Part shown: positions 1 to 64,000 of the stretch, in pieces | Layout: every line of letters starts with the position of its first letter | Numbering within the stretch: position 1 is the stretch's first letter | IMG/VR virus record: IMGVR_UViG_3300046660_000488 | Location: 408,640-472,639 of that record | Direction: 5' to 3' (one strand) | DNA length: 64,000 nt | DNA from: a virus | Notes under the pieces: generated by a model | Told to the model about the DNA's origin: nothing | Databases searched by the model: none | The model's input: only the letters and a program-made list of their open reading frames with translations | Position numbers and translations under genes: made by a program

Positions 1-306
1 TTCCTTCAGGAAGTCGCGATCTCCAACGCCGTAGTTGCGGTAATTCAGGTCGGTGGATTTGACCGTGTGCCCATGCGCTTCCAGCACCCGGCTGATGGCG
101 CCGTCACCGCATGCCGGTTCCCAGATCGAGCCCGTGAAGGTCTCGTGGGCCAGCAAGGCTTCCGTCGCCTCCGGCGGCGTGGGGTAGAAATCGTCATCCG
201 GTCGGCCAGCAGACGTCCCAACTAGACTTTGCGCGCGCTTGAGCTTGGCGTCGATGGTTTGGGTAATGAAATGGTCGTAGGCTTCGGGAGGGAGTTCGTC
301 ATTCAT
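1..306 (-). CDS. SAM-dependent (adenine-N6-like) DNA methyltransferase, N-terminal part; the gene runs off the window edge
   Basis: The minus-strand translation starts at ATG 306..304 and reads MNDELPPEAYDHFITQTIDAKLKRAQ...DDDFYPTPPEATEALL...EPACGDGAIS. The DFYPTPP motif and the ExxCGxG SAM-binding motif I are typical of amino-MTases. The ORF was not in the track because it is truncated by the edge. Confidence 0.5.
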   Translation of the reverse strand, partial: MNDELPPEAYDHFITQTIDAKLKRAQSLVGTSAGRPDDDFYPTPPEATEALLAHETFTGSIWEPACGDGAISRVLEAHGHTVKSTDLNYRNYGVGDRDFLKE

Positions 307-336
307 GATGACGGTATTTAGTGCCGACTTTATTCT

Positions 337-1857
337 TTACTTGCTGTCAATCATTTTCTCAAGCATCGCGCTGACGCGACCAAGAACGACCTTCTCCCAG
401 CTTTCACCGTCTTGCTGGTGGATGATGTGCATGGTCGGATACCACGGAGAATCGTCCCGATTATCGAGCCAGCGCCAGCAGCCGTCAAACCGCGACAGCA
501 TCCACACCGGCTTACCCAGCGCACCCGCGAGGTGAGCCCCGGCCGTGTCCACGGTGATCAGCAAGTCCAGCCCGGCGATCCATTTGGCGGCGTACAGGAA
601 GTCGCAGTCCGGCCCGGCCAGCACGTTCTGGAAATAGTGGTCTTGGTCGTCCGGGTCGTATTGCAGGTTGACGAAGTCGATCTGGCGTTCGAGGCCGAGC
701 ATGAGGTTAAGCATCGTCCCTTTGGGGATCGAGCGTTTCTCGTCGATGGCCTGAAGCTCGGGGTTGCCCGGCCGCGCTTGCCCCGCCCAGATCAGCCCGA
801 CGCGCAGCTTGTGGCCGTCTCCATTCACCACGTCGGGAACGCTGAGGTACGGCGCCGGAGGTATGGACTTGAGGGTCGTGTTGAACAGGCGCGGCGCGCT
901 CAGCATCGGCAACTCGAAATCGTAGTCGCCGACCTCGTCGCGGCTGGTGACCACCGGCAGACCAAGGGTCTCGAACAAGGCCTTCAGCGTCCACGGCACG
1001 AGGATCGTCACCTTCCCGGCGTGCTCGGCCAGCAGCGGCGCGTAGCGAACAAACTGGATGCTGTCGCCGAAGCCTTGTTCGTGGCAGAACAGAACGTGCT
1101 TGTCCTTCGCGTCGGCGAGCGACGGCAGGAACGGCTTGACGAATTCCGTGCGGCTATTGGCCGACATCGCGCATTCCCAGCGGCGCTCGTAAAGCTCCCA
1201 GCCTTCCCCGAAATGGCCGAAGCGCAGGCGGTGGGTAGCCCGGTTGAAGTCAAGCTCGGGACTGTTGATCGGAAGCTTGGCCAGACTGTCGAACATCTGG
1301 AGCGCGGTTTTGTACTCGCCCCGGTCGGAGTGGGTCACGGCCCGGTTCAGATTGATCCGCACGAAGGCGTCGAGATTGCCTGAGCCCAAGACGGTCAGGG
1401 CATGCTCGTAGCCTTCCAGCGCCGCGTCCAGATAACCGAGCCGCCGCTGGGCGTTGGCATGGTGGAAAGCGTATTCCCAGTTTTCGGGCTCGCGGTTGGT
1501 GGCGACGTGGTAGTGCTCTTCGGCGCCGTGCAGGTGGCCGAGCGCCGAACGGACGTGGCCGATCATGAAATTGACCGCCGGATGGTCCGGGCATTCCTCG
1601 TCGGCCGCGTCGATCAGCGATTCCGCCAGTTTCAATTGGCCAGCGTCGAGCAGCGCCGACATGCTGTTGCAGAACCACGCTGGTGCGGGAGATACGGACA
1701 CGGCCGCCAGCAGCAGGGTGAAGGCCTCGTCATACCGCCCGAGCGCCACGAGGGACAGGCCGGTCACGTGCATGGTCTCGGCGGCAGACGCACCAGCCTG
1801 AAGCACGGCGTCGTGCCGACCGGCGAAATAGTCCTGCCAAACTGGATTGGTACTCAT
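337..1857 (-). CDS. TPR-repeat glycosyltransferase (GT9/GT41-like C-terminal domain)
   Basis: A 506-aa ORF. The N-terminal half has TPR-like helical repeats (GRYDEAF..., YLDAALEGYEHAL). The C-terminal half has the GFGDSIQFVRY and TVDTAGAHLAGALGKPVW motifs typical of TPR-fused glycosyltransferases. Confidence 0.6.
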   Translation of the reverse strand: MSTNPVWQDYFAGRHDAVLQAGASAAETMHVTGLSLVALGRYDEAFTLLLAAVSVSPAPAWFCNSMSALLDAGQLKLAESLIDAADEECPDHPAVNFMIGHVRSALGHLHGAEEHYHVATNREPENWEYAFHHANAQRRLGYLDAALEGYEHALTVLGSGNLDAFVRINLNRAVTHSDRGEYKTALQMFDSLAKLPINSPELDFNRATHRLRFGHFGEGWELYERRWECAMSANSRTEFVKPFLPSLADAKDKHVLFCHEQGFGDSIQFVRYAPLLAEHAGKVTILVPWTLKALFETLGLPVVTSRDEVGDYDFELPMLSAPRLFNTTLKSIPPAPYLSVPDVVNGDGHKLRVGLIWAGQARPGNPELQAIDEKRSIPKGTMLNLMLGLERQIDFVNLQYDPDDQDHYFQNVLAGPDCDFLYAAKWIAGLDLLITVDTAGAHLAGALGKPVWMLSRFDGCWRWLDNRDDSPWYPTMHIIHQQDGESWEKVVLGRVSAMLEKMIDSK

Positions 1858-1880
1858 CCGCGCATTTTAGCGCAGAGGGA

Positions 1881-1903
1881 GTCTGGTTTACCAGACCTTT
1901 TTG
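1881..1903 (+). terminator. Hairpin GTCTGG-TTTA-CCAGAC followed by CTTTTTG; it also carries a copy of the TGGTTTACCA palindrome
   Basis: A perfect 6-bp stem plus a T-run are visible in the sequence. The orientation is antisense to the flanking minus-strand genes. Confidence 0.35.
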
Positions 1904-2130
1904 TCCTTGACGCATTTCGGGCAGAATTGGCGGTCGTCGCGCTTGCTGATCTTCCAGCCGCGCGCTTGGACCTGCCCGACGCATTCGCGTTCGGTCTGTC
2001 CGGTGGCTTGCGCGAAACCGCCGCTGCGGTCGCCGGGGGTGATGGCCGAGCACACGAACAGGCTCTCGCCGCCGGATGACTCCGTGCTGTTGGTGCAGTA
2101 GACGTCGATGGAGTAGCAGCCGACCAGCAT
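1888..2130 (-). CDS. hypothetical small Cys-rich protein (C-terminal CPKC)
   Basis: An 80-aa ORF in the minus-strand early block. Its stop overlaps the start of the upstream gene. Confidence 0.35.
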   Translation of the reverse strand: MLVGCYSIDVYCTNSTESSGGESLFVCSAITPGDRSGGFAQATGQTERECVGQVQARGWKISKRDDRQFCPKCVKDKKVW

Positions 2131-2504
2131 TAGATCAAACGCTCCCCAACCAGCAGCAGGGCATCTTCCCGCGCTTCTTCGATCTCAGCGTCGGACCACG
2201 TGACCTTGCCGGTGATTTCGCAGTCGCCCACGCGCCAGATCACGCCGCAGACGCCCGAACCGGTGACGTACTGGGCTTCCTCGCGGGTGCACCACACCAG
2301 ACGTTTCTTGTCCGGGCCGTGGCGACCGTTGCCAGATTGCTCGTCTTCGAGCCAGATTTCGTAGGAGAAGCGCTCCAAGAACGGAGCGTCGGCGGCAGGC
2401 GCGACCAGATCGGGCAGGGCCTTCATCCAGCCGCTAACCCGGTACGTGCCCGACAGGCTTTCCGAGTTGGTGGAGCGGATGATGTCGCCTACGTCCGGGG
2501 CCAT
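2130..2504 (-). CDS. hypothetical protein
   Basis: A 124-aa ORF with AGGAGA immediately upstream of the ATG. It is preceded by conserved promoter-like element A. Confidence 0.45.
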   Translation of the reverse strand: MAPDVGDIIRSTNSESLSGTYRVSGWMKALPDLVAPAADAPFLERFSYEIWLEDEQSGNGRHGPDKKRLVWCTREEAQYVTGSGVCGVIWRVGDCEITGKVTWSDAEIEEAREDALLLVGERLI

Positions 2505-2529
2505 GTGGTCTCCTGTCGCCGTTGAGAAG

Positions 2530-2565
2530 TGCAGATTAGCACACTCTACTTTGATTGCAAGCGAA
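2530..2565 (-). promoter_or_regulatory. conserved about 32-bp promoter-like element, copy A (TTGCAA-N15/16-CTAATC on minus)
   Basis: The block cagaTTAgCACACTCTACTTtgaTTGCAAGC is shared almost exactly with copy B at 3100..3136. Both copies lie directly upstream of minus-strand gene starts. Confidence 0.4.
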
Positions 2566-2568
2566 TAC

Positions 2569-3030
2569 TTAGACCTGTTGCGGGATGATTGCCTTCATCA
2601 GCTTGGCTTCGAGCCACATCGGGTCGGAGGTGTTGACGCAGACATGCTGTTCCTTGCCTTCGATGACGACGACCGCGCGGAACAGCAGGGTATAGTTGAT
2701 CCGCATGCCGCTCATGCCCGAACCGCCGCCGACGTAGGCTTGGGTGTTCGACATGTTGTTGATGGAGACGTTGAACGTCGAGACGCCGGAGACTTGGACC
2801 TCGTAGGCCGTGTCGATAACGCGCATCATCTGGCGAATCTTCGCCTTGTTGTACTCCGGCAGTTGCTTGCCGTTCCAGCTATCCATGTAGCCGTCGCGCT
2901 TCAGTTTCTTCAGCGTCTTGCGCGTGTGGACCAGCGCGTCGCGCAGCAGGGTCTTGCGATAGTACTTGCCGTCAACCCCGGCCATGGCCATGTCTCGCGA
3001 GACCCGCGTTCCGATGGCGATCTTCGGCAT
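2569..3030 (-). CDS. hypothetical protein (start chosen at MPKIAIGT, downstream of element B)
   Basis: The track ORF is 2569..3147. The upstream part of it overlaps the promoter-like element, so the internal ATG at 3030 was preferred. Confidence 0.4.
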   Translation of the reverse strand: MPKIAIGTRVSRDMAMAGVDGKYYRKTLLRDALVHTRKTLKKLKRDGYMDSWNGKQLPEYNKAKIRQMMRVIDTAYEVQVSGVSTFNVSINNMSNTQAYVGGGSGMSGMRINYTLLFRAVVVIEGKEQHVCVNTSDPMWLEAKLMKAIIPQQV

Positions 3031-3099
3031 CGGGATTTCGTAGACGGGGCCGGTAGGACGATCAGGGTGGGTCAAGCGAGGTCTCCTGCGTTTCAACAA

Positions 3100-3136
3100 G
3101 CACAGACTATCACACTCTACTTGCTTTGCAAGCAGA
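3100..3136 (-). promoter_or_regulatory. conserved promoter-like element, copy B
   Basis: The block cagacTAtCACACTCTACTTgctTTGCAAGC matches copy A. Confidence 0.4.
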
Positions 3137-3162
3137 TTCTGAAGCACAGATGGAGAAAGTTG

Positions 3163-3483
3163 CTACTCGGCGGTGACCGCAGCCAAGGTTTCGGACAGGA
3201 CCGCCGCTTGGCGCTTGTTGTGGGTGAGCTTGGCGTGCTTGATCTCTTGGTTGCAGATCGTCAGCGAATGCTGGAGCTTGGCGACGGCGGCCTTGGCCTC
3301 AGCTTCGGTGAGGCCATCGAGCAGCAGCCAGTCGGCCTTGCGGGTCGCCGGAGCAGCGTCTTCGTGCTCGGGCTTGCTGATAAACGTCACCGACTTGTCG
3401 GTTTTCTTGACCAGAATGGCGGAGAAGGTGGGCTTGTCGAGGAAGTGGAGGTGTTGCAGGATCGCCCAGTTGCGTTCGGTCAT
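3163..3483 (-). CDS. hypothetical protein
   Basis: A 106-aa ORF with a GAGGAGA SD 6 nt upstream and a consensus sigma70 promoter further upstream. Confidence 0.55.
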   Translation of the reverse strand: MTERNWAILQHLHFLDKPTFSAILVKKTDKSVTFISKPEHEDAAPATRKADWLLLDGLTEAEAKAAVAKLQHSLTICNQEIKHAKLTHNKRQAAVLSETLAAVTAE

Positions 3484-3515
3484 GATGATCTCCTCAACTT
3501 CATTTCGAGAAAGGC

Positions 3516-3543
3516 ATCATAGCACAGTTAGTATAGGTGTCAA
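3516..3543 (-). promoter_or_regulatory. sigma70-type promoter (TTGACA-N16-TATGAT)
   Basis: On the minus strand: TTGACA (3543..3538), a 16-nt spacer, then TATGAT (3521..3516). A GC/T-rich upstream tract is present. The hexamers are consensus-quality. Confidence 0.55.
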
Positions 3544-3574
3544 GCAAAAGCCCCCGGAATTGCTTCCGAGGGCT
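3544..3574 (-). terminator. rho-independent terminator after the 3600..4679 gene
   Basis: On the minus strand: AGCCCTCGGAAGCAATTCCGGGGGCT followed by TTTTGCTT. Confidence 0.5.
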
Positions 3575-3599
3575 CCACTTACTCGATACTGTGTTACGC

Positions 3600-4679
3600 T
3601 TAGGCGTAGGTGATGACCACGTTGGCCGTACCGACCGTCGCCGCGCCGGTGACGTAGATCGCGATGTCCGTTTCAGCACCCGTGGGGAACTGGTAGATCG
3701 GAGTCGTGACATACGAACCAGCGCCTTGCAGGTCGTTTTGGTCCGCGCCCATCAGGCGGGCGTTGTCGCCAGCGTCACCGACGCTGATGGCGATGTCGCC
3801 GTCGAAATCGGCCGTGACTTCAACCGAAACCTCAACCACGCGAGCGCCGTTGCCGACCTTGCCCAGAGAGATCGTGCCGGTCGAAGCAGCGGTGATGGCC
3901 ACCTTGGTCGTCAGGTTGTCGGAACGAGCCGAATCCTGAGTGGCGACCAGACGCCAAGCCGTGCCGTCGTACAGGTAGTCAGCGTATTCGCCAGCCGCAG
4001 CGTCGGTCGGGATGCCGCTCGCGTCGATGACGTGAACGAAATCGCCAGCACCCGGCGTGAGGCTATCGCGAGCCGCGATATCGGCGACGACCGAAGACTT
4101 GGTCGCCGAAGCACCCTTGGCGCCGATGTACTTGTAGACTTCGATGTAGACGCCGTTCGAGGCGACGGAGAACGTGCCCGTACCGATGGTCGCAGCCTTA
4201 CCGCTCGGGATCGTGCCCGTGAAGTTCAGAACGCCAGAGATATAGTCGTAGACGTACTCTTCGCCAGTCGTGTCGGGGAAGATACGAGCAGCGTTGCCGC
4301 TGTTCGGGTCGCCCAGATAGACCTTGACGAGATAGCCGGAACCGAACGTCGTCGGAACGAAGTCGATCAGGCGCGAGCCCGTGTCGTTGTAGGTCGCCGT
4401 GGCCAGCCACGTCTGGTTGGACGGGGCGGTCGGGTCCATCGTCATACGGATGCGCGAGGCGCCCGTGTACAGTTGGATCGTGGCCGTGGTCGAAACAGGC
4501 GGCAGGGTAGGGATCGCAGTCGAATCCGATTGTGCCCAGATGTTCGCCGAATAGACCGGCGTGGGCGAAGCAATCGTTTCGTTCGAACCAGCCTTGTTAG
4601 CGGCCGATGCTGTCTTCGAAGTACCGAAGATTACCTTCTTCCAAAGGAAGTCAAGCTTTTCGCTGTCAGAAATTGCCAT
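3600..4679 (-). CDS. virion structural protein, probably associated with the tail fibre
   Basis: A 359-aa ORF, rich in Thr/Ser/Gly/Ala. It sits immediately downstream of the tail-fibre gene in the same operon. Confidence 0.5.
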   Translation of the reverse strand: MAISDSEKLDFLWKKVIFGTSKTASAANKAGSNETIASPTPVYSANIWAQSDSTAIPTLPPVSTTATIQLYTGASRIRMTMDPTAPSNQTWLATATYNDTGSRLIDFVPTTFGSGYLVKVYLGDPNSGNAARIFPDTTGEEYVYDYISGVLNFTGTIPSGKAATIGTGTFSVASNGVYIEVYKYIGAKGASATKSSVVADIAARDSLTPGAGDFVHVIDASGIPTDAAAGEYADYLYDGTAWRLVATQDSARSDNLTTKVAITAASTGTISLGKVGNGARVVEVSVEVTADFDGDIAISVGDAGDNARLMGADQNDLQGAGSYVTTPIYQFPTGAETDIAIYVTGAATVGTANVVITYA

Positions 4680-4694
4680 GATGCTTATCCTTCC

Positions 4695-6509
4695 TTAGTT
4701 GCTGAAGCTGAGTGCGGTGATGGCTTGGCCAGCGTTCAGGCGGAAGCGCACGAGGATTTCATTCCCCGTTGCCGACGTCGAAGAAGCCGTACCGAAGGTC
4801 ATTTGGAACGAGCCAGTGGCGCCGCTCATGACCGTACCCGACGCACAGCCAGCGACGGTGTCGCCAGCTTCACCGGGGATACCGGCGCCGTCATAGGGTG
4901 CGAAACCGTTCCACCAAACGCCGCCCAGCGAGTTCGGCTGAGCCGTCGAAACGCCCGGAAGAGCGATCCAGCAGCCAGCGTACGTGCCGGTGACGTTGAT
5001 CTTGAACTGCGAGAGAGCCGTACGGGCGAACGAGAACGTCACGTACTGGACTGCATCGCGGCCCGAGAGGTTCGGACCAACCGGCAGATAACCGGTCGAG
5101 TAGTTGGTTTGGTCAGCCTTCAGGATACCGCCGACGACAGCCGCTTCGTGAGCAGCCAGCGCAGCCGTAGCGTCCCAAGCGACAGTCGAGGCGTTCGGGG
5201 TGTTGCCCGTGCCCTTGCTGACGCGGATGGCGTTGTTCGCGTTCGGCGAAGAGCCCAGACCCGAGACCGGGATGGACAGTTCGTCAACCTTCGAAGCAGC
5301 CGCGACGCCGCGCTTGACCAGAACGATGTTGCTGGTCAGGTTCGTTGCCGTGCTGGAGCCGTTGACGTTTTTGGCGACGGCCGTGAGAGCGCCCATGCCA
5401 TGCGTCGCGCCGTCCACGTTGATCGTCACCGGCGTGATGGCCGTGGCGGTCGTGGTGTTGGCGGCGAACGGGGTCGAGAGACCCATGTTCGTGTAGGTGA
5501 AGGTCTGCGACGAGATCACCGAGTTGGCGCCCGAGACGACGACCGGGTCAGAACCACCGTAGTAGGTTTGGCCCGACAGGTTCGACATCGACAGACCAAC
5601 AGTCAGCGTGCCCGACGTGTTGTAGTGCGGAACCGACGACGAGTAGGCGACCGTACCGGCACTGGCCTGAGCCAGCGACGTTGCGGTGATCGCCGGAACG
5701 GCCGTGACGTTGTCGCGAACGAGGAAGACATCCGAAGTCGTGCCCGAACCGGTGTGGTTCAGCTTGATCTTGTTGATGCCGGTGCTCGTGGCGCCGCCAG
5801 TGATCTGGATGTCAACCGACTTCCAGAAACCCGGCGTAGCGACCGGGAAGTCTTTCTGATCGGAAATGACCAGACCCGAGAACGTGCCAGCGTCGCCCGT
5901 ACCCGTGAGGGTCTTGGAGCCGACGACAGTGCCGTTCAGCAGGAATTGGACCGTGCCCGAATTGCCCGGACCCATGTCGTTGAAGACGTTCGAGTTGACG
6001 GCAGCGATAGTGCGGGTGACCGCGCTACCAGCCGACAGGCCCGAGCCACCGCCCGAAGCGTCAGCAGCACCGGTGGCGAGCAGCGGAGTGCTACCCGAGG
6101 TGTTGGCGACGGTCAGAGCGTTCGCGTTCGGGAACGACGGCGGCGATGCCGGGACCAGAAGGCCCAGAATTTCGTTCAGACGGTCAACTGCTTCCGAGAC
6201 CGGAGTCGCGTCAGACAGTGAGACGGCGCCCGGCGTCCACGAGCCATCGCCATTGACGGCGACGTTGCCCAGCGGGACGTGGAAACCGTCGTTAGCAGCA
6301 ACCGCGTTGGACACGAAGGTCGTAACTTGACCCAGTGTGACAACGTCGGTGTCGCTTACGGCGTTAGCAGCACGCATAACGGCCAGACCTGCGTCTGCCG
6401 CGTTGCGAACTTCGACAACACCACCGTTCACTTTGAGGCGAGGACCCGCCTTACCAAACTGAACGTTGGTGCCTACGCCTGTAAGCCCAAAGTTTTTAAT
6501 TTCAGCCAT
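4695..6509 (-). CDS. tail fibre protein
   Basis: A 604-aa ORF. Its N-terminus MAEIKNFGLTGVGTNVQFGKAGPRLKVN matches the widespread phage tail-fibre N-terminal motif. The rest is a long G/S/T/A-rich shaft. A CTAAATAC late box (minus) lies at 6536..6544. Confidence 0.65.
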   Translation of the reverse strand: MAEIKNFGLTGVGTNVQFGKAGPRLKVNGGVVEVRNAADAGLAVMRAANAVSDTDVVTLGQVTTFVSNAVAANDGFHVPLGNVAVNGDGSWTPGAVSLSDATPVSEAVDRLNEILGLLVPASPPSFPNANALTVANTSGSTPLLATGAADASGGGSGLSAGSAVTRTIAAVNSNVFNDMGPGNSGTVQFLLNGTVVGSKTLTGTGDAGTFSGLVISDQKDFPVATPGFWKSVDIQITGGATSTGINKIKLNHTGSGTTSDVFLVRDNVTAVPAITATSLAQASAGTVAYSSSVPHYNTSGTLTVGLSMSNLSGQTYYGGSDPVVVSGANSVISSQTFTYTNMGLSTPFAANTTTATAITPVTINVDGATHGMGALTAVAKNVNGSSTATNLTSNIVLVKRGVAAASKVDELSIPVSGLGSSPNANNAIRVSKGTGNTPNASTVAWDATAALAAHEAAVVGGILKADQTNYSTGYLPVGPNLSGRDAVQYVTFSFARTALSQFKINVTGTYAGCWIALPGVSTAQPNSLGGVWWNGFAPYDGAGIPGEAGDTVAGCASGTVMSGATGSFQMTFGTASSTSATGNEILVRFRLNAGQAITALSFSN

Positions 6510-6535
6510 TGCAATCTCCCAAGAAAATGCCTCGG

Positions 6536-6544
6536 GTATTTAGG
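6536..6544 (-). promoter_or_regulatory. late-promoter-like box CCTAAATAC
   Basis: The box lies about 28 nt upstream of the tail-fibre ATG. A GGGAGA SD sits between them. Confidence 0.45.
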
Positions 6545-6624
6545 CAGTGGCCAGCTATGTTCTCGTATAGCTTAAATGTTTTTGAAGTTAAACCTGACGT
6601 TATTACTTCGTCGGGTGGCCGACG

Positions 6625-6941
6625 CTATTCCAGATACTTTTCGATAATCTCGGAATACTTGCCATCGAGCTTCATGCAGAACACCAACCAGCCTTTGTTC
6701 CAGACTGGACGTGGGTTTTCGGAGATCGTTTCGACGATCTTGGGGAAGTCCTGAAGGATGAACAGGACATCGTCGGCCATGGCGATAGCCGAGTTGACAA
6801 TGTGGTTGGTGTCGATCTGCGCGTCGAAGATGTTCGGGATTTGCCCGACCCAGACCGCCCGCGCCACAGGCGACATGCTGACGATCTCAGCGCGCATTTC
6901 TGCACGCTGAGCAGTCGTCAAATGACCGATCCGGTTCATGC
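6625..6941 (-). CDS. hypothetical protein
   Basis: The start was chosen at MNRIGHLT. This ATG overlaps the stop of the upstream gene in an ATGA arrangement. Confidence 0.4.
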
Positions 6942-7742
6942 CTTCGGCTTGGCTCTCGACTTGCGGGGCTTGCGCGGCGCCTTGCCCTGCTCTTCGATCT
7001 GGGCCTTCACGGCTTCCATCGCCGCGCAGGCGGCTTCCCATTGGCCGCTTTCGATCAGACGGCGCTTGGCGTTGGCTGCGGCCTGTTCCATCGTGATCGT
7101 CGGCTTGCCGTCTTCGACCGCTTTCTTGGCGGCGGCGTGCTTGTAGTCGAGGGCTTCGTTGGTCAGGCGGTGCAGACGTTCAGTCGCCTTCGCGTCCAGC
7201 ATCACTTCGTCCCAGTGGCCGTACTTGGAGTGGCGGCCCATGATATAGCCGAGACCCAGACCCAGACGCTTCCAGAAGCCGGTGGCCAGATTGCTCAGGT
7301 AGGGCTTCAGGTAGAAATCGCCATCGACTGGGTCGAGCACGAATTTGAACACGTGGTCATCGCTGTGACATTCGCACTCGAAGTATTCGGTCTTGGTGTC
7401 CTCGTCGTCGAACGCCTCGTGGTCCTTGTCGCAGTGGGCAAGGCCAGTGTTGGGATCGGCCAAGGCGTCAGAGGTGTCGTGCGTCTCCAAAGCCTTGTGG
7501 ATGGCGATGGTGGCGTCGATGATCGAGGTCTGAAACTCGGGGGTGAGTTCGGTGTAGGCCTTGTCGCGGATTTGTCCGGCGAGGACTTCCAGCGGAATGG
7601 CGGCTTCGACGAGCGCCCGGCGGCCGGAGCGGACTTCAGCGACCAAGAGAAGCATCAGTTGGGTCATGCCCGTCTCGTCCGGCTCTGACAGCTTGTCGCG
7701 GCAGATGCGGTCGAGGTCGTCCAGAAGTTTTTGCGTGAACAT
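6936..7742 (-). CDS. hypothetical protein
   Basis: A 268-aa ORF with the start chosen at MFTQKLLDD. Another in-frame ATG lies at 7787. Confidence 0.4.
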   Translation of the reverse strand: MFTQKLLDDLDRICRDKLSEPDETGMTQLMLLLVAEVRSGRRALVEAAIPLEVLAGQIRDKAYTELTPEFQTSIIDATIAIHKALETHDTSDALADPNTGLAHCDKDHEAFDDEDTKTEYFECECHSDDHVFKFVLDPVDGDFYLKPYLSNLATGFWKRLGLGLGYIMGRHSKYGHWDEVMLDAKATERLHRLTNEALDYKHAAAKKAVEDGKPTITMEQAAANAKRRLIESGQWEAACAAMEAVKAQIEEQGKAPRKPRKSRAKPKA

Positions 7743-7828
7743 GAAATGTCCTAAAAAATGAAGGGGGAGCTTTCTGTTGACAGGCAAGCCCCGAAGGACC
7801 GGCTCCCTAACCCCGGAACCATCACCGC

Positions 7829-8026
7829 TTACGCGGCGACAGCGTAGTCCATGGCAACGTTGTCGTTGGCATTTACAATTGTGAACTGATCGTCGGCCGT
7901 GTCTTGCCGGATATCTCGCAAACCCTTTACCGCCGCGAATCGATGCTGGTCACCCCCACTTAGAAACCCATCGCGGACGATGGGCTTGTATGGTGGAGGT
8001 GCGGGGAATCGCACCCCGGTCTTCAT
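7829..8026 (-). CDS. hypothetical small protein
   Basis: A 65-aa ORF. It is preceded on the minus strand by a CTTAAATAC box and a TGGTAAACCA palindrome. Confidence 0.3.
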   Translation of the reverse strand: MKTGVRFPAPPPYKPIVRDGFLSGGDQHRFAAVKGLRDIRQDTADDQFTIVNANDNVAMDYAVAA

Positions 8027-8091
8027 CGGCTTATTACAGTCTGGTCATCAATATCGTCTGTATTTAAGCATGGTTTACCAAATGGCACAAG

Positions 8092-8556
8092 CTAAATCGA
8101 ATTCTCGTCCATTTTGGTGATCCGCTTGGCGGCCAAGGACTTTTTGCGTTCCTTTTCCGACTGGTGCGCGCGGTACACAATGCACGGACCCATCCAGCCA
8201 TATGGCCCCACGAACAGTGCGGTGATCAGCCACCAGTCTTGGTTTTTAACGAACCACGGGATGTGGTGCGTGACCGTCAGCATGCCCAGCGTACCGAAGA
8301 ACACGAGCAGCAGAAAAGTCGGGCCGAACGTGATGATCTCAGACCTGATCCACCGGCGCCGAGCATCTTGTTCGTCCGGGGTCACCAGCAGACCAAGCTC
8401 GTCTTCCAGCATGGCCTGTCGTTCGGCCATCGCGCAGACCTTCTTGAACCAGTGGCGGTCGTTGATGCCAATGGGGCACGGTCCGGTCTCCGGCGTCCAC
8501 GAGACGAAATCGGCGACGATCTTCTGAGCCCGGTCGGCCACCACGGGTTTCATCGG
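8092..8556 (-). CDS. membrane protein with two predicted TM helices
   Basis: The start at MKPVVADRAQ has its ATG overlapping the serS stop (ATGA). Hydrophobic stretches are IITFGPTFLLLVFFGTLGML and WWLITALFVGPYGWMGPCIVY. Confidence 0.45.
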   Translation of the reverse strand, partial: PMKPVVADRAQKIVADFVSWTPETGPCPIGINDRHWFKKVCAMAERQAMLEDELGLLVTPDEQDARRRWIRSEIITFGPTFLLLVFFGTLGMLTVTHHIPWFVKNQDWWLITALFVGPYGWMGPCIVYRAHQSEKERKKSLAAKRITKMDENSI

Positions 8557-9827
8557 ATGACTTCCAACCCGTTCATGTAGGGTTGCAGGACGCGGGGCAC
8601 GCGGATCGAGCCATCCTCGTTCTGGTAATTCTCCATGACGGCGACCAGCGTGCGGCCGACCGCCAACCCCGAACCGTTGAAGGTCCGCAGGTAACGGTTC
8701 TTGCCACCGTCGCTGGGCTTGTAGCGGGCGTTCATCCGCCGGGATTGGAATTGCCCGAAGTCCGACACGCTCGAAATTTCGCGGTAGGTCTCTTGGCTCG
8801 GAATCCAAACCTCGATGTCGATGGTCTTGGCGGCCGAGAAGCCGGTGTCGCCGCCGCACAGCAGTACCGTGCGGAACGAAAGCTCCAGAGCGCCCAAGAT
8901 GCCTTGGGCGTTGATCAGGATGAAGTTGTGCTCGTTCGCCGTTGCGCTGTCAGTTATCGAGACCAACTCGACCTTGTAGAATTGGTGCTGGCGAATCAGG
9001 CCGCGCGTGTCACGTCCGGCCGAACCCGCCTCGGCGCGGAAGCATGGCGTCAGAGCCACGTAGCGCAGGGGAAGCTGATCCTCGGGGATGATCTTGTCGC
9101 GGACAAGGTTGGTGATCGAAACCTCGGCGGTCGGGATCAGCCAGTGATCCGACTCCGGAATGTGGAACAGGTCGTCCTTGAATTTTGGAAGCTGGCCGGT
9201 CCCGATCAGAGCGTTGGCGTGGACCATCAGCGGAGGATTGACCTCCATGAAGCCGTTCATGGCGTGGCGGTCGAGCATGAATTGGCCAAGCGCCCGTTCG
9301 AGACGCGCCAGCGGACCCTTGGTCACGCAGAACCGGGCGCCGCTCATTTCAGCCGCCGCCTCGAAATCCATCATGCCGAGATTTTCACCCAGCGTGACGT
9401 GGTCCTTGGGTGTGAACGAGAAATTCGGGCGAAGTAATGGGAAGTCAGAGATCACCTTGTTGTGGCTCTCGTCCACGCCGATGGGCACACCAACGTCCAG
9501 CATGTTCGGGATACGCAGCAAGGTTTCTTGAACTTGCTCGTGCAGCTTGCGCTCGTTGGCCGTGGAATCCGAGAGGAAGCCCTTCAGCGCGGTCATCGAC
9601 TCAATCGCCCGCTGGCGCTCGATGCCTTGAAGCGTTGGGATGCGGGCAGATTCCTCGTTGCGCTGCTGAAGCAGGCTTTCGGAATTTTGAATGGCCTTGC
9701 GGTGCTGCTGGTCCAGATCGACCAGCGTGTTGATCAGTACCGAAGCTTCGGCGTGGGTCATCCCCTTCCGGCCAAGCTCGCTGATGACAGCATGCGGGTT
9801 GTCGCGGACGAATTTCAGATCAAGCAT
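8550..9827 (-). CDS. serS: seryl-tRNA synthetase
   Basis: A 425-aa ORF. It has an N-terminal coiled-coil arm and class-II aaRS core motifs (FRAEAGSAGRDTRGLIRQHQF, GSGLAVGRTLVAVMEN). The overall collinearity with SerRS is clear. Confidence 0.85.
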   Translation of the reverse strand: MLDLKFVRDNPHAVISELGRKGMTHAEASVLINTLVDLDQQHRKAIQNSESLLQQRNEESARIPTLQGIERQRAIESMTALKGFLSDSTANERKLHEQVQETLLRIPNMLDVGVPIGVDESHNKVISDFPLLRPNFSFTPKDHVTLGENLGMMDFEAAAEMSGARFCVTKGPLARLERALGQFMLDRHAMNGFMEVNPPLMVHANALIGTGQLPKFKDDLFHIPESDHWLIPTAEVSITNLVRDKIIPEDQLPLRYVALTPCFRAEAGSAGRDTRGLIRQHQFYKVELVSITDSATANEHNFILINAQGILGALELSFRTVLLCGGDTGFSAAKTIDIEVWIPSQETYREISSVSDFGQFQSRRMNARYKPSDGGKNRYLRTFNGSGLAVGRTLVAVMENYQNEDGSIRVPRVLQPYMNGLEVIR

Positions 9828-9830
9828 ATG

Positions 9831-9882
9831 GCCGGGCCTTTTTACGAGGCCCGACCATAGGGATGTGACTAATTTTCGTCAA
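9831..9882 (-). promoter_or_regulatory. serS leader: sigma70-like promoter (TTGACG-N16-TATGGT) plus a 9-bp stem hairpin abutting the start codon
   Basis: On the minus strand: TTGACG (9882..9877) and TATGGT (9860..9855). Next comes GGTCGGGCC-TCGTAAAAA-GGCCCGGCC directly before the ATG. No free SD is visible. Confidence 0.35.
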
Positions 9883-9892
9883 CCAGAATTGC

Positions 9893-10000
9893 TGGACATT
9901 TGCCGGACATCGCCGGACATGGATCAGCTAGTTAAGTCATTGATTTTTATGAGGGTGGCTCTGGCATCCGAACATTTGCTGGACATTTGCTGGACATCAA
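9893..10000. repeat. two clusters of short direct repeats TTGCYGGACAT (5-6 copies)
   Basis: Cluster one reads gctggacatttgccggacatcgccggacat. Cluster two reads tttgctggacatttgctggacat. The two are separated by an AT-rich stretch. Confidence 0.45.
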
Positions 10001-10209
10001 CCCAGCAAGTGCTCGATGACGCTACCAAAGACCCCGGAGTCGGGATCAGAATTATGTGGTGGATGCGCGTTTCTCGCCTTGACCTCTTCCACTTCATCTG
10101 GAGAGACAAGGACCATCCGGCCGGGGTATTTGAGCCACGTGTGGCCGTCAGCAACCCATAGGGTCTCAGAAACCCAAACCATGCCGTCTTCGTCGGGTTC
10201 CATCATTTC
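9997..10209 (-). CDS. hypothetical small acidic protein
   Basis: The sequence is MEPDEDGMVWVSETLWVADGHTWLKY... Its start overlaps the stop of the 10203..11156 gene. Confidence 0.35.
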   Translation of the reverse strand, partial: EMMEPDEDGMVWVSETLWVADGHTWLKYPGRMVLVSPDEVEEVKARNAHPPHNSDPDSGVFGSVIEHLLG

Positions 10210-11156
10210 AGGCCGACCAGCCAAGCGGCATCGTGCGAAATCCGGGTGTCGAAGATCGAGAATTCCGTGATGGTCTTGGGGACCTCGAAGCCGATGCCAC
10301 GCAGTTGGGTCGCGATGTTCTCACAGCTTCCCTTGAACCTTTCGTACGTGCCGTCGTATTTCCGGTAGGTGACCATCATGACGTAGGTGTCGTCGCTGAT
10401 TTTCTTGAAGGCATTCCGTGAGACGTGGGCGTCGAGATCGTAGGCGGCGGCGCGAAGGCCTTCGATCCGGTCGTCGCTGACCACCACGTTGAAGTGGGCC
10501 TCAAAATAGCACGCCGGGGGCATCGCCTGACGACTGTGGCTATTGGACGGAGCCGCCGGATGCCACGGAACAGTCTCGATTTTCTGGCGGGCCACGTTAT
10601 AGCCGCGTTCGACCAGATCATCCTTGATCCGGCTCACTTCAAGGAACGCCGAGCGGTTGTCGCCCATGTGGACCGACGAGGTCTGGGCGTCGAGCATAAC
10701 GGTCTCGCCATGTTGGTTGTGCAGGTCGATCAGCAGCGGCTTGACGCCGATCTCCGCGCAGTCGGCCTTGTACTGCTCGATGTTCAGGCCACCCTCGCCC
10801 GGCGAGACGGTGACGTGGATTTCGTAGGGGAGCGGGTAGGTGACGTCGCGCTCGCGGGTCTGAAGTTCGTCCCAGTACTGGGCCTTCTTCATCATCATCG
10901 ACCCGATGTCGTCGTGGCTGTAGCCCAACTGGTAGGCGACACTCAGCGCGCAGAGGATGACGTCGGCCGTCTCTTCAAGGATGCGCTCGGAGGTGACGAA
11001 CCGGTGGGTCGTGGTCGGCACGTTGTCGAAGGGCAGGACGGCCTTGGCCAGTTCGCCGACTTCTTCAGCCGTCTTCAGGGCCTTTTCGGTCAGGGTCTTC
11101 TTATCCTTGGCGGACAGCGCGGCGATATAGTCGAAAATCTCGGGTTTCATGACCAC
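10203..11156 (-). CDS. MazG-like nucleotide pyrophosphohydrolase domain protein with an unknown C-terminal domain
   Basis: The N-terminus EEVGELAKAVL...ILEETADVILCALSVAYQLG resembles the all-alpha MazG/NTP-PPase fold. Confidence 0.45.
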   Translation of the reverse strand: MVMKPEIFDYIAALSAKDKKTLTEKALKTAEEVGELAKAVLPFDNVPTTTHRFVTSERILEETADVILCALSVAYQLGYSHDDIGSMMMKKAQYWDELQTRERDVTYPLPYEIHVTVSPGEGGLNIEQYKADCAEIGVKPLLIDLHNQHGETVMLDAQTSSVHMGDNRSAFLEVSRIKDDLVERGYNVARQKIETVPWHPAAPSNSHSRQAMPPACYFEAHFNVVVSDDRIEGLRAAAYDLDAHVSRNAFKKISDDTYVMMVTYRKYDGTYERFKGSCENIATQLRGIGFEVPKTITEFSIFDTRISHDAAWLVGLK

Positions 11157-11428
11157 CTCAATTTGAAAAGTGTGAATTTACTCAAATCGTCTGAACTGAA
11201 TTCAATAGTTGTGTCTTGCATCATGCGAAACTGGTCTGTGTACGTATAGTACACTGCATGATACTTGAAGTTGTTCTCTTCGGACCATTCTTTGAATTCT
11301 TCGGTGAGTTCAAGCTTGACGCCGAGTTCTGTCGTAATGGACAGGCCATTGGCGCGATGAACCGGAGCGGCAACCAGCGTCGCTACGTCCGGGCCAACTT
11401 TCATCCTGAATTTTCCGCGAACGCTCAT
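11147..11428 (-). CDS. hypothetical protein
   Basis: A 93-aa ORF. A TTGGTTTACCAA palindrome lies 16-27 nt upstream. Confidence 0.4.
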   Translation of the reverse strand: MSVRGKFRMKVGPDVATLVAAPVHRANGLSITTELGVKLELTEEFKEWSEENNFKYHAVYYTYTDQFRMMQDTTIEFSSDDLSKFTLFKLRWS

Positions 11429-11482
11429 CGGCCGGGTCCTATTTGGTTTACCAACCTACCCCGACCGGAAATTAGCGCGCAA

Positions 11483-12193
11483 TTAACTTGACTGCGGACC
11501 GGTTGGGTCTGCGTTGGTGTAATCGCTGAACTGGGTCGGATCGTCGGAGACGGGTTGGTCCTCGTCGCTGATGAACAGCCAGCCAAAATCCTCGCCCTGC
11601 GACGCTTGGTAGTCGTCCACGGCATTGGCCACCGCACCATTGGCCACCGCGTCGAGCACGATCAGCGAGATCGGGTCGTAGAGCATGGCTTGCAGGCTGG
11701 TCGCTTCGCTCAGGGTCGCCGACACATTCAAGGCGTTGGCAAAGCTGACGCGCTCCGTGGTCATCAGGTCTTCGACATCGTCGGCCAGCGCCAGCAGGGC
11801 ATTGGCGGTCGAGGGAAGACCATCGGCCGCGACCTGCACGTTGGCGATGATCGCGTTGGCTTCGCCGAGCAGAGAGCCGAAGAAATCGCCCAACGCATTG
11901 GCCGAGTCGTGGACGTTCAATTCGCCGTTGGCCATCAGCACGCCGGTGTAGGCGCCGTAGATGTCCATGTTGGCCGACAGGTTGGTCAACTGGGTGCTGA
12001 GGTGCGAGGACAGTTCGTAGAAGGCGCCGCCGGGCACGGTGGTCTCGGCCACATTGTTGGCGGTCGCGCCGGTCAGGGTTCCGAGCTTGCTGACGATGGT
12101 GCTGACGGCCGTGTTAGCCCGGTCCGGCAGGCTGTTGTCCAGCGCGGTTCCGTTCATCAGGGCGATGTAGAAAGCCTTCTGCGTCTCATCCAT
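11483..12193 (-). CDS. hypothetical protein, possibly a virion or baseplate component
   Basis: A 236-aa ORF, Ala/Asn/Leu-rich and acidic at the C-terminus. Confidence 0.4.
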   Translation of the reverse strand: MDETQKAFYIALMNGTALDNSLPDRANTAVSTIVSKLGTLTGATANNVAETTVPGGAFYELSSHLSTQLTNLSANMDIYGAYTGVLMANGELNVHDSANALGDFFGSLLGEANAIIANVQVAADGLPSTANALLALADDVEDLMTTERVSFANALNVSATLSEATSLQAMLYDPISLIVLDAVANGAVANAVDDYQASQGEDFGWLFISDEDQPVSDDPTQFSDYTNADPTGPQSS

Positions 12194-12195
12194 GG

Positions 12196-13008
12196 TCAGC
12201 GCATCTTCTTCAGGCCGGAGACATAGTTGCCGTTGGTCACGGCGGTGAGGACTTGCTTGCGGTTACCGGTGCGGTTGAAGCTACCGTGCAGCCACGGGCG
12301 GTTGCCCAAGTACTCAAGGATGAATTGATCGTAGCAGACGTTGTCCTTGATCCATTTCGCACGGACCCAGTACTCATCGTCGCTGATGTTCAGGAACTGC
12401 ACGTCGGCGGCCATGCCGCGCTCATGCTGGCTCTTCGACGAACCGGCCCGGAAGCCAGACGTGATGATCATGTTCCGGCGGCCGTATCGGGCGGCCAGAG
12501 GTTCGAGGTAATTCGTGCACATCCCTTTGAGGTTGCACACGATCTGAGCCACGGTCAGGCCATGCTGGGCGACGACGCCTTGACGGCTGATGGCCGTGCC
12601 GACCGTCACGTCTGACAGCTTGAAATTCGGGGATAGCTGCAAGCTGTATGGGACCGTGCCGCGAATGTTCGCGCAGTCGGCTGGTAGCGGACCCGTGTTG
12701 TTCGTCACGAGGTCGTCGGTGGCCAGCGGCGATCCGGCCGATCCCGTCAGCGAGTTCGAGCGGGCGCGCTCCATCGCGGTGGGCGAACGGCCATAGACCG
12801 GGGGATAGACGGCCAGCCCGTCATCCGACTCGGGATCATCATCCTCGGAGCCGAGATCACGTTCGTCATAGATGACGACCTGACCGTTGATCGAATAGCT
12901 GATCGAAGGCGATCCCGTCGCCGGGTCGGTGAACATGCTGCTCGCGCCGGTGACGATCTTGTCGCCCTTCGCGGTCAGACTTCCAACTCTGGCAACGGGA
13001 AAAGCCAT
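12196..13008 (-). CDS. PAAR-like spike-tip domain fused to a peptidase M15 (LAS-family D-Ala-D-Ala / L-Ala-D-Glu peptidase) domain
   Basis: The N-terminus MAFPVARVGSLTAKGDKIVTGASSMFTDPATG...INGQVV has a PAAR-like AARVGD/ING pattern. The C-terminus ITSGFRAGSSKSQHERGMAADVQF matches the M15 SxHxxGxAxD zinc motif. Confidence 0.55.
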   Translation of the reverse strand: MAFPVARVGSLTAKGDKIVTGASSMFTDPATGSPSISYSINGQVVIYDERDLGSEDDDPESDDGLAVYPPVYGRSPTAMERARSNSLTGSAGSPLATDDLVTNNTGPLPADCANIRGTVPYSLQLSPNFKLSDVTVGTAISRQGVVAQHGLTVAQIVCNLKGMCTNYLEPLAARYGRRNMIITSGFRAGSSKSQHERGMAADVQFLNISDDEYWVRAKWIKDNVCYDQFILEYLGNRPWLHGSFNRTGNRKQVLTAVTNGNYVSGLKKMR

Positions 13009-13009
13009 T

Positions 13010-13342
13010 TTAGACGATCAGGCCCGACTTGGGCGGCGTCACGATGGACGACGTCGCTTGGATGTAGGCGTCCTTGATGTCCTGACGCGGCGCGGCCGGG
13101 GCCACGAGCACGTTGGCCTTGTAGAACACGGCCTTGTCGTTGTTGGCGACCGTGGTCATGAACGGGCCAAAGCCCAGCGACGGCTGTCCAGTTTCCGGGT
13201 GAGCTTGCAGACCGCAAAGCACCGGCTTGCCGATGACGAGTTGAGTGTCGGTATCCGAAATCAGTTTTCCGACGATTTCCTCGCCTGTGCTGATGCGGAA
13301 GCAAACAACGTCGCCCTCGCCAGCTTTCTTCTCGATGATCAT
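13010..13342 (-). CDS. hypothetical protein
   Basis: A 110-aa ORF and the first gene downstream of the sigma70-like promoter at 13364..13391. Confidence 0.45.
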   Translation of the reverse strand: MIIEKKAGEGDVVCFRISTGEEIVGKLISDTDTQLVIGKPVLCGLQAHPETGQPSLGFGPFMTTVANNDKAVFYKANVLVAPAAPRQDIKDAYIQATSSIVTPPKSGLIV

Positions 13343-13363
13343 GAGGGGAATTCTCCAAAATAT

Positions 13364-13391
13364 ACGCCATCATAGCACTCGGCGACGGCGT
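13364..13391 (-). promoter_or_regulatory. sigma70-type promoter (TTGAGA-N16-TATGAT)
   Basis: On the minus strand: TTGAGA (13391..13386) and TATGAT (13369..13364). A GGAGA SD lies 9 nt before the ATG at 13342. Confidence 0.45.
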
Positions 13392-13537
13392 TCTCAATTT
13401 CCACATTTCGTAAAGTCTATTTATTTCGGCCGTGGAGCAAGTATCCGGCCGCTATGGGGTAAATACACAACTTAAGCCTTGCCACGCTATCCTTCTGATA
13501 ACGCCTATGTTTACGGGAGGAGATAGACGGCCTCGCG

Positions 13538-13545
13538 CTAAATAC
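13538..13545 (+). promoter_or_regulatory. late-promoter-like box CTAAATAC upstream of the tail sheath gene
   Basis: The box lies about 32 nt upstream of ATG 13577. A GGAGG SD sits between them. Confidence 0.45.
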
Positions 13546-13576
13546 TCAAAAGACGTTTTCTCGGAGGTCTTACTTA

Positions 13577-16513
13577 ATGGCTACTCTCGTTTCGCCGGGC
13601 GTCGATGTTCAAATCATCGACGAATCCTTCTACAGCAGCGCTGGTCCCGGTACGGTCCCGCTGATCATCATCGCGACTGCTGCAAACAAGACTGCGGCTT
13701 CGGGCGGTACGGCTCCGTACACGATCCCGTCGATGGCAGGCTCGCTCTATCTGGCCACTTCGCAGCGCGAACTGGTTCAAAACTACGGCGTCCCGACTTT
13801 CCAGACCGTGCAAGGCACGCCTGTTCAAGGTTCGGAACTCAACGAATACGGCTTGGATGCTGCGTACAAGTTCCTCGGCATCAGCAACCGCGCTTATGTG
13901 CTGCGCGCTGACATCGACCTTGCTGCTCTGCAACCGTCCACGACGGCGCCGGTCGGCAACCCTCTGCCGGGCACTTACTGGTTCGACCTGAGCGAGACTT
14001 CGTTCGGTGTGTTCCAGTCGTCGGGCAACGCCAATCCGGGTCTGGCTTGGTCCACCCAACCTGTCCTGATCGCTGCTGAAGGCAACGTTGTCCCCGATGG
14101 CGACACCGATGTCCCGAACCCGGCGTTCGGCAACGACGGCGACTTCGCCGTGGTCGTCACCATGTCGGACAACCTGATCTACGAAAAGATCGACGGTGCT
14201 TGGTATCAAACCGGTTCCGACGAGTGGGCCGCTAAGCGCCCGACGACGATCACCGGCCGCACGACGCCGAACAACATCATGACGACGGACACCATCGTCA
14301 TCACGAGCGACGGCCAGCAATACACGGTCGCCTTCGACACGACCCTCGACCTCGGCGGCAATGCCGTCGTCGGCACGGGCGCGCTGGACGAAGTCGTCGC
14401 CAACATCAACGCCGCCGCTATCCCGAACGTCGTCGCGACCAACACGAACGACGCTCTGGTCATCAAGGACACGACCGGCGCCGACATCACCATCGGCAAC
14501 GGCGCTGGCACTCCGCTGACCACGCTGGGCATCGTTCCGAACCTGTACCGTGGCGTGAAGGTCTACTTCACCAACAACGCCCAGTACCCGGCTAACTCGG
14601 CGACGGGTTCGGTCTGGATCAAGGGTTCGATCCCGAACAAGGGCGCTCTGTGGAAGATTAAGCTGTGGAGCAACACCGGTGGCTGGACCACGGTTGCTGC
14701 ACCGTTCTACGCCTTCAACTCGTCCCTGAACGACGGCGTCGCCTCGAAGGACCAAGCCGCCACGGCCGCCTTCGGCACTCCGCTGATCGGCACGGTCTAT
14801 GTTGGCTTCGACGCCGACACCGGCGTGCAGCAACTGCGTCGCTGGAGCGGCCTGCGCTGGGAAAACCTGAGCTACGAAGCTGGTACGGTTCCGCCGACCA
14901 CCGCTCCGGCCTCGGGCACGTACTGGTACAACGCTGATTTCCGCGCCGACATCATGTACGGCGACGGCACGCAGTGGGTTGGCTACAAGCGCAAGTACAC
15001 CGAAACGGACCCGGAAGGCGTTCTGTTCGCGGGCACGGCGCCGCTGTATCAGTCGGACGGCACTGAACTGGTCGATAACGACCTGTGGGTCGATACGAGC
15101 GACCTCGAAAACTATCCGATGCTGTATCGCTATGACGCGACCGCAGTCCGTTGGAACCTGATCGACAAGACCGACCAGACGACGCCGTTCGGTATCGCCT
15201 TCGCCGACGCTCGTCAGAACTCGGGAACCAATTACACCGGCAACCCGAACCCCGGCACGTACGCCTACAACTCGGAAGAAGCCGCCGACATGCTGGCGTC
15301 CAATTTCGTCGATCCTGACGCTCCGGATGCCCGCACGTATCCGGACGGCATCCTGATGTTCAACACCCGCTACGCGACGTACAACGTCAAGGAATGGATG
15401 CCGAACTACTTCAAGCGTGGTGGTTTCGACGAGAACACCGACTACACGATCACCGACTACCACAACAGCGGTAGCGCTGGCCTGTTCCCGGCTCTGGCTT
15501 CGGCTGGCCGTTGGGTCACGGCTTCGGGCAACAAGGCTGACGGCACGCCGTACATGGGCCGCAAGGCTCAGCGTCTGATGATCGTTCGCGCCATGGCCGA
15601 AATGATCGCTCAGAACGAAGATATCCGTTCGGAATTGGTCTACTTCAACCTCATCGCGGCTCCGGGTTATCCGGAACTGATGGATGAAATGGTCGCGCTG
15701 AACACCGACCAGAAGGAAGTGGCGTTCGTCGTTGGCGACACCCCGATCCGTCTGGCTCCGGGTGGCACGACTGTCTCGGCTTGGGCTGGCAACACGAAGA
15801 ACGCACCGTCCACGGGCGAAGACGGTCTGACCGTCGCCAACCCGTACGTCGGCGTCTACTACCCGTGGGGTCTGGGAACCGACCTGAGCGGCAACGAAGT
15901 GATGATCCCGCCGTCCACGATGGCGCTGAACACCATCGCGTACAACGACCAAGTTGCATACCAGTGGTATGCTCCGGCTGGTTACCGTCGCGGTCTGGTC
16001 ACGAATGCTTCGTCGGTGGGTTACCTCACCAGCGAAGGCGAATTCAAGCCGGTCATCCTCAACCAAGGACAGCGCGACGTCCTGTACAGCAACAAGATCA
16101 ACCCGATTGCCTACATTCCGGGTCGTGGTCTGGTTGTTTACGGTCAGAAGACGCTGCACAGCACGACTACCGCGCTGGACCGCATCAACGTTGCCCGTCT
16201 GTCGAACTACCTCAAGTACAACCTCGACAACATCGTCAAGCCGTTCCTCTTCGAACAGAACGACGAACAGACCCGCTCTTCCGCACAGGCGACTGTCGAG
16301 AGCTTCCTGAACGGTCTGGTCGGTCTGCGCGCACTGGAAGACTACGTGGTTCTCTGCGACGAATCGAACAACACGCCGACTCGCCGCGACCGCAATGAAC
16401 TCTGGATCGACATCGCTATCAAGCCGCTGAAGGCCGTCGAGTTCATCTACATCCCCGTGCGAATTGTAAATTCGTCGGCGGACCTCACCGACGTTTCGAC
16501 GACTTTCGTCTAA
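13577..16513 (+). CDS. tail sheath protein (gp18-like)
   Basis: A 978-aa ORF. The N-terminus MATLVSPGVDVQIIDES matches the conserved sheath start (T4 gp18 MTLLSPGIELKE). A strong terminator follows the gene. Confidence 0.75.
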   Translation: MATLVSPGVDVQIIDESFYSSAGPGTVPLIIIATAANKTAASGGTAPYTIPSMAGSLYLATSQRELVQNYGVPTFQTVQGTPVQGSELNEYGLDAAYKFLGISNRAYVLRADIDLAALQPSTTAPVGNPLPGTYWFDLSETSFGVFQSSGNANPGLAWSTQPVLIAAEGNVVPDGDTDVPNPAFGNDGDFAVVVTMSDNLIYEKIDGAWYQTGSDEWAAKRPTTITGRTTPNNIMTTDTIVITSDGQQYTVAFDTTLDLGGNAVVGTGALDEVVANINAAAIPNVVATNTNDALVIKDTTGADITIGNGAGTPLTTLGIVPNLYRGVKVYFTNNAQYPANSATGSVWIKGSIPNKGALWKIKLWSNTGGWTTVAAPFYAFNSSLNDGVASKDQAATAAFGTPLIGTVYVGFDADTGVQQLRRWSGLRWENLSYEAGTVPPTTAPASGTYWYNADFRADIMYGDGTQWVGYKRKYTETDPEGVLFAGTAPLYQSDGTELVDNDLWVDTSDLENYPMLYRYDATAVRWNLIDKTDQTTPFGIAFADARQNSGTNYTGNPNPGTYAYNSEEAADMLASNFVDPDAPDARTYPDGILMFNTRYATYNVKEWMPNYFKRGGFDENTDYTITDYHNSGSAGLFPALASAGRWVTASGNKADGTPYMGRKAQRLMIVRAMAEMIAQNEDIRSELVYFNLIAAPGYPELMDEMVALNTDQKEVAFVVGDTPIRLAPGGTTVSAWAGNTKNAPSTGEDGLTVANPYVGVYYPWGLGTDLSGNEVMIPPSTMALNTIAYNDQVAYQWYAPAGYRRGLVTNASSVGYLTSEGEFKPVILNQGQRDVLYSNKINPIAYIPGRGLVVYGQKTLHSTTTALDRINVARLSNYLKYNLDNIVKPFLFEQNDEQTRSSAQATVESFLNGLVGLRALEDYVVLCDESNNTPTRRDRNELWIDIAIKPLKAVEFIYIPVRIVNSSADLTDVSTTFV

Positions 16514-16544
16514 GCTTCGGCTCCTTAGTACCTCCGAGAAGGAA

Positions 16545-16577
16545 GGGCGGCTCCACATTGGGGCCGCCCTTTTTCTT
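16545..16577 (+). terminator. rho-independent terminator (probably bidirectional)
   Basis: GGGCGGC-tccacattggg-GCCGCCC followed by TTTTTCTTT. It lies between convergent genes. Confidence 0.55.
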
Positions 16578-16993
16578 TAGCGCCGCTCAAGAAGGTGGCG
16601 GTGAACTGCGATCACCCGGCGGGAGACCATCACCAAGGCTTCAGCCTCGGGGTCTTCTTCATCGGCGAAGTCGTCGAGGAACGCCAACAGGTTGGAGTCA
16701 GCCGTTGCCGCCACGATGTCCAGAGCGACATCCGGGCCGATCTTGAACCGGTAATCCTGAAGAATCTGGATGACGATGGGAAGAAAGGCGCCCGCCTCTT
16801 CGGCCAGATCACGCGCGAATACCAACCCGAAATAGTTGGTGAAGAACGACTTGCTGTCGTCGGGGATTTCCGTGAGCAGGTCAACAAGCACTTCGGCGCG
16901 ACGTTTGGCCTCTTCAGAGTCCATGATCTCCGTGATTTTGCGGTTTTGCTCGATGATTTCTTCGATACGAGAAGACTTGTTGTCGTCAGTCAT
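16577..16993 (-). CDS. hypothetical acidic protein
   Basis: The start was chosen at MTDDNKSSRIEEIIEQ. A GGAG SD lies 10 nt upstream. This ORF was preferred over the plus-strand ORF 16595..16999. Confidence 0.45.
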   Translation of the reverse strand: MTDDNKSSRIEEIIEQNRKITEIMDSEEAKRRAEVLVDLLTEIPDDSKSFFTNYFGLVFARDLAEEAGAFLPIVIQILQDYRFKIGPDVALDIVAATADSNLLAFLDDFADEEDPEAEALVMVSRRVIAVHRHLLERR

Positions 16994-17033
16994 GGGTAAA
17001 TGTCTCCAGTAAACACTGACTATAACTCGCCTC

Positions 17034-17042
17034 CATAAATAC
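17034..17042 (+). promoter_or_regulatory. late-promoter-like box CATAAATAC upstream of the tail tube gene
   Basis: The box lies about 50 nt upstream of GTG 17093. Confidence 0.4.
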
Positions 17043-17092
17043 AAGCAAGAAACGAAGCGCATCCAGCGCCAGTATTTTTCGAGGTATACTAC

Positions 17093-17680
17093 GTGAGCAC
17101 ACTACAAAATATGGGTGTTCCGCTTGGCGGTGGCACTGGTCGTGGCGGTCTTCTGATGCCGAAGACCCGTCAGAAGTTCCGCGTGCGGGTCACCAATTTC
17201 GGTCCGGTCAACGGTGGTCTTGAACTGACGCAGCAAGTCGTCAGCGTCGGTCGCCCGTCCGTCTCGATGTCCGGCCAAGCCGTCCACTCGTACAACTCTA
17301 TCGGCTACTACGCCGGTAAGGCCGAGTGGTCCACGCTTGATCTGACGGTTCGCGACGACATCACCAACGCGGTCTCCAAGCTGGTGGGTCACCAGCTTCA
17401 GAAGCAAATGAACTTCTATCAGCAGACTTCTGCTGAAGCAGGTTCCAACTACAAATTCCAGATGTTCCTTGAAACGCTGGATGGCGGCAACGACACCGTC
17501 ACCGAGCAGTGGATCATCGAAGGCTGCTTCCTCGAATCGATCAACTACGGCGACTTCGCCTACGATTCGTCGGACGCCCTGACGATCCAGATGACGGTTC
17601 GCTACGACAACGCCACGCAGCAGGGTGGCCTGATGCCGGTCAACCCGCAACTCGGCGTTGGCAAGATGGTTGGTTCCTAA
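17093..17680 (+). CDS. tail tube protein (gp19-like)
   Basis: A 195-aa ORF with a GTG start and GAGG SD. Its size, position after the sheath, and C-terminal pattern WIIEGCFLESINYGDFAYDSSDALTIQMTVRYDNA are tube-like. Confidence 0.6.
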   Translation: MSTLQNMGVPLGGGTGRGGLLMPKTRQKFRVRVTNFGPVNGGLELTQQVVSVGRPSVSMSGQAVHSYNSIGYYAGKAEWSTLDLTVRDDITNAVSKLVGHQLQKQMNFYQQTSAEAGSNYKFQMFLETLDGGNDTVTEQWIIEGCFLESINYGDFAYDSSDALTIQMTVRYDNATQQGGLMPVNPQLGVGKMVGS

Positions 17681-17694
17681 GACAGTAGGACGCA

Positions 17695-19095
17695 ATGCCC
17701 GACTTCATTAAGAGTCCTCGGCAGGCGACAACGGTTTTTGGCCTTGATGGTCAGTCCGTCCCGCGCAAGAAGAGCTTGTTCTATGTCCGCTTTCGGCGGG
17801 CAGACAACGCTCAAGCGGGACGGGCTGGCTGGCAAGACAATCTGGGTTTCATGGCGAAGTCGGTTGACCGACCTTCTGTCCAGCCCCAGATTGAAGAGCT
17901 TAACCAGTACGGCAAGAAGCGCCAAGTCACCACCGGAATCAAGAATCAACCCGCGCGGATCGTGTTGTATGACACGGCCGATAGCATGGCTATGCGTATG
18001 TGGGTGGAGTACAGCCGCTGGTACTTCGGCGAATACCGCCAAGACTCAGATGCGATGTGGGACTACGATGTCACCACAGAAGAAATGTATGGCATGGATG
18101 AGGGTTTCGGCTTCACGCTGCGGAACTCGTCGTCGGATGCTATCGACCTCAACTCGCAATTCTTCTTCGACGCACTTGAGGTCTATCAAGTCTGGGGTGG
18201 ATATTTCACCCAGTTTGACCTGATCAATCCCAAGATCAGCGCGTTCGACCCCGACGAACTTGACTATTCGGTCACCGAGCCATCCACGATCAGCGTCACG
18301 CTGAACTATGAGGCGATGATCCACCAGAACGGCGCCGCGCCGCAGCCGATCTCGTCTGATCCTCTTGTCGCATCGGTGTTCGGCGGTCTGTTCAACGGCA
18401 ACACGTTCGATCCCGAGGGCGCTGCGTCCTCGAAGCCGCGACACGGCTACAATTTCACCGACAAGGATGTGGCCCCCGCGCCGCTGTCCTTCCGGAACAA
18501 GACGCTCGGCCAGATCGTGGACAGCGCTCTGCACACCGCGACCGGGTCGCAAGGCGTTGGCTCGCTGGGCATCTTCGGCAATTTCAACTTCGGCGCGGCC
18601 ACCGGCGTCAACACCGGCAGTCTGGCGGGCGACATTTCGTACCTCGCCACCGGAAACCCGGCGCTGGCATCGGTGCTGAACCAGACGGTCGGCCAAGCCG
18701 CGACGTCTGCCTCTTCGCGCATCCTGTCCACGGGGTCGTCGAACGTCGTCTCCGGCTATTCGTCCAGCAAGGTCGATACGGCCAAGAGCGCCCTGCTCGG
18801 CGCGGCGACGAACGTGTCCAACAAGTACGCCAATCAGTACGTCAACAACAACCTGTTGGGCGGCGTAGTCGCCGCTGGCGTCATTGAAGGCACACCCGCC
18901 ACGGATCAGGTCTCGAAGACTTCGTCCGGCCTGTCCCTGAAGAGCATGGCTCTGGCGGTCATCAACTCCAATCGCGCTCCGGTAAGCCAGATCGGCTTCA
19001 ACCAAGTGACCCAGCTTACCCCCGTCGTTGCTGACAGCAACCCGGCCGGGTTCCTTCCCGCAGGTGTTCCGGACGTGAATTTTGACGAGGATTAG
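17695..19095 (+). CDS. tail tube-related / virion structural protein
   Basis: A 466-aa ORF directly after the tube gene. The N-terminal region looks like a tube-fold and the C-terminus is a G/S/A-rich extension. Confidence 0.45.
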   Translation: MPDFIKSPRQATTVFGLDGQSVPRKKSLFYVRFRRADNAQAGRAGWQDNLGFMAKSVDRPSVQPQIEELNQYGKKRQVTTGIKNQPARIVLYDTADSMAMRMWVEYSRWYFGEYRQDSDAMWDYDVTTEEMYGMDEGFGFTLRNSSSDAIDLNSQFFFDALEVYQVWGGYFTQFDLINPKISAFDPDELDYSVTEPSTISVTLNYEAMIHQNGAAPQPISSDPLVASVFGGLFNGNTFDPEGAASSKPRHGYNFTDKDVAPAPLSFRNKTLGQIVDSALHTATGSQGVGSLGIFGNFNFGAATGVNTGSLAGDISYLATGNPALASVLNQTVGQAATSASSRILSTGSSNVVSGYSSSKVDTAKSALLGAATNVSNKYANQYVNNNLLGGVVAAGVIEGTPATDQVSKTSSGLSLKSMALAVINSNRAPVSQIGFNQVTQLTPVVADSNPAGFLPAGVPDVNFDED

Positions 19096-19097
19096 TA

Positions 19098-19634
19098 GTG
19101 GCCAAAAAGCCAACTATCACGACCGGTGGTGATTTCGAAGTAAAAGTGCAGGCCCACGCCAACAAGAAGAAAACGGCGAACGGCGTCTTCACTCCCAAGA
19201 ACCCCGACAAGTATCACGGCAAGCATCCGATCTCCTACCGTTCCTCATGGGAATTGCGGGTGATGATGAAGCTGGACGACCACCCGTACTATCTGGCGTG
19301 GAGTTCGGAGTCGGTGAACGTCACCTATTACCACCCCTATTACCGCAAGTGGAAGACGTATCTCCCTGATTTCTTGGTCAAATACATGGACCGGAACGGC
19401 AAGCACCACATCGAAATGATCGAGGTCAAGCCGGTCAAGGAAAGCCCGCTCCACGACAGCAAGAAATTGCCGAACGGTAAATACCAGAAACTACGTCTGA
19501 ACGAACAGACCAAAGCAATCCGCAACGTCAATGCTGCGAAGTGGCAAGCCGCCAAAGCATTCTGCGATGCCAAGGGCTGGAAGTTCGTCGTCTGGACGGA
19601 AGAAGAAATCTTTCAATGGGATGGTAGGAAATGA
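19098..19634 (+). CDS. PD-(D/E)xK nuclease-like protein
   Basis: LPDFLV...KHHIEMIEVKP gives a PD ... E-V-K arrangement. The GC content is lower than that of the neighbouring genes. Confidence 0.4.
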   Translation: MAKKPTITTGGDFEVKVQAHANKKKTANGVFTPKNPDKYHGKHPISYRSSWELRVMMKLDDHPYYLAWSSESVNVTYYHPYYRKWKTYLPDFLVKYMDRNGKHHIEMIEVKPVKESPLHDSKKLPNGKYQKLRLNEQTKAIRNVNAAKWQAAKAFCDAKGWKFVVWTEEEIFQWDGRK

Positions 19635-20233
19635 CCCGAGGAATGGAAATCATGCACAACCTTCCGAGCATGGAAGAGTTGATGGACATGGACAAGAAGG
19701 GCAAGGCCGTCGAGGTCATGCCTGAAGTCGAGATCGACGACGAAGATGGTGGGGACTTTGAACCCAACTATGGCGACCTGTCGAATCTCCCGGCGAGCAC
19801 CAGCCGGAGCGAATTGGTCATGAGCGGTATGCCGCTTCAGGATCACGACGACTCGATGGACACCATCCACGACGAGACCCTGAAGCACGCCCAAGACCTC
19901 ATGGACTATGGCTACAGCGCCGAACCGCGCTCGCAGGCCACGCTCTTCGAGAAGGCGAACATGCTCTACAAGACGGCTCTGGACGCCAAGGCCACGAAGA
20001 TCGACGCACACCTCAAAATCCGCAAGCTGATGCTGGATCAGAAGAAACTCGAACTCGAAGAGAAAAAGCTGAACCATGAAATGGGCAACAAGACTGCCGA
20101 CATGGAAGCAGAGGCCACGGTGATTTTCGACCGCAACGACATGGTCCGCAAGCTCCGCGAGGACGCCAAGCGCGAACGTCTGGAAGCGGGCGTTCCGGAA
20201 TGGACTCCGGAACCCGACGACGGTTCTGACTAA
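19631..20233 (+). CDS. acidic coiled-coil protein (scaffold/core-like)
   Basis: A 200-aa ORF, very acidic. Heptad-like stretches include KIDAHLKIRKLMLDQKKLELEEKKL. Confidence 0.4.
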   Translation: MTRGMEIMHNLPSMEELMDMDKKGKAVEVMPEVEIDDEDGGDFEPNYGDLSNLPASTSRSELVMSGMPLQDHDDSMDTIHDETLKHAQDLMDYGYSAEPRSQATLFEKANMLYKTALDAKATKIDAHLKIRKLMLDQKKLELEEKKLNHEMGNKTADMEAEATVIFDRNDMVRKLREDAKRERLEAGVPEWTPEPDDGSD

Positions 20234-20272
20234 GCATAAATAGCTGGAACGCCGTTTTCGGGGATTTTACCT

Positions 20273-21052
20273 ATGAACTTCAAGCAATACGTTGACGAAG
20301 CCACGAGCTTCTACAACTACCGTATCAAGACGATCTGCATTCTCGACGACAACGCCATGGACTGGCTTGAGCGCGTCGTGCTGAAGTATGACCCGGTGGA
20401 CATCAGCAAGCCGCGCAAGCTGATGCTGCAAAAGGCTCCGCTCGATTTCACCAACGTGCCGGTCGGCTCGGAAGTGTGGATGGTCGATATTCAGACCGCC
20501 TTGCCGGTCTCGTCCTACGTCCTCCAGAAGGAACTGCAACTGGCTCTGGGCCTGCCGGAAACGCACGTCGTCGTGCGCGGCGCCAACGATCCGGTCGAGA
20601 TCGAGAACGAGCGCAAGAACGCTGAAGACGAGATCGACAAGGAAGCCGCCGCCAAGGGCATGACCCGTGACGCTCTGCTGAACGATCCAGACTACACCGA
20701 AGCCGATCACGACACCCCGGAACTGTACGGCGACGATTACAACGGCCGCCTGCTCGGCTATCTCCGCACGGTCCAGAAGGAACGTGAAGGCGACCAGAAG
20801 ATCGACGCCCCGAACGCCAAGTTTGGCTGGCTGAACATGCCCAAGCCGGACGTCGCCGACGACAATGGCGCCTACAACTCCGACATCGCCGGTGCACCGA
20901 CCATCGGCCAGCCGGGCGATGGCCAAGACCTGCCGACCGCGCCGCAGGGCAACCTGTCGGGCCACAAGCGCACCTATCGTCGCCTGTACGGCAAGGACGG
21001 TGCTCGCTCGACGATCTCGCGCGACATGGACACGACGAAAGACCCCAAGTAA
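20273..21052 (+). CDS. hypothetical virion protein
   Basis: A 259-aa ORF. A CATAAATAG box lies about 25 nt upstream. Confidence 0.45.
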   Translation: MNFKQYVDEATSFYNYRIKTICILDDNAMDWLERVVLKYDPVDISKPRKLMLQKAPLDFTNVPVGSEVWMVDIQTALPVSSYVLQKELQLALGLPETHVVVRGANDPVEIENERKNAEDEIDKEAAAKGMTRDALLNDPDYTEADHDTPELYGDDYNGRLLGYLRTVQKEREGDQKIDAPNAKFGWLNMPKPDVADDNGAYNSDIAGAPTIGQPGDGQDLPTAPQGNLSGHKRTYRRLYGKDGARSTISRDMDTTKDPK

Positions 21053-21748
21053 ATGGCGAACGTCTACGAATTCTTCGGTGGTCCGGGCAACCTGAGCAGC
21101 AGTGATCGTGATCGGTTGCTGGCGATGTTCCACGACGCCGGTATCGACGAAGACGAAATTCGTCGTGGCATCGAATTGGATCGCTCCGGATACTGGGAGA
21201 TCGCAGAAGAATTTGGTGGCATCAGCGTCAACGATGCCCGCAACATGGTCCACGAGTTGATCCACAGCCTCCGCAACGACATTGAGGAAAGCTACAACTC
21301 GATGGTCAACGAGGACGACAACGACCGCTACGGCTATGAGAGCGACACGCTGGGCAATGTCACCGTCCGCGACGCTGAAAGCGGCCGTAGCCGCTTCCTG
21401 AAGGGCTCCATTGCGTCCAAGCTGAAGGCTATGCTTGCAGCCCATCCGTCCGGCGAGCAAAACATCATCGCCCAGTTCATGGGTGAAGCACTCGAAGAGA
21501 GCCTGTTCTTCGAGGAAGACGACGACGATTACGCCGGTGAAGTCAACTCGACGCGCGGTACTTACAACTTTCCGTGGACAATTGCCGGAAAACATGGTAC
21601 GGCCACTGCTGATTACAGCGGTCGCGGTGACCCCGATGCAATGACTATCGTTTCCGTCCGAGACGCAAGCGGTAAGGAATTCGACGCGGAAGCCCGTGTT
21701 CTCGCTGAACTGAAGAAGCAGGCTATCGCCTTTATTGGGAACGCATGA
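21053..21748 (+). CDS. hypothetical protein
   Basis: A 231-aa acidic ORF. Confidence 0.45.
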   Translation: MANVYEFFGGPGNLSSSDRDRLLAMFHDAGIDEDEIRRGIELDRSGYWEIAEEFGGISVNDARNMVHELIHSLRNDIEESYNSMVNEDDNDRYGYESDTLGNVTVRDAESGRSRFLKGSIASKLKAMLAAHPSGEQNIIAQFMGEALEESLFFEEDDDDYAGEVNSTRGTYNFPWTIAGKHGTATADYSGRGDPDAMTIVSVRDASGKEFDAEARVLAELKKQAIAFIGNA

Positions 21749-22290
21749 TGGACATGAGAGACCTGTTCGAATCGTCTATCGACGATGAAGAAGACGACGG
21801 CGCGTATCACGACAACGAATCGGATCACGCTGACGCGCTTCAACGGACCGGTTTCTGGGGTTCCGCCGGTGCGGGCCTTGTCTTCTTGTCACGTCGAACC
21901 GGTCGCCTCCTGCTGGCCCACCGTTCGTCTGAAGTCGAGCAGCCCCACACGTGGGGAAACTGGGGCGGCGCTGTAGATCGCTCCGAAATGAAGAACCCGG
22001 CCGCCGCCGCCATGCGCGAGGCCCGTGAGGAAACCGGATATTCCGGAACCATCGACATCGTCCCGGCTTTCCGGTTCCAGTCGGGAAGCTTCCAGTATTT
22101 CAACTTCATCGGCGTCGTCGATAACGAATTCGCGCCGCATCGGAATTGGGAAACCCAAGGCTTTGAATGGTGCGAGTGGGGCCACTGGCCGTCACCGCTG
22201 CATTTCGGCCTCCAAGCCCTGTTCAACGACCCCGCCTCGGCGCGCACGATCAAGACCCTGATCAGCGATTTCCGGTCGCGCCCAGCTTAA
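21745..22290 (+). CDS. NUDIX hydrolase
   Basis: The Nudix box GNWGGAVDRSEMKNPAAAAMREAREETGY is present. The N-terminus MMDMRDLFESS resembles the shared N-terminal peptide of the effector island. Confidence 0.7.
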   Translation: MMDMRDLFESSIDDEEDDGAYHDNESDHADALQRTGFWGSAGAGLVFLSRRTGRLLLAHRSSEVEQPHTWGNWGGAVDRSEMKNPAAAAMREAREETGYSGTIDIVPAFRFQSGSFQYFNFIGVVDNEFAPHRNWETQGFEWCEWGHWPSPLHFGLQALFNDPASARTIKTLISDFRSRPA

Positions 22291-22357
22291 CCACATTTTT
22301 GGTTTGCCAGTTCAAAACTGGCTGGCTATGATCCGCCCACTCGTTTGAGGTGCGTGC

Positions 22358-22645
22358 GTGAACCGTCAAGCTAAATCCGACCAAGCCCTGTCGTTCCAAT
22401 GTCCGACATGCCAAGCGGAACCCGGCCACAAATGCCGGGATTGGCGAGGAAATTTCGTGCTTGCACACCGCCGCCGGGTGACCTTGGCGGCCGGTCAGCA
22501 GGCTTGGGACAGGCGCCCCGATCTCGACAATTACGAAGGGGCAATCGACGACTTGATTGCCAAGCTTCAAGACGTTAAAGCCGCAGGCTTCAGTCACGTG
22601 TTCATGGACAGTGGCGTAGCTCCGATTTACGCGAGGGTGCGATGA
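22358..22645 (+). CDS. small Zn-ribbon protein
   Basis: CPTCQA...HKC. Confidence 0.4.
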   Translation: MNRQAKSDQALSFQCPTCQAEPGHKCRDWRGNFVLAHRRRVTLAAGQQAWDRRPDLDNYEGAIDDLIAKLQDVKAAGFSHVFMDSGVAPIYARVR

Positions 22646-23019
22646 GCCGACACATGATCATCACCGGCAAAGACGGTGATGTGGAATTCGTCTGGGACAA
22701 AGACCAAGACGACGCCGTCCGCGCCATGATCGAGAAGAAGCTGTCGGAGGGCGTGCGGTTCATGATCCGCAAGCCGATCCTCGGCTCGGCTCTCAAGCGG
22801 ACGAAGGAGATCAAGAAGGTCTCCCAACTCAAGGGCCGCAACGTGATCGCCAAGACGATCAACGATCAAGACATTCGCGACCTGTTCACCAGCGGCAAGG
22901 TTGAAATGGCCCGCGCCGACGACAAGTGGTACGCCAAAGAGACGCCGGTCGTCTCGACCAGCGCCGACGAGATCATGAACAGCCAATCGGTCGGCCTCGC
23001 GCCCATGCGCGGGGGTTGA
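22642..23019 (+). CDS. hypothetical protein
   Basis: A 125-aa basic ORF. Confidence 0.45.
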   Translation: MSRHMIITGKDGDVEFVWDKDQDDAVRAMIEKKLSEGVRFMIRKPILGSALKRTKEIKKVSQLKGRNVIAKTINDQDIRDLFTSGKVEMARADDKWYAKETPVVSTSADEIMNSQSVGLAPMRGG

Positions 23020-23022
23020 TGC

Positions 23023-24219
23023 TTGGTCGCGCACGAGAATAGCTGGTTTCTCGACTGCTCCCTGATCCTCGGGGACATCGGCCCCGACACCTACTACTAT
23101 TACCAGAACGTCGATCCATACACGGATGACGTGATCGGCAACTATCGCAGCCCGCCGGGCATGGTGTTCGACACCCACGGCGATAGCCTGTCGTATCAGG
23201 CGCTCATGATGGAAGCCCGGTTCACCGAGTGGCGCGCGGCCTTCCCCAAGGCCGCGTTGGGTGTCTCCGTGTCCAGTGTCGAGACCTTCGGCCATGTCCT
23301 ACAAAATCACGTCAGTGAATTGGCGATTGGCGCCGTGAACCACGGCCACCGGCGCGTCACAGCGGAGGTGCGAGAGGCCAAGCACTTCAACCAGACCACG
23401 AAGGTCATGCGGCGGGCGATGAACAGGATCGCGGCCGACCTTCAGGGCCTCGACCGTGACACCTTGCTTCGCATCGACGCCGAGCACACGGCCTACCTGC
23501 AATCGCGCCTGTACGAGCGCCCGCAGGACGTCGAGGGCATCCCGTTTTATCAGCGAGACCTGCGGCCGATCAAGAACGCCAAGGCCTTCATTCGCCGCGA
23601 GCAGAAGCATGCGCGCAGCATCATGAAGCGCAGCATGAAATTCCTCAGCGCCCTGATCGGCGACGACGCCACGCGGATGTTCGTGAGCGGCGACCGAATC
23701 AGGATTGAGGGCCAGCATTGCGTCTACGAAATCCATCGCACCGGCCGCATGGCCTATGAGCACGGCGGCTCCGGCCTGAAGGTGTTCACCAAGGACGAAG
23801 ACATCCACCTGTGCGACATCTGCATCTACACGCCGAACGTCCCGATCTTCGATCACGTCGCTGGGATCGTCATGCACATCAAGGCTGGTGAGGAAGACAA
23901 GATTCTGGAGATCGGCAACCCCTATAATCTCAGCGAGGCCGCCAAGCAGCAGGAATGGCTCGTTCCCTACCTGCCCAAGCCTCGTGTGCCTCAGCCGCCG
24001 GTGGAACAGCCGGACCGGGATTTCATGGGCATCCGCGCGGTCCCGTACTTTGGGGACCTGCCGCAGGTCTATCGCGGCGCTGACCGCGAGCAACGTCTGA
24101 GAACCATGCGGCATCTGATCGGCCGCCACCTATATGACGACCTTGGCCTTGAGCGCTTCGCGCTGGCCGGTCGTGTTGTGAAAGAACAAAGGGCGTTGGA
24201 ACGTGTACGAGTGGCTTGA
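23023..24219 (+). CDS. hypothetical protein (TTG start in the track; the true start is uncertain)
   Basis: A 398-aa ORF. Confidence 0.4.
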   Translation: MVAHENSWFLDCSLILGDIGPDTYYYYQNVDPYTDDVIGNYRSPPGMVFDTHGDSLSYQALMMEARFTEWRAAFPKAALGVSVSSVETFGHVLQNHVSELAIGAVNHGHRRVTAEVREAKHFNQTTKVMRRAMNRIAADLQGLDRDTLLRIDAEHTAYLQSRLYERPQDVEGIPFYQRDLRPIKNAKAFIRREQKHARSIMKRSMKFLSALIGDDATRMFVSGDRIRIEGQHCVYEIHRTGRMAYEHGGSGLKVFTKDEDIHLCDICIYTPNVPIFDHVAGIVMHIKAGEEDKILEIGNPYNLSEAAKQQEWLVPYLPKPRVPQPPVEQPDRDFMGIRAVPYFGDLPQVYRGADREQRLRTMRHLIGRHLYDDLGLERFALAGRVVKEQRALERVRVA

Positions 24220-24424
24220 TCCGGTCGCCGCCATCGACGATGTTCGAGGTCTTCGCGCCGAGCTTGCATCGGTCAAAGCCCAATTGAGGGAAGCGACCTA
24301 CGAGCCTCGGCGTCAGAAAATCGAAAGCGCCCGTGCCCTCCGGTTCCTTCGGGACGTCAAGGGTCACAAGTTGTCGCCTAGACAAGAAGAGATCATTGCT
24401 ATGTGGGCAGACGGTGAGCCCTAA
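24203..24424 (+). CDS. hypothetical small protein
   Basis: A 73-aa ORF. Confidence 0.3.
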   Translation: MYEWLDPVAAIDDVRGLRAELASVKAQLREATYEPRRQKIESARALRFLRDVKGHKLSPRQEEIIAMWADGEP

Positions 24425-24434
24425 ATAAGGGATC

Positions 24435-25514
24435 ATGATCCCGACGAACCCTGCATATCTGACAAGCAAGGAATACTTGCAGGCGACCAACCAGAGCCGC
24501 AAATGGCACGAAGGCCATGCGTACAATTGGTCGCTTGATCAGATCAACAACGGGTACGGCTCGTCCAACAAAAACACCTTCCCCAAGTTGCTTGGTCGCA
24601 AGATCATCAAGGGCCTGACTTTCGAGTTCCGTCAGAAGGACGAGAGCGAGGGTCCGATGATCGGCGTCTGGAACGAAGAGGGCCAGAAGGTCGGCGGCAC
24701 GCAGGACGAATGGGGCGCCATGCTCGTCTACGTCGCCAAGGAATACCGTGGCTTCGGCCTCGGCCCCATGCTCATCAAGATCGCACGCACGCTTGAGCCG
24801 ATGAAGGACTCAGGTGGATTCACCGACGCGGGCCGCAACAACCTCGTCAAGGCACACCGCGAGTTCGTCCGCGACGCTCTGAAGAACGGGACTTACACCA
24901 AGCTGGTCCGCTCGGGTCAGATGTCCATCGAGCGCGTCAAGGAGATCGTGGACAGCGCGCACCTGTCCATGCGTCCCAAGGCCGACACGGAAGACCTCAG
25001 CAGCAAGCCGCAGGACTGGCTGCTCTACGTCGGCGGCTACGGCGACTTCATCCTCTACGACAAGAAACTGAAGAACCTGATCGGCCGCGATGACCGCGAG
25101 CATTTCCACGACCAGATGATCAAGGGCTACGTGCTGGTCCGCGAGCCGCGCGACGGCAAGGCGATCATCGTCCGCTTCGGTGGACAGAACGACAAGTTCA
25201 AGACCTTCATGATGACCTGCGCGATCTGGTGGGCGAACAAGGAAGGCGCGACCTTCGACGTGGACCCGGAAGACGTCAAGTACGTGGACAAGCGCTTCGC
25301 CAAGGTCTCACCCAAGCACAACATGCAGGTCGGCCACACGCGTTATCGCGTCACCGTGACCGGCGAAATCCCCAATTTCAACGACTTCGCAATGGTCGAG
25401 AAGCACTGGCGTAAGCAGAACGACCAGTACGACGAGTTCAAGAATTACATGATGGACTTGGCCAACAGCATCTACCAGCCTCAGCCGGTAGTAAAGGATC
25501 GTTGGGCGGCTTAA
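24435..25514 (+). CDS. GNAT-like acetyltransferase domain protein
   Basis: AMLVYVAKEYRGFGLGPMLIKIA matches the acetyl-CoA-binding R/Q-x-x-G-x-G/A motif. A CTAAATAA box ends 7 nt before the ATG. Confidence 0.45.
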   Translation: MIPTNPAYLTSKEYLQATNQSRKWHEGHAYNWSLDQINNGYGSSNKNTFPKLLGRKIIKGLTFEFRQKDESEGPMIGVWNEEGQKVGGTQDEWGAMLVYVAKEYRGFGLGPMLIKIARTLEPMKDSGGFTDAGRNNLVKAHREFVRDALKNGTYTKLVRSGQMSIERVKEIVDSAHLSMRPKADTEDLSSKPQDWLLYVGGYGDFILYDKKLKNLIGRDDREHFHDQMIKGYVLVREPRDGKAIIVRFGGQNDKFKTFMMTCAIWWANKEGATFDVDPEDVKYVDKRFAKVSPKHNMQVGHTRYRVTVTGEIPNFNDFAMVEKHWRKQNDQYDEFKNYMMDLANSIYQPQPVVKDRWAA

Positions 25515-25551
25515 AATCGCAGTAAATTATGTTGTGTGCTAAGTTAATAGT

Positions 25552-26031
25552 ATGCACACAATTCTTGAAAACATTGAAGTCGATTACGAGAAAAATCGCA
25601 CGGATCGCATTTCCGGCGCTTCTGCTGGGTACGCGACTATCAAACGCATCACTCAGCCGTTCGCAGAGCGGTATGCTTTGAAGATTTGGCCGGACGAAAG
25701 CCTTCATGTCAATTCCAGATTTGAAGACATCCGTGGCCAGTCGGTGAAAGACCTGATCACGACCAAGCTGAAAGCTCGCTGGACGTTCGAAGCTGCACAG
25801 GGAGCCGCGAGCACGACCGGACTTTCCGCAGCCGACATCGAAGAAGAGATCACCGCATTGCTCTACGAATTTCTGGCCAATGAGATCATCGTGATCCGTG
25901 ATCAATTGCTTTCGGAAGGAAAGATCATGTGCCCATACCTTCCGATTTCGTCGTCGTCAGTCATCATCGACCCCGAGACATTCGAGCCTGTTGTGGCATT
26001 CACAACCAAATACGCGGTGATCAACGCATGA
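25552..26031 (+). CDS. hypothetical protein, tandem paralog 1
   Basis: The C-terminus GKIMCPYLPISSSSVIIDPETFEPVVAFTTKYAVINA is shared with paralog 2. The GC content is lower than the surroundings. Confidence 0.45.
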   Translation: MHTILENIEVDYEKNRTDRISGASAGYATIKRITQPFAERYALKIWPDESLHVNSRFEDIRGQSVKDLITTKLKARWTFEAAQGAASTTGLSAADIEEEITALLYEFLANEIIVIRDQLLSEGKIMCPYLPISSSSVIIDPETFEPVVAFTTKYAVINA

Positions 26032-26516
26032 ACATGCCCTCATCTTTCGCAACGATCCAAGTGCTCGTGGACAACTTGATGCACTACATCAAGTTCATCG
26101 CCGAAAACGGCGTCCGGACTGAACCCAACAACGCCGCCGCAGCCAACAAGCTGTCGCTGGCCTATGCCGCGCGCCATGCGGAATCGCTGTTCCCTGATCC
26201 ACGTCTCTACGTGAAGGACAAGCAGGTTCAGGGCAAGGACGTCGAAATCCTCACCCACCGTTTCTCCACCATCATGGAGTTCGAGGCGTTTCAGGATGAC
26301 GTCACCCGGCGCGGGGAAGCCGCAGAGACAGAATTCCTGCATCAGCTATACGACGGCCTCGTCGTCGAGACTAAGGAACTGATCGCGCGCCATGCGGCTG
26401 AAGGCAAGATCGTCTGCCCGTACATCGTCGCCGGTTCGGCTGGTCCGGTGATCAGCCCAGAGACCTTCGAACCGTACATGCCGTTCTTCATCAAGTACGC
26501 TCTGATCGACGCCTAA
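26028..26516 (+). CDS. hypothetical protein, tandem paralog 2
   Basis: The C-terminus is GKIVCPYIVAGSAGPVISPETFEPYMPFFIKYALIDA. Confidence 0.45.
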   Translation: MNMPSSFATIQVLVDNLMHYIKFIAENGVRTEPNNAAAANKLSLAYAARHAESLFPDPRLYVKDKQVQGKDVEILTHRFSTIMEFEAFQDDVTRRGEAAETEFLHQLYDGLVVETKELIARHAAEGKIVCPYIVAGSAGPVISPETFEPYMPFFIKYALIDA

Positions 26517-26572
26517 GCAGCGATAAAGCCTGATCTAATACGACTCCTCCGCGAATAAATTGGCTTCGCCAC

Positions 26573-26580
26573 CTAAATAC
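26573..26580 (+). promoter_or_regulatory. late-promoter-like box CTAAATAC upstream of the terminase gene
   Basis: The box lies about 55 nt upstream of ATG 26636. A 12-bp inverted repeat flanks it (GGCTTCGCCACC ... GGTGGCGGAGCC). Confidence 0.4.
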
Positions 26581-26587
26581 TTTGTAG

Positions 26588-28231
<1,644 letters not shown>

Positions 28232-28235
28232 AGAA

Positions 28236-28266
28236 ATGGGGTGTGGAAACGCACCCCATTTTTCTT
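28236..28266 (+). terminator. rho-independent terminator after the terminase gene
   Basis: GGGGTGT-ggaaac-GCACCCC followed by ATTTTTCTT. Confidence 0.5.
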
Positions 28267-28353
28267 GGGTTGCTACCACAATTTGGTTGACCGAAACGCA
28301 AATTGCCCGTATGAGTCCGGCATTGGATCAACGATCTCGGAGACCCGTCCGCC

Positions 28354-29091
28354 ATGTTCGACAAGCATCCCACCAAAGCACCGGCCGCCCCCAAGGAAGC
28401 CGTGGTTGAAGTCGGTATCGCTGGCATGCGCGACGTCGCGGTGATCGCTAAGGCGCTCGAAGCGCTGAAGACCGAATACGACACCCGTCTGGGCGGCATC
28501 AAGGACGGCCCGGTTCTGGATTACTTCGTCAACACCGGCGCCAAGACCAAGTCCCGCCCCGACAACTTCCGCGCCGTCGAGGAAGACGGTCAAGCCAGCG
28601 TCGTGCTGCGCGACCGCACCACCGGCCTGAAGGAAAGCGAGATCGCCCTGTGCAAGGCGAACCGCATCAAGACCCGCAAGGTCGTCACCGTGCCGGGGAC
28701 CTACCTCTTCAACCCGGAACACAACACGGCCGAAATGCGCGCGTTGATCACCAGCCTTCTGCAAGGCAAGGAAGGCATCCCGGCCGACCTGTTCATGTGG
28801 CAGGACGAGCAGAGCGCCACCATGCCGGAAGAGGGCGCGATGGAAGCGCTGTTCAAGACCGGCAAGGCTGACCGCATCCGCACGATGATCCCGGTCCTCG
28901 GCCAGATCGCCGTCACGCCGACCTTGAAGGAAAACGAGCTTGAAAAGCATCTGGATCGCGTCAAGACGCTGATCACGGACGCCGCCGTCGCCCTGACCAA
29001 GGCCGTCGCCGCCGCTATCCAAGCCAAGGCCGACAAGGCTGCGGCCAAGGCGGCTGGCAAGGGCAAGAAGGGCGTTCCCGTTGCCGGTTGA
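28354..29091 (+). CDS. hypothetical protein with a Lys/Ala-rich C-terminal tail
   Basis: A 245-aa ORF. The C-terminus is KADKAAAKAAGKGKKGVP. Confidence 0.45.
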   Translation: MFDKHPTKAPAAPKEAVVEVGIAGMRDVAVIAKALEALKTEYDTRLGGIKDGPVLDYFVNTGAKTKSRPDNFRAVEEDGQASVVLRDRTTGLKESEIALCKANRIKTRKVVTVPGTYLFNPEHNTAEMRALITSLLQGKEGIPADLFMWQDEQSATMPEEGAMEALFKTGKADRIRTMIPVLGQIAVTPTLKENELEKHLDRVKTLITDAAVALTKAVAAAIQAKADKAAAKAAGKGKKGVPVAG

Positions 29092-29398
29092 TAGCAGCGG
29101 CGGGTTCGCCAGTCCTCCCCGTGGCCCTATGGTCATTGGGACTGACACACCCCGCATCAAACCCCAAGACGGAGACCTGCGTCCTCTGCCTGACGGCACG
29201 ACGCAGATTTTCCGCAACGGCAAGTGGCGACAGATCGAATTCAACATGGCCGTCGAGCGAAAGAAAGCCTACGCCCGTCATCAGCGGCAGGTCCACTGGA
29301 TGCAGAACGGCATGTGGTATTGCTTCGGCATCGCCACGGCGTGTTTCATCGCGTGGCTCTTCCAATTCATCTTGGGTCAGCATGCCCCATTTAACTGA
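29081..29398 (+). CDS. small membrane protein
   Basis: A C-terminal TM segment MWYCFGIATACFIAWLFQFIL is present. Confidence 0.35.
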   Translation: MPVDSSGGFASPPRGPMVIGTDTPRIKPQDGDLRPLPDGTTQIFRNGKWRQIEFNMAVERKKAYARHQRQVHWMQNGMWYCFGIATACFIAWLFQFILGQHAPFN

Positions 29399-29624
29399 CC
29401 TGACCGACCGCGAATGGATTCGCACGCTGGTCGCGCACGACATGCGCGCCTACGCTCTGGCTGATGCGCTGGCTGACGGTCCCAAGGTCCGCGCCGACAT
29501 CGCCCAAGGTACGTCCAGCGTCATGAACGACATGATCCGCGCCGAGTACGTCACCGAGCAAGACGGTCTCTTCGATCTGACGGAAGACGGCCGCACGTTT
29601 TTCAAGCCCAAGGGTACAGCATGA
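29382..29624 (+). CDS. hypothetical small protein
   Basis: An 80-aa ORF. An internal ATG of the longer track ORF was chosen to avoid overlap with the upstream gene. Confidence 0.35.
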   Translation: MPHLTDLTDREWIRTLVAHDMRAYALADALADGPKVRADIAQGTSSVMNDMIRAEYVTEQDGLFDLTEDGRTFFKPKGTA

Positions 29625-30115
29625 AGCTGGCAATCATCATTCCGTCGCGGTTCATGGACCAGACCTTCGACAGCGTGGCGGCCGTCCGCTCGCTGATCGA
29701 ACGCTTCGGGCGCCCGGTGAAGGACACCGACGAATTCGAGGGTGAATTCTCGTGGTCTTACGAAGACACCATGGCGGACAACGATTTCACCCGTCGCGCC
29801 GTCTACATCTACCTGACCGACAACGCGGAATTCGAAACCGCGCTGGTGGAAATGGTATCGGACCATGAACACGTCCGCATCGAATTCACCGATCTGGGCA
29901 ACCCCAACCCGGCGTTCTTGGTCGTCGGCGGCCTGCTGGACAAGGTGCAAGCCGGACCTCCGGTCTTCAAGGCCACGCCCACGGTTGTCGGCCTCTATCC
30001 GACGCGCACCAAGGCGCGAGAAGCGTGGAAGGCCGCCTCGTGGTCGAACGTGGACAACGCCCACGCTCGCTACCTGATCATCCCGCTCAACGGCTTCGAT
30101 TTTCTGAGGGACTGA
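29621..30115 (+). CDS. hypothetical protein
   Basis: A 164-aa ORF. Confidence 0.45.
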   Translation: MKLAIIIPSRFMDQTFDSVAAVRSLIERFGRPVKDTDEFEGEFSWSYEDTMADNDFTRRAVYIYLTDNAEFETALVEMVSDHEHVRIEFTDLGNPNPAFLVVGGLLDKVQAGPPVFKATPTVVGLYPTRTKAREAWKAASWSNVDNAHARYLIIPLNGFDFLRD

Positions 30116-30118
30116 CCC

Positions 30119-30916
30119 ATGACGGTTCAGATCATCCGCGACCTGTTCGACAAGGGCGACATCGCCCCCGATCACGCCATCAAGCAACTTGACGACTACG
30201 TCAAGGACATCCAGTCCTTGGGCCGTACTTTCGATGAGGGTGACATCGAAGACCGCCGGGACGCGGTCAAGGCCGCTCGCGCCCTGCAATATCTGATCCG
30301 GCGCCGCACGGCCGCCGAAGCGCAGATGTCCGAACCCTTCGACCCCGATTTCGAATCGTTCGCGCAGCAGGAATGGGTCAAGTACAGCTTCGAGCAATGG
30401 CATGTCGAGCGCAACGGCGAGCAAGTCCGTCCGCGCGCCGAGTTGGCCACGATGCTCGGCACGGAAGACCCGTTCATGTGGTGTCCGACCATCGACCCCA
30501 GCCTGAAGATGAAGGGCGATCCCGACTATGTGCCGATCTATTACTACGGGGACGTCGCCGCCCTGTGGGAATGTTTCTCGGCCGGGTTCCTGACGGCGAC
30601 CAAGCGGTCGGGCAATGGCAAGGAAGTCCACGCCATGCCCGAGTACCGGTTCTTCTGCTTCCTCCACCGCTCCAGCCACGCGGCGCTGATGCGTCAGGGC
30701 TTCAAGCTGACCGACGTTGGCGACTGGGCCGTCTACGGCGAGAGCGAGGACAACAGCCCGTCTTCCAAGACCCGTGGGCCACTGCTGGGCGTCGTTAGCG
30801 GCAAGCTCCGCAACGCCATCGGCTGGGCGGTCACGCAGGACAAATGGATGGTGTGGGGCGGCGGTGGTGAGATCGAGGCGTTCGTCACCAAGCCGCCCAA
30901 GATCGTGAAGGTCTGA
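30119..30916 (+). CDS. hypothetical protein
   Basis: A 265-aa ORF. Confidence 0.45.
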   Translation: MTVQIIRDLFDKGDIAPDHAIKQLDDYVKDIQSLGRTFDEGDIEDRRDAVKAARALQYLIRRRTAAEAQMSEPFDPDFESFAQQEWVKYSFEQWHVERNGEQVRPRAELATMLGTEDPFMWCPTIDPSLKMKGDPDYVPIYYYGDVAALWECFSAGFLTATKRSGNGKEVHAMPEYRFFCFLHRSSHAALMRQGFKLTDVGDWAVYGESEDNSPSSKTRGPLLGVVSGKLRNAIGWAVTQDKWMVWGGGGEIEAFVTKPPKIVKV

Positions 30917-30917
30917 C

Positions 30918-31142
30918 GTGGACGTCGAGACCCAGTATCCGGACCACTGCCGCCGCACCCGCCTTGCGCTGGAGCGGCGGTATGGCAAGGTGTCGAAGCC
31001 CAAGTTCAACCGGTTCGACTACATGACCGGTTCGATCACCGTGCGCTGTCAGAACACCGAGACCGGCGCCTACATCGTCATGCGCTATGGGCACGACGGC
31101 CGGGCGAAGGGAACGCTCGTGGACGAATTTCCGGGCGCCTAA
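30918..31142 (+). CDS. hypothetical small protein (GTG start)
   Basis: A 74-aa ORF. Confidence 0.35.
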   Translation: MDVETQYPDHCRRTRLALERRYGKVSKPKFNRFDYMTGSITVRCQNTETGAYIVMRYGHDGRAKGTLVDEFPGA

Positions 31143-31159
31143 TTTTCGTTTACCAGATT

Positions 31160-33088
31160 TTGGTTTACCACAATGGTATGGCCATGGTACTCGATGGAGA
31201 GTTATTAACCATCGAGGCTTCTATGCCGCATTTCCTTCAAACCATTCTCGGTTTCTGGTGGGTTCTGCCCATCCTGCTGGCCATCATTTTCTGGCCGATC
31301 ACATTCCGCCTGTTCGGGGTCATCCTCGTTCCGCAGGACAAGATCGGCATCGTCACCAAGAAATTCCGTCTGATCGGTGAAGACATCCGCCTGCCGGACG
31401 GCGCCCTCGTGGCTCTGAAGGGTGAAGCTGGCATTCAGGCCGACTGTCTCGCACCCGGCCTGCACCTCTGGTATTGGCCGTGGCAGTACGACATCAACCT
31501 GTCGCCCTTCACGACGATCAAGGAAGGCCATGTCGGCATCGTCGAGGCCAATGACGGTCTGCCCATCCAAGTCGGCCGGGTTCTGGCCCGCACGGTCAAG
31601 GAAGCCGACTCGTTCCAAGACGCGCGCGCCTTCCTGACCAACGGCGGCCAGCGCGGTCCTCAGATCGACGCCATCCGCCCCGGCACGTACCGGATCAACA
31701 CGGCGCTGTTCTCCATCCGCGTCGTCCCGGCCACGCAGATTCCGGAAAACAAGGTCGGCCTCGTCACCACCTACGACGGCACGTCTCTGCCGACCGGCGA
31801 CATCGCGGGTCCGGAAGTCACGGGCCACCACAGCTTCCAAGACGGCCAAGCCTTCATCGGCGCGGGCGGCTACAAGGGTCGCCAAGAGCAGGTCATTCTG
31901 GCCGGTACGTACTACCACAATCCGAACTTCGTTTCGGTTGAGTTGGTCGATCTGGTGAGCGTGCCCATCGGTTACGTCGGCGTCGTCAACGCCTTCGTCG
32001 GCAAGATTCCGCTCGACAAGGAAGTCAGCGATATCCACGCCAACATCGTGCAGCGCGGCTTCAAGGGCGTGTGGGACAAGGCGCTCGATCCGGGCAAGTA
32101 CCCGATGAACACCTACACCCATAAGGTGGAAATGGTCCCGACCACGAACATCGTGCTCAACTGGGCGGGCGCCAAGACCGAGAGCCACGCTCTCGACCGC
32201 AACCTCTCGACCATCACGGTGCGTTCGGCGGATGGTTTCTCGTTCAACCTCGACGTCTCGCAGATCATCCACATCGCTCCGGATGACGCTTCGAAGGTCA
32301 TCGCCCGCTTCGGCTCGATGCAAAACCTCGTCACGCAGGTTCTGGAACCGCTGATCGGCAACTACTTCCGCAACTCGGCTCAGGCCTCCGACATCATCCA
32401 ATTCCTGTCGGGCCGCGCTGAAGAGCAGAAGAAGGCCAAGGAGTGCATCGACGCGGCGATCACCGCCTACGCCGTGCAGTCCGTGGACACCCTGATCGGC
32501 GACATCGTGCCACCGGAGGAACTGATGAAGACCCTGACCGACCGGAAGGTCGCTCAGCAACGCATCGAAACCTTCAAGCAGCAGGAAGCCTCGGAAGTGG
32601 CCCGCCAGTCGCTGGAAGAGTCCAAGTCGAAGGCTGACACCCAAGGTCGCGTCGTTGACGCCCAGCGGGCCGTGGAAGTGGCCGAACTGGACGCCAAGGC
32701 GAAGGTCAAGAAGGCCAGCGGTGACGCTGAGTCCAAGACCATCAACGCCAAGGCTGACGCCGAGGTTCTGACCATGGTCGGTGAAGCGACGGCGGCCCAG
32801 AAACTGGCGGTCGGTAACGCCGAAGCCACGGTTCTGCAAGCCAAGGTCGAAGCGGTCGGCAAGGAAGCCTACGCCCAGATGCAAATCTTCGGCGATCTGG
32901 CGGTCAACAAGACCCAACTGGTTCCTCTCGTCCAAGCCGGTGGCAATGGCGAGGGCGGTGGCTCTCTGATCGACGCCATGTTGGGCGCCCTGCTGGCCAA
33001 GGAAGTTGGCGGTGACACGACCAAGCAGGAGATCGCGCGTCTCCAGCGCCTGTCGGGCATCACGCCTCCGGGCGGCAAGTCCGAGTAA
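31160..33088 (+). CDS. flotillin-like SPFH/band-7 membrane protein (the start may be at 31205)
   Basis: There is an N-terminal TM segment (ILGFWWVLPILLAIIFWPITF) and a long SPFH-like core. The C-terminus is a coiled-coil with flotillin-type Ala/Glu/Lys repeats (AEVAELDAKAKVKKASGDAESKTINAKADAEV...). Confidence 0.65.
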   Translation: MVYHNGMAMVLDGELLTIEASMPHFLQTILGFWWVLPILLAIIFWPITFRLFGVILVPQDKIGIVTKKFRLIGEDIRLPDGALVALKGEAGIQADCLAPGLHLWYWPWQYDINLSPFTTIKEGHVGIVEANDGLPIQVGRVLARTVKEADSFQDARAFLTNGGQRGPQIDAIRPGTYRINTALFSIRVVPATQIPENKVGLVTTYDGTSLPTGDIAGPEVTGHHSFQDGQAFIGAGGYKGRQEQVILAGTYYHNPNFVSVELVDLVSVPIGYVGVVNAFVGKIPLDKEVSDIHANIVQRGFKGVWDKALDPGKYPMNTYTHKVEMVPTTNIVLNWAGAKTESHALDRNLSTITVRSADGFSFNLDVSQIIHIAPDDASKVIARFGSMQNLVTQVLEPLIGNYFRNSAQASDIIQFLSGRAEEQKKAKECIDAAITAYAVQSVDTLIGDIVPPEELMKTLTDRKVAQQRIETFKQQEASEVARQSLEESKSKADTQGRVVDAQRAVEVAELDAKAKVKKASGDAESKTINAKADAEVLTMVGEATAAQKLAVGNAEATVLQAKVEAVGKEAYAQMQIFGDLAVNKTQLVPLVQAGGNGEGGGSLIDAMLGALLAKEVGGDTTKQEIARLQRLSGITPPGGKSE

Positions 33089-33108
33089 TCGGGCCTGACT
33101 GAACGCGA

Positions 33109-33139
33109 AAGGCCCCGGAGAAATCCGGGGCCTTTTTCT
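33109..33139 (+). terminator. rho-independent terminator between convergent genes
   Basis: A perfect 8-bp stem GGCCCCGG-agaaat-CCGGGGCC followed by TTTTTCTT. Confidence 0.55.
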
Positions 33140-33636
33140 TAGCTGAACCGCAGTTTGAAATAGGTCTGGTCAGTCTCATTCTCCAAGATGGTCACGAACC
33201 GGTTCTTGCTCGCGTCGGCCACGAAAAATCGCCAGTCGCCCTTGGTGAATTCGTTGCACCACATGATGATCTCGTCGTCACCACCCTCCACAACGACCCT
33301 GTAGGCCCGTGGACCGGCCTGTTCGCACATGTAGACCAGCATGTCCCGTTGGTCTCTCACGACGTCCACGGCCTCTATGAGGGCGTTGAACGAGTTGAAG
33401 CCTTTGCGGACGATGCCGTTGTAGTGTTTTTCGAGATCGTTCCAGTCATCGACTGAAATGTGGGTCGAGTTCAAACGCCCCATGATCTCGTAGAATTTCT
33501 CCTGATATTTCTTGGTGTGATAGGCTGGCGAGCCTTGCAGGTCACTCAGGGACGACGGGTGAGCGAACCATTGCTCCCACGGAACGTCGTAAACGATCAC
33601 GCTGCTCTCCGAACGAAAATCAAGGGATAAATACAT
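33139..33636 (-). CDS. hypothetical protein
   Basis: The start was chosen at MYLSLDFRSE. A GGAG SD is adjacent. Confidence 0.4.
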   Translation of the reverse strand: MYLSLDFRSESSVIVYDVPWEQWFAHPSSLSDLQGSPAYHTKKYQEKFYEIMGRLNSTHISVDDWNDLEKHYNGIVRKGFNSFNALIEAVDVVRDQRDMLVYMCEQAGPRAYRVVVEGGDDEIIMWCNEFTKGDWRFFVADASKNRFVTILENETDQTYFKLRFS

Positions 33637-33661
33637 ACTCCATGCCACTTGGAGAACCAAA

Positions 33662-35332
33662 TTGATTTCGTTCAGCACCGTCGCCGCAGAGGTTTTCCAA
33701 ATCCTCCGGGCGTTCAATTACACGGTCAAAATGTACGGGGATGAAGGCAACCGGGTTTACGAACCCGAGGATGCTCGACGCCTGTTCGCCGAGACCACCA
33801 AAGACGACGCTGACACTCCAACGAACGGCAACCTTTTTGTGTCGTTGGTCGAGTCCGGCGAGAACAGCAGCATCCGCCTTTTCATCAGCAAGTCCGTGGA
33901 TTTGGCCGACGTCGTCGGTCTTATGGACTCGCTGCGTTCGTGCGCGAACAAGTTCAGCATGCTGTTCAACGCTCGTGAAACCGGCCGCGAAATTGAACCC
34001 ACGGACTTTGCCAGCAGTGCATCCGTTACAGAAGACGAGGACAACTATACTATGGGAACGGATATCATTCTGGAAGGCATGTACGGCACGACGAAGTCGT
34101 CCTACCTGAAGCTGGAGAACGCTCGCATGATCGTTCGCCACACCAAGCCGGTCAAGGAAGACGTCGTTGGCGGCCGTAGCCGCAACATCAAGGGCATCTT
34201 CGTCGAAGACGCTCAGGGCCAGCGTTTCCTGTTCCCGACCCGCCAACTGGCTCCGGCGCGCGCGATGACGCAGCACGTCAACCAAGGCGGCAATTTCTAC
34301 GACCAAGTCGGCGCCCAGATCACCCGCATGGCTCAGGACTATTCCAGCCTCGCGCAGGCTTCGAACTACATCGGCGGCGAGGCCATGGCGCTCGGCGAGT
34401 CGGCCCAGCCGATCCGCGAGAACTGCCGTCGTCAGATGAAGGAAATGCGGAAGTGCTTCGAGCGCCTGTCGCGCGAGAGCGGCTACCTCAATGAGAGCCA
34501 GCGCATCGCTGAACTGCCGCAGGGAACCCTGAACGAGGCTGACGAGGCCCTGTCGGACGAAATCCGCGAGACGATGTACGTGGAAGGTCGCGAGATCGAC
34601 GAGACGATCATCGTGGCGGTCACCGAAGCGGTCAAGAAGTGCCGCTGCGAAGACGAGGCCATGGCTGAGGATGTCGAGCCCGCTGTCGATGACGACGGTC
34701 TGGAAGAGAACGCCGACGAAGACATCGTGGACGAAGAAGCTGAAATGGAAGGCTGGATCAAGTCCGAAGCCGTCCAAGAGTTCAGCGAATGGCTGGACCA
34801 ATTCTCGCCGGAAGCCGTTCTGGCCGAGCGTGACGAAGAAGAAGAGGACGATGAGGCAGAAGTGATCGAAGAGCGTGGAAGCATGGACGATTACCCGGCC
34901 CACGACGACGGCAACGACGCCCGCGCCACCACCGCCGATCTGGAGGACGCGGTCAATACGTTCGACGTCGAGAAGTTCCTTGCTTCGGAAGGCGAAGAGT
35001 TTGGCTGGGGCGAGCATGAGGACGACAAGAAGTACAGCCGCAAGTTCATCCGTCGCCTCGTGGCCTATTACCTGCAAAGCATCGTCGAGTACAACACCGG
35101 CGCCAAGACAGAAATCTCCGACGAATGGGTTGACGCAGTCTGGCCGGACGTTGAGCAAGTTCTGAACAACGGTGGATACGAGCTTAGCGAAGGAAAACTG
35201 ACGCGATCCAACGTTCTGATCCCGACCGATCAGGGCGAAGACTTCAAGCGCGAAGTCGAGGACCCCACGGCAGACGCTGGAAGCATCGACCGTCTTCGTG
35301 CTCTGGCTGGTTTGCAGGGCCGCTTCCAATAA
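33662..35332 (+). CDS. large acidic protein (candidate prohead scaffold/core protein)
   Basis: A 556-aa ORF with an extremely acidic C-terminal half carrying many (L/I)xE sites. A GATAAATAC box lies 30 nt upstream. The start codon is TTG, preceded by a GGAGAA SD. Confidence 0.45.
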   Translation: MISFSTVAAEVFQILRAFNYTVKMYGDEGNRVYEPEDARRLFAETTKDDADTPTNGNLFVSLVESGENSSIRLFISKSVDLADVVGLMDSLRSCANKFSMLFNARETGREIEPTDFASSASVTEDEDNYTMGTDIILEGMYGTTKSSYLKLENARMIVRHTKPVKEDVVGGRSRNIKGIFVEDAQGQRFLFPTRQLAPARAMTQHVNQGGNFYDQVGAQITRMAQDYSSLAQASNYIGGEAMALGESAQPIRENCRRQMKEMRKCFERLSRESGYLNESQRIAELPQGTLNEADEALSDEIRETMYVEGREIDETIIVAVTEAVKKCRCEDEAMAEDVEPAVDDDGLEENADEDIVDEEAEMEGWIKSEAVQEFSEWLDQFSPEAVLAERDEEEEDDEAEVIEERGSMDDYPAHDDGNDARATTADLEDAVNTFDVEKFLASEGEEFGWGEHEDDKKYSRKFIRRLVAYYLQSIVEYNTGAKTEISDEWVDAVWPDVEQVLNNGGYELSEGKLTRSNVLIPTDQGEDFKREVEDPTADAGSIDRLRALAGLQGRFQ

Positions 35333-35389
35333 AATCGCCCTGAATTTCCCACTGTGGTACAACTGAACAGTGGGATCGCCTCTTGAATA

Positions 35390-35424
35390 GGGGAGAGACC
35401 GACAACTTGGTCTCTCCCCTTTTT
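35390..35424 (+). terminator. rho-independent terminator
   Basis: An 11-bp stem GGGGAGAGACC-gacaactt-GGTCTCTCCCC followed by TTTTTCG. It is preceded by a second hairpin at 35348..35374. Confidence 0.55.
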
Positions 35425-35591
35425 CGTGGATTGACGGGAATATTGCCCGGAATTTTCGACTATGAGATCATGAATAATCAGCGGTGTTAATTTCCAATAC
35501 CGAGGATAAATACAAAGCCGGAAGCACTGAGTGGCCCCGGTTATTGGCAAAGAACTACTAATACTTTAGGCAAATTAAGAGGCAAAACATT

Positions 35592-36617
35592 ATGACTACG
35601 AACGCAAAAGCAGCACTCGTTGCGGCCCTGAAGGCCGCCAAGGAAAAGAGCAGCGGCCAAGGCCAACGCACCACCACGAGCACTGGCGACAACGCTTCCT
35701 ATCCCTTCTGGAAGATGAATGTCGATGAGGACGCCCTGCTGCGCTTCCTCCCCGATGGCGACGAAGCCAACCCCTTCTTCTGGACCAACCTCGAACGCAT
35801 CAAGCTGCCCTTCGCCGGTCAGGAAGGCGGCGACTATCCGACCTCCAAGCAGGTCGAAGTCACCATCCCCTGCGTCGAAATGTGGGGCGAGAAGTGCCCG
35901 GTCATCGAAGCCATCCGCCCTTGGTGGAAGGACGAGGCCCGCAAGCCGACTGCACGCATCTACTACAAGAAGGTCAGCTACATCTTCCAAGGCTTCGTGA
36001 AAGCGTCGCCGTTCGCGGAAGAGAACGCTCCGGAAAACCCGATCCGTCGTTTCATCATCAACAAGTCGATCTTCAAGAAGATCGAGGACAGCCTGATGGA
36101 CCCGGACATCGAGAACATGCCGACTGACTACCTGTCGGGTCTGGATTTCCGGATCAAGAAGGAACAGCGCGGCGAATACGCCAACTACGACAACTCGAAG
36201 TTCATCGTCACCAAGCCCCGCTCGCTCGACGAGCAGGAACTGCTGGCCATCGACCAGTACAAGCTGTTCGACCTGAAGCAATTCAAGGGCGAAAAGCCGG
36301 ACGCTGATCGCATCGCCGCCATCAAGGCGATGTTCGAGGACTCGCTGGCTGGTCGTCCGTTCGACTTCGCGTCCTACGGCCACTACTACCGCGCCTACGG
36401 CGGCGGCAACGGTGGCGGCGGCAACGACGACAACGCCACGGCGTCGGCTCCGGCCTACGTCCCGGCTGCTGTCGCTGCTGCTCCGGCGCCGGTGGTTCAA
36501 GCTGCGGCTCCCGTCGCCGCTGCTGCTCCGGTCACGGAAGCTGCTGCTGCTCCGGCTGGCGCCTCGCCGCAAGACCTGCTGGCGATGATCCGCAACCGCA
36601 CGCAAGCCAACAGCTAA
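35592..36617 (+). CDS. single-stranded DNA-binding protein (T4 gp32-like)
   Basis: NASYPFWKMNVDEDALLRFLPDGDEANPFF resembles the gp32 FLP region. An acidic Ala/Pro-rich C-terminal tail is present. A GATAAATAC box lies about 85 nt upstream. Confidence 0.65.
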   Translation: MTTNAKAALVAALKAAKEKSSGQGQRTTTSTGDNASYPFWKMNVDEDALLRFLPDGDEANPFFWTNLERIKLPFAGQEGGDYPTSKQVEVTIPCVEMWGEKCPVIEAIRPWWKDEARKPTARIYYKKVSYIFQGFVKASPFAEENAPENPIRRFIINKSIFKKIEDSLMDPDIENMPTDYLSGLDFRIKKEQRGEYANYDNSKFIVTKPRSLDEQELLAIDQYKLFDLKQFKGEKPDADRIAAIKAMFEDSLAGRPFDFASYGHYYRAYGGGNGGGGNDDNATASAPAYVPAAVAAAPAPVVQAAAPVAAAAPVTEAAAAPAGASPQDLLAMIRNRTQANS

Positions 36618-36708
36618 GCGTCAACCTACGTCCCGAGGGGTCAAACCCTCGGGACACCTTCCTCCCACAATTGAAAGCTCGTCACGTGGCATGACCGCGC
36701 GATGAGTC

Positions 36709-37827
36709 ATGAAAGCAAACATGGTTCTACCTTTTGACATTTCAAAGCTGCGGAAGGGGATCGATAAGTCGATCCAAGGTCTGTCCCATGGCTTCAACGA
36801 TCCCAAGACGTGGCTGAACACGGGCTGCTACGCCCTGAACTATCTGATCTCTGACGATTTCTTCGGCGGAATTCCGCTGGAAGGCAAGTTCACGATGTTT
36901 GCTGGGGACTCCGGTTCCGGCAAGTCCTACATCGCGTCGGCCAACCTGATGAAGGACGCTCAGGCGAAGGGTGTGTTCCCGATCCTCGTGGACACCGAAA
37001 ACGCTCTGGACGAGTCGTGGCTGAAGGCTCTGGGCGTCGATACCGCTCCGGACAAGATGCTGAAGATCAGCGGCGCCACCATCGACGACGTGTCGCAGAT
37101 GATCGGCATGGCCATCGACAACTACAAGGCCGAGAACGACAGCAAGCCGTATGCGGAGCGTCCCAAGATGCTCTTCATCATCGACTCGCTGGGGATGCTG
37201 ATCACGCCCAACCAAGAAAAGCAATTCATGGAAGGCGATCAGCGAGGCGACATGGGTCTGAAGGCCAAACAGATCACGACAATGCTTCGTGTGACGATGG
37301 CCAAGATCGCGTCGCAGCCCATCGGCCTGCTGGCCACAAACCACGTGTACGACTCGCAAGACCAGTACAAGCCCGACACGATCCCCGGCGGCAAGATGCT
37401 GGAGTTCGCTTCGTCGGTCATCATCCAGATGAACAAGTACCTTCTGAAAGAAGACGAAGAAGGCAACAAGCTCACTGGAGGTGAAGTGGCAGGCATCCGC
37501 TCGACGGCCGTGGTTCGCAAGAGCCGCTACGCCAAGCCGTTCGAGAAGCTGTATATCAACATCCCCTACGACAAGGGCATGGACCCCTACTCGGGTCTGT
37601 TCGACCTCTTCGAAAAGAAGGGTCTCGTTGTCCGCGAGGGCATGCGGTACGTCTATACTTCGCCGGTCACCGGTGAAGTCTTCAAGGACTTCCGCAAGCG
37701 CTACAAGGCCAACGGCTGGCTCGACATCATCATGGGCGAGAAAGAAGGCTGGGACGTCGAGGAAGCACCCGCAGGTGGTTTCGACCACACGGACTCCGCA
37801 GATTACGATCCGGTTTCGGACAAGTAA
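36709..37827 (+). CDS. RecA-family recombinase (UvsX-like)
   Basis: Walker A FAGDSGSGKS is present and the RecA-like core is collinear. Confidence 0.8.
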   Translation: MKANMVLPFDISKLRKGIDKSIQGLSHGFNDPKTWLNTGCYALNYLISDDFFGGIPLEGKFTMFAGDSGSGKSYIASANLMKDAQAKGVFPILVDTENALDESWLKALGVDTAPDKMLKISGATIDDVSQMIGMAIDNYKAENDSKPYAERPKMLFIIDSLGMLITPNQEKQFMEGDQRGDMGLKAKQITTMLRVTMAKIASQPIGLLATNHVYDSQDQYKPDTIPGGKMLEFASSVIIQMNKYLLKEDEEGNKLTGGEVAGIRSTAVVRKSRYAKPFEKLYINIPYDKGMDPYSGLFDLFEKKGLVVREGMRYVYTSPVTGEVFKDFRKRYKANGWLDIIMGEKEGWDVEEAPAGGFDHTDSADYDPVSDK

Positions 37828-37906
37828 AATCTGAAGTTGGATAAGTAGGTTTCTAACCTTGGGGGTGGCGGCAATCACCCCCATTTAGAGACAGTGGAGT
37901 ATCTAC

Positions 37907-38146
37907 ATGAAAAGTGAGAGCAAGGTGATTGCCGAACTGTGGGATTTGGTTCGGGATCACATTCCTGTCGCTCGACGACTGGAAACCGCAATCTCGTTTC
38001 TTCGCATTTTTGAAGAATACGGGTTTGAAGACAAGGACATGCAGGACATCGTAGACGAGGACAAAGTTTTGGCCCGCGCTTACGACGATCTGTATGGCAA
38101 TGACGAGCCGGAAGACGATTCCAGCTACGACGAATACGAGGACTGA
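37907..38146 (+). CDS. hypothetical small acidic protein
   Basis: A 79-aa ORF. Confidence 0.35.
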   Translation: MKSESKVIAELWDLVRDHIPVARRLETAISFLRIFEEYGFEDKDMQDIVDEDKVLARAYDDLYGNDEPEDDSSYDEYED

Positions 38147-38148
38147 GT

Positions 38149-38622
38149 ATGGCGCGCTGGTTTCACAAAGTTACGGCGGACCCCGCTGTCTACCCGACCC
38201 TAGCGCAAGCACTGCTGTACTTCTTCAACGAGTACGACAAGTCGGGCGAGGATATCCGTCCGCCTCGTGGTACGAAGCTCTGGGACGTGTCGGTCAAGTT
38301 GCCGGGCGTCATGGAGTATCGGTTCGGGCAACTCCAAGAGATTGAAGCATTGCTGAAGCTCTTGGAGATTCGCTACGACAAACTCTACACCGAGAAGAAG
38401 CGTCACTTCCTCGAAAACTACAATCGAAACGTCAGCGACCGGCAGGCCAGTGAAATGGCCAACGTCGAGCAAGACGTCATCGAAGTGCGCGAGTTCATCC
38501 AGCAGACAGCACTTATTCGGAACCTCTATTTGGGTCTGATTAAGGGTTTGGAAACGCTGCACTATCAGATGGGACACCTCGTCAATCTGAGACGTGCACA
38601 AATCGAAGACGCGACCTTCTGA
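38149..38622 (+). CDS. hypothetical protein
   Basis: A 157-aa ORF. Confidence 0.45.
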   Translation: MARWFHKVTADPAVYPTLAQALLYFFNEYDKSGEDIRPPRGTKLWDVSVKLPGVMEYRFGQLQEIEALLKLLEIRYDKLYTEKKRHFLENYNRNVSDRQASEMANVEQDVIEVREFIQQTALIRNLYLGLIKGLETLHYQMGHLVNLRRAQIEDATF

Positions 38623-38638
38623 TGCTGTTCGTGGGAAA

Positions 38639-38646
38639 CTAAATAC
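38639..38646 (+). promoter_or_regulatory. late-promoter-like box CTAAATAC
   Basis: The box lies 24 nt upstream of ATG 38670. Confidence 0.4.
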
Positions 38647-38669
38647 CACAACTATTCGAAAGGCCGTCC

Positions 38670-39101
38670 ATGTCTTCAGCAGCAGTTTACTCGAACCACG
38701 CCGGTACGATGTCGGAATCGTTTGTCATTGGCAAACGAGGCGTCAAGCTGCTGCAAGGTGTTGGCGATCCTACCGGCATTTCCGCGCCGGTTGGATCGCT
38801 CTACCTCCGCCGGGACGGCGCCCGCTGCGTCTATCAAAAGAACGCCGACAACTGGGTTGCGCTGCTGTACGCAGAAGCGGTCACCAAGTTCGCCACCTTC
38901 ACCAATTCCGATCTCGTGTCAGGCGTCCTGACCATCGTCCACACGCTGGGCGTCGAGTTCCCCATCGTCCAAGTGTGGAACGACTCTCGTGAATTGGTCT
39001 TCCCCGACAAGATCACATGTGTCGATGACAGCACAGTTACGATTGACCTGAATTCGTCTGGTGCAATTTCAAGTACTTGGCGCGTCAGAGTTAGCCTATA
39101 A
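38670..39101 (+). CDS. tail fibre-related protein (shares its C-terminal domain with the 39152 gene)
   Basis: The C-terminus TIVHTLGVEFPIVQVWNDSRELVFPDKITCVDDSTVTIDLNSSGAISSTWRVRVSL is paralogous to the C-terminus of the next gene. Confidence 0.5.
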   Translation: MSSAAVYSNHAGTMSESFVIGKRGVKLLQGVGDPTGISAPVGSLYLRRDGARCVYQKNADNWVALLYAEAVTKFATFTNSDLVSGVLTIVHTLGVEFPIVQVWNDSRELVFPDKITCVDDSTVTIDLNSSGAISSTWRVRVSL

Positions 39102-39151
39102 TCAAACCGCCGTTCTTCTAAATAGGGACTCCATATAGGGGAGTCTATACT

Positions 39152-40327
39152 ATGGAATACGGCAATATTCTTGCTCACGGTTTCTTCAAGCAGACCGCGA
39201 CGTCTTACCTTCAAGTCGCGGCAGGCACAACCGCGCAGCGTCCGGTGGCAAATGCCGCCGCAATGATCCGTTTCAACACGGACAACACCCGCCTTGAACT
39301 TCATAACGGCACGAACTGGGCCAATGTCGGCTCGGGCGACGGCACGGTCACGTCTGTCGGCCTGACCTCGAACACCGGCGGCATCACGGTCACCGGCGGC
39401 ACGATCACCACAAACGGTTCTTTCGTCCTCAATCTGGGTGGCGAACTGGCTGGACTTAACGCTCTGGCCGCCACGGGCATCGTTTCGCGCACCGGCGCGG
39501 CAACCTATACCCCGCGTCAAATCACCGCATCTTCGGCCGCAGGCGCTCAAGGGATCACGCTGACCAACGGCGACGGTGTCTCGGGCAACCCGACTGTCGG
39601 CATGTCGATCAACGCTCTGGCGAATGCCGCCAGCGTTCTGGGCACGCACACCACGGCGGTCTTCGACGGCACGAACAACGTGAAGGCCACCTTCGCGCAG
39701 ATCGCCACGTTCATCGACAGCCAGTTCGTCAGCCAAGCTGGCGACACGATGACCGGCCTGCTGGTCCTGTCGGCCGACCCGGTTGCCCCGCTCGGCGCCT
39801 CGACCAAGTCCTACGTGGACAACGCCGTCGTCTATACGGCTGGCAACGGTATCGCGATCTCGGCTAAGGCCGTCAGCGTCAAGACCACCGGCGTCACCAC
39901 CGGCATCGTCTCCAGCAACGTCGCGGTCATGTCGTCGGCTATCGCTGGCCAAGTCCTGCGTTCGACGGGTTCGGCTGCTGCTGAAGCTGCGTACGGCGCG
40001 GTTGACCTGACCAATGCCAACGCCGTCACCGGCGCTCTGGGCATCGCCAACGGAGGTACGGGCGCCACCACGGCCGCTGCTGCTCGCACGGCTCTGGGCA
40101 TTCCGGGCATCTACCGCACGGCGTTCACGAACGCCACGCTGACGGCCGGTGTCCTGACCGTGACCCACAGCCTTGGCAACAAATTCGTGCAAGTACAGGT
40201 CACTGACAACACGGACAAGGTTATCCAGCCGGACGACATCACCATGACGAGCACGACGGTGACGACCATCGACCTCACGTCGTACGGCACGCTTACTGGC
40301 ACTTGGAATGTCTGCGTCGTTGGATAA
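39152..40327 (+). CDS. tail fibre protein with a Phage_fiber_2-type repeat
   Basis: SYLQVAAGTTAQRPVANAAAMIRFNTDNTRLELHNGTNW carries the GTTAQRP...R(F/Y)N motif. The shaft is G/T/A-rich. A CTAAATAG box lies upstream. Confidence 0.65.
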   Translation: MEYGNILAHGFFKQTATSYLQVAAGTTAQRPVANAAAMIRFNTDNTRLELHNGTNWANVGSGDGTVTSVGLTSNTGGITVTGGTITTNGSFVLNLGGELAGLNALAATGIVSRTGAATYTPRQITASSAAGAQGITLTNGDGVSGNPTVGMSINALANAASVLGTHTTAVFDGTNNVKATFAQIATFIDSQFVSQAGDTMTGLLVLSADPVAPLGASTKSYVDNAVVYTAGNGIAISAKAVSVKTTGVTTGIVSSNVAVMSSAIAGQVLRSTGSAAAEAAYGAVDLTNANAVTGALGIANGGTGATTAAAARTALGIPGIYRTAFTNATLTAGVLTVTHSLGNKFVQVQVTDNTDKVIQPDDITMTSTTVTTIDLTSYGTLTGTWNVCVVG

Positions 40328-40335
40328 CTAATAGC

Positions 40336-41136
40336 ATGAGAGAAGGTGCAGCAACTACCGGGAACATTACCCAAGTATCGTCTGGCTTCTTCAAACTGGC
40401 AAGCGGAACGACGGCCCAACGGCCGTCGTCTCCGTCTGCCGGGATGATGCGCTACAATTCCGATCTTGGTTATGTCGAAATCTATCAGTTGGGCTCGTGG
40501 CAAGCACAGATCGATGCTACCCTGAGCAATGCGGCAATTCAGCTTCCGGCTGGTACGACAGCACAACGCCCCAGTCCGGCGACATCTGGGATGGTGCGCT
40601 ACAACTCGAACAACGCTCTGATCGAAACCTACGCCAACGGCACGTGGAACAACATGCCGCAACTGGGTAGCACGGTTTTGTCCGCGCAGAACCTGACGTT
40701 GCTTGACGGCAATCCGACCGGTTACATGGCCTATTGGAAGGACCCACTGACCTACAACAAGACGTTGTCGGTCATGATGCTGGCCTACCATTTCTCCGTT
40801 GCTACAGCATACAATTTGACTTGGCTTCAGATCGATCCTTCAATTACTGGCTCTACGGTCGGGTATATTGCCCCGACGAACATTACGCTGACGTTCATGA
40901 CTGCGTTCACGGACAAGGCATCCGCGAAGACGATTTCTCTGTACATCGAGGACGTCGAATACACGAACCGCGTCATCTTCACGGGTAGCGGCGACATCAC
41001 TGACGAAGCTCACTCGGCTCCGCTGAACATCGACGTTTCCGCCGGGCAGAAGATTCGTCTGCGTTGCCGGGCGTTGAACAGTTCGGACCAAGGCTCCCTC
41101 GTCTGTGCAGTCTACTTCATGACTAGAAAGGTGTAA
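40336..41136 (+). CDS. tail fibre protein with two Phage_fiber_2 repeats
   Basis: The motifs are ASGTTAQRPSSPSAGMMRYNSDLGYVEIYQLGSW and PAGTTAQRPSPATSGMVRYNSNNALIETYANGTW. The C-terminus is ...FMTRKV. Confidence 0.6.
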   Translation: MREGAATTGNITQVSSGFFKLASGTTAQRPSSPSAGMMRYNSDLGYVEIYQLGSWQAQIDATLSNAAIQLPAGTTAQRPSPATSGMVRYNSNNALIETYANGTWNNMPQLGSTVLSAQNLTLLDGNPTGYMAYWKDPLTYNKTLSVMMLAYHFSVATAYNLTWLQIDPSITGSTVGYIAPTNITLTFMTAFTDKASAKTISLYIEDVEYTNRVIFTGSGDITDEAHSAPLNIDVSAGQKIRLRCRALNSSDQGSLVCAVYFMTRKV

Positions 41137-41137
41137 T

Positions 41138-41917
41138 ATGGGTGTTATCTACAACCCTTCAACGACTGATGACGTTGAAATCGAAGACCTCGGCATCACT
41201 ATTGTGGCCGAACAGGTGTTCGATATCACTTACATCCGCCGACTGACGGTAAAGACTTCACCGGGGCTGTACAACGCGATTTCGAATGGTGTTCTGTACT
41301 ACGTTAGAGACGTCACGAATGGCGTCGTCACTACCATGTCGATCAGCGACGGTCTCGAAATGATCGAGAACGGCGTCACCGGCGCCCAAGTCGGCGTCAA
41401 CAAGCCGACTCGTCCGGGCATCATCGTCGGGAACTTTTACGGCGTCTCCACGGACGAGCCGTTGATCGACGACGACACCCCGGCCGATCACCTCAACGCA
41501 ATCGCGGTGAACTATCTCGACGAGCATTTCAACCGGATCGGCGTCTGCGTCACGACGGCGGTGGCCAATGCGGTCATCCGCCTTGGCGTCTACGAGAACG
41601 TCAACGGGTTTCCGGGCAAGCTTCTCCTCGATGCTGGCGCGGTCCCGTGCGACACGGCAGGCAACAAGGAAATCGTCATTGATTTCCACACGCCGAATGA
41701 CTGGTGCTTCCTAAGCACCCACACCAGCCATGACGTTGAAATGAAGTCGGTGACGTCTCAGAACAGTGTATTCGGCAATTCGGGTACTGATCTGACGAGC
41801 GTTGTCCGACACATCCACACCGATCTCACCTATTCAGGCGCGTTGCCGGATGTATTCCCGGCCAACGCTGTAACCTCCAGTTCGTATCCGCCGTTCGTGT
41901 GGTTCAGAAAGGTATAA
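41138..41917 (+). CDS. tail fibre tip / receptor-binding paralog
   Basis: The C-terminal region LGVYENVNGFPGKLLLDAGAV...PPFVWFRKV is paralogous to the C-terminus of the 42491 gene. Confidence 0.5.
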   Translation: MGVIYNPSTTDDVEIEDLGITIVAEQVFDITYIRRLTVKTSPGLYNAISNGVLYYVRDVTNGVVTTMSISDGLEMIENGVTGAQVGVNKPTRPGIIVGNFYGVSTDEPLIDDDTPADHLNAIAVNYLDEHFNRIGVCVTTAVANAVIRLGVYENVNGFPGKLLLDAGAVPCDTAGNKEIVIDFHTPNDWCFLSTHTSHDVEMKSVTSQNSVFGNSGTDLTSVVRHIHTDLTYSGALPDVFPANAVTSSSYPPFVWFRKV

Positions 41918-42379
41918 ATGGCAACCAGAAACGAAACATACGACGGTTCGGGCAATCTAATTTCCCTCGTGGACGACCGCGACATCAATGATGTCAAAGT
42001 TAACAAGTGGAATCAGATCAACGTCTTCCGCGAAGTCGTCCTCAATCGTGGCCTGTGGTATCTCGGATACCTCTGGAACACCGATGAGCGCAGCCGTCAA
42101 AACATCACCGGTGTCACCGCAGGCATCGCGGCGGGCATCGGCCTCCCGCCGGGCTTCACGTGGCGCGACATGAACAACAACAACGTTCCGTTCACAACGA
42201 CGAACACCGTCACCCTCGCCGGGTTGACGATGGCCTACGTGAACATGGTCTACAACGCTTCGTGGGAAATGAAGAACGAAGTAGATGCGTTGACCACTGT
42301 AGAAGAGATCGACGCCTATTCCATTCCCGACAATGCGAATTGGCCGAACGGTGATATGGACGGCTCCAGACCTGCGTAA
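41918..42379 (+). CDS. hypothetical protein, probably fibre-associated
   Basis: A 153-aa ORF. A hairpin terminator lies at 42378..42403. Confidence 0.4.
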   Translation: MATRNETYDGSGNLISLVDDRDINDVKVNKWNQINVFREVVLNRGLWYLGYLWNTDERSRQNITGVTAGIAAGIGLPPGFTWRDMNNNNVPFTTTNTVTLAGLTMAYVNMVYNASWEMKNEVDALTTVEEIDAYSIPDNANWPNGDMDGSRPA

Positions 42380-42418
42380 AACCCTTGTAACTACGGGTTT
42401 TCTTGCCGTAAAAGTTAA

Positions 42419-42426
42419 CTAAATAC
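42419..42426 (+). promoter_or_regulatory. late-promoter-like box CTAAATAC
   Basis: The box lies 65 nt upstream of ATG 42491. Confidence 0.4.
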
Positions 42427-42490
42427 CCCCTAACAATTCACTGGGGGCAATTGCCCGAACGTTCAGCGTTCGGGCAATCTTTATGAGCGC

Positions 42491-43351
42491 ATGAGAGTCG
42501 GAACAAGATCAGTCGCAGACATGTGGCAAACGTCTACTGGATATTTCCAAGTGGCCGCAGGGACAACTGCCCAGCGCCCGACGTCACCACGAAGCGGCAT
42601 GATGCGGTTCAACACCACGTTCCAGAACTATGAATACTACGCCAATGGCGCGTGGTTCCAGAGCCCCAACAACAAATACGACGGCGTCCGAGCGCCCACC
42701 GAGCAAGATTCGTCCGGCTTCGCAATCGGGAGCACATGGTTTTGGGGTGATCGTGTTTTCGTCTGCGTTGACGCGACCTCGGGCTCGGCTGACTGGATGG
42801 AAATTGCAACCGAAATGGACGTTCAGGCGGATCATCCGGGTGTCGCGATTGGTCGGTATTACGGGACTGCAACGGACGGCATGATGTCCACGTACACATT
42901 TTCGGACAGCGTTCTCTATGCGATTCCGTGTCAATTCCCGGCCGGTTACACGTTCAACCGGATCGGTGTTGAAACGATCTCTCGCCATACCGGATACAAC
43001 GTCCGCTTGGGAATCTACAGCAACGTGGACGGGTCGCCAAGTTCCCTGCTGCTCGACGCCGGTATCGTTTCGGCTTCGACGGTCGGTCTCAAGGAAATCG
43101 TCACCAATTTCACGACCGATGGCGACTGGTTCTGGCTGGTGTGCAATTTGCAGACCGACATGATCCTTCGGTCGATGAAATGCCCAAGCTGGGTCGCCGG
43201 TGGGGCGGTCCTCGGGCGGATGGTCAGCGGTGGTGATCCAGTCGTCCGGGTGTCGGCGACGCAAGCCTACGGCCCGCTCCCGTCCACGTTCCCGGCTTCG
43301 AAGACCGCTTCGGCCGACGACGCTCCCCAGCTTTGGCTTCGAAAGGTCTAA
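42491..43351 (+). CDS. tail fibre protein paralog (Phage_fiber_2 repeat plus a shared tip domain)
   Basis: The motif GYFQVAAGTTAQRPTSPRSGMMRFNTTFQNYEYYANGAW is present. The C-terminus LGIYSNVDGSPSSLLLDAGIV...PQLWLRKV is shared with the 41138 gene. Confidence 0.6.
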   Translation: MRVGTRSVADMWQTSTGYFQVAAGTTAQRPTSPRSGMMRFNTTFQNYEYYANGAWFQSPNNKYDGVRAPTEQDSSGFAIGSTWFWGDRVFVCVDATSGSADWMEIATEMDVQADHPGVAIGRYYGTATDGMMSTYTFSDSVLYAIPCQFPAGYTFNRIGVETISRHTGYNVRLGIYSNVDGSPSSLLLDAGIVSASTVGLKEIVTNFTTDGDWFWLVCNLQTDMILRSMKCPSWVAGGAVLGRMVSGGDPVVRVSATQAYGPLPSTFPASKTASADDAPQLWLRKV

Positions 43352-43791
43352 ACGCAGCGCGCGGTCGAGCGCAGCATCCAACGGTGTTTCTGGTGGGTCT
43401 CGATGCGCTCACCAAGGAAATTGGCCAGACCCTGTTGGTTCTCGTCGGTGGCCATCTGGAGCGCGACGGTCATCAGGTCGATCAACGTCTCGTGGGCTTC
43501 CATGAGGGCCAGCAGCACGCCTTGCAGGATGAACGGCTGCGGGTCGATCTCACCGACCATGCTCAGGGCGCTATAGGCCGACAGGGACGCAGGTGCCTTG
43601 GCGTCGAGCGCACGAAGCTGCTCGGCGTGGCGATCAAGTGCTTCCCACTGATCATCGTATTGATCCTTGAACATGCTGTGCAGGCCATAGAAATTCGGCC
43701 CCTCGACATTCCAGTGTGCACCATGGGTGGACAGGTAGACTGAGAAAGCGGTCGCGAGGACTTGCTGCATGATGGCGGTCAATTCTTCCAT
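43348..43791 (-). CDS. Dps-like ferritin / DNA-binding protein from starved cells
   Basis: The start was chosen at MEELTAIMQQ. LATAFSVYLSTHGAHWNVEGPNFYGLHSMFKDQYDDQWEALDRHAEQLRALDA matches the Dps ferroxidase-site pattern. A CACTAAATAC box lies immediately upstream on the minus strand. Confidence 0.6.
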   Translation of the reverse strand: MEELTAIMQQVLATAFSVYLSTHGAHWNVEGPNFYGLHSMFKDQYDDQWEALDRHAEQLRALDAKAPASLSAYSALSMVGEIDPQPFILQGVLLALMEAHETLIDLMTVALQMATDENQQGLANFLGERIETHQKHRWMLRSTARCV

Positions 43792-43881
43792 GGCCGTATT
43801 TAGTGCAGATCGTCCTTGCATTTTTCGGTCAATGTGGTATCCCAGATTGAAATTGCAGCGCTAACCAGCAGGGGTATTTCG

Positions 43882-44610
43882 ATGGCCGGGAAGATGGACG
43901 TCAAGCAATCCGACATCGACGCCTTGATGGACATGTTCGGTCCGGAAGACCTGCATCCCGATCTGGTCCATCGCATCGAAGAGCGCGGGAACGGCCACAA
44001 GGTCTTGCACCATCCGCTGATCATCGAGCCGATGTACATGCCGCAACTGCACAAGCGCATCAACCTGATGTACGCGCAGAAGACTGCCGCGCTCGAAGAG
44101 GCAATCGCGGCGCGCAACTGGCCCAGCTACGTCTACCTCCACGAGCGCCCGTACCGCTTCGACGCCCTGACCACGGTGATCTACACCTACCTCGACGGCG
44201 AGATCGACGCCAAAGGCTGGGACCTGATCGGCGGCGTCTGGGTGGACAGCGAGAACATCTATCAGAACCTCGAAGACTGGGAATGCCTGTGGGACGGGAC
44301 CGACCTCGGCGACCGCAAGGCCAGCATGAGCAAGGATGAGCAGAAAGCGTTCAAGGCCCTGCCGCCGGTGATCGACGTGTGGCGCGGATTTGCCCATGAC
44401 GAAGCCATGCTCGGGATGTCGTGGACAACCGATAAAGAACGTGCGATTTGGTTTGCGAAACGATTTGCCGCCGACTCCACTCGCAAGCCGATGCTGGCGT
44501 CTGGGCGGGTCAAGAAGAAGCACGTGTTCGCCCACTTCCTCGGCCGCAACGAGTCCGAGATCGTGACGCTGGGCGAGTACGTCGATGGCGTGACGATGGA
44601 GAAGCTGTGA
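43882..44610 (+). CDS. hypothetical protein (start uncertain)
   Basis: The ORF runs 43816..44610. The start at MAGKMDVKQ is the one past the convergent Dps gene. Confidence 0.4.
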   Translation: MAGKMDVKQSDIDALMDMFGPEDLHPDLVHRIEERGNGHKVLHHPLIIEPMYMPQLHKRINLMYAQKTAALEEAIAARNWPSYVYLHERPYRFDALTTVIYTYLDGEIDAKGWDLIGGVWVDSENIYQNLEDWECLWDGTDLGDRKASMSKDEQKAFKALPPVIDVWRGFAHDEAMLGMSWTTDKERAIWFAKRFAADSTRKPMLASGRVKKKHVFAHFLGRNESEIVTLGEYVDGVTMEKL

Positions 44611-44960
44611 GCGACCGTGACCTGAAGGCGTGGATCATCCTCCGCAAAGACTTGCCCGTCATCAACACCGAACCGACCGCCTTCAGCGTCGCCGTCGCCG
44701 TGGACATGATCCACATCGACAAGAAGGGCACGTACGGCGAATGGCTTGACGCCACCAAGGGCAACCGGAAGAAAACGATCATGAAGGTCGCCGACCTGCC
44801 CACGTTGGAGCAGATCGCCAAGGCGCTGGTCAACGCCAACGTCGAGCACGCCATGATCCACGAGAAGGGTGACGCGGTCGCAACGCCGACCACCACCGGC
44901 CTCCTGATCTACCCGACCTTCGAGTGGCGCCTGCCCTCGTTCTTGAGGAAGCCAGCATGA
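44607..44960 (+). CDS. hypothetical protein (GTG start)
   Basis: The second half of track ORF 44448..44960. Confidence 0.35.
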   Translation: MSDRDLKAWIILRKDLPVINTEPTAFSVAVAVDMIHIDKKGTYGEWLDATKGNRKKTIMKVADLPTLEQIAKALVNANVEHAMIHEKGDAVATPTTTGLLIYPTFEWRLPSFLRKPA

Positions 44961-45157
44961 GCATCGACACCGATCTCGCCGACGAACTGTCGGACGTCGT
45001 CCTTCACGTCCAGAACCGGCTGAAGGGCAACTTCGGCGGCCAAGACAACACGGTCGAAGTCGTCACCGGCGTCGTGCAGGCCTATGCCATCGTCAAGGCC
45101 TCTTATGTCGCCAAGGGCTGGGTCAAGCAACCACAGGCGCGGAGCGCGTGGGACTGA
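44957..45157 (+). CDS. hypothetical small protein
   Basis: A 66-aa ORF. Confidence 0.3.
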   Translation: MSIDTDLADELSDVVLHVQNRLKGNFGGQDNTVEVVTGVVQAYAIVKASYVAKGWVKQPQARSAWD

Positions 45158-45381
45158 TGCGGGGCCGCAAGCTCCAGACCGGCCGCTACGAGACGCGAGA
45201 AGAGCTTGAGGCCGCGATCCGCGAGGATTACCACGGCACGTCCTTCACCGTGAAACAGGTCGCCTTGCTGAACCGCTGCTCGATCCCGACCGTGCACGCG
45301 GTGCTGAACGGCAAGACCGCGATCCAGAAGGAACGGCTGGCCAAGCTGCTGGAGGCTCGTGATGCCTTGCCCAGTCTGTAG
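45148..45381 (+). CDS. small HTH DNA-binding regulator
   Basis: A 77-aa ORF. FTVKQVALLNRCSIPTVHAVLNG looks like a helix-turn-helix. Confidence 0.4.
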   Translation: MGLMRGRKLQTGRYETREELEAAIREDYHGTSFTVKQVALLNRCSIPTVHAVLNGKTAIQKERLAKLLEARDALPSL

Positions 45382-45580
45382 GTCCAACAACCTCTGGGAC
45401 GACAATCTCGCGTGGGGCTGCGACGACTGCGATTTCTTCACGACCGGTGGGATCAGCAACCGCATCAGCCCGGCTGACAAGTTCAACCAGCCTCGCGCGC
45501 CAAAGCCGATCAAGCGGGTGTGCGACTGCCGCGAGCATGGGCATCACTGCACATGCCACGTACCGGAAGTCCCCTTTTGA
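45359..45580 (+). CDS. small Cys-rich Zn-finger protein
   Basis: CPVC...CDDC...CDCREHGHHCTC. Confidence 0.35.
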   Translation: MMPCPVCRSNNLWDDNLAWGCDDCDFFTTGGISNRISPADKFNQPRAPKPIKRVCDCREHGHHCTCHVPEVPF

Positions 45581-45837
45581 AGACTCGCGTCGTCAACCTT
45601 CGGAAGTCCCGATACGACGTCTACATCGGCCGGGGGTCGATCTGGGGCAACCCGTTCGTCATCGGCAAGGACGGCGACCGCGCCACGGTGATCGCCAAAT
45701 ACTGCGACTACCTGATGCACCGACCAGACCTTCTCGCCCGGCTGGGTGAACTGAAGGGCAAGGTGCTCGGATGCTTCTGCCATCCTCTCCAATGCCATGG
45801 CCACGTGCTGGCCGAACTCGCGGATGCTTACGGATGA
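45520..45837 (+). CDS. DUF4326-like protein (start uncertain)
   Basis: YDVYIGRGSIWGNPF...GCFCHPLQCHGHVLAEL. Confidence 0.4.
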   Translation: MRLPRAWASLHMPRTGSPLLKTRVVNLRKSRYDVYIGRGSIWGNPFVIGKDGDRATVIAKYCDYLMHRPDLLARLGELKGKVLGCFCHPLQCHGHVLAELADAYG

Positions 45838-46046
45838 AAACCCACATGCAACTGGCCGACGCCATGGTCGAAGTCATGCGAGCGCGCGAAGCGCTGGACA
45901 AGGCGCGCGCCGACGAGAAATACTGGGAAGGTGGCTTCAATCACAAATGGAACGAAGCCATCGCCAAGCGCACCAGAGCAGAGGCCCGGTACGAGGCCGC
46001 CGCCAAGGCCTACGAGAACGCCGTGAGCATCTGTGTCGATGCCTGA
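45834..46046 (+). CDS. hypothetical small protein
   Basis: A 70-aa ORF. Confidence 0.3.
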   Translation: MKTHMQLADAMVEVMRAREALDKARADEKYWEGGFNHKWNEAIAKRTRAEARYEAAAKAYENAVSICVDA

Positions 46047-46374
46047 GCTACGTCCGCGCCTAAACCTCGTCTCTGAGGCTCCTGACGGCTCTGGGGCGGG
46101 CCTTGGTGGCTATCTCTGGGTGGTGCTGTCCAGACATTCCGATCCGGTGGGGAAATTCCCGATCATGGCAGGCGCCATGGAGGAATCCTTCGCGAGCGAG
46201 GCGCGGGCGATCTTCGGCGCGCGCTATCGCCTGTACTGCGGCTGGCCGCACGTGGACGTGTACAAGACCGTAGCCCTGTCGATGGCCGATACACGCAAGC
46301 CGGAGGACATCCCGGCCGACGAGGACGCCGACCTGATCGCGGCCATCGAGCGCTACAACAACTCGGAAAGCTGA
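46033..46374 (+). CDS. hypothetical protein
   Basis: A 113-aa ORF followed by a terminator. Confidence 0.4.
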   Translation: MSMPELRPRLNLVSEAPDGSGAGLGGYLWVVLSRHSDPVGKFPIMAGAMEESFASEARAIFGARYRLYCGWPHVDVYKTVALSMADTRKPEDIPADEDADLIAAIERYNNSES

Positions 46375-46389
46375 ACTAAAAAGGCCGAG

Positions 46390-46417
46390 CGCGAAGCCCG
46401 GCCTTTTCGTTGTGGAC
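46390..46417 (+). terminator. rho-independent terminator at the end of the plus-strand small-gene block
   Basis: GGCCG-agcgcgaagcc-CGGCC followed by TTTTCGTT. Confidence 0.45.
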
Positions 46418-46500
46418 GTGGTGATGGTGTTCTCCATGGCAGGTCGGCAGATCGCAAGCGATCCCCGTACGCGGAAGCCGTAGCCACCAACGCATTCCCC

Positions 46501-46737
46501 TCACGGGGCGTCTGGTCCCGCAGCCGTAGCTACGCCGTTTTCCTCGCCCGACAGCGAGTCCACGGATGGAGGAACGAAAATTTCAGGAATGTACGGACAG
46601 TAGATGCGGTTGGCTTCGCCATCCGGGCTCACGGAGTACCAAGGCCTGCGGTGGTCGATCTCGGCAATCGTCACCTCTTCGCCGTCTTGGAAGTAACGCT
46701 TGACGGTCGTCTCGCTGGCCGGAAACTTAGAAACCAC
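46501..46737 (-). CDS. hypothetical small protein
   Basis: A 78-aa ORF. Confidence 0.3.
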   Translation of the reverse strand: MVSKFPASETTVKRYFQDGEEVTIAEIDHRRPWYSVSPDGEANRIYCPYIPEIFVPPSVDSLSGEENGVATAAGPDAP

Positions 46738-46921
46738 TGGTTGCCCTATAGTCTGTGTACAGCGACTTCAGATCGCTGTCGGTGAGGCCGTACTGATACT
46801 TCGCCCATTCCGCCGATGCGGTATAGTCGCGGAAGCCTTTGACGGCGACGCCATCGACGATGATGTTGACGCTCCCCAGCACTTCACGAAGCTGGATCGT
46901 CTTGCCGTTCTTCTCGACCAT
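46727..46921 (-). CDS. hypothetical small protein
   Basis: A 64-aa ORF. Confidence 0.3.
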   Translation of the reverse strand: MVEKNGKTIQLREVLGSVNIIVDGVAVKGFRDYTASAEWAKYQYGLTDSDLKSLYTDYRATSGF

Positions 46922-46941
46922 GGGTCACTCTCGCTGTTGGA

Positions 46942-47078
46942 TGGTTTCGGGGGCGGGCTTCGAACCCGCGACCTCCCGCGCGGAACATGTCTGGCCAGAC
47001 CATGTCCCATGTTGCACGAGCGCTCTTCTCCGCCTCAGCGCCTTAACAAGGCGCCTCTGGTCCTCTGAGCTATCCCCT
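46942..47078 (-). tRNA. tRNA-like element with a GTT (Asn-type) anticodon arm, a T-arm and an encoded CCA; 137 nt long, so non-canonical
   Basis: On the minus strand: GGGGATAGCTCAGAGG... GCGCC-TTGTTAA-GGCGC (a 5-bp stem and 7-nt loop with U33). After a roughly 60-nt insert carrying a 12-bp hairpin comes GCGGG-TTCGAAG-CCCGC-CCCCGAA-A-CCA. The acceptor strands do not pair as written. Confidence 0.3.
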
Positions 47079-48392
47079 AGACGTGGGTGTGCACATATTA
47101 GGTGGCACGGGCCGGACTCGAACCAGCCTCTAGGTGACAGGCATTGTGCACATGCAAGCCACCCCAAACGGCAACCATCTGACCGCTAATCAATGGGCGT
47201 GTATACCACCCACCTTCCGCAGTCCCGCTGACGCGCCAAAGAGGTGATGCAGGATCGAAGTGGCTTCTCCCCGGCATCGAGCGTCCCGCCATCGTCCATG
47301 TCTCTCGCGCGGGTAACATGGAAAACTTTGGCCTGTGCAATTCCCGCAGCAACACCCCACTATGCTTAGGACACGCCGAAGCGCACCCACCACCGTGCTG
47401 CAACGTTTTCGCAAACGCTATGCCCGATGCCTTGCGGCAGAGCGGGAACCTGTGTTGCCCGATACGGGCGAATTTTGTCGAGGTGAAGCCTTTAGGTCAG
47501 CCTTCACGTGTGCTGTCCACGAGTGCGGCCTACCCCTAAACGGTGGCGGCTCCGTCTCGCGTACGTCTTCACCTCGAATCCGCCCTAGTCCATGCGCTCA
47601 GAGGCCTCATCGGCATGGAGGGAGGCGAATATGGTAGAGAACGGTCGGAAGTCTCTCCGACATGCTCCGGTGACCGGAGTGCTTTAGCCGTAACCGCCCT
47701 AGCCTCGTTGTATACCCAGCGCGACGAGGTCCGGACCTCATTGTCACGCCTTCGTCTGGCAACCTTCAGGTGGAGTGCGCTTATTAAGCTACGTCCTCGT
47801 CTCTTGTGCTCATACGAGCAAAACTCTGGCGGCACGATTGGAACCGGAAATCGAACCTTCACCGGCGATCTTGCGACCGCCTTCCAGTGCCCTCACGAAC
47901 ACTGCCAACTCGTTTCACTGTCAAGTCACTGGGCAATTACTCCAGATCGTCTGTTGCGAGTGCGAGGACCCTACCTCGTAGTGCCGCCGTCGTCGGGGGT
48001 TTCGTCCCAAAGCGAGTCTGGGGATCGAACCTGCCGATTGGTGTGCCTGTTCAGGCAAATTGTGGGGAAGGCATGGACAAGCCATGCTCTGATCCTCGTG
48101 GACCATTCCAATCCCCGGTCTACCCCATCTTCATGGCCAGAAGAATGGCCTGTGGCAGACTTTTCGTGTTGCCCATTGCGGGCGAAAGGTGACGGACTAT
48201 GGACTTTTACCCCGGCTTTTTCGTACAGGTGGTTCCGCAACGCCCGTACACCGCATTCTCATGCGTCAGCTTCACGCACGATTTTCTCAACGAGAGGATC
48301 AGCGACTGTTCTTTCGCAAGTCTGGCAGTTTCACCGCCTAACTGATCTTCTCGAATTATCGCATGGCGCGCGGGAACCACGTTCGTCCCATA

Positions 48393-48459
48393 CATTCGTT
48401 CGAGGGTTCGAACCCCGGACCTCCGCTTCCGCGACGCTCTCCCACTGAGCTAAACGACC
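48393..48459 (-). tRNA. tRNA-like element (D-arm and T-arm canonical; anticodon region too short)
   Basis: On the minus strand: GGTCGTT-TA-GCTC-AGTGGGA-GAGC ... CGGGG-TTCGAAC-CCTCG-AACGAAT. Six of seven acceptor pairs form. Only 18 nt lie between the D-stem and T-stem, where about 22 are expected. Confidence 0.3.
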
Positions 48460-49357
48460 AACTCGCCATGCTATCCCCGGTTTGGTGGCCACCTCACCGA
48501 GGAATTCCTGTGGCCGTTCATCACGGCCGAATGTTCCGGCTACTGGGGGCTCTTTTTCACGAGTGGTCTAATCTCGCTACTAGACAGCCCTTTCCACCGT
48601 GGACGTTAGACCGAATGGGGACCAACCCATCCTTTTTCACGCCCGTCTTGCTTGCGGGTGGGACGCGACCCCCACTGTCTGCATTGCCAACCGGATGAAC
48701 CGGGCTCTCCGCAAATTCTGTTGCCGTTTCCGGCGAATGGCTGACACGGGCAATCCTACTTCCCACCGTCGCGGGTGTCGGATGCTCCTATGAAACCATG
48801 TCGGCCTCGAACCGATCCTCCCCCGATCAGGGGGCACACTACCCGTTGTGCTACAGCTTCCGTGTCCAAAGGGAGTCTATAGCCTCCCAGAGGTTGTTGC
48901 TCATGCGAGCGAATTTTGACCAGCGATTGACATCAGCAGCGCTACTTCAATCACGAACGAGGTGGGGGCGCCAGTCCCCACTTTCCCCAGTGTTTGCTGG
49001 GGTCTTATAAGCTGATAGATCACTCGTTCTACGCTTGGTCGTTCAGCAGTCGGCGCCGCTCAAGAGACAGCACCGTCGCCTACACTTGGATGCCCATGCG
49101 GGCAAATGGTTATGCGCGGGCGGATTTATACCACCGGCCTCCCCGTTGGAAACGGGCTCTCTCGCCCTCCGACCGTTTACTGACAGGTGCGTTTGCAACC
49201 GCGCCCTGCGTTCAACGTATCGAAGCCCAACGACGTCATGGTCACATCCGACTAACGGCGGGTAGTTTACCCCATGCCAGTTCGTTGCCTGAGCTACGCG
49301 CAACTTTGATGCCCATGCGGGCAAATTGGTACGCAGATGGGGTTTCCCGAGGAAACT

Positions 49358-49424
49358 ATACCGGTTGGATTCGAACCAACGCGCACGAGCAATGCTCGCT
49401 GCTCTCCCGCTGAGCTACGGCCCT
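49358..49424 (-). tRNA. tRNA-like element (canonical 5' half and T-arm; acceptor 3' strand mismatched)
   Basis: On the minus strand: AGGGCCG-TA-GCTC-AGCGGGA-GAGC ... GTTGG-TTCGAAT-CCAAC. The middle is CGAGC-ATT-GCTCG, a 3-nt loop rather than an anticodon loop. Confidence 0.3.
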
Positions 49425-50477
49425 TCAATCATGTGGGGATTGTAACCCCTGCACCGCCGAACGGGCACGATCATCTACGATCTCGATTTCCATCCTGTTT
49501 CGTCAACCGGTCGTCCAGAACCGATGCTCGAAGCATCAGAGACCCATCACCACTGACCACCCGCATTGCGCGGGTGACGGGGATTGAACCCGCCGGTCTC
49601 ATTCTTTTCGATCCTTGTACTTCGGACCCATAAACGACCGATTGACGGAACAGGATAGAATGTCTTGAACTTTGCATGTAACCAAATCTCGACTATCGCC
49701 GCAGTGTTGCACACCGCGTGGGACTGTCTCCCACTGTTCTCCGTCCAAAAGCTGGCAATACGCCGCCCTCGCATCAAGCAGGGCGTGGGGCATTCTCCCA
49801 CTGCAAATCGGTTAGAACCTGCCCTATTCCGCTCCCGCTGTGCGGGAGGTGGTCATCACCACTGAATTGGTTACAAGCAAAATCCAAGTTGTTGTTGATG
49901 CGAGACCGCCGACCATCTGCACAAGCCCGAAGGCGGCATGATCGTTCGGCGGTCTCGCCTCACCACGTCTCACAATGTCAAAGAACCCTTCCGAGGAAGG
50001 TGTCAGTGGGTTGCCCCGCCAACGTTTGAACCGTATACTTGAGTGCCAAGTTGAAGTCAAGCACTCATTTCGAATTTCGTGAAGGTTTCTTTCCCACCTA
50101 CAAAGTCAGCCTTTCGGCAGTTGCTTCTAAACGCCCAGCCCCGCGCTTCTTAGGGTCGAAACCCTCCACGTCACCCGAAGGTGAAAGGCTTATCCAACTG
50201 GCAGATTCAAACCGTCCCAACCCGTGTCGGACCTTGCGGGCAATTATTGAGACGTACCGGGCCTGCTGATCCAAGTGGGAACACAGGAGGCATCCGCTTT
50301 ATCCCAGACCGGATTATTCTGGTCAACGAGAAAACGACGGCCCCGACGCGAATGCACGAGTGAGGGGTGTCGAACCCCCACAGACCGCTTTCGGTTCCCG
50401 TTCTGCCTGCTGGTCGGCCCGGCATAATAGGTACTACGATCACCCGTGCATTCACGACGAGGCCGTCGCTTCGAAGA

Positions 50478-50756
50478 TTAGGGGACGACGCCGTCCTTGT
50501 ACAGGTTGCGGTCCACACTGATGTAGATCGCTTCCCAGCCCGCGTCGCGCGCCAGCGTGACCATGGCGTTGAAGATGCCGTCGCTGACCGGGCCGCTGGC
50601 GCGATGCTCGACGAACTTCCGCCACGCCTTGGTCGCATCGGTCGAGACCGCCAGCGACGCCGCTTCGAGATCGACGCGCGGCTTGCCCATGGCCGGAACC
50701 GTCCGGCCAATGATGTAGGCCGACGTCCAGTCCGGCTTGGTGACCTCGTCGGTCAT
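50478..50756 (-). CDS. hypothetical protein
   Basis: A 92-aa ORF. Confidence 0.4.
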   Translation of the reverse strand: MTDEVTKPDWTSAYIIGRTVPAMGKPRVDLEAASLAVSTDATKAWRKFVEHRASGPVSDGIFNAMVTLARDAGWEAIYISVDRNLYKDGVVP

Positions 50757-50995
50757 GCGTCTTCCTTCTCGACCACCGCCATGGCGGCGGTCAGGGTTTC
50801 GACGCCGTCGATGAAGCAGGCTTCCTCGGCGTCCACGTCGGACGGATAGCTATCCCACTGGTAGCCCGGCACGCCCGGCTTGCGGTGGCTGTCCTTGATC
50901 CATCCGCCATGGGCCGGAGAATGCTCCCAGCCCAGCTTTTTGGCGGCGGCCGTCCACACCTTGTGTGCAGCGGCATGGTCGATGCCTTCGGTCAT
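50753..50995 (-). CDS. hypothetical protein
   Basis: An 80-aa ORF. Confidence 0.4.
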   Translation of the reverse strand: MTEGIDHAAAHKVWTAAAKKLGWEHSPAHGGWIKDSHRKPGVPGYQWDSYPSDVDAEEACFIDGVETLTAAMAVVEKEDA

Positions 50996-50997
50996 GG

Positions 50998-52284
50998 TCA
51001 GAATTCATCCTTCTCGCGGAAGTTGGTACGGAACCCGAAACGCTGCTCGAAGGCAACCTTCATCCAGTTTTCGGCGAACCAGACTTCGAAGCCGCCGAAG
51101 TAGCTGTCCTTGCGGGCATAGACCGTGGCGTTGACGCACTTGGCCCAGCGGCGGATTTCGGCGAGCTTGGCGTCGCACTCGTCGAACGTGGTGTAGTCGC
51201 GGTCCAGACGGGTGAACGGCAGGGGCGCGACCGAACCATCGGCGTTCAGCATCGGGACCGGCCGCTCGATCAGCCATTCGCCCGCGCCGAGATCGGCGCC
51301 GTGCATGGTGATGAATTGCTCCATGCCCTCGTTGGCCGCCTTCTTCCGCATCTTCTCGACGGCGTAGTGCGACCGGGCGCGAGCCTCGACCGGGTCCTCG
51401 TGGACCTGACCTTCGTAGGGCGACTCGTAGGTCTTGCCACGCCACAGTTCGCGGCCGGTCGCCCGGTCGATGTAGGCGAAATAGGTCTCGTAGGCGACGG
51501 GCTTGGGCTGCTGGTCGTCGGGCAGGGGGACTTCCTCCCAGACCAATTCGGTCCGGGGCTTGGGCGGATAGCCGTAGGCCGGATAGGCGTTCCCGTACTC
51601 GTCCATTTCGAAGACGTGGGGGTAGCCGTTCTTCTTCGCGGCCATGTAGTCGCGCGTGCTCATCGCGCCGCCCGGATGGCGGCCGTTGTCGCGATAGCGG
51701 TCATCGTCGTCGCGGACCGTGCGGCGAACCTGCACGCGCTCGGTCAGTTGCCTCGGCGAATTCAGTTCGTACCAATTGGCGGGCCTGATCTGCTCGACGA
51801 CGTAGCGAGGCCAGAACGACACCGTCGCCGACCGGTCGTAGAACGCGCCCTTGTAGAACATCGAGCCGCGCTTGCGGCCTTGCTCGTCGTACAGGGTGGA
51901 CCACATCGAATGGTCGTCGGCCCGCATTTCCCAGCCCGGTGGGAAGGTGACGTTGACGAACAGGTCGTCGATTTCCTTGCCGTAGGTGAAGCCGAACGAC
52001 TCGGCCGTGGCGCGGGTCTCGGCCTCGTCAGCCAGCGTGTTGGCCTTGGCGCGTTCGTCGTAGAACGCGGGATCGCGGTGATAGCGCGGCAGGCGATCTT
52101 GGCGACCGGTGGCGCGACGTTGCTCGCGCGCTTCCTGCGCTTCAATCCCACCCGGTGTGGCGGCGGCCAGCACGTTCTCGATTTCCTGCGCGCCACCACC
52201 GGCGGCGAGGGTCATCCCCAGCAGCATGTCCAATCCCGAACGCAAATCCAGCCTCCACAAATCGGTTGAAGAAGCCCTAGACAT
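50998..52284 (-). CDS. hypothetical protein
   Basis: A 428-aa ORF with the start chosen at MSRASSTDLW. It is Tyr/Trp/Arg-rich. Confidence 0.45.
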   Translation of the reverse strand: MSRASSTDLWRLDLRSGLDMLLGMTLAAGGGAQEIENVLAAATPGGIEAQEAREQRRATGRQDRLPRYHRDPAFYDERAKANTLADEAETRATAESFGFTYGKEIDDLFVNVTFPPGWEMRADDHSMWSTLYDEQGRKRGSMFYKGAFYDRSATVSFWPRYVVEQIRPANWYELNSPRQLTERVQVRRTVRDDDDRYRDNGRHPGGAMSTRDYMAAKKNGYPHVFEMDEYGNAYPAYGYPPKPRTELVWEEVPLPDDQQPKPVAYETYFAYIDRATGRELWRGKTYESPYEGQVHEDPVEARARSHYAVEKMRKKAANEGMEQFITMHGADLGAGEWLIERPVPMLNADGSVAPLPFTRLDRDYTTFDECDAKLAEIRRWAKCVNATVYARKDSYFGGFEVWFAENWMKVAFEQRFGFRTNFREKDEF

Positions 52285-52416
52285 GACAGGTTTTACGGTA
52301 AAGTCAAGCAACAATATCATCTATGCTTGTATTTTGCTGTCGAGAAAATAATCGAATTAAGTCTGCGAGACGAAATAGGGTCGGTGGTGTCTTGCCACGA
52401 CAAATTGGAGCAACAA

Positions 52417-52782
52417 ATGGAAATGACTGCGGTACGTTTCACCATGCGACGGATCGACTTCGCCCCCTTCCACGACTGGATGGACGAGCATTACCCCGGA
52501 TGGGCCTACCACGTTGACGTCGGGCCTCTCGACAAAAGCAAAGAGCGCAGCTACCGCGCCGTTCTGGTACAATGCGGTGTGATCGCCGCGCATCCTCGCT
52601 ACATCGACCGTGACCCGCCTCTGGGCGCGGGGATGTCGATCCTGATCCCCGCCGACATGCAGCCCAAGCCGATCACGGAACGATGGGCCTTGCCCGGCTA
52701 TGCGTACGCTTACAAGTGGATTCCGGACATGGGTTGGCGAACCGTGCCGGTGTCAATGCAACTGCCGCTGACCGATAGCTAA
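52417..52782 (+). CDS. hypothetical protein
   Basis: The start at MEMTAVRF has a GGAG SD 6 nt upstream. Confidence 0.4.
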   Translation: MEMTAVRFTMRRIDFAPFHDWMDEHYPGWAYHVDVGPLDKSKERSYRAVLVQCGVIAAHPRYIDRDPPLGAGMSILIPADMQPKPITERWALPGYAYAYKWIPDMGWRTVPVSMQLPLTDS

Positions 52783-53366
52783 GCCGCGATCATGTGCTTG
52801 ATGATCGAAGTGACCTGCATTTCGGTTTCTTCGAGCGTCCCGCCGGTGTCGATGATGAAGTCGGCCATCTTGCGCTTGTCCCGGTCGGGCATTTGCTTGG
52901 CCAAGATCGTCTCGAACACCGCTGCGGTCATGTTCGGTCGAGCAAGCACGCGAGCGCGCTGGACAGAAGCTGGCGCGCTCGCTACCACCACCTTCACGCC
53001 GTCGAGGAATTTCGGCTTGCTCTCGAAGTAGAGCGGGACGTCATAGACAATCATCGGGAAGTAGGTATGCTTGCGCGCGAAGGATTCGTAGCTTTCGGTG
53101 AGCAGCGGCCCGACGAATAGTTCAAGCGCCGTCATCTTCTCCTGATCGTCCAGAACGATGGCGCGCAATTTCTTGCGGTCCACGTGATCCCAGTCGTCCA
53201 GCACGTCGCCGAACATCGACTTGATCTCAAAGGCGTGTTCAGACGAGTAAATCTCGTGCACGGCCGCGTCCGAGCAATGGACGGGGATGCCGTACTGCCG
53301 GAACATTTCGGAGATCGTGGTCTTGCCCATGCCGATGGAACCGGTGAGGACGAGCTTGGTGGTCAT
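52779..53366 (-). CDS. coaE: dephospho-CoA kinase
   Basis: The start is MTTKLVLTGSIGMGKTT, a P-loop in the CoaE position. The 195-aa length and overall CoaE collinearity fit. Confidence 0.75.
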   Translation of the reverse strand: MTTKLVLTGSIGMGKTTISEMFRQYGIPVHCSDAAVHEIYSSEHAFEIKSMFGDVLDDWDHVDRKKLRAIVLDDQEKMTALELFVGPLLTESYESFARKHTYFPMIVYDVPLYFESKPKFLDGVKVVVASAPASVQRARVLARPNMTAAVFETILAKQMPDRDKRKMADFIIDTGGTLEETEMQVTSIIKHMIAA

Positions 53367-53427
53367 GGTGGGCCTCGTGATACACACCAGCCTACCTCCG
53401 CATTGGGAATTTCGTCAACCAGATTCG

Positions 53428-53435
53428 CTAAATAC
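53428..53435 (+). promoter_or_regulatory. late-promoter-like box CTAAATAC abutting the first effector-island operon
   Basis: The box ends 4 nt before ATG 53440. There is no SD, which implies a leaderless or near-leaderless transcript. Confidence 0.45.
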
Positions 53436-53439
53436 GCCC

Positions 53440-54081
53440 ATGCGTGATTTGATCAGCCTCATGGAAAACTACATCGCTGAATGGGGCGATGAAGACGAAG
53501 ATGATCTCGATGGCGAAGGCCATTGGGGAGACGACGATGAAGCGGAAGATGAGCACGATGATCCGACTGAATATCGGACCAACGGCTATGACTTCGGCCG
53601 TCTGGGAAATTTCTATCACCAAGTGGTGGCGGCGGCCGACAGCCAGATGGATTCCGGATCGGAGATCGAGTTTTCCGATGTCCAGAATTGGGTCGAACAT
53701 CACGCTGAACTCTTCCAGCAAGGTACGATCACCGTCTTCCGCACCATGCGGCTACAGCATGGCGTCGTCGAGGCGCTGAAGGCTGGCACGGAGCTTGGCT
53801 CGCACTGGACCTACGAATTTGACGAAAGCGCTCTCGATGCCTTCGACATCAATGGTCAGGACGGTGGAACACTCTACACCTTCGCCGCGACGATCCACAC
53901 CGGGCAGGTCGCCTTCCCGCTGACCGTCGCCTACAACTGCCTCTTCCCAGAAGAGAAAGAAATCTACCCGTTTGGCCATGCGTCGCTGACGCTCATCGGG
54001 ATTTACGAGACCGAAGACATGGAAAACCCGCAGCGGGTGAACCTGCGTCCCGATCTGGTCGGTAAGGAATTTCCAATCTGA
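53440..54081 (+). CDS. effector-island protein 1 (shared N-terminal peptide MRDLISLMEN; acidic linker; unknown domain)
   Basis: The N-terminus is MRDLISLMENY. An acidic stretch follows: DEDEDDLDGEGHWGDDDEAEDEHDD. Confidence 0.55.
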   Translation: MRDLISLMENYIAEWGDEDEDDLDGEGHWGDDDEAEDEHDDPTEYRTNGYDFGRLGNFYHQVVAAADSQMDSGSEIEFSDVQNWVEHHAELFQQGTITVFRTMRLQHGVVEALKAGTELGSHWTYEFDESALDAFDINGQDGGTLYTFAATIHTGQVAFPLTVAYNCLFPEEKEIYPFGHASLTLIGIYETEDMENPQRVNLRPDLVGKEFPI

Positions 54082-55292
54082 TGCGCGAGTTCATCCAAAT
54101 CCTTCGTGAATCCTACCTCACCGATCAGATCAAGCTGGACGACAAGCTTGTCGCCGCCGTCAAGGCGCGCTTGATGAAGGGATCGTTCTACGATTACGAC
54201 ATGCCCTCGGATGAAAGCGAGTTTTTCGACGACGTCGAGGCCGCTTATCACAAGGTGCTCTGGAACACGCTGTTCAAGGACAATGCGGTAACGATCTATC
54301 GCGCCGAGCTTCGGCCGCGCGGTCGCAACTTCGGGTCCGTTGGCATCTATTGGTCGTTCCGCCCGGAAGGGGCTCAGGCGATCTATGGGCACGACCATGG
54401 CCCGGAAATCCACGGCGGCGCGGCACTGCGCGAAATCGTGTTCATGGCGTCGGCGCCGATCACGTCGGTCGATTGGATCGCCACGTTCGCGGCCAACATC
54501 GCCATGCCGAAAGAGCTTGAAATCACGCTCAAGAACAACGCGCCGTTGACCTTGGAGCAAGCGGTCGTCGGCAACCGTAAGACCACGCTGAACATCAAGT
54601 CGTTCGCCAGCAACATCACGCAGTACGACATGATGGAGACGCCGGTCAACGAAGTCGAGATCGGTGGTGGCGTCGAAGTTTCGGACCTCGACGACGATCC
54701 GGGCCACGACTACACGAACAAGCAACGCGATCTCTTCCGCGACACCCCGGCCGGTGAGCCGGAGCTTCCGCAGGGCTACAAGCTGGTCAACCGCGTCGGT
54801 GATTTCTGGGTCGCGCAGTGCCTGAAGAACATGGACCAGCACAGTGTCATGTACGTGTTCATCAAGGATGGCGCGGAGAATGCGGCTGGCTACATCGCCG
54901 CCCATAAGTGGCACATCGACAAGCTGAACTATCGTCACGAAAACATCTACCAGCCCATGTTGGGTGGCAAGGGTCTTCGGGTCGGCGCGGTGTACGTGCG
55001 CGAGCAGTATCGTGGCTCTGACCTGTCCTTGGTGATGTACAAGTGGATGCTGGAGAACGTCTGCGATTACCTGATGGCCGACAGCTTGCAGACCATGGGC
55101 GGCGTCAAGATTTGGAAGAAACTCCAAAGCCGCAAGCCGTTCCACGTCGAGGTCTGGAATGGCAATCAGGACACGACCCGCAAGCACCGTCGCGGCAAAG
55201 ACTTCGACCGCGTCTACGACAACGGCTACATGATCCCTTGGGTCACCATCGACAGCAAGTTGGACATCGTCCACTCCGATCCGTACGAGTAA
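54081..55292 (+). CDS. effector-island protein 2 (N-terminus MREFIQILRE; C-terminal GNAT acetyltransferase)
   Basis: The C-terminus VGAVYVREQYRGSDLSLVMYKWMLENV is GNAT-like. The ATG overlaps the upstream stop (TGATG). Confidence 0.55.
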   Translation: MREFIQILRESYLTDQIKLDDKLVAAVKARLMKGSFYDYDMPSDESEFFDDVEAAYHKVLWNTLFKDNAVTIYRAELRPRGRNFGSVGIYWSFRPEGAQAIYGHDHGPEIHGGAALREIVFMASAPITSVDWIATFAANIAMPKELEITLKNNAPLTLEQAVVGNRKTTLNIKSFASNITQYDMMETPVNEVEIGGGVEVSDLDDDPGHDYTNKQRDLFRDTPAGEPELPQGYKLVNRVGDFWVAQCLKNMDQHSVMYVFIKDGAENAAGYIAAHKWHIDKLNYRHENIYQPMLGGKGLRVGAVYVREQYRGSDLSLVMYKWMLENVCDYLMADSLQTMGGVKIWKKLQSRKPFHVEVWNGNQDTTRKHRRGKDFDRVYDNGYMIPWVTIDSKLDIVHSDPYE

Positions 55293-55299
55293 TGCAACC

Positions 55300-55758
55300 A
55301 TGGACATCCGCACCGCCATCAACCTGTTTGAACACGCGCCACCGCCGCCAGTCCGCAAGCACCTGCTGGCGGCCATCGCCCATGCGGACATCTACGGTGA
55401 TGCGAAATGGAAGCTAAGCCAGTTCGATCTGAAATACGTCGGGTTCCTGTCGGTCGAAGAGATCGCTCATTATGACGACGTGCATGGATGGATGGACGTT
55501 CAACAACCAAGTGATTTGGCCAATTTCCGTGACGGCGATTTCTATTTCCCTCCGGGCGAGCGCATGCCGCCTGTCATCCTGATTACGGCACCGGATGGTG
55601 AGGCAGATAGTTCGTCGCGCTTGCACAACGGCAAGGTCGCAGGCGGCTGCATGACGCAGATTGGCGATGGTCGCGGACGCATCAACTACGCTAACGCGCA
55701 CAAAGAACGCCTTCACGTCTATCACATGATCTTCAAAGGCTGCGGAGAACAAGTTTAG
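55300..55758 (+). CDS. effector-island protein 3 (N-terminus MDIRTAINLFEH)
   Basis: A 152-aa ORF in the same operon. Confidence 0.45.
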   Translation: MDIRTAINLFEHAPPPPVRKHLLAAIAHADIYGDAKWKLSQFDLKYVGFLSVEEIAHYDDVHGWMDVQQPSDLANFRDGDFYFPPGERMPPVILITAPDGEADSSSRLHNGKVAGGCMTQIGDGRGRINYANAHKERLHVYHMIFKGCGEQV

Positions 55759-55775
55759 ATTCGAGCGCTGTAGTA

Positions 55776-55807
55776 CATTGACATGCAGACCGCAGTGTGT
55801 ATGCTCT
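55776..55807 (+). promoter_or_regulatory. sigma70-like promoter TTGACA-N16-TATGCT
   Basis: ttgacatgcagaccgcagtgtgtatgctc lies directly upstream of ATG 55813. Confidence 0.35.
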
Positions 55808-55812
55808 GCACC

Positions 55813-56742
55813 ATGGACACCAGCATCTTCACGTCGATCAACGCCTGTGAACGGATCGCCGCACGGACGATACGCAACCTTGCCATATCCAGAACCCATC
55901 CGAGCGTCAGCCTGCTCGACGTTCTGAAGCCATCGTTTCACCGCATCTACGCCGCTGGCAAGCTCACCCGCGATGAACTCGCGGCCGTGACGCGCAAGGT
56001 CCGCGACAAGCTCAATCAGAGCGAAGCGGTGGTCAAGAACACGCTGATCATCGGCAACAAGCTCAGCACCCGCGACATGAACGAGGGGCAGATCGTCTGC
56101 CTGCAAGGCGCGGGCGAACAGTGGCTGGAAATGTGGGGCGTCGGCGTGATGATGTCGCGCAAGCGCATCGTCGTGTTCTCGGCGCCAGCCGAATTCAAAG
56201 TGCACCGCCACGCGCTCACCCGCTACATGGGCGGCGAGCTTCAGTATCCCGAGCACCTTGCCGCGAAACTGCTGGACGCGGCTCAACTGTCGATCCCGAT
56301 CATGGCGGCCATCCTCGCCCACCGGACGGACGACAACCTCGCCATTCCGGTCGGCGACGGCATGCTGTTTGGCAAGATCAAGCTCTTCGACGGCTACGGC
56401 GAATTCATGACCGTCCGCACGGGCCAGAACGGCGTGGGCATGGTCCCGCGTCGGCGTTCGGGGATGCTGAAGGACAGTACGACCGAAGCCAACATGATGA
56501 CCTATGTGGACGCCGACCGGATGGTCGAGTCTCGCGTTGAACTGCATGGCCTGCTCAGCGAGTTTGCCGCCAAGCACCACCGCATCTGCGCGGCGATCTT
56601 CGAGGACTGTGTGTTCGAGACGAACCGCCCCTACCAGAAAGCCATCATCGACGAATTGCAGGAGGATGCCCGCAAGCTGGTGACCAGTCCGACGTGGTCA
56701 CAGTTCGCGGGCACGGCCAACCGGGTCACCACCAGCGCTTAG
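55813..56742 (+). CDS. hypothetical protein
   Basis: The start at MDTSIFTSIN lies within track ORF 55783..56742. Confidence 0.45.
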   Translation: MDTSIFTSINACERIAARTIRNLAISRTHPSVSLLDVLKPSFHRIYAAGKLTRDELAAVTRKVRDKLNQSEAVVKNTLIIGNKLSTRDMNEGQIVCLQGAGEQWLEMWGVGVMMSRKRIVVFSAPAEFKVHRHALTRYMGGELQYPEHLAAKLLDAAQLSIPIMAAILAHRTDDNLAIPVGDGMLFGKIKLFDGYGEFMTVRTGQNGVGMVPRRRSGMLKDSTTEANMMTYVDADRMVESRVELHGLLSEFAAKHHRICAAIFEDCVFETNRPYQKAIIDELQEDARKLVTSPTWSQFAGTANRVTTSA

Positions 56743-56911
56743 GCGCTGGCTTGACCCACGGCTTGTCGCTCTTCCACGTGTGCTTGTTCAGGGTGTCGTC
56801 TTCGGGACGCCGTCCACCGATGGCCTTGGCCAGTTTCTTGAGGTTGTCGCCTCGCGCTTCGGCGTAATAGGTGTGGGACTTGACCCACAGTTCGCAGTAG
56901 AAACCACGCAT
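56726..56911 (-). CDS. hypothetical small basic protein
   Basis: A 61-aa ORF. A CCTAAATAGAGCCATGCG box lies about 90 nt upstream on the minus strand. Confidence 0.35.
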   Translation of the reverse strand: MRGFYCELWVKSHTYYAEARGDNLKKLAKAIGGRRPEDDTLNKHTWKSDKPWVKPAPKRWW

Positions 56912-57040
56912 AGTCTTTCTCCATAGCTCCGCACCGCACTGATTTGCGGTTTCAACGGAGTCATAGGAGAGGGAGTTATGGTGCTTGACGCATGGCTCTA
57001 TTTAGGATGTGGGCGCCATTGCTGACGCCCACACGGCCCA

Positions 57041-57976
57041 TTATTTCAGAGGGTAGACGCGGACGTAGTCCACGGTCATGGCCGCCGGGTAGACGCCCTT
57101 GGCCGGGTCACCGGCCGTGATGTCGCTCACCGCGACGTTCATCAGCAGGTACATCGGCTTGTCGTAGGCGAACGGCGTGCGATAGACCTCGACGTTGTTG
57201 ATGTAGAACACCAGTTCAGTCGGGGTCCACAGGACGCCGTAGGTGTTGAAGTTGGTCGTCGCCGTGGGCACGGTCGGCTGAGGCTTGGGCGACAGGGCTG
57301 TCTCGTTGCCGGTGACGCCGACGTGCACGGTGATGTTGTCCACGTTGGTGCGGTTCAGCGGCACGCCCTTCATGACCTGAATGGTCTTGTGCGGCCCGGC
57401 ATAGTGTTCGAGCACATCGATCTCCGGCAGGCGCCCGCCATTGGTCGCGGTCTTCTCGACCGGGAGCAGCCAGAACGCCGCCCACGTGCCGTCAGCCTTC
57501 GGCATCACCGCGCGCCATTCCCAGTAGCCGTAGGTCTGGGTGAAGCTGCGCTGGGTGGTCAGCAGGCCGCTGATGAAGTTGCGCGAGCCTTGGCCGCACG
57601 TTTTCTTCACGTAATCGGTGGCGCGGATGACGTTGATGCTCAGGTTGCCGTTGCCCTGATAGAAGACGTTCTGCCCGCAGTACTCGGTGTCCACGTAGAC
57701 CTGTTGCTCGCCGGTCAGGGCGCGCGACGAGAACTGTTCGGTCATGGTCAGCGGGCGGCTGGCCTTCTCACGCTGGTTGCCGAAGTAATAGTCGGTCTTC
57801 CAGACGCCCTTCGGGTTCTTTGTGCTCAGCGTGTCCAGCGGCGTGCCGTTTGGGGCGTTGAACTCAGCAGCAAAGGTTGGGGTCGGATTGAGGATCGAGC
57901 GATCCAGTGTGGCAGACATGGCTGGCGTACAAAGCATCAGAGCAATGGCCGCCGAAATGGCTTTCAAAAATTTCAT
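57041..57976 (-). CDS. secreted glycoside hydrolase family 16 (beta-glucanase/laminarinase-like)
   Basis: The signal peptide is MKFLKAISAAIALMLCTPAMSA. The GH16 catalytic motif LPEIDVLEH (ExDxxE) is present. Confidence 0.7.
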   Translation of the reverse strand: MKFLKAISAAIALMLCTPAMSATLDRSILNPTPTFAAEFNAPNGTPLDTLSTKNPKGVWKTDYYFGNQREKASRPLTMTEQFSSRALTGEQQVYVDTEYCGQNVFYQGNGNLSINVIRATDYVKKTCGQGSRNFISGLLTTQRSFTQTYGYWEWRAVMPKADGTWAAFWLLPVEKTATNGGRLPEIDVLEHYAGPHKTIQVMKGVPLNRTNVDNITVHVGVTGNETALSPKPQPTVPTATTNFNTYGVLWTPTELVFYINNVEVYRTPFAYDKPMYLLMNVAVSDITAGDPAKGVYPAAMTVDYVRVYPLK

Positions 57977-57977
57977 G

Positions 57978-58062
57978 ATATATTGGCTCCAAAAATTCAA
58001 GCCAATAGTAGTACAGTATTTACTATACTGTCAACATGAACGTTTACAGTTGTCAACGGTCG
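57978..58062 (-). promoter_or_regulatory. AT-rich promoter region for the GH16 gene (TTGACA-N18-TACTAT plus an embedded GTAAATAC box)
   Basis: On the minus strand: TTGACAgtatagtaaatactgtacTACTAT...GGAGCCaatatatcATG. The composition is strongly AT-shifted compared with the genome. Confidence 0.4.
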
Positions 58063-58254
58063 CTATCCATTGATGACGCGGACGTACACGGCTCGAAGAC
58101 GTCCGCTGGAGGTCATCTTTACGCGGAAAGTCACCACCTGTCCTTCGGAGTAGCACTTGCCTTTGCCGATGAGAAAAATGGGTCCGCCACCATCGGACGG
58201 GGTGATCATCCCGAAACCGCGAGAGTCTTTGAACCACTTGATTTGCCCGAACAT
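58063..58254 (-). CDS. cold-shock protein (CspA family)
   Basis: MFGQIKWFKDSRGFGMITPSDGGGPIF carries the RNP1-like KGFGFI motif. Confidence 0.65.
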   Translation of the reverse strand: MFGQIKWFKDSRGFGMITPSDGGGPIFLIGKGKCYSEGQVVTFRVKMTSSGRLRAVYVRVING

Positions 58255-58316
58255 GCGCGGGCCGGGGAGCGTAGGGGTCATCCCATCAGCCTACCAAATC
58301 TGGTAAACGAAACCCA

Positions 58317-58324
58317 CTAAATAC
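58317..58324 (+). promoter_or_regulatory. late-promoter-like box CTAAATAC
   Basis: The box ends 4 nt before ATG 58329. Confidence 0.45.
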
Positions 58325-58328
58325 GGAC

Positions 58329-58694
58329 ATGCGTTGGAACGAGATCATCACCGAAAGTGAAGTGCCGTGGGTCGATAATGCGACCAACACGTTGAGCGTC
58401 GGATCGACGACGCTGGAATTTGACCTGTATCGCAACGACGTGCAGATCAAAGACCTCGACACGCCGGTCGCCGACCGTGGTCAGGGCCAAGCACGCAAGG
58501 CCATGCTGATGCTGGCCGCCAAAGCCGATCAGGTCGGTGCCAAGATTTCGCTGCTGTCCTACCCGCAGGATGAAGTCACAAAGCAGGGACAGTTGAACAA
58601 ATTCTATCGCTCGCTTGGCTATAAGGCCATCCGCAAGTACCCGGACGGCGACGTGCTGATGGTTCGTCAGCCGAAAACGCCAAAAGGCGCTTGA
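58329..58694 (+). CDS. effector-island protein 4 (N-terminus MRWNEIITES; small GNAT acetyltransferase)
   Basis: VADRGQGQARKAMLMLAAKADQVGAKISLL...KFYRSLGYK. Confidence 0.55.
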   Translation: MRWNEIITESEVPWVDNATNTLSVGSTTLEFDLYRNDVQIKDLDTPVADRGQGQARKAMLMLAAKADQVGAKISLLSYPQDEVTKQGQLNKFYRSLGYKAIRKYPDGDVLMVRQPKTPKGA

Positions 58695-59002
58695 CACTCA
58701 GGCCGCGTATGGTAGTGTGCGTTTCTCACTGAAGTAGGTGAGCGGACTGCTCCACCTCGGTGGAGAACATGCACCATTAACCGCCGCCTCGTCGCCGGAA
58801 GAATGATCGGTAGTTCCTTTGGGCTATGCCTCACGGCAACGATCTTTGGAAGGTTTGGACAAGACGAGGCTGTAGTGACGCTGCGAAAGCAGAGAGTAGC
58901 CGCACCAAACCCGGCTAGGCGGGACGTCATATCGTGACATCGGAAGGCTGTCTGATCCAGAGGTCAGACGGCGCGGTCCACAAGCTGAACACGACAGCAG
59001 GA

Positions 59003-59031
59003 AGGGCGGGGAGCAATCTCCGCCTTTTTTC
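59003..59031 (+). terminator. rho-independent terminator ending a roughly 330-nt non-coding stretch
   Basis: GGCGG-ggagcaatct-CCGCC followed by TTTTTTCTATTT. Confidence 0.45.
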
Positions 59032-59464
59032 TATTTGGCTGTCTTCTGTAGAGTGCGCGCATGAGCCAGACCGCCACACCTCCGTCTGAATACCTGCCCA
59101 GAACCGCCGTGGAAGCGCTCGTGCGCGCCAATGCGAATGGACACACGCCGGAGCGCGCTCAAGGCGCCGAGCACTGGCGGTGCAGCACCTGCGGCTATGT
59201 CGCCTCGCAAGTTCGCTGGTGGCCGATCACTTGCGAGGCCACGTCCACGTCCTCCGCGTGAAATAATGGAAGAACGGTCGGTCGAAGGCGATGTTCACCA
59301 AGCCTTTGCCCAGAATTTTCAACAGCAGCCACCGCGTGTCGAGTGACATGCGGCCGGTAAATGGTTTTCCGAAGGCGATGCAACGAACGCTGTGAAAGAT
59401 CACGCGCCATTCGTTCTTACTGATAGCTCTCATCAGCAACCTGTGCTGTATCAAGAGCAAACCG

Positions 59465-59746
59465 TCAAGAGTCGATAGCCCACCAAATCGCTTCGTCGGA
59501 CTCGCGATCCTCGACCGTGGGGTCATCGTGGAAGCCGATGATGTTCTTCTGCTTCATGCGCGTCGGGAAATAGACGCAGCCGCACGACGAGCAGATGTTC
59601 GCATCGGTGATCACCGGGATGATGTCGGGTGCGACTTCCGCAATTTCGGAAAGCTGAGAGTGGTGGATTTTGGCCTGACGGTTCAACGTCGGGCGCTCGC
59701 AGTTACGATTAGGGCAGGGCTTGTTCTGCTTCGAGCGGTGGGCCAT
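59465..59746 (-). CDS. hypothetical Cys-rich protein
   Basis: A 93-aa ORF with CPNRNCE...CSSCGC. Confidence 0.35.
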   Translation of the reverse strand: MAHRSKQNKPCPNRNCERPTLNRQAKIHHSQLSEIAEVAPDIIPVITDANICSSCGCVYFPTRMKQKNIIGFHDDPTVEDRESDEAIWWAIDS

Positions 59747-59761
59747 GATCGTATTTATGGA

Positions 59762-59769
59762 CTAAATAT
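59762..59769 (+). promoter_or_regulatory. late-promoter-like box CTAAATAT
   Basis: The box ends 4 nt before ATG 59774. Confidence 0.45.
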
Positions 59770-59773
59770 TGCC

Positions 59774-60640
59774 ATGCGCGAGTACATCAACATCGTAGAA
59801 TCCAACACCTATCCCATCAAGGGTGGAACGGTTCAGGTCGTGACCCGAGAACTGCGGGGCAATCGCTACAGCTTCACGGCCACGGTCGATGGACAGCGAG
59901 CCGCCATCGGTGAATTCCAAGCGCAAGACTCGATGAATGGCGACAAGGGATCGGTGGAAGAGATCACTGTCGCTGCGGCGTTCCGGCGCCGTGGGATCGC
60001 CTCGGCGATCTACAGCCATTTCGAGAAGATGGGCTTCACCGTTGTTCCATCCGATGATGTCCGGCCGGATGGCCAAGCGTTTTGGAAGAGCCGTCCGCTG
60101 ACGGAGTTGTCGCGGCCGGTCTTCATAGATGAAGTCGATCCGATCTTGAAGAAAGCCGGGTGGACCCGCGTCGGCTCTGGCTACTATGCCTCCGTCTACG
60201 CCAAGGAAGGCGTGAACTACGTCCTCAAGCTGTTCAGCAATCACGACAAAGGCTACATCGATTTCCTGAAGCTTGTTCAGCAGCATCCGAACAAGCACTT
60301 CCCCACGCTCCGTGGCCTGCCGCGTCGGATCACGTCGGGATACACGGCGGTCCGCATGGAGAAACTTCTGCCAGCCGGTTATGGTGACGACGTGCCAAGC
60401 CTTGGCGTCTACCTGCTCTGCCGCGACACCGGTCCCTATGCCAAGAACCAGTATCAGGTGAAGGCCTACGAGCACGTGGTGGAATATCTCCAGAGCCAGC
60501 CGGAACTGAAACGCGCCCTCGACTTGATCATCGACAATCTGCTTCCCAAATACAACGAAGACCTGCACAGTGAGAATTTCATGAAGCGCGCTGACGGAAC
60601 GCTGGTCATCATCGACCCGGTCGGTTTCGTTCGGAAATAG
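59774..60640 (+). CDS. effector-island protein 5 (N-terminus MREYINIVES; GNAT acetyltransferase fused to a protein-kinase-like/aminoglycoside-phosphotransferase-like domain)
   Basis: The GNAT part is EEITVAAAFRRRGIASAIYSHFEKMGF. The kinase-like part has a G-loop WTRVGSGYYASVYAKEG, a Lys in VLKLF, and a catalytic-loop-like LHSENFMKRADGTLVIIDPVGF. Confidence 0.55.
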   Translation: MREYINIVESNTYPIKGGTVQVVTRELRGNRYSFTATVDGQRAAIGEFQAQDSMNGDKGSVEEITVAAAFRRRGIASAIYSHFEKMGFTVVPSDDVRPDGQAFWKSRPLTELSRPVFIDEVDPILKKAGWTRVGSGYYASVYAKEGVNYVLKLFSNHDKGYIDFLKLVQQHPNKHFPTLRGLPRRITSGYTAVRMEKLLPAGYGDDVPSLGVYLLCRDTGPYAKNQYQVKAYEHVVEYLQSQPELKRALDLIIDNLLPKYNEDLHSENFMKRADGTLVIIDPVGFVRK

Positions 60641-60679
60641 GCAGGTTGACCGGTCGAGGCTATGTGGTAAACCAACGCC

Positions 60680-60940
60680 ATGCAGCTTTCGTTTGATGAA
60701 TGGTGCGGCTCTGTCCGCGACAGGTTCGAGAAGACGTTCGGGTACACCGCCCCGAGGTCGCCATCGCTTGTCGAACTGGACAGCCGGGTGCAGGAACGGA
60801 TCATGCGCTGTGGCGTCGAGGCCCATCGTTTCGGCCTTGAGCATTACGACGAAATGGCTGTGCTCGCGCACCACACGCTGATCCTCGAAGACGTCAAGGC
60901 CGGAATGTCGAACAGCCATATGCGGTACGTGGCGCCTTAG
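60680..60940 (+). CDS. hypothetical small protein
   Basis: An 86-aa ORF. Confidence 0.35.
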   Translation: MQLSFDEWCGSVRDRFEKTFGYTAPRSPSLVELDSRVQERIMRCGVEAHRFGLEHYDEMAVLAHHTLILEDVKAGMSNSHMRYVAP

Positions 60941-61422
60941 ATTGTCGCCGGGATATTTGTGGCGATGGTCTTGTCCGTCTCGATGTCATAGAACCGGGCG
61001 ATTACAACCCGTGAACCGGGGCGAAGCGTGATCTCTTGATCGCTATCCCACCATCCAATGGCGCGCGCCATCGTTTCCGGCCAGTTGATAGCCGCCTGCG
61101 GAACGGTAACTTGCATCACGTAGTCGCCGTAATGGACGTCGGCATTTGTCTCGGGTGCAATGGCCCAGTGGATGCCGAGTTTGTTGCGATTGACGCTCGT
61201 CGTCGGCAGTCGCCGATAGAGGGTGACGTTCCCTTCGGACCACGGTTTCAATGCGGCTGACAATTCTTGTGTCCGGCCGACCATCCACTCGTCGAAGTCG
61301 TCAAACGCAAGTTTGTAGTTGTGGTAGAGACCACGAAGATCACCGGGGCCATAGCGGAAAGCATTGAGCACGGTATCCGGCGTAACGTCGGCCAAACTCT
61401 CGTTGATCTCATTGTATCGCAT
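60937..61422 (-). CDS. effector-island protein 6 on the minus strand (N-terminus MRYNEINESL)
   Basis: The start at 61422 lies immediately after GCTAAATATGGG on the minus strand, which matches the same box arrangement. Confidence 0.5.
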   Translation of the reverse strand: MRYNEINESLADVTPDTVLNAFRYGPGDLRGLYHNYKLAFDDFDEWMVGRTQELSAALKPWSEGNVTLYRRLPTTSVNRNKLGIHWAIAPETNADVHYGDYVMQVTVPQAAINWPETMARAIGWWDSDQEITLRPGSRVVIARFYDIETDKTIATNIPATI

Positions 61423-61459
61423 CCCATATTTAGCTGTTTGAGCGTGATGTTCCTGAAGC

Positions 61460-61467
61460 CTAAATAC
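61460..61467 (+). promoter_or_regulatory. late-promoter-like box CTAAATAC
   Basis: The box ends 4 nt before ATG 61472. The divergent minus-strand box lies at 61426..61433. Confidence 0.45.
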
Positions 61468-61471
61468 TGCC

Positions 61472-61888
61472 ATGCGCGAATTCATCAATCTCCTAGTCGA
61501 AGCCCAAATGTACCTCGGTGACAAGGGTACGACTTACTGGAACCATGCTGGCAAGTACGAAGCCGAAATGGGCAAGCTTTGGAAGGAACTGGTTCCCGGT
61601 TCCGGCCCGGCCGAAACACTCGCTGGCGAAGTGCTGCGCTGTGTCTCCAAAATCTACTACCGCCATTTCAATGACGGCGATTCGTTCACCGTGGACAGCT
61701 TCGCGTTCCTGAAGAAGAACATCGGCCATTTCACGACGTACGACGAAATGGTTGACCGTGCGGTCGAATTCGCGATGGACCCTGAGCACCAAGCCATGGC
61801 CAACAACTTCGACAGCGTGCGCGAACTCAAAATCTACGAAGGTCCCGAGTCAGGTTACGACGACGACGAGGATGAAGACGAGTACTGA
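61472..61888 (+). CDS. effector-island protein 7 (N-terminus MREFINLLVE; acidic C-terminal tail)
   Basis: A 138-aa ORF with C-terminus DDDEDEDEY. Confidence 0.5.
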   Translation: MREFINLLVEAQMYLGDKGTTYWNHAGKYEAEMGKLWKELVPGSGPAETLAGEVLRCVSKIYYRHFNDGDSFTVDSFAFLKKNIGHFTTYDEMVDRAVEFAMDPEHQAMANNFDSVRELKIYEGPESGYDDDEDEDEY

Positions 61889-61891
61889 TCC

Positions 61892-62551
61892 GTGCGCGAA
61901 TTCATCACCCTCATCGAGAGCGGCACAGCCGCTGAAGCATTTGACGACTGGTTCGGCAACAGCCGTGTGGTTGATGGTGACGGTCGGCCGCTGATCGTCT
62001 TCCACGGCACGAACCAACCGTTCGAGCAGTTCTCCAAGGCGCGCGGCGGCATGGCCACTGGCCCGCAGGCTGGTGCCATCCACGGGTTCTTCTTCACGAG
62101 CACCGAAGCGGAAGCTTGGGATTATGCCAAGCACGCCGGGAGCAAGGTCGTATCCGGTATCGACCATTTCGAGCAGGAGACGGAACGTCTGCGTTTGGAG
62201 CAGGAACGTCTTGAAAAGCTTGCCCAGCGCACGAACAAGAAATCGGACTGGGATGCGTTCTATGCCGCCTACCAGAATTGGGAAGATTTCGAGATAAATG
62301 CCACGCGCGAGGAAGACGATGTCGGCAACCGCGTCGTCAAGGCCTACCTGTCGCTCCAGAACCCTCTGGAGGTCAATTTCAACGGCACGATGCAGTCTGA
62401 GGCTGGCGTCATCCAAGACGTGGTCGAGAAGGCCGTACGCGACGGCAATGACGGCGTGATCATGCGGAACATCTACGACGGCCCGTATGGCGGCCACACG
62501 AGCGACCACTTCGTCGCGTTCTCACCCGATCAGATTCATCAGGTTGGCTGA
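61892..62551 (+). CDS. effector-island protein 8 (N-terminus V/MREFITLIES; H-Y-E class ADP-ribosyltransferase-like)
   Basis: The GTG start overlaps the upstream stop. RPLIVFHGTNQPFEQFS...GFFFTSTEAEAW matches the [FY]HGT motif of diphtheria-toxin/PARP-like ARTs. Confidence 0.5.
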   Translation: MREFITLIESGTAAEAFDDWFGNSRVVDGDGRPLIVFHGTNQPFEQFSKARGGMATGPQAGAIHGFFFTSTEAEAWDYAKHAGSKVVSGIDHFEQETERLRLEQERLEKLAQRTNKKSDWDAFYAAYQNWEDFEINATREEDDVGNRVVKAYLSLQNPLEVNFNGTMQSEAGVIQDVVEKAVRDGNDGVIMRNIYDGPYGGHTSDHFVAFSPDQIHQVG

Positions 62552-63420
62552 TGCGCTATCGCGAACTCATCGAGGCGGCAAGCGACGAGCCACCGTTCAA
62601 GAAACCCAAGGGCGTTCGCACACCGGCCTTCACCAAGGACGGGCGCCGCATCATCCTGTCGAAAGGTTACATGAGCGTCGATGCCATGATCGACGGCAAG
62701 CCTGCCGGGAACATGCAGATCAGCAGCCCGAGCGACGGCGGACTAGGCTACAGCAATCGGTTCTACGTCAACCGGGTGTGGGTCGAGGAAGAATTCCGTG
62801 GACAAGGCGTGGCCACGGCCATGTACGATTTCGCCTTCCGAGCCGGTTTCAGGCCACTGGGAATGAGCCGCACGCTCACCGACCAAGGTAAGGCGTTCTG
62901 GGACGACCACGTTCGCAAGAAGGCGTCCAAAGGTCTCGGCCGCGACTATCACAGCGATTATCCGAACCGGTTCCACTGGCGACCGTTGCCGATGTCTGAA
63001 GACATCATCAGCGAAGGCAAGGTTCATCAACTGGATACGGGCTACGGTGGAAACGTGCGAATGACGCTCATCTACCAGAATCCGTCTCCCGTTCAAGCAC
63101 AGACAATGGCCAAGAACCAGATGGACCGGTACAACGGCCTTCTGTACCTTCGTGGGATCATGTCCAACGGATCGACGGTCTATGTCGCCGATGGCTGGGC
63201 CTGCACCCATGACGATCTGATGCAGAATTTCTTCCCCGGCAAGAGTGAGAGCGACGAGCGCTTCACGACGTTCGAGATCGCCAACTATGCGGGCGGCAGT
63301 TACGGCGCCGACAGGACCACGTTCCCAGCGAAGGTCGGCGTGGTCAAAGCGGGACATTTCGACGTCGAAACGAACCCGCAGATCGCGAAGATCATCGCCG
63401 GATGCCGGGCGGTCAACTAG
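62551..63420 (+). CDS. effector-island protein 9 (N-terminus MRYRELIEAA; N-terminal GNAT acetyltransferase)
   Basis: VWVEEEFRGQGVATAMYDFAFRAGFRPLG. Confidence 0.5.
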   Translation: MRYRELIEAASDEPPFKKPKGVRTPAFTKDGRRIILSKGYMSVDAMIDGKPAGNMQISSPSDGGLGYSNRFYVNRVWVEEEFRGQGVATAMYDFAFRAGFRPLGMSRTLTDQGKAFWDDHVRKKASKGLGRDYHSDYPNRFHWRPLPMSEDIISEGKVHQLDTGYGGNVRMTLIYQNPSPVQAQTMAKNQMDRYNGLLYLRGIMSNGSTVYVADGWACTHDDLMQNFFPGKSESDERFTTFEIANYAGGSYGADRTTFPAKVGVVKAGHFDVETNPQIAKIIAGCRAVN

Positions 63421-63866
63421 GTCCGGCCGATGGTCAGATGGAAGTGCCGCTTTTCGGGCGGAAGGCCGTAGCGCTCTCGCACGGCCGCAAGTTCGTCGGA
63501 CTCCACGTTAAGCCACCAATGCGCGCCATTCGTATAGATGTCGTGCGTGTACTTGATCGCAATTTCCTCGCCATCGTCCGCACCCCAGAGCGCCGGTGTT
63601 GAAAGCGTCTCGCCGCGAATGACCGACACGTGCGCGCCCCACTTCGAGCGGTGGTGCAGGCCGATCCCAAACCGCACGCGGATCATGTCGGCATAGTACC
63701 GGGCGATCTCGTCATCGACCTGAAGCAGCAACCAGTCGTCGGCGTAGCGCAGCGTTCCCACGACGTCATGTACATACGCGGCATTCTCCCGGTCACGGTA
63801 GGTCGTGATCAGTCGTCCGAATTTGCTCCCAAGGATATGGGTTCCGTGGATGGTGTTTACGAACAT
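63417..63866 (-). CDS. 2H phosphoesterase superfamily protein (LigT / cyclic phosphodiesterase-like)
   Basis: Two H-x-[ST]-x motifs are present: GAHVSVIRG and RHFHLTIGR. Confidence 0.55.
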   Translation of the reverse strand: MFVNTIHGTHILGSKFGRLITTYRDRENAAYVHDVVGTLRYADDWLLLQVDDEIARYYADMIRVRFGIGLHHRSKWGAHVSVIRGETLSTPALWGADDGEEIAIKYTHDIYTNGAHWWLNVESDELAAVRERYGLPPEKRHFHLTIGRT

Positions 63867-63886
63867 GGTACACCCTTAATACCATG

Positions 63887-63894
63887 CTAAATAT
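63887..63894 (+). promoter_or_regulatory. late-promoter-like box CTAAATAT
   Basis: The box ends 4 nt before ATG 63899. Confidence 0.45.
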
Positions 63895-63898
63895 TGCC

Positions 63899-64000
63899 AT
63901 GCGAGATTTGATCAACATCATGGAGGATGCTCAGCAAGAGCAGTTGACTCCGCCGCCCGTTCTCTACCACGGAACGACGCCCTACAACGCGGCTCTGATC
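63899..64000 (+). CDS. effector-island protein 10, partial (N-terminus MRDLINIMED; ART or Tpt1/KptA-like PPVLYHGT motif)
   Basis: MRDLINIMEDAQQEQLTPPPVLYHGTTPYNAALI. YHGT near the N-terminus resembles diphtheria toxin (SSYHGTKPGYVDSI). PP..LYHGT also resembles KptA. The gene is truncated by the window. Confidence 0.45.
   Translation, partial: MRDLINIMEDAQQEQLTPPPVLYHGTTPYNAALI

What the first reader, a model, noticed from the sequence alone, without database searches (positions are those of the whole stretch)
1881..60674. Recurrent palindromic TGGTTTACCA / TTTTCGTYAACCAGA motif in intergenic regions
The inverted repeat TGGT-TT-ACCA or a close variant occurs at eight or more intergenic sites. 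It occurs as GTCTGGTTTACCAGAC (1881..1896), TGGTTTACCA (8071..8080), TTGGTTTACCAA (11444..11455, 16-27 nt upstream of a start) and TGGTTTGCCA (22300..22309). It occurs as CGTTTACCAGA and TGGTTTACCA (31147..31170, immediately before the flotillin-like gene). The other copies are TGGTAAACCA (60665..60674) and TGGTAAACGA (58301..58310). A related extended motif TAATTTTCGT(C/T)AACCAGA occurs at 9868..9885, in the serS promoter where it supplies the -35 TTGACG on the minus strand. The extended motif also occurs at 31143..31157 and at 53408..53423 upstream of coaE. The coaE and csp upstream regions additionally share CAGCCTACC. This looks like an operator for a phage or host dimeric DNA-binding protein. 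Possibly it marks a middle-class promoter.
Basis: seen in the sequence. Interest (0 to 1): 0.55.

Follow-up and report, generated by a model that had tools for sequence, protein, structure and literature searches.

The report
Palindromic promoter box of jumbo phage
A 10-bp near-palindrome (T-S-G-T, two central bases, A-C-S-A) really does recur next to gene starts in this uncultivated ~578-kb T4-related jumbo phage: copies with a TTGAC core are the -35 boxes of its sigma70-type promoters, and the TTTAC copies look most like binding sites for an unidentified dimeric regulator, so this is an ordinary kind of phage control signal in a new phage.

Summary
TGGTTTACCA with up to 1 mismatch occurs 8 times against 1.4 expected. 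The wider family TSGT(TT/AA)ACSA occurs 12 times in 73.4 kb (window plus a 10-kb extension) against 0.27 expected. Every copy lies in or at the edge of an intergenic gap, 5-65 nt from a start codon or RNA 5' end.

The window is part of a jumbo myophage related to Sinorhizobium phage Phosso and Agrobacterium phage Atu_ph07, not a bacterium. The motif splits in two.

(1) TG-centred copies (serS, coaE, post-TerL, tRNA region) and TGGTTTGCCA at 22300 all point at the gene. They carry a -10 15-18 nt downstream. Two are conserved at orthologous positions in relatives. These are -35 boxes. In four related phages they sit inside an almost invariant 14-bp dyad, TYTSGT-TG-ACSARA, which Phosso's GGTTGAC promoters lack.

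(2) TT-centred copies occur in both orientations, at positions from about -39 to -6 relative to promoters. They never have T at the would-be -7.

Best reading (about 0.4): an operator for a dimeric regulator that overlaps core promoter elements. Main rival (about 0.25): a separate, directional promoter class. A MotA-like box at fixed distance, a terminator, a GntR-type site and a GTWWAC methylation site are rejected.

The parts
1881..1896 (.). 16-bp perfect dyad GTCTGGTTTACCAGAC (TT-centred box at 1884-1893). On the minus strand it reads TGGTAAACCA-N14-TAAAAT-N6-ATG(1857) of the TPR gene.
   Evidence: It is also flagged as a weak terminator-like hairpin on the + strand, but terminator-like hits are not above shuffles (13 vs 13.1).
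8071..8080 (.). TT-centred box inside the 17-nt spacer of the tmRNA promoter. Minus strand: TTGTGC-cattTGGTAAACCAtgc-TTAAAT-N6-G(8055).
   Evidence: The Rfam alignment puts the tmRNA body start at 8055 and aligns CTTAAATA with the family's upstream UAUAUU.
9876..9885 (-). TG-centred box TGGTTGACGA, the -35 box of the serS promoter. TTGACG 9882-9877, N17, TATGGT 9859-9854, ATG 9827.
11444..11453 (.). TT-centred box. Minus strand: TGGTAAACCA-N15-ATG(11428). The downstream 93-aa ORF has weak coding signal (GC3 0.55).
22300..22309 (+). TGGTTTGCCA, a -35 box. TTGCCA 22304-22309, N17, TATGAT 22327-22332. It lies upstream of the zinc-finger ORF 22358-22645.
   Evidence: The orthologous TCGTTTGCCA-N16/18-TAAGGT follows the NUDIX gene in L001 and L002.
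28284..28293 (+). TGGTTGACCG, a -35 box after the terminase gene. TTGACC-N17-TATGAG, next gene ATG 28354.
   Evidence: Orthologous TCGTTGACCG with TGGTATTTT / TGGTAATCT -10 regions follows TerL in L001 (11627) and L002 (11641).
31146..31170 (+). Tandem pair TCGTTTACCA (31146-31155) and TGGTTTACCA (31161-31170) in the 35-nt gap before the SPFH/Band_7 gene. The proximal box is 7 nt before in-frame ATG 31178. The true start is uncertain (31178, 31184 or 31223).
33587..33596 (.). TCGTAAACGA (perfect arms) between divergent genes, 30 nt upstream of late-type ATAAATA (33627) of gene 33662-35332.
50320..50329 (-). TG-centred box (minus strand TCGTTGACCA-N18-TAAAGC) pointing into the ORF-poor tRNA-like region 46921-50478.
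   Evidence: weakest -10 of the set
53389..53434 (.). Divergent promoter module. Minus strand: TGGTTGACGA (53421-53412), N17, TAGGCT (53394-53389), then coaE ATG 53366 with a GAGG Shine-Dalgarno. Plus strand: the same box, N6, CTAAATA (53428-53434), N5, ATG 53440.
   Evidence: The same module occurs in relatives at L001 1958 and L090 18958.
58288..58323 (.). TT-centred box 58301-58310 midway between two divergent starts. Minus strand: TCGTTTACCA-N7-TAGGCT-N6-ATG(58281), csp. Plus strand: TGGTAAACGA-N6-CTAAATA-N5-ATG(58329).
60646..60674 (+). TTGACC (60646-60651), N16, then TGGTAAACCA (60665-60674), N5, ATG 60680. Here the box occupies the extended -10 position of a promoter for a leaderless gene.
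   Evidence: A twin arrangement, TTGCCA-N17-TAAACC-N6-ATG, lies just outside the window at L083 13775-13784.

Best explanation
The motif is a dyad-symmetric recognition box, T-S-G-T / two central bases / A-C-S-A. It is built into or placed next to the core promoters of a set of auxiliary genes of a T4-related jumbo phage: serS, tmRNA, csp, coaE, SPFH, a TPR protein and small ORFans.

Shown:
- The box is non-random and confined to promoter regions.
- TG-centred copies are the -35 boxes of sigma70-type promoters. They always face the gene and have a -10 15-18 nt downstream. Two are conserved at orthologous sites.
- In this sub-clade the TG-centred copies are embedded in a 14-bp mirror-symmetric consensus, TYTSGT-TG-ACSARA.

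Inferred:
- The symmetry reflects binding of a dimeric, sequence-specific DNA-binding protein. It is probably phage-encoded.
- The TT-centred copies (TGGTTTACCA) are operator-only versions of the site. Their central G-to-T change removes the TTGAC -35.
- They lie over the -35, the spacer, the -10 or just upstream of the start of other promoters, including T4-late-type CTAAATA promoters of leaderless genes.
- The protein would therefore act mainly by promoter occlusion (repression or timing). It might also assist RNA polymerase at the -35-centred copies, as a temporal switch regulator would.
For: 1. Enrichment and placement.

2. Phage identity and T4-type logic:
- TerL is 57% identical to Phosso/Atu_ph07.
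- Tail sheath and terminase domains are present.
- CTAAATA occurs 16 times in intergenic DNA and 0 times in coding DNA. It matches the Aeh1 late promoter.
- The T4 early -35 is GTTTAC, or GTTGAC in RB49/RB43/Aeh1 (PMC1524935).

3. TG-centred boxes face their gene in 16 of 16 intergenic cases in phages A-D. All have a TAnnnT or TGnGAnnCT -10 region 15-18 nt downstream. The post-NUDIX and post-TerL copies are conserved in L001 and L002.

4. Symmetry. In those 16 boxes the flanks are T 16/16, Y 16/16 | TSGTTGACS(A 12/16) | R 16/16, A 15/16. In 21 Phosso GGTTGAC promoters the mirrored positions are complementary in only 1-6 of 21. Four TTGACA-type promoters in the window lack the arms. RNA polymerase therefore does not need the arms.

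5. TT-centred boxes (14 in A, B and C):
- Both orientations occur relative to the gene.
- The distance to the start is 5-65 nt.
- The position relative to a -10 or late element ranges from about -39 to -6.
- There is no -10 at -35-type spacing for the reversed copies.
- The would-be -7 base is C or G in 14/14, whereas 13 of 15 credible -10s in the clade have T there. They are therefore poor sigma70 -10 elements.

6. The closest relative (80% protein identity) keeps the 25-nt block around the box at ext 72660 unchanged next to a 29-nt indel.
Against: - No binding protein is identified, and no experiment exists.
- GT..AC symmetry is already intrinsic to the T4-type -35 box GTTTAC. Only the outer positions add independent evidence for a dimer.
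- TT-centred boxes show no symmetry beyond the 10-mer. Flank complementarity is 2-4 of 14.
- Single TT boxes all read TGGTAAACCA towards the gene (8 of 8 non-divergent loci in A, B and C). The exceptions are two tandem pairs. This hints at a directional element. The grouping was chosen after seeing the data; counting every box gives 8 against 4, which is not significant.
- At 60665 and L083 13775 the box sits exactly where an extended -10 is expected after a -35. The clade uses TGGTAnnnT -10 regions.
- Only 73 kb of a 578-kb genome was available.
Confidence: 0.4

Rival explanations
1. TGGTAAACCA is the core element of a separate, directional promoter class ('middle' or a second late-like class). 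It would be read by a phage sigma-like factor or by modified RNA polymerase, in the way the T4 late TATAAATA is read by gp55. Transcripts would start about 6 nt downstream. The dyad look would be incidental.
For: - The 10 bp are rigidly conserved, as in T4 late and middle boxes.
- Single boxes read TGGTAAACCA towards the gene in 8 of 8 non-divergent loci.
- TGGTAAACCA-N5-ATG occurs twice, with the same 3' spacing as CTAAATA-N5-ATG.
- It shares a TAAA core with the late CTAAATA.
- Boxes often sit just upstream of a late-type element, as tandem promoters of different classes do in T4.
Against: - Four boxes (31146, 31161, 70411, 70459) face the other way.
- Three AAA-oriented copies start TC rather than TG.
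- A single-strand-read -10-type element gives no reason for arm symmetry.
- It also does not explain the mirror-symmetric flanks of the TG-centred relatives.
- No extra sigma or gp55 homologue was found in the 73 kb examined. That is a small fraction of the genome.
Confidence: 0.25
2. There is no extra factor. All copies are ordinary host sigma70 promoter elements of T4/Phosso type. They act as -35 boxes (GTTGAC/GTTTAC) when forward and as extended -10 regions (TGGTAnnnn) when reversed. The palindrome would be a by-product of both elements beginning with TGGT.
For: - GGTTGAC is the top intergenic 7-mer in Phosso. It has 21 forward GGTTGACN-N15-17-TAnnnT promoters in 100 kb.
- The T4 early -35 is GTTTAC.
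- Relatives use TGGTATTTT / TGGTAATCT as -10 regions.
- At 60665, TTGACC-N16-TAAACC.
Against: - The would-be -7 is never T (0 of 14), against 13 of 15 in credible -10s.
- Only 2 of 10 reversed boxes have a -35 partner.
- 31161, 70411 and the csp-side reading are left unexplained.
- Invariant outer dyad positions are absent in Phosso.
- Window promoters with consensus TTGACA lack the arms.
Confidence: 0.12
3. The box is a site for a host transcription factor that the phage has copied to plug its auxiliary genes into a host regulon.
For: - The flanked genes are host-like (serS, tmRNA, csp, coaE, SPFH).
- The box resembles GntR-type TNGT..ACNA palindromes.
Against: - The host is unknown, so this cannot be checked.
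- A 2-bp spacer is not the GntR/FadR 3-bp form, and there are no TGGTNNNACCA copies.
- The same dyad frames the -35 of promoters in four phages from different samples.
- No literature hit for the sequence.
Confidence: 0.08
4. The copies are relics of duplicated promoter cassettes (like PeSL mobile regulatory cassettes of T4-type phages), an RNA hairpin or terminator, or GTWWAC methylation sites. In none of these would the 10-mer as such have a function.
For: - Sub-families share longer strings: TAATTTTCGTYWACCAGA at 9870 and 31140; GGTTTCGTTTACCA at 58301 and ext 70411; CAGCCTACC...CTAAATACG at 53388 and 58287.
- Boxes flank accessory genes that are absent from relatives.
- 1881-1896 is hairpin-like.
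Against: - Sequence between the shared blocks is unrelated, so selection keeps the blocks.
- A 4-bp stem with a 2-nt loop cannot fold, and both orientations occur in mRNA sense.
- Terminator-like hits are at shuffle level.
- GTATAC and GTTAAC together number 6 against 17 for GTTTAC/GTAAAC, and the flanks are conserved. This does not fit a GTWWAC methylation site.
Confidence: 0.05

Closest known systems
T4-type early promoter -35 box (GTTTAC at -36..-31; GTTGAC in RB49, RB43, Aeh1; PMC1524935)
   Same: - Same core hexamer, with G two bases before TTGAC/TTTAC.
- Found upstream of early or auxiliary genes and tRNA genes.
- The phage also uses the Aeh1-type late promoter CTAAATA.
- TG-centred copies have the right orientation and -10 spacing.
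   Different: - The upstream flank is T-rich, not the A-rich UP-like tract of T4.
- The box is extended to a 10-14-bp dyad.
- Most TTTAC-centred copies face away from the gene or lack a -10 at the right distance.
   Same: - Closest cultured relative by TerL (57% identity).
- GGTTGAC -35 with the same G-G prefix.
- Extended -10.
- All copies forward.
   Different: - No right arm and no mirror-symmetric flanks.
- The dyad family occurs only twice in 100 kb, both inside genes.
T4 MotA box of middle promoters ((a/t)(a/t)(a/t)TGCTTtA, 11-13 bp upstream of the -10)
   Same: A phage-specific box replacing or overlapping the -35 in a T4-related phage.
   Different: - The MotA box is asymmetric, bound by a monomer, and at a fixed distance.
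- Here the box is a dyad.
- TT copies vary from 2 to 18 nt from the -10.
Multi-site phage repressor regulons: P1 C1 operators, mycobacteriophage L5 gp71 'stoperators', phi29 p4 sites (from my own knowledge)
   Same: - One short site is repeated many times in short intergenic gaps across a phage genome.
- The site overlaps promoters at varied positions.
- p4-like proteins repress some promoters and activate others.
   Different: - The P1 and L5 sites are asymmetric.
- In L5 the sites are orientation-dependent and belong to temperate phages.
- No repressor gene is identified here.
GntR/FadR-family operators (TNGT-N3-ACNA; e.g. FadR CTGGT-N3-ACCAG; from my own knowledge)
   Same: Same arm letters (TGGT/ACCA; CTGGT..ACCAG at 1881-1896).
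   Different: The spacer here is 2 bp. No copy with a 3-bp spacer exists in the window.

Membership tests
T4-type sigma70 early promoter | -35 core GTT(T/G)AC | tested here: met
   All boxes contain GTTTAC, GTTGAC or GTTTGC.
T4-type sigma70 early promoter | -10 (TAnnnT) 16-18 nt downstream of the -35 hexamer, with the box facing the gene | tested here: inconclusive
   Met for all TG-centred boxes, for 22300, and weakly for 31146 and ext 70459. Not met for 1884, 8071, 11444, 31161, 58301, 60665, ext 66325, 70411 and 72660.
T4-type sigma70 early promoter | A-rich UP-like tract at -40..-44 | tested here: not met
   The upstream flank is T-rich (T 16/16 at the second base upstream).
Operator of a dimeric DNA-binding protein | Inverted-repeat half-sites conserved on both sides | tested here: met
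   TSGT/ACSA is present in all copies. In TG-centred copies from four phages it extends to TYTSGT/ACSARA, and this extension is absent in Phosso. Caveat: the inner GT/AC is shared with the T4 -35 box.
Operator of a dimeric DNA-binding protein | Function independent of orientation and tolerant of position within promoter regions | tested here: inconclusive
   Both orientations occur, and positions range from about -39 to -6. However, single boxes are AAA-to-gene in 8 of 8 loci.
Operator of a dimeric DNA-binding protein | A cognate binding protein | not testable with these tools
   The candidates are only weakly DNA-binding-like: 45148-45381 (HTH hits at E 0.01-0.02) and 22358-22645 (PF24623 zinc finger, E 9e-9). 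No orthologues were found in the fetched loci of relatives.
T4 MotA-type middle promoter | Activator box at a fixed 11-13 bp from the -10 | tested here: not met
   Spacings to the nearest -10 or late element are 2, 3, 6, 7, 7, 7, 14 and 16-18 nt.
Intrinsic terminator / RNA hairpin | Stable GC-rich stem followed by a U-tract | tested here: not met
   Only 1881-1896 is flagged, on the antisense strand. The total of hits equals the shuffle expectation.
GntR/FadR-type operator | TNGT-N3-ACNA spacing | tested here: not met
   There are 0 TGGTNNNACCA against 5 TGGTNNACCA.
GTWWAC methyltransferase target | All four GTWWAC variants used and flanks free | tested here: not met
   GTTTAC/GTAAAC number 17 against 6 for GTATAC plus GTTAAC. 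The flanks T-S and S-A are conserved.

The most novel reading that the evidence does not exclude
Atu_ph07/Phosso-related jumbo phages of this high-GC sub-clade encode a dimeric temporal-switch regulator. Its dyad, TYTSGT-NN-ACSARA, is fused to the -35 of one promoter class. Its TT-centred, promoter-dead version is scattered over the -10 and start regions of other genes, many of them leaderless. The regulator would then take the place of the AsiA/MotA early-to-middle switch of T4. It would co-ordinate a regulon of translation-related auxiliary genes (tmRNA, serS, csp).
Probability: 0.2. Interest if true: 0.6.

Novelty: new member of a known kind. Interest (0 to 1): 0.38.

Why it matters
Transcriptional programmes of the very large T4-related jumbo phages of alphaproteobacteria are almost unstudied. 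No middle-mode regulator is known outside close T4 relatives. This analysis gives a concrete three-part promoter grammar for one such phage:
- TTGACA-type and dyad-boxed sigma70 promoters;
- a CTAAATA late promoter placed for leaderless mRNAs;
- a TGGTTTACCA box.

It also names a short, testable DNA probe for fishing out the regulator. If the box is an operator, it defines a regulon of phage-borne translation and stress genes. If not, it is simply part of the promoter consensus. Either way it improves annotation, but it does not overturn anything.

Tried and rejected
- Host-chromosome or prophage reading: rejected. Tail sheath, terminase, phage relatives and a 578-kb source contig say otherwise.
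- ECF-type (-35 AAC / -10 CGT), sigma54, CtrA, LexA, Fis and IHF consensus matches were checked by eye against the aligned sites. None fits consistently.
- Reversed boxes as -35 elements of antisense promoters: no TAnnnT at 14-18 nt.
- MotA-like fixed spacing: rejected.
- RNA-level element (Shine-Dalgarno-like or hairpin): both orientations occur in mRNA sense, and the stem is too short.
- The search for related loci with single proteins (54081-55292, SerS) found nothing useful.
- The metagenome scan for CTAAATAnnnCCATGCGnGAnnnnATCA found 0 matches, so the source contig is not in that collection.
- Left-edge genes and P0004 are not on record, so the genome could be extended only 10 kb to the right, via L083.
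- P0002's locus is a structural region of an unrelated phage.
- The 163-aa protein has no match in GenBank phages.
- Literature searches for the 10-mer returned only primers.
- The PA5oct paper reports only TTGAC/TATAATA promoters.
- Pfam and PHROG scans of the genes downstream of the boxes gave no regulator.

Full report
**What the window is**

The 64-kb window (GC about 59%) is not a bacterial chromosome. It encodes:
- a 978-aa tail sheath and a T4-type large terminase;
- its own SerS;
- an alpha-type two-piece tmRNA at 7763-8099, minus strand;
- CoaE, a cold-shock protein and a GH16 enzyme;
- PTH2;
- an SPFH/Band_7 protein.

TerL is 57% identical to that of Sinorhizobium phage Phosso (469 kb) and 56% to Agrobacterium phage Atu_ph07. 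IMG/VR relatives are 415-607-kb contigs, the best at 75% TerL identity. An identical protein sits on a 578,292-bp JGI contig. A Logan contig let me extend the window by 10 kb to the right (L083). I call the window plus this extension 'ext' (73.4 kb). I call the window phage A. Its relatives are B (L001, L088), C (L090, GCA_040384025.1 contig) and D (L002).

**Observation**

- TGGTTTACCA with <=1 mismatch occurs 8 times against 1.41 expected.
- All five TGGTNNACCA have a TT/AA centre. Other spacers are not enriched.
- Allowing C or G at positions 2 and 9 gives 12 copies of TSGT(TT|AA)ACSA in ext against 0.27 expected.
- Nine of those are strictly intergenic against 0.05 expected. Three touch a gene boundary. 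None is deep in an ORF.
- All lie 5-65 nt from a start codon or RNA 5' end.

**Context: the phage's promoter grammar**

The strongest intergenic word is not this motif but CTAAATA, at 16 intergenic and 0 coding. This is the late-promoter sequence described for the T4-like phage Aeh1. T4 early promoters carry GTTTAC at -36..-31, with G at -33 in RB49, RB43 and Aeh1 (PMC1524935). Many CTAAATA copies lie exactly 5 nt before ATG, which predicts leaderless mRNAs. The window also holds plain sigma70-type promoters such as TTGACA-N16-TATGAT at 3543(-), 55778(+), 58034(-) and 58691(+).

**Two sub-classes of the motif**

(1) TG-centred boxes, T[CG]GTTGAC[CG][AG].
- In A these are at 9876 (serS), 53412 (coaE), 28284 (after TerL) and 50320 (tRNA-like region). 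TGGTTTGCCA at 22300 belongs with them.
- All face the downstream gene and have a -10 15-18 nt after the 10-mer: TATGGT, TAGGCT, TATGAG, TATGAT.
- The post-NUDIX and post-TerL boxes are kept at the orthologous positions in B and D, with their own -10 regions.
- Across A-D, 16 of 16 intergenic TG-centred boxes are forward.
- In the cultured relative Phosso, the top intergenic 7-mer of the early region is GGTTGAC. There are 21 GGTTGACN-N15-17-TAnnnT promoters in 100 kb, all forward.
- The shared CAGCCTACC is simply the minus-strand -10 TAGGCT of the coaE and csp promoters.

- There are 12 in ext, one in B (L088 793) and one in C (L090 13765).
- They occur in both orientations relative to the gene.
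- They take many positions:
  - over the -35 region of TAAAAT-N6-ATG at the TPR gene (1884);
  - inside the 17-nt spacer of the tmRNA promoter, whose TTAAAT predicts a start at 8055, the first base of the Rfam tmRNA body;
  - 7 nt upstream of TAGGCT (csp), and 6 nt upstream of CTAAATA at gene 58329;
  - at the extended -10 position after a proper -35 (60665, and L083 13775);
  - 7 nt before ATG (31161, and L083 17861).
- Reversed copies have no -10 at -35-type spacing.
- Read as a -10, the hexamer TAAAC[CG] never has T at -7 (0 of 14). In contrast, 13 of 15 credible -10s in the clade do.

**Evidence for a dimeric binding protein**

In the 16 TG-centred boxes of A-D the flanks are mirror images:
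- T 16/16 and Y 16/16 upstream;
- R 16/16 and A 15/16 downstream;
- together this gives TYTSGT-TG-ACSARA.

In 21 Phosso promoters the mirrored positions are complementary in only 1-6 of 21. The window's TTGACA promoters lack the arms, so RNA polymerase does not require them.

A recurring divergent module supports this. A late (C/A)TAAATA lies 4-7 nt from the box on one strand. On the other strand the box is followed by N15-17 and a -10. The module appears in A (53412), B (L001 1958) and C (L090 18958) with different flanking genes.

The central G-to-T change in the TT copies would destroy the TTGAC -35 while keeping the arms. This fits 'operator-only' sites and explains why TG copies are always forward while TT copies need not be.

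**Caveats**

- GT..AC symmetry is intrinsic to the T4 -35 box.
- TT copies show no symmetry beyond 10 bp.
- Single TT boxes read TGGTAAACCA towards the gene in 8 of 8 non-divergent loci. The four exceptions are two tandem pairs. The grouping was made after seeing the data; the count is 8 against 4 if all boxes are counted.
- Relatives use TGGTAnnnT as the -10 region.
- A directional promoter class read by a dedicated factor therefore remains a serious rival.
- No regulator could be named. 45148-45381 has only sub-threshold HTH hits, 22358-22645 is a phage zinc-finger ORF, and neither has orthologues in the fetched relatives.

**Rejected readings**

- MotA-type fixed spacing.
- Terminator or hairpin: only 1881-1896 is flagged, and hits are at shuffle level.
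- GntR-type 3-bp spacer.
- GTWWAC methylation target.
- ECF, sigma54 and CtrA-type consensus sequences.

**Verdict**

This is a real, non-random, promoter-embedded box. Part of it (the TG-centred copies) is explained with good confidence as the -35 region of sigma70-type promoters of this phage clade. The palindromic TT-centred copies are best read, at about 0.4, as operators for a dimeric regulator. A separate promoter class comes second at about 0.25. It is a new member of a known kind of phage control element, and of moderate interest.

Noticed in passing
window 321, 6543, 13538, 24421, 26573, 38639, 39118, 42419, 43803, 53428, 57005, 58317, 59762, 61433, 61460, 63887 (plus ATAAATA copies): CTAAATA is the dominant intergenic word, at 16 intergenic and 0 coding. 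It precedes structural genes (sheath, TerL) and matches the Aeh1-type T4 late promoter. At least eight copies are CTAAATA-N5-ATG, which puts the predicted start on the A of ATG, so many genes are probably leaderless.
   Followed up: partly
window 53440, 59774, 61472, 63899 (also L083 19227 minus strand, L090 ~18941 minus strand): Otherwise unrelated proteins (no BLASTP paralogy) share the N-terminus M-R-[DE]-x-I-[NS]-[IL]. They also share the DNA string CTAAATAnnnCCATGCGnGAnnnnATCA. This could be a conserved signal peptide, or a translation-start requirement of leaderless mRNAs.
   Followed up: partly
window 46921-50478: A 3.5-kb stretch has no convincing ORF. It gives only weak or odd tRNA hits: 48393-48459 and 49361-49420 just above the Rfam threshold, and an ARAGORN 'tRNA-???' at 48791-48860. 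It may be a degenerate or unusual tRNA array. In one Logan gene-call set a 277-aa ORF is called here.
   Followed up: partly
window 7763-8099 (-), 8550-9827 (-), 44607-44960 (+), 58063-58281 (-): The phage carries a set of translation-rescue and translation genes: an alpha-type two-piece (permuted) tmRNA, SerS, a PTH2 peptidyl-tRNA hydrolase and a cold-shock protein. A phage-borne permuted tmRNA is unusual.
   Followed up: partly
window 53389-53440; L001 1930-2010; L090 18941-18996: A divergent promoter module is conserved in three phages with different flanking genes. On one strand there is a late-type (C/A)TAAATA with N5-ATG. 4-7 nt away lies the dyad box, which serves as the -35 for a -10 plus N6-ATG (leaderless) on the other strand.
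   Followed up: partly
window 61892-62551; L083 18646-19227: There are two ART-PolyVal ADP-ribosyltransferase genes, next to an acetyltransferase and a possible kinase. They may be Alt/Mod-like modifiers of host RNA polymerase, which is relevant to the T4-style GTTTAC promoters.
   Followed up: no
window 11147-11428 (-): The 93-aa ORF directly downstream of the 11444 box has GC3 of 0.55 and 46% GC, against about 0.8 GC3 for its neighbours. It is either a recent acquisition or not a gene. In the second case the box is 288 nt from the next gene (10203-11156, MazG-like).
   Followed up: partly
window 29129-33600 and 22358-22645: The SPFH block and the zinc-finger ORF have no counterparts at the syntenic positions of relatives L001 and L002. 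Motif boxes sit at the borders of these insertions, which recalls the promoter-bearing mobile cassettes of T4-type phages.
   Followed up: no

What the first reader, a model, noticed from the sequence alone, without database searches (positions are those of the whole stretch)
12196..13008. PAAR-like spike tip fused to an M15 peptidoglycan peptidase
The N-terminus has the PAAR-like pattern (P-V-A-R-V-G ... I-N-G). The C-terminus has the LAS/M15 zinc motif S-x-H-x-x-G-x-A-x-D. In T4 the cell-puncturing device carries lysozyme on gp5 and a separate PAAR on gp5.4. Here a PAAR-type tip appears to carry the wall-degrading enzyme itself. The gene sits in a minus-strand block driven by a sigma70-type promoter, together with small unknown genes.
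Basis: inference. Interest (0 to 1): 0.55.

Follow-up and report, generated by a model that had tools for sequence, protein, structure and literature searches.

The report
Cell-wall peptidase with one-third PAAR anchor

The parts
12196..13008 (-). Complete ORF, 270 aa plus stop codon: single PAAR repeat, then hairpin and acidic linker, then M15 peptidase
   Evidence: ORF list. An identical protein, P0001, is recorded on a 578-kb contig. GC3 is 0.80, typical of genes in this window.
12919..13008 (-). Residues 1-30: one PAAR repeat (MAFPVARVGSLTAKGDKIVTGASSMFTDPA), equivalent to the third repeat of a full PAAR domain; it contains no Cys or His
   Evidence: Alignment to long homologs. hhalign 93%, E 2.8e-7, matching template columns 68-111 only. 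No Pfam PAAR hit at E<=10. pLDDT 51-68. Mean pairwise identity is 63% over residues 1-25 among 7 short forms, against 58% for the catalytic domain.
12676..12918 (-). Residues 31-111: beta-hairpin (36-47), acidic DDDPESDDGL element and linker; conserved together with the peptidase as one cargo module
   Evidence: pLDDT 84-94 in the AF2 model. The same segment precedes the peptidase in PAAR-fused forms and in gp5-hub-fused forms, e.g. P0091 'ILVDGQEIEYTEVDFGTTADEPDVDNGL'.
12199..12675 (-). Residues 112-270: LAS-fold (MEROPS M15-type) zinc peptidoglycan peptidase domain
12403..12432 (-). SQHERGMAAD (residues 193-202): H195 and D202 are the first two predicted Zn ligands
   Evidence: Read directly from the sequence. 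Invariant in 67 homologs.
12286..12288 (-). H241, the predicted third Zn ligand (in the W-x-H-x-S motif)
   Evidence: W239, H241 and S243 are invariant in 67 homologs.
13010..13342 (-). Upstream 110-aa ORF (PHROG 527, function unknown). Its stop is 1 nt before the ATG of the peptidase gene. It is not the missing part of the PAAR.
   Evidence: PHROG hit. A homologous ORF of about 110 aa lies directly upstream in loci with short forms and in a locus with a long form. Cyanophage homologs lie in the replication module between gp44 and NrdC.
11483..12193 (-). Downstream 236-aa ORF, Ala-rich, with a weakly similar counterpart directly downstream in five related loci (L005, L007, L008, L009, L010); function unknown
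   Evidence: Synteny and alignment. No Pfam or PHROG hit. No tblastn hit in phage records.
13369..13397 (-). Sigma70-like promoter match, TTGAGA-17-TATGAT (with TG), upstream of the block
   Evidence: The count does not exceed that in shuffled sequence.
13417..13424 (-). ATAAATAG, a T4-late-promoter-like element 76 nt upstream of the 110-aa ORF. It belongs to a motif class that is strongly over-represented in the window.
   Evidence: ATAAATA occurs 6 times against 0.9 expected, and TAAATAC 18 times against 1.0 expected. These sites lie upstream of the sheath, tube, terminase and other genes.

Best explanation
The gene encodes a tail-spike-associated peptidoglycan peptidase. Residues ~31-270 form a conserved cargo module: a beta-hairpin, an acidic DDDPxxDDGL linker and a LAS/M15 zinc peptidase whose predicted Zn ligands are H195, D202 and H241. 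In relatives this module is attached either to the C-terminus of a complete PAAR cone or to the C-terminus of the gp5-type hub beta-helix, so it sits at the tip of the contractile-tail puncturing device. There it would cut peptide stems or cross-links of the host wall during injection. In this lineage of very large uncultured phages the carrier has shrunk to one PAAR repeat (residues 1-30), which corresponds to the third repeat. That repeat is the most conserved part of the protein, so it is probably still the docking element. Shown here: the domain identities, the homology of the N-terminus to PAAR repeat 3, the recurrence and conservation of the single-repeat form, and the attachment of the same module to spike proteins in relatives. 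Inferred: presence in the virion, action during entry, and docking at the spike tip. Speculative: that three copies assemble into a cone with true three-fold symmetry.
For: M15/LAS identity. Long homologs carry a true PAAR: Pfam 36-77 bits, and the family profile hits the solved PAARs 4jiw (7e-9), 4jiv, T4 gp5.4 (5iv5/4ku0) and phiKZ 6p1z. The short N-terminus matches only the third repeat. The single-repeat form recurs: 7 of 67 close homologs and at least 11 representatives among the top 150 at 50% clustering. All start M-x-x-P-x-A-R-V-G at residues 1-9. The N-terminal 25 residues show 63% mean pairwise identity, against 58% for the catalytic domain and 37-42% for the linker. The same module ends proteins with Gp5_OB, Gp5_trimer_C or Gp5_C domains, including Cr30 gp242, whose gene is followed by a separate PAAR gene. 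[quoted passage not shown] The gene lies divergently next to the tail sheath and tube genes, in conserved synteny. The upstream region carries the ATAAATA-type motif that also precedes the sheath, tube and terminase genes.
Against: There is no direct evidence that this protein is in the virion. The PA5oct mass-spectrometry list also includes ribonucleotide reductase, thymidylate synthase and other enzymes, so it is weak evidence of structural status. The gene lies in a block with non-structural genes (MazG-like, seryl-tRNA-synthetase-like), and no hub, baseplate or other PAAR gene is in the 64-kb window. The closest PHROG is labelled 'endolysin'. A lone repeat cannot form a PAAR cone as a monomer: AF2 gives residues 1-30 pLDDT 51-68. 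On its own the N-terminal profile is not significantly similar to solved PAARs. A rough NJ tree of the peptidase domain does not group the short forms as one clade.
Confidence: 0.6

Rival explanations
1. It is a soluble lysis enzyme (an endolysin, or another cytoplasmic or periplasmic wall-remodelling peptidase) descended from a spike-borne ancestor, and the N-terminal repeat no longer docks on the tail.
For: PHROG 894 is labelled endolysin. M15 homologs in podoviruses and siphoviruses (Pelagibacter phage HTVC010P, Stenotrophomonas phage Salva) are annotated as endolysins. Pfam PAAR is not detected. The neighbours in the block are non-structural genes, and a sigma70-like promoter match lies upstream.
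Against: The N-terminal 25 residues are the best-conserved segment across diverged short forms (N-termini), which is not what a decaying remnant would show. Read by eye, the three nearest ORFs (110, 236 and 93 aa) have no long hydrophobic stretch of the kind a holin or spanin has; no membrane-helix predictor was run. Nearly all close relatives of this peptidase subfamily are fused to spike parts. A related short-form locus (L007) separately encodes a Hydrolase_2 enzyme of the type proposed as the pf16 endolysin (PMC5587285).
Confidence: 0.2
2. Split PAAR: the single repeat is completed in trans by a protein with two PAAR repeats, or by another spike protein, encoded elsewhere in the 578-kb genome. 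The tip would then be a heteromeric cone carrying one peptidase.
For: The repeat alone is predicted to be unfolded. There is a precedent for a PAAR completed by a separated segment: the prePAAR motif of T6SS effectors, described in bioRxiv 10.1101/2020.10.28.356139 / PMC7773334, which I found but did not read in detail; this description is from my own knowledge. Only 64 of the 578 kb could be searched.
Against: No PAAR-like ORF was found in the window with a family HMM run on the six-frame translation. The upstream ORF is not PAAR-like, and it is also present in a locus with a long form. No two-repeat partner is known.
Confidence: 0.1
3. One reading: a complete monomeric PAAR spike tip fused to the peptidase.
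For: This is true of the homologs P0003, P0005, P0012, PA5oct gp239 and Vibrio phage NVP1244A_059.
Against: The protein has only one repeat and no Zn-ligand residues, gives no Pfam hit, and has a stop codon 3 codons upstream of the ATG.
Confidence: 0.03

Closest known systems
PAAR-M15 fusion proteins of cultured phages: Pseudomonas phage PA5oct gp239 (probably the gp245 of the paper, matched by description), pf16-like P. putida phages ('PAAR motif of membrane protein'), Vibrio phage 1.244.A NVP1244A_059
   Same: The same C-terminal cargo module: hairpin, acidic linker and M15 peptidase. Identity is 45-48% over residues ~107-270, and 33% over residues 6-270 to the Vibrio protein. They share the third PAAR repeat.
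   Different: These proteins have all three PAAR repeats and score above the Pfam PAAR threshold. The window protein starts at repeat 3 and lacks the conserved Cys.
T4 gp5 / gp5.4 cell-puncturing device and gp5-type hubs with a C-terminal M15 domain (Caulobacter phage Cr30 gp242 plus separate PAAR gp243)
   Same: In both, a wall-degrading enzyme is carried at the tip of the contractile-tail spike. Cr30 gp242 ends in the same M15 module, 47% identical.
   Different: In T4 the enzyme is a lysozyme inserted within gp5, and the PAAR (gp5.4) is a separate three-repeat protein. Here there is no OB-fold or beta-helix, and the enzyme is a peptidase.
T6SS/eCIS PAAR proteins with C-terminal effector domains (Shneider et al. 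2013; PDB 4jiv, 4jiw)
   Same: The principle is the same: a PAAR element serves as an N-terminal adaptor for a C-terminal enzyme. The family profile hits 4jiw at 7e-9.
   Different: Those are monomeric three-repeat cones with a Zn site. This protein has one repeat and no Zn ligands.
Streptomyces albus G zinc DD-peptidase (1lbu) and other LAS enzymes (VanX, VanXYc, Ply500, LysB4, Hedgehog-N)
   Same: The same fold and the same H...D...H zinc triad.
   Different: Only 16-18% sequence identity to 1lbu. The bond cleaved is unknown, and the N-terminal appendages differ.

Membership tests
PAAR domain (Pfam PF05488; Shneider et al. 2013) | Scores above the Pfam gathering threshold (27 bits) | tested here: not met
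   No hit for the whole protein at E<=1, and none for residues 1-65 at E<=10. Long homologs score 36-77 bits.
PAAR domain (Pfam PF05488; Shneider et al. 2013) | Three PAAR repeats in one chain forming a cone with pseudo-three-fold symmetry | tested here: not met
   There is one repeat only. The alignment starts at repeat 3 of the long forms, and a stop codon lies 3 codons upstream.
PAAR domain (Pfam PF05488; Shneider et al. 2013) | Sequence homology to a PAAR repeat | tested here: met
   hhalign 93%, E 2.8e-7 to the third repeat of homologs that score as PAAR in Pfam. The direct comparison to solved PAARs is not significant (4jiw E 0.74).
PAAR domain (Pfam PF05488; Shneider et al. 2013) | His/Cys Zn site near the apex | tested here: not met
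   There is no Cys or His in residues 1-60. The Cys that is nearly invariant in repeat 3 of the long forms is replaced, giving GSLTAKG.
PAAR domain (Pfam PF05488; Shneider et al. 2013) | Binds the blunt end of the gp5/VgrG beta-helix | not testable with these tools
   This needs multimer modelling, cryo-EM or pull-down experiments.
LAS / MEROPS M15 zinc peptidases (Pfam Peptidase_M15_3) | Pfam score above the gathering threshold | tested here: met
   23.9 bits against a cut-off of 23.2, residues 128-212. This is marginal, but PHROG 894 at 3e-17 supports it.
LAS / MEROPS M15 zinc peptidases (Pfam Peptidase_M15_3) | H-x6-D plus a distal His as the zinc triad | tested here: met
   H195, D202 and H241 are invariant in 67 homologs.
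LAS / MEROPS M15 zinc peptidases (Pfam Peptidase_M15_3) | LAS fold | tested here: met
LAS / MEROPS M15 zinc peptidases (Pfam Peptidase_M15_3) | Peptidoglycan peptidase activity and bond specificity | not testable with these tools
   This needs a zymogram or muropeptide HPLC-MS.
Virion (tail-tip) associated peptidoglycan hydrolases | Enzyme fused to, or docked on, a structural tail component | tested here: inconclusive
   Relatives are fused to a full PAAR or to gp5 hubs. This protein keeps only one PAAR repeat.
Virion (tail-tip) associated peptidoglycan hydrolases | Present in purified virions | not testable with these tools
   There is only indirect evidence: the PA5oct homolog is flagged ESI-MS/MS, in a list that also includes metabolic enzymes.
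Endolysins | Lysis-cassette context (holin or spanin next to the gene) or a secretion signal | tested here: not met
   Read by eye, the three adjacent ORFs (110, 236 and 93 aa) and the N-terminus of the protein show no long hydrophobic stretch. No membrane-helix or signal-peptide predictor was run. No lysis-related PHROG was found among the neighbours.

The most novel reading that the evidence does not exclude
The conserved single PAAR repeat is a minimal spike cap. Three copies would assemble on the three-fold gp5-type beta-helix into a cone with true three-fold symmetry and no zinc site, placing three peptidase domains at the tail tip. That is the copy number of the hub-fused versions of this module. 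It would be the first homotrimeric PAAR, and would suggest how the three-repeat PAAR arose by triplication or can revert.
Probability: 0.25. Interest if true: 0.65.

Novelty: new variant of a known kind. Interest (0 to 1): 0.4.

Why it matters
Three points follow. First, phage PAAR proteins can carry enzymes. A survey of jumbo phages described their PAAR proteins as standalone and unfused (PMC7824862), yet PAAR-M15 fusions are common: most of the 67 close homologs, and many of the 1671 representatives. Second, one peptidase cargo module has been moved between three carriers: the hub C-terminus, a full PAAR and a single PAAR repeat. This is a clear example of modular evolution of the puncturing device. 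Third, the single-repeat form gives a testable question about the smallest unit needed to dock on a spike tip. The answer is relevant to engineering payloads on phage tails, tailocins, T6SS and eCIS. The practical value is modest. The enzyme itself is an ordinary LAS peptidase.

Tried and rejected
(1) Could the upstream 110-aa ORF encode the missing two PAAR repeats, through a split gene or a frameshift? Rejected. It has no PAAR motifs. A homologous ORF also precedes a full-length PAAR-M15 gene in L010. Its cyanophage homologs lie in the replication module.
(2) Is the start codon mis-called? Rejected. A stop codon lies 3 codons upstream in frame. The Logan copy of the gene and the homologs in four other loci have the same short start, with the neighbouring ORF ending just upstream.
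(3) Is there another PAAR or partial PAAR in the window? An HMM of the long-form PAAR region, run on all six-frame segments of at least 40 aa, found only this ORF (E 7e-4) and one weak, unconvincing match at 28227-28520(-).
(4) Is there a gp5/gp27 hub or a baseplate cluster in the window? None was found in PHROG scans of 46 ORFs. The window holds sheath, tube, head closure, terminase, SSB, UvsX, MazG-like and SerRS-like genes.
(5) Is there a near-identical known phage? Megablast of 9000-20000 found none.
(6) phmmer of the single protein against PDB sequences gave no hit.
(7) The downstream 236-aa ORF has no Pfam or PHROG hit and no tblastn hit in phage records.
(8) tblastn with the Hydrolase_2 endolysin-type protein of locus L007 found nothing in the window.
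(9) The sigma70 promoter as evidence of timing: the match exists but its count does not exceed that in shuffled sequence.
(10) Literature searches found no paper that describes a PAAR-M15 fusion or a single-repeat PAAR in phages.

Full report
**The observation**

The ORF at 12196-13008 (minus strand) is real. It is 270 aa, starts with ATG, and has GC3 of 0.80 like other genes in the window. A stop codon lies three codons upstream in frame. The preceding 110-aa ORF ends 1 nt before the ATG, so the N-terminus cannot be longer. 'PVARVG' is at residues 4-9.

**The C-terminal domain**

- Pfam Peptidase_M15_3 matches residues 128-212 at 23.9 bits, just above the cut-off of 23.2.
- PHROG 894, labelled 'endolysin', matches residues 123-267 at E 3e-17.
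- In an alignment of 67 homologs, H195, D202 and H241 are invariant, as are R187, S193, Q194, D227, Q228, E232 and W239. The three His/Asp residues form the LAS zinc triad.

The peptidase call is secure. The bond it cleaves is unknown.

**The N-terminus**

- It is not a PAAR domain by the usual test. The whole protein gives no PF05488 hit at E<=1, and residues 1-65 alone give none at E<=10.
- It is related to PAAR, however. Of the 67 close homologs, most are 312-357 aa with a Pfam-scoring PAAR domain (36-77 bits for the five long forms scanned here) followed by the same peptidase.
- The family profile hits solved PAARs: 4jiw at 7e-9, 4jiv, T4 gp5.4 (5iv5/4ku0) and phiKZ 6p1z.
- The window protein and six other short forms of 270-289 aa begin exactly where the third PAAR repeat of the long forms begins.
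- hhalign of the short N-termini against the PAAR region of the long forms gives 93% probability, E 2.8e-7, and matches only template columns 68-111.
- On its own, the short N-terminal profile is not significantly similar to solved PAARs (4jiw E 0.74). The link therefore rests on the intermediate sequences.
The canonical position is taken by SSMFTD, and INGQ lies in a beta-hairpin after the PAAR region.
- Residues 1-60 contain no Cys or His, so the apex zinc site is gone.
- AF2 gives residues 1-30 a pLDDT of 51-68. In a control model of the long homolog P0003, the PAAR region scores 88-97.

**Is the short form an accident?**

No. An all-against-all HMMER search of 1.84 billion representatives found 1671 relatives. 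At least 11 of the top 150 clusters at 50% identity are single-repeat forms, and all start M-x-x-P-x-A-R-V-G-[SND].

Among the seven short forms first found, mean pairwise identity by region is:

| Residues | Region | Mean pairwise identity |
|---|---|---|
| 1-25 | PAAR repeat | 63% |
| 26-56 | hairpin region | 37% |
| 57-111 | acidic linker | 42% |
| 112-270 | M15 catalytic domain | 58% |

The repeat is therefore under selection.

Synteny is conserved in the window's own Logan contig (L004) and in four other loci: [large sheath or sheath-like gene, divergent] [~110 aa] [short PAAR-M15] [~240-270 aa]. The ~110-aa ORF also precedes a full-length PAAR-M15 gene in L010. In cyanophages its homologs lie in the replication module. 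It is therefore not the missing part of the PAAR.

**What the relatives say about function**

Residues ~31-270 (hairpin, acidic DDDPxxDDGL element and peptidase) behave as one cargo module.

- The module follows a complete PAAR in PA5oct gp239, in pf16-like phages and in Vibrio phages 1.244.A and 207E48.1.
- It also ends bona fide gp5 hubs that carry Gp5_OB, Gp5_trimer_C or Gp5_C domains. Some of these hubs have a T4-type lysozyme as well. One example is Caulobacter phage Cr30 gp242, whose gene is followed by a separate PAAR gene.
[quoted passage not shown] The RefSeq note on gp239 says the same. I equate the two by description, not by sequence. That MS list also includes metabolic enzymes, so it is weak evidence.

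Overall, this peptidase subfamily is mainly a spike-tip enzyme.

**Most likely mechanism**

The most likely reading is a tail-tip wall peptidase used at injection, docked through its single PAAR repeat (confidence about 0.6). How one repeat docks is open.

- Three copies could form a cone with true three-fold symmetry on the trimeric hub. This would give three peptidases per tip, as in the hub-fused versions. I rate it at about 0.25.
- A partner elsewhere in the 578-kb genome could complete the cone (about 0.1).
- Docking may have been lost, leaving the protein to act as a soluble lysin (about 0.2). In favour of this: the gene shares its block with MazG-like and seryl-tRNA-synthetase-like genes, and no hub, baseplate or other PAAR gene lies in the 64-kb window.

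**Expression signals**

The sigma70-like match TTGAGA-17-TATGAT at 13397-13369(-) exists, but its count does not exceed chance. The same intergenic region also holds ATAAATAG at 13424-13417(-). That element belongs to a motif class that is strongly over-represented: TAAATAC occurs 18 times against 1.0 expected, and ATAAATA 6 times against 0.9. These sites lie upstream of the sheath, tube, terminase and other genes. The motif also precedes the SSB gene, so it does not settle the timing of expression.

**Novelty**

PAAR-enzyme fusions in phages are already annotated, although a jumbo-phage survey called phage PAARs standalone (PMC7824862). In the papers I searched I found no description of a single-repeat PAAR anchor.

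Noticed in passing
window-wide; e.g. 13539-13545(+), 17036-17042(+), 26574-26580(+), 33628-33634(+), 35507-35513(+), 6536-6542(-), 8060-8066(-): The heptamer TAAATAC occurs 18 times against 1.0 expected. Many sites lie 25-80 nt upstream of start codons (sheath, tube, terminase, a virion protein, SSB). It looks like a phage-specific promoter element resembling the T4 late promoter TATAAATA.
   Followed up: partly
window 43802(-), 53429(+), 57004(-), 58318(+), 59757(-), 59763(+), 61461(+), 63888(+): There is a second, longer motif, CTAAATAYNNCCATGS, which ends in an ATG about 6 nt after TAAATA. At three sites (58318+, 59757-, 61461+) that ATG is the start of an ORF in my gene list; the other sites were not checked against ORF starts. 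The spacing would fit a -10-like element driving leaderless mRNAs. The motif is clustered in the 43-64 kb part of the window.
   Followed up: partly
window 8550-9827(-): A 425-aa ORF carries Pfam Seryl_tRNA_N and tRNA-synt_2b domains (precomputed) and matches PHROG 16140. It is a phage-encoded seryl-tRNA-synthetase-like protein in the same minus-strand block.
   Followed up: no
window 13577-16513(+) and 17695-19095(+): The tail sheath is unusually large at 978 aa (PHROG 10581, E 2e-253). A second, 466-aa tail-tube-like protein follows the 195-aa tube protein. The identical peptidase is recorded on a 578-kb contig, so this is a very large phage of the T4 superfamily.
   Followed up: no
L009 (NCBI JBINOA010003469.1, 1,136,180 bp), 2241-7211(-): A short-form homolog (P0014) sits on a 1.14-Mb contig next to a 1656-aa ORF, in the position where the sheath gene lies in the other loci. 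This could be an extremely large phage genome, a prophage or a chimeric assembly.
   Followed up: no
window 13010-13342(-); L011 3998-4288: The 110-aa ORF (PHROG 527, function unknown) has homologs in T4-like cyanophages, where they lie between the gp44 clamp loader and NrdC/gp62. In the large uncultured phages it is instead coupled to the PAAR-M15 gene.
   Followed up: partly
window 39152-43351(+): Several adjacent ORFs (391, 277 and 286 aa) share an N-terminal repeat of about 50 aa that matches many PHROGs of unknown function or labelled 'virion structural'. The 277-aa ORF has two copies of the repeat. This is a paralogous family of possible tail-fibre or decoration proteins.
   Followed up: no

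Follow-up and report, generated by a model that had tools for sequence, protein, structure and literature searches.

Cage formation is the rule among the solved complexes of the SPFH superfamily, in which the number of subunits follows helix length by the regression y = 0.1782x + 10.22, and the vault stands out as the exception without membrane association (PMC12624060). HflK/C, QmcA/YbbK and the prohibitins associate with FtsH-type proteases (PMC2636767; PMC12624060), and an operon link to NfeD is part of the definition of the p-flotillins (SPFH2) (PMC2636767). The major vault protein (MVP) has no clear prokaryotic ancestry according to recent papers (PMC12962969). Viruses are known to carry scaffolds of bacterial origin of both kinds: SPFH reading frames of the T4-like phages RB43, 44RR and Aeh1 have been listed since 2006 (PMC1524935), PHROG 200 is a phage SPFH group, giant viruses encode Band-7 proteins, and the 'first viral MVPs' were reported from the gut phages ctOa11 and ct2Ri15, found from human MVP by PSI-BLAST at approximately 23% identity, in a preprint that makes no mention of Band 7, SPFH or a transmembrane segment (bioRxiv 10.1101/2023.11.10.566534). 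The purpose of phage SPFH genes was still called unclear in a 2026 paper (PMC13239085). Reports of SPFH genes and of MVP-like genes in phages thus already exist, whereas we found no description in the literature of a membrane-anchored hybrid such as the one presented here. It is the reverse of the gut-phage MVPs, being Band_7-positive, anchored, and MVP-like solely in its predicted structure. BFVD holds many viral Band-7 proteins; its viral SPFH proteins are 280–500 aa long and match our model weakly (best E = 6e-3).

The window analysed here, a stretch of 64,000 nt of viral DNA, contains a single SPFH reading frame in a six-frame ORF search. This frame occupies 31160..33088 on the plus strand and counts 642 codons from TTG 31160, the end coordinate taking in the stop, which is near enough to the 640 aa of the original prediction. 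Translation probably starts at ATG 31223, because a GAGG element lies 5 nt before it and the closest homologues, P0002 and P0003, begin at the aligned position (M22 of the 642-aa frame). ATG 31178 and ATG 31184 lack a Shine–Dalgarno-like element when the sequence is read directly; the database copy P0001 is called from the latter (634 aa). With a GC3 of 0.81 the coding sequence is typical for real genes of this window, and dN/dS against phage orthologues ranges from 0.09 to 0.31. Around the gene, a sigma-70 promoter scan gave no promoter-like site, and terminator-like sites in an intrinsic-terminator scan were no commoner than in shuffles.

The encoded protein is a membrane-anchored member of the SPFH superfamily with a long Ala/Glu/Lys-rich helical tail. 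Its layout comprises the anchor, four tandem β-modules, the remaining SPFH domain, a long Ala/Lys/Glu-rich helix, a Gly-rich linker and a terminal helix (Table 1). The original prediction had named an N-terminal transmembrane helix, an SPFH/band-7-like core and a long C-terminal coiled-coil, and a hydrophobic anchor, an SPFH domain and a long helical tail are indeed supported. Kyte–Doolittle windows of 19 residues peak at 2.3 within residues 25–57, which AlphaFold draws as helix. Profile searches do recover an SPFH domain, with a match to Pfam Band_7 (PF01145) at E = 5.2e-24 and 85.7 bits against a gathering threshold of 23.6, and the relatives P0003 and P0014 likewise pass this threshold. AlphaFold places C-terminal helices at 446–513, 526–558 and 560–574 (634-aa numbering), in agreement with the composition of residues 480–600 (A 20%, V 12%, K 10%, E 9%), and the consensus GGxLVDVLLGNL of the C-terminal segment is kept across the family. 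The monomer model has a mean pLDDT of 66 and a pTM of 0.49, the SPFH core and the helices being of low confidence. Across 41 family members, K+R amounts to 0.3 in the N-flank of the anchor and 2.4 in its C-flank, which suggests an N-out/C-in topology by the positive-inside rule, this charge bias being the whole basis for the orientation.

Table 1. Features of the SPFH gene and its upstream region, in window coordinates; residues refer to the 642-aa frame unless stated otherwise.
Feature	Position	Strand	Basis or remark
One-mismatch motif copy TCGTTTACCA	31146..31155	+	15 bp before the exact copy
Exact motif site TGGTTTACCA (general form TGGTWWACCA)	31161..31170	+	Operator-like; ~53–62 nt upstream of the likely start
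GAGG, Shine–Dalgarno-like element	31214..31217	+	5 nt before ATG 31223; sequence read directly
Likeliest coding sequence, 621 aa plus stop	31223..33088	+	P0002/P0003 alignment, GC3, dN/dS
N-terminal hydrophobic membrane anchor	31232..31330	+	Residues 25–57; hydropathy, AlphaFold helices
β-repeat R1	31325..31513	+	Resembles canonical SPFH N-terminus (IGIVTKKF...PGLHLWYWPWQ); pLDDT ~61–85
β-repeat R2, ~75 aa with short helix	31514..31744	+	hhalign; pLDDT 79–91
β-repeat R3, ~75 aa	31745..31969	+	hhalign, unit alignment, AlphaFold
β-repeat R4, N-terminal β-module of the SPFH domain proper	31970..32173	+	hhalign; overlaps start of Pfam Band_7 match
SPFH/Band_7 domain (Pfam PF01145)	32039..32590	+	Residues 294–477
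Long Ala/Lys/Glu-rich helical region, CC1/CC2-like, cap-helix-like	32519..32905	+	AlphaFold helices, composition
Gly-rich linker and C-terminal amphipathic helix (GGNGEGGGSLIDAMLGALLAKEV...)	32906..33085	+	AlphaFold helix 595–623, low confidence

Between the anchor and the SPFH core detected by Pfam lie approximately 240 residues that the original prediction passed over; they form a tandem array of β-repeats of about 75 aa. In all, the small β-module with which an SPFH domain ordinarily begins is present four times, three copies being extra. The units align with one another in hhalign at probabilities of 99.4% for R2–R3 (E = 3.7e-21), 93% for R2–R4, 92.8% for R1–R2 and 74.9% for R1–R3, and the repeat-unit alignment (A2) is gap-free with 11 invariant positions. 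Any kinship of the repeat with canonical SPFH N-termini outside the repeat family is putative; the repeat-unit profile aligned to E. coli QmcA at 0.3% probability in hhalign, for which a single-sequence template is a weak test. The repeat family comprises about 1700 clusters at 50% identity, is mostly bacterial by the contexts sampled and varies in repeat number, with members that reach 1800 aa and 9–10 matched stretches, some of them with a C-terminal VWA domain. The phage protein is a true member of the bacterial family of 'SPFH domain-containing proteins' (for example P0014 of Niveibacterium microcysteis, 678 aa; JGI auto-label YqiK/COG2268), with 53–63% identity over about 90% of the length and the same anchor, repeats, Band_7 domain and helix. 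It differs in being phage-encoded, within a clade of huge phages, and in having three extra repeats as against four in the bacterial class of ~678 aa, where exactly one more R2-type unit, of 73 aa, is inserted between R2 and R3.

We propose, with a probability of roughly 60%, that the protein is an inner-membrane SPFH scaffold of a subtype distinct from flotillins, likely a ring or dome on the host membrane. In this hypothetical scenario, (i) contacts between the helices would let the protein homo-oligomerise into a closed ring or dome, as do all SPFH proteins solved so far, with roughly 22–33 subunits if the published regression is extrapolated (PMC12624060); (ii) the dome would sit against the host inner membrane on its cytoplasmic side, following the N-out/C-in topology expected from the positive-inside rule; (iii) the extra repeats would heighten the wall and yield a membrane-anchored 'half-vault'; (iv) during infection the cage would fence a membrane patch together with its proteins, and could thereby gate a membrane protease such as FtsH from its substrates or, alternatively, stabilise the envelope through the long jumbo-phage cycle. 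The role in infection is a guess, because neither a conserved partner gene nor a client was found; orthologue neighbourhoods differ between phage groups.

Fold searches with the predicted structure returned MVP first and flotillin near the bottom, and among solved structures the predicted repeat array is nearest to the R-repeats of MVP. The model has the MVP fold and domain order, with serial β-repeats N-terminal to an SPFH-like 'shoulder' and then a cap helix, although the phage protein is predicted to be tethered to the membrane. Given the MVP-like shape that the three extra β-domains confer on the model, the assembly on the inner membrane of the host is therefore probably a tall ring or cage. 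MVP itself forms a soluble particle without a membrane anchor, in which two 39-mer halves are joined at their N-termini. The conserved hydrophobic anchor of the phage protein sits exactly where the MVP halves would join, which sets it apart from a soluble particle of that kind. It further differs from MVP in having an SPFH part that Pfam Band_7 recognises, in its unit length (~75 aa versus ~55 aa) and in its repeat number (four versus nine), and sequence similarity between the two is undetectable: the Pfam Vault and MVP-shoulder families matched neither the query at E ≤ 1 nor the giant family members at E ≤ 0.1, and searches of a PDB sequence library that included the MVP chains recovered none of them with the whole-protein profile (E ≤ 1) or the repeat-unit profile (E ≤ 10), the latter returning noise only. 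The resemblance is structural only, and convergence or a shared generic β-module could account for it. A bolder interpretation, which we regard as possible but doubtful, is that prokaryotic and phage SPFH proteins multiplied the opening β-module of their SPFH domain into a stack, that the half-vault represents the long-missing structural intermediate between SPFH domes bound to membranes and the free vault of eukaryotes, and that huge phages use it to wall a tall inner-membrane chamber. A widespread SPFH family that is anchored in the membrane, has repeats recognisably copied from the SPFH N-terminus and is predicted to resemble MVP offers a concrete, testable candidate for the evolution of a vault-type wall.

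A special case of the scaffold explanation, rather than another fold, is a phage modulator of the host FtsH protease that, like HflK/C or QmcA, would cage FtsH to alter the turnover of phage and host membrane and regulatory proteins. The FtsH partnership of HflK/C, QmcA/YbbK and the prohibitins speaks for such a function, as does the suggested cytoplasm-facing orientation, which would match that of QmcA. QmcA and HflC are also among the few sequence-level PDB matches: a phmmer search of PDB sequences with the protein as query found QmcA only (E = 0.05), and the family profile found it at 4e-4. These proteins resemble the phage protein as membrane-anchored SPFH domes of 24–26 subunits with weak sequence and fold matches to it, but they are 300–420 aa long and lack repeats, HflK/C being a periplasmic hetero-oligomer and QmcA being paired with the NfeD protein YbbJ. 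We consider FtsH modulation unlikely, since the NCBIfam model hflC (TIGR01932) scored 12.2 bits, far below its cut-off of 134.4, the window offers no paralogue for a hetero-oligomer, and the protein bears no sequence feature specific to FtsH. Nothing in NCBIfam exceeded its cut-off.

On the original prediction, the protein would be a true bacterial-type flotillin, orthologous to FloT/YqiK and of matching architecture, with a part in setting up functional membrane microdomains. We now regard this as very unlikely, and true flotillin (SPFH2) identity was rejected on the lack of a Flot domain and of an NfeD/YqiJ partner and on the extra repeats. 'Flotillin-like' holds insofar as FloT/YuaG and YqiK share with the phage protein the N-terminal anchor, the SPFH domain, Ala/Glu-rich C-terminal helices (Ala/Glu/Lys-rich in the phage protein) and, probably, the cytoplasmic orientation; relatives are also automatically named 'YqiK' at JGI, and the helical region of flotillin-2 is the best sequence-level PDB match of the family profile, but at just E = 1.7e-4 and in the helix only. 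In contrast, Pfam Flot (PF15975) has no match in the query, the bacterial relative P0014 or the phage relative P0003 (E ≤ 0.1–1), while E. coli YqiK as positive control scores 6.4e-41. The family profile reaches a probability of 1.8% against YqiK in hhalign, BLASTP aligns only the low-complexity AEK-rich helix (E = 5e-4), and flotillin structures appear in the fold search at E values of 0.56–1.1 with probabilities of at most 0.07. Nothing in flotillins corresponds to the three extra β-repeats. The NfeD-like partner for which the original prediction had proposed a check is found neither among the adjoining genes (Pfam NfeD, YqiJ_N and YqiJ_OB, sought in the five genes before it and the four after it) nor elsewhere in the window (YqiJ and YbbJ as phmmer queries, all 888 six-frame ORFs, best E 0.3–0.7). 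The operon link helped to define SPFH2 (PMC2636767); the bacterial relatives of the gene also stand alone, without NfeD. The label is thereby corrected not only for the phage protein but for thousands of relatives automatically named 'YqiK' in databases, which fail the flotillin family criteria.

A function in entry, in superinfection exclusion or in the timing of lysis, exerted at the envelope or cell surface rather than as a general scaffold, appears similarly improbable. In its favour, the gene separates packaging from structural genes (TerL is upstream and the phrog_13484 virion structural protein downstream), the label given to PHROG 200 is 'lipoprotein', and the authors of the 2026 paper speculate that a phage SPFH lipoprotein helps adsorption or DNA entry (PMC13239085). 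However, the protein has neither a lipobox nor a signal-peptide cleavage context and shares its uncleaved anchor with chromosomal bacterial homologues, synteny with structural genes is absent in related phages, and PADLOC-DB contains no matching family at E ≤ 0.01.

The original prediction held phage-encoded flotillins to be very uncommon, which is overstated for phage SPFH genes in general but true of the repeat subfamily, present in 8 of 50,697 sequenced phage records. Megablast of the 7-kb neighbourhood against the same number of phage records gave no match. The phage setting is well supported: the neighbours of the gene are T4-type TerL, gp32 and UvsX/RecA, and the TerL of the window is nearest to those of the 470–490 kb jumbo phages Phosso and Atu_ph07, two cultured phages in which the SPFH gene is absent. 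Orthologues sit on phage-like contigs of 239–570 kb, and the phage copies form one clade in an NJ tree. These sequence comparisons indicate that one huge-phage lineage acquired the gene from a bacterial source and that purifying selection has maintained it there. That it is a recently acquired passenger without a role in the phage is scarcely credible: the closeness of the bacterial homologues and the absence from Phosso and Atu_ph07 would fit, but the gene is kept in at least eight diverged, monophyletic phage sequences (65–78% identity) on different contigs, shows the dN/dS values given above, and has its own regulatory motif conserved upstream in three phages.

This operator-like motif, noted in the original prediction directly upstream of the gene, is real and enriched. 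The window contains five exact TGGTWWACCA sites against 0.08 expected and eight sites at one mismatch or fewer against 1.4 expected, numbers that none of 100 shuffles reached in either case. In the phage sequences L002 (22 kb) and L006 (18 kb), the sole GGTWWACC of each is found directly upstream of the SPFH orthologue, and tandem sites 14–15 bp apart precede both orthologues as well. Paired TGGTWWACCA sites resembling a symmetric operator are thus conserved upstream of the gene in at least three of these phages. A phage clade with purifying selection and a conserved operator-like site provides a well-delimited setting in which to ask how a phage benefits from a fenced host membrane. The orientation of the central WW varies between the sites.

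The SPFH gene is real: it spans 642 codons from a TTG, and its codon-position GC (GC3 0.81, GC2 0.40) follows the pattern of genuine genes in the window, which has 59% GC. Translation probably begins at ATG 31223, which would give a protein of 621 aa, because this codon is preceded at 5 nt by GAGG and an aligned methionine opens the two closest homologues; in a database copy, identical across 634 aa, the start is called at ATG 31184. All features named in the original prediction are present: residues 25-57 are strongly hydrophobic, an SPFH domain is detected by profile search (Pfam Band_7, residues 294-477, E=5.2e-24), and the final third, rich in Ala, Val, Lys and Glu, is predicted to be helical. 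The label flotillin, however, was only partly right. The helix is the sole flotillin-like trait, and the best PDB sequence match of the family profile is the helical part of flotillin-2 (E=1.7e-4). E. coli YqiK, used as a positive control, matches Pfam Flot (PF15975) at 6.4e-41, whereas the query, its bacterial relative P0014 (Niveibacterium microcysteis) and the phage homologue P0003 have no Flot match and carry Band_7 alone. The BLASTP alignment of the query with YqiK is confined to the low-complexity helix, and the family profile matches YqiK with a probability of 1.8%. YqiJ, the operon partner of YqiK, matches YqiJ/NfeD-type domains; the suggested NfeD-like partner was found neither among nine neighbours nor in the six-frame ORFs of the entire window, and bacterial homologues likewise stand alone without such a neighbour. 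By these comparisons the protein is not a canonical flotillin. Prokaryotic flotillins (SPFH2) were defined partly via their operon link to NfeD by Hinderhofer et al., in whose scheme SPFH6-12 stayed undocumented, as small groups that lack NfeD (PMC2636767).

Coordinates of the SPFH gene and other features of the window
Feature	Position	Strand	Remarks
SPFH gene (maximal ORF)	31160-33088	+
DUF4170 protein	29621-30115	+	164 aa; E=1.5e-13; three genes upstream of SPFH gene
Very acidic protein	33662-35332	+	556 aa; PHROG 13484 'virion structural protein' (2e-27, N-terminal 235 residues)
Divergent gene	33139-33717	-	5′ end (start codon) overlapped by the acidic protein gene, ~55 nt
Palindrome sites	1884, 8071, 11444, 22300, 31146, 31161, 58301, 60665
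TPR/glycosyltransferase-9-like protein	337-1857	-	motif-adjacent
93-aa unknown protein	11147-11428	-	motif-adjacent
Cold-shock-domain protein	58063-58281	-	motif-adjacent
tmRNA gene	7763-8099	-	permuted (two-piece)
tRNA-like signals	48393-48459, 48791-48860, 49361-49420	-	two weak Rfam tRNA matches, one odd ARAGORN tRNA

The Band_7 match begins about 240 residues past the anchor, and the stretch between is a tandem array of β-repeats of about 75 aa (R1-R4). Profile-profile comparison of alignment sub-blocks related R2 to R3 with 99.4% probability (E=3.7e-21), R1 to R2 with 92.8% and R2 to R4 with 93%; across 11 proteins, the R2 and R3 units align nearly gap-free with 11 invariant positions. 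R1 resembles an ordinary SPFH N-terminus (IGIVTKKF...PGLHLWYWPWQ) and R4 runs on into the region that Pfam recognises; the array is most simply read as an amplification of the β-module with which the SPFH domain opens, although a link to SPFH N-termini outside the repeat family was not demonstrable by comparison. Copy number is variable, the bacterial class of about 678 aa having exactly one extra 73-aa unit. With only the repeat region as query, an exhaustive HMMER search retrieved 1681 clusters (50% identity) at E≤1e-3, 235 of them at E≤1e-30, with members of up to 1800 aa and 9-10 matched stretches, some with a C-terminal VWA domain. Two such giants, P0121 and P0123 (~1800 aa), combine 9-10 matched stretches with Band_7 and, at the C-terminus, a von Willebrand A domain; judged from matched stretches rather than a unit-by-unit count, they appear to equal or exceed the nine repeats found in major vault protein (MVP).

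An AlphaFold2 model built on a 54-sequence alignment had a mean pLDDT of 66, with 80-91 in the repeat region and lower values in the SPFH core and helices. In a Foldseek search of the PDB, the top 16 matches were all MVP (E 1.7e-6 to 2.4e-4), R1-R7 crystal structures included, followed by prohibitin and erlin (E≥0.06) and flotillin (E 0.56-1.1). The domain order is also that of MVP, in which repeats lead into an SPFH-like shoulder and then a cap helix. The sequences, however, show no link: neither the query nor the giant members match Pfam Vault, and neither the whole-protein nor the repeat-unit profile found MVP chains among PDB sequences. Our claim is therefore that the protein works or looks like MVP, and not that it is one. 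A table of SPFH ORFs from T4-like phages appeared in 2006 (PMC1524935), and their purpose was still called unclear in 2026 (PMC13239085); true MVP homologues are reported from a few bacteria (bioRxiv 10.1101/872010; PMC3762200), Asgard archaea (PMC12962969) and two gut phages (bioRxiv 10.1101/2023.11.10.566534). While viral SPFH genes and viral MVPs are thus already known, we found no description in the open-access literature, for bacteria or phages, of a family that is anchored in the membrane, matches Band_7 and has repeats of MVP type.

Architecture, repeats, membership of the family, ownership by a phage, selection and conservation of the motif are shown by the analysis, whereas the mechanism that we propose here is inferred. 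K+R counts in the anchor flanks (0.3 vs 2.4 in 41 family members) suggest an N-out/C-in orientation. As every solved SPFH complex forms a ring or dome (PMC12624060), the protein would assemble likewise, and the published regression of subunit number on CC1 length (PMC12624060), applied to the model's helix of 68 residues or to its helical stretch of 129 residues, would predict about 22-33 subunits. The extra repeats would heighten the wall. Speculatively, such an assembly could sequester a membrane patch or its proteins, e.g. FtsH clients, during infection or, alternatively, stabilise the envelope.

The gene belongs to a jumbo phage, with a T4-type large terminase, gp32-like SSB, UvsX/RecA and a virion structural protein as neighbours. 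The terminase most resembles (56-57% aa) those of Phosso, a Sinorhizobium phage of 469 kb, and Atu_ph07, an Agrobacterium phage of 490 kb; no DNA-level relatives of the 7-kb SPFH neighbourhood occur among 50,697 phage records. Homologues of 65-78% identity were found on contigs of 239-570 kb with many hypothetical genes, which we assign to huge phages because they carry RNR, dNMP kinase, aminoacyl-tRNA synthetases and a Gp23-like gene; those of 60-63% identity adjoin ribosomal-protein or housekeeping genes in bacteria. In an NJ tree, a single clade inside the bacterial family unites the window protein with phage homologues P0002 and P0003-P0008; two other phages, LR756502 (642 kb) and Vibrio phage Kuja, fall outside that clade, which implies several captures. 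The phage genes are under selection as judged by codon comparison, pairwise dN/dS within the clade being 0.09-0.31, a rough figure with dS partly saturated. Neighbourhoods differ, and no conserved partner gene is evident across the phage groups compared. In one sub-group of huge phages, the loci of P0007 and P0004 (L006 and L011), the SPFH gene lies in a conserved stretch where a class II aldolase-like gene precedes it and a Peptidase_C93 gene follows it, an arrangement absent from the window and from a third phage locus, L002.

The operator-like motif noted upstream of the gene holds up. TGGTTTACCA with ≤1 mismatch occurs at 8 sites in the window (1.4 expected), and its palindromic generalisation TGGTWWACCA at 5 (0.08 expected). 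Seven of the eight sites fall between protein-coding genes, and the copy at 8071 sits at the tmRNA gene's 5′ edge. ATG 31223 is preceded, at ~53-77 nt, by a pair of copies spaced 15 bp apart. The motif recurs at orthologous phage loci: the sole GGTWWACC of L002 (22 kb) and of L006 (18 kb) closely precedes the SPFH gene, where another, partial site again lies 14-15 bp from it, and L011 has a one-mismatch version. Because its centre is TT, AA or TA in different phages, the site reads as functionally symmetric; it fits the putative operator of a dimeric regulator better than a promoter hexamer, and a scan around the gene detected no sigma-70-like promoter. Other motif-adjacent genes encode cellular-type accessories (tmRNA, cold-shock-domain protein, TPR/glycosyltransferase-like protein). 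The linked genes may form a regulon in which a single phage regulator controls auxiliary genes of host-like type.

The phage-encoded tmRNA is of alphaproteobacterial type (Rfam RF01849, 114 bits, E=2.5e-30; RF04321, 121.7 bits across 7829-8055), which suggests an alphaproteobacterial host, consistent with a TerL that resembles those of jumbo phages of Sinorhizobium and Agrobacterium. A mechanically called 65-aa ORF (7829-8026) is part of this tmRNA gene and not a protein gene. The tRNA-like signals, with Rfam matches of 37 and 33 bits and an ARAGORN tRNA of undetermined anticodon, fall in a 45-50 kb stretch without long ORFs and may represent phage tRNAs of degenerate or unusual form.
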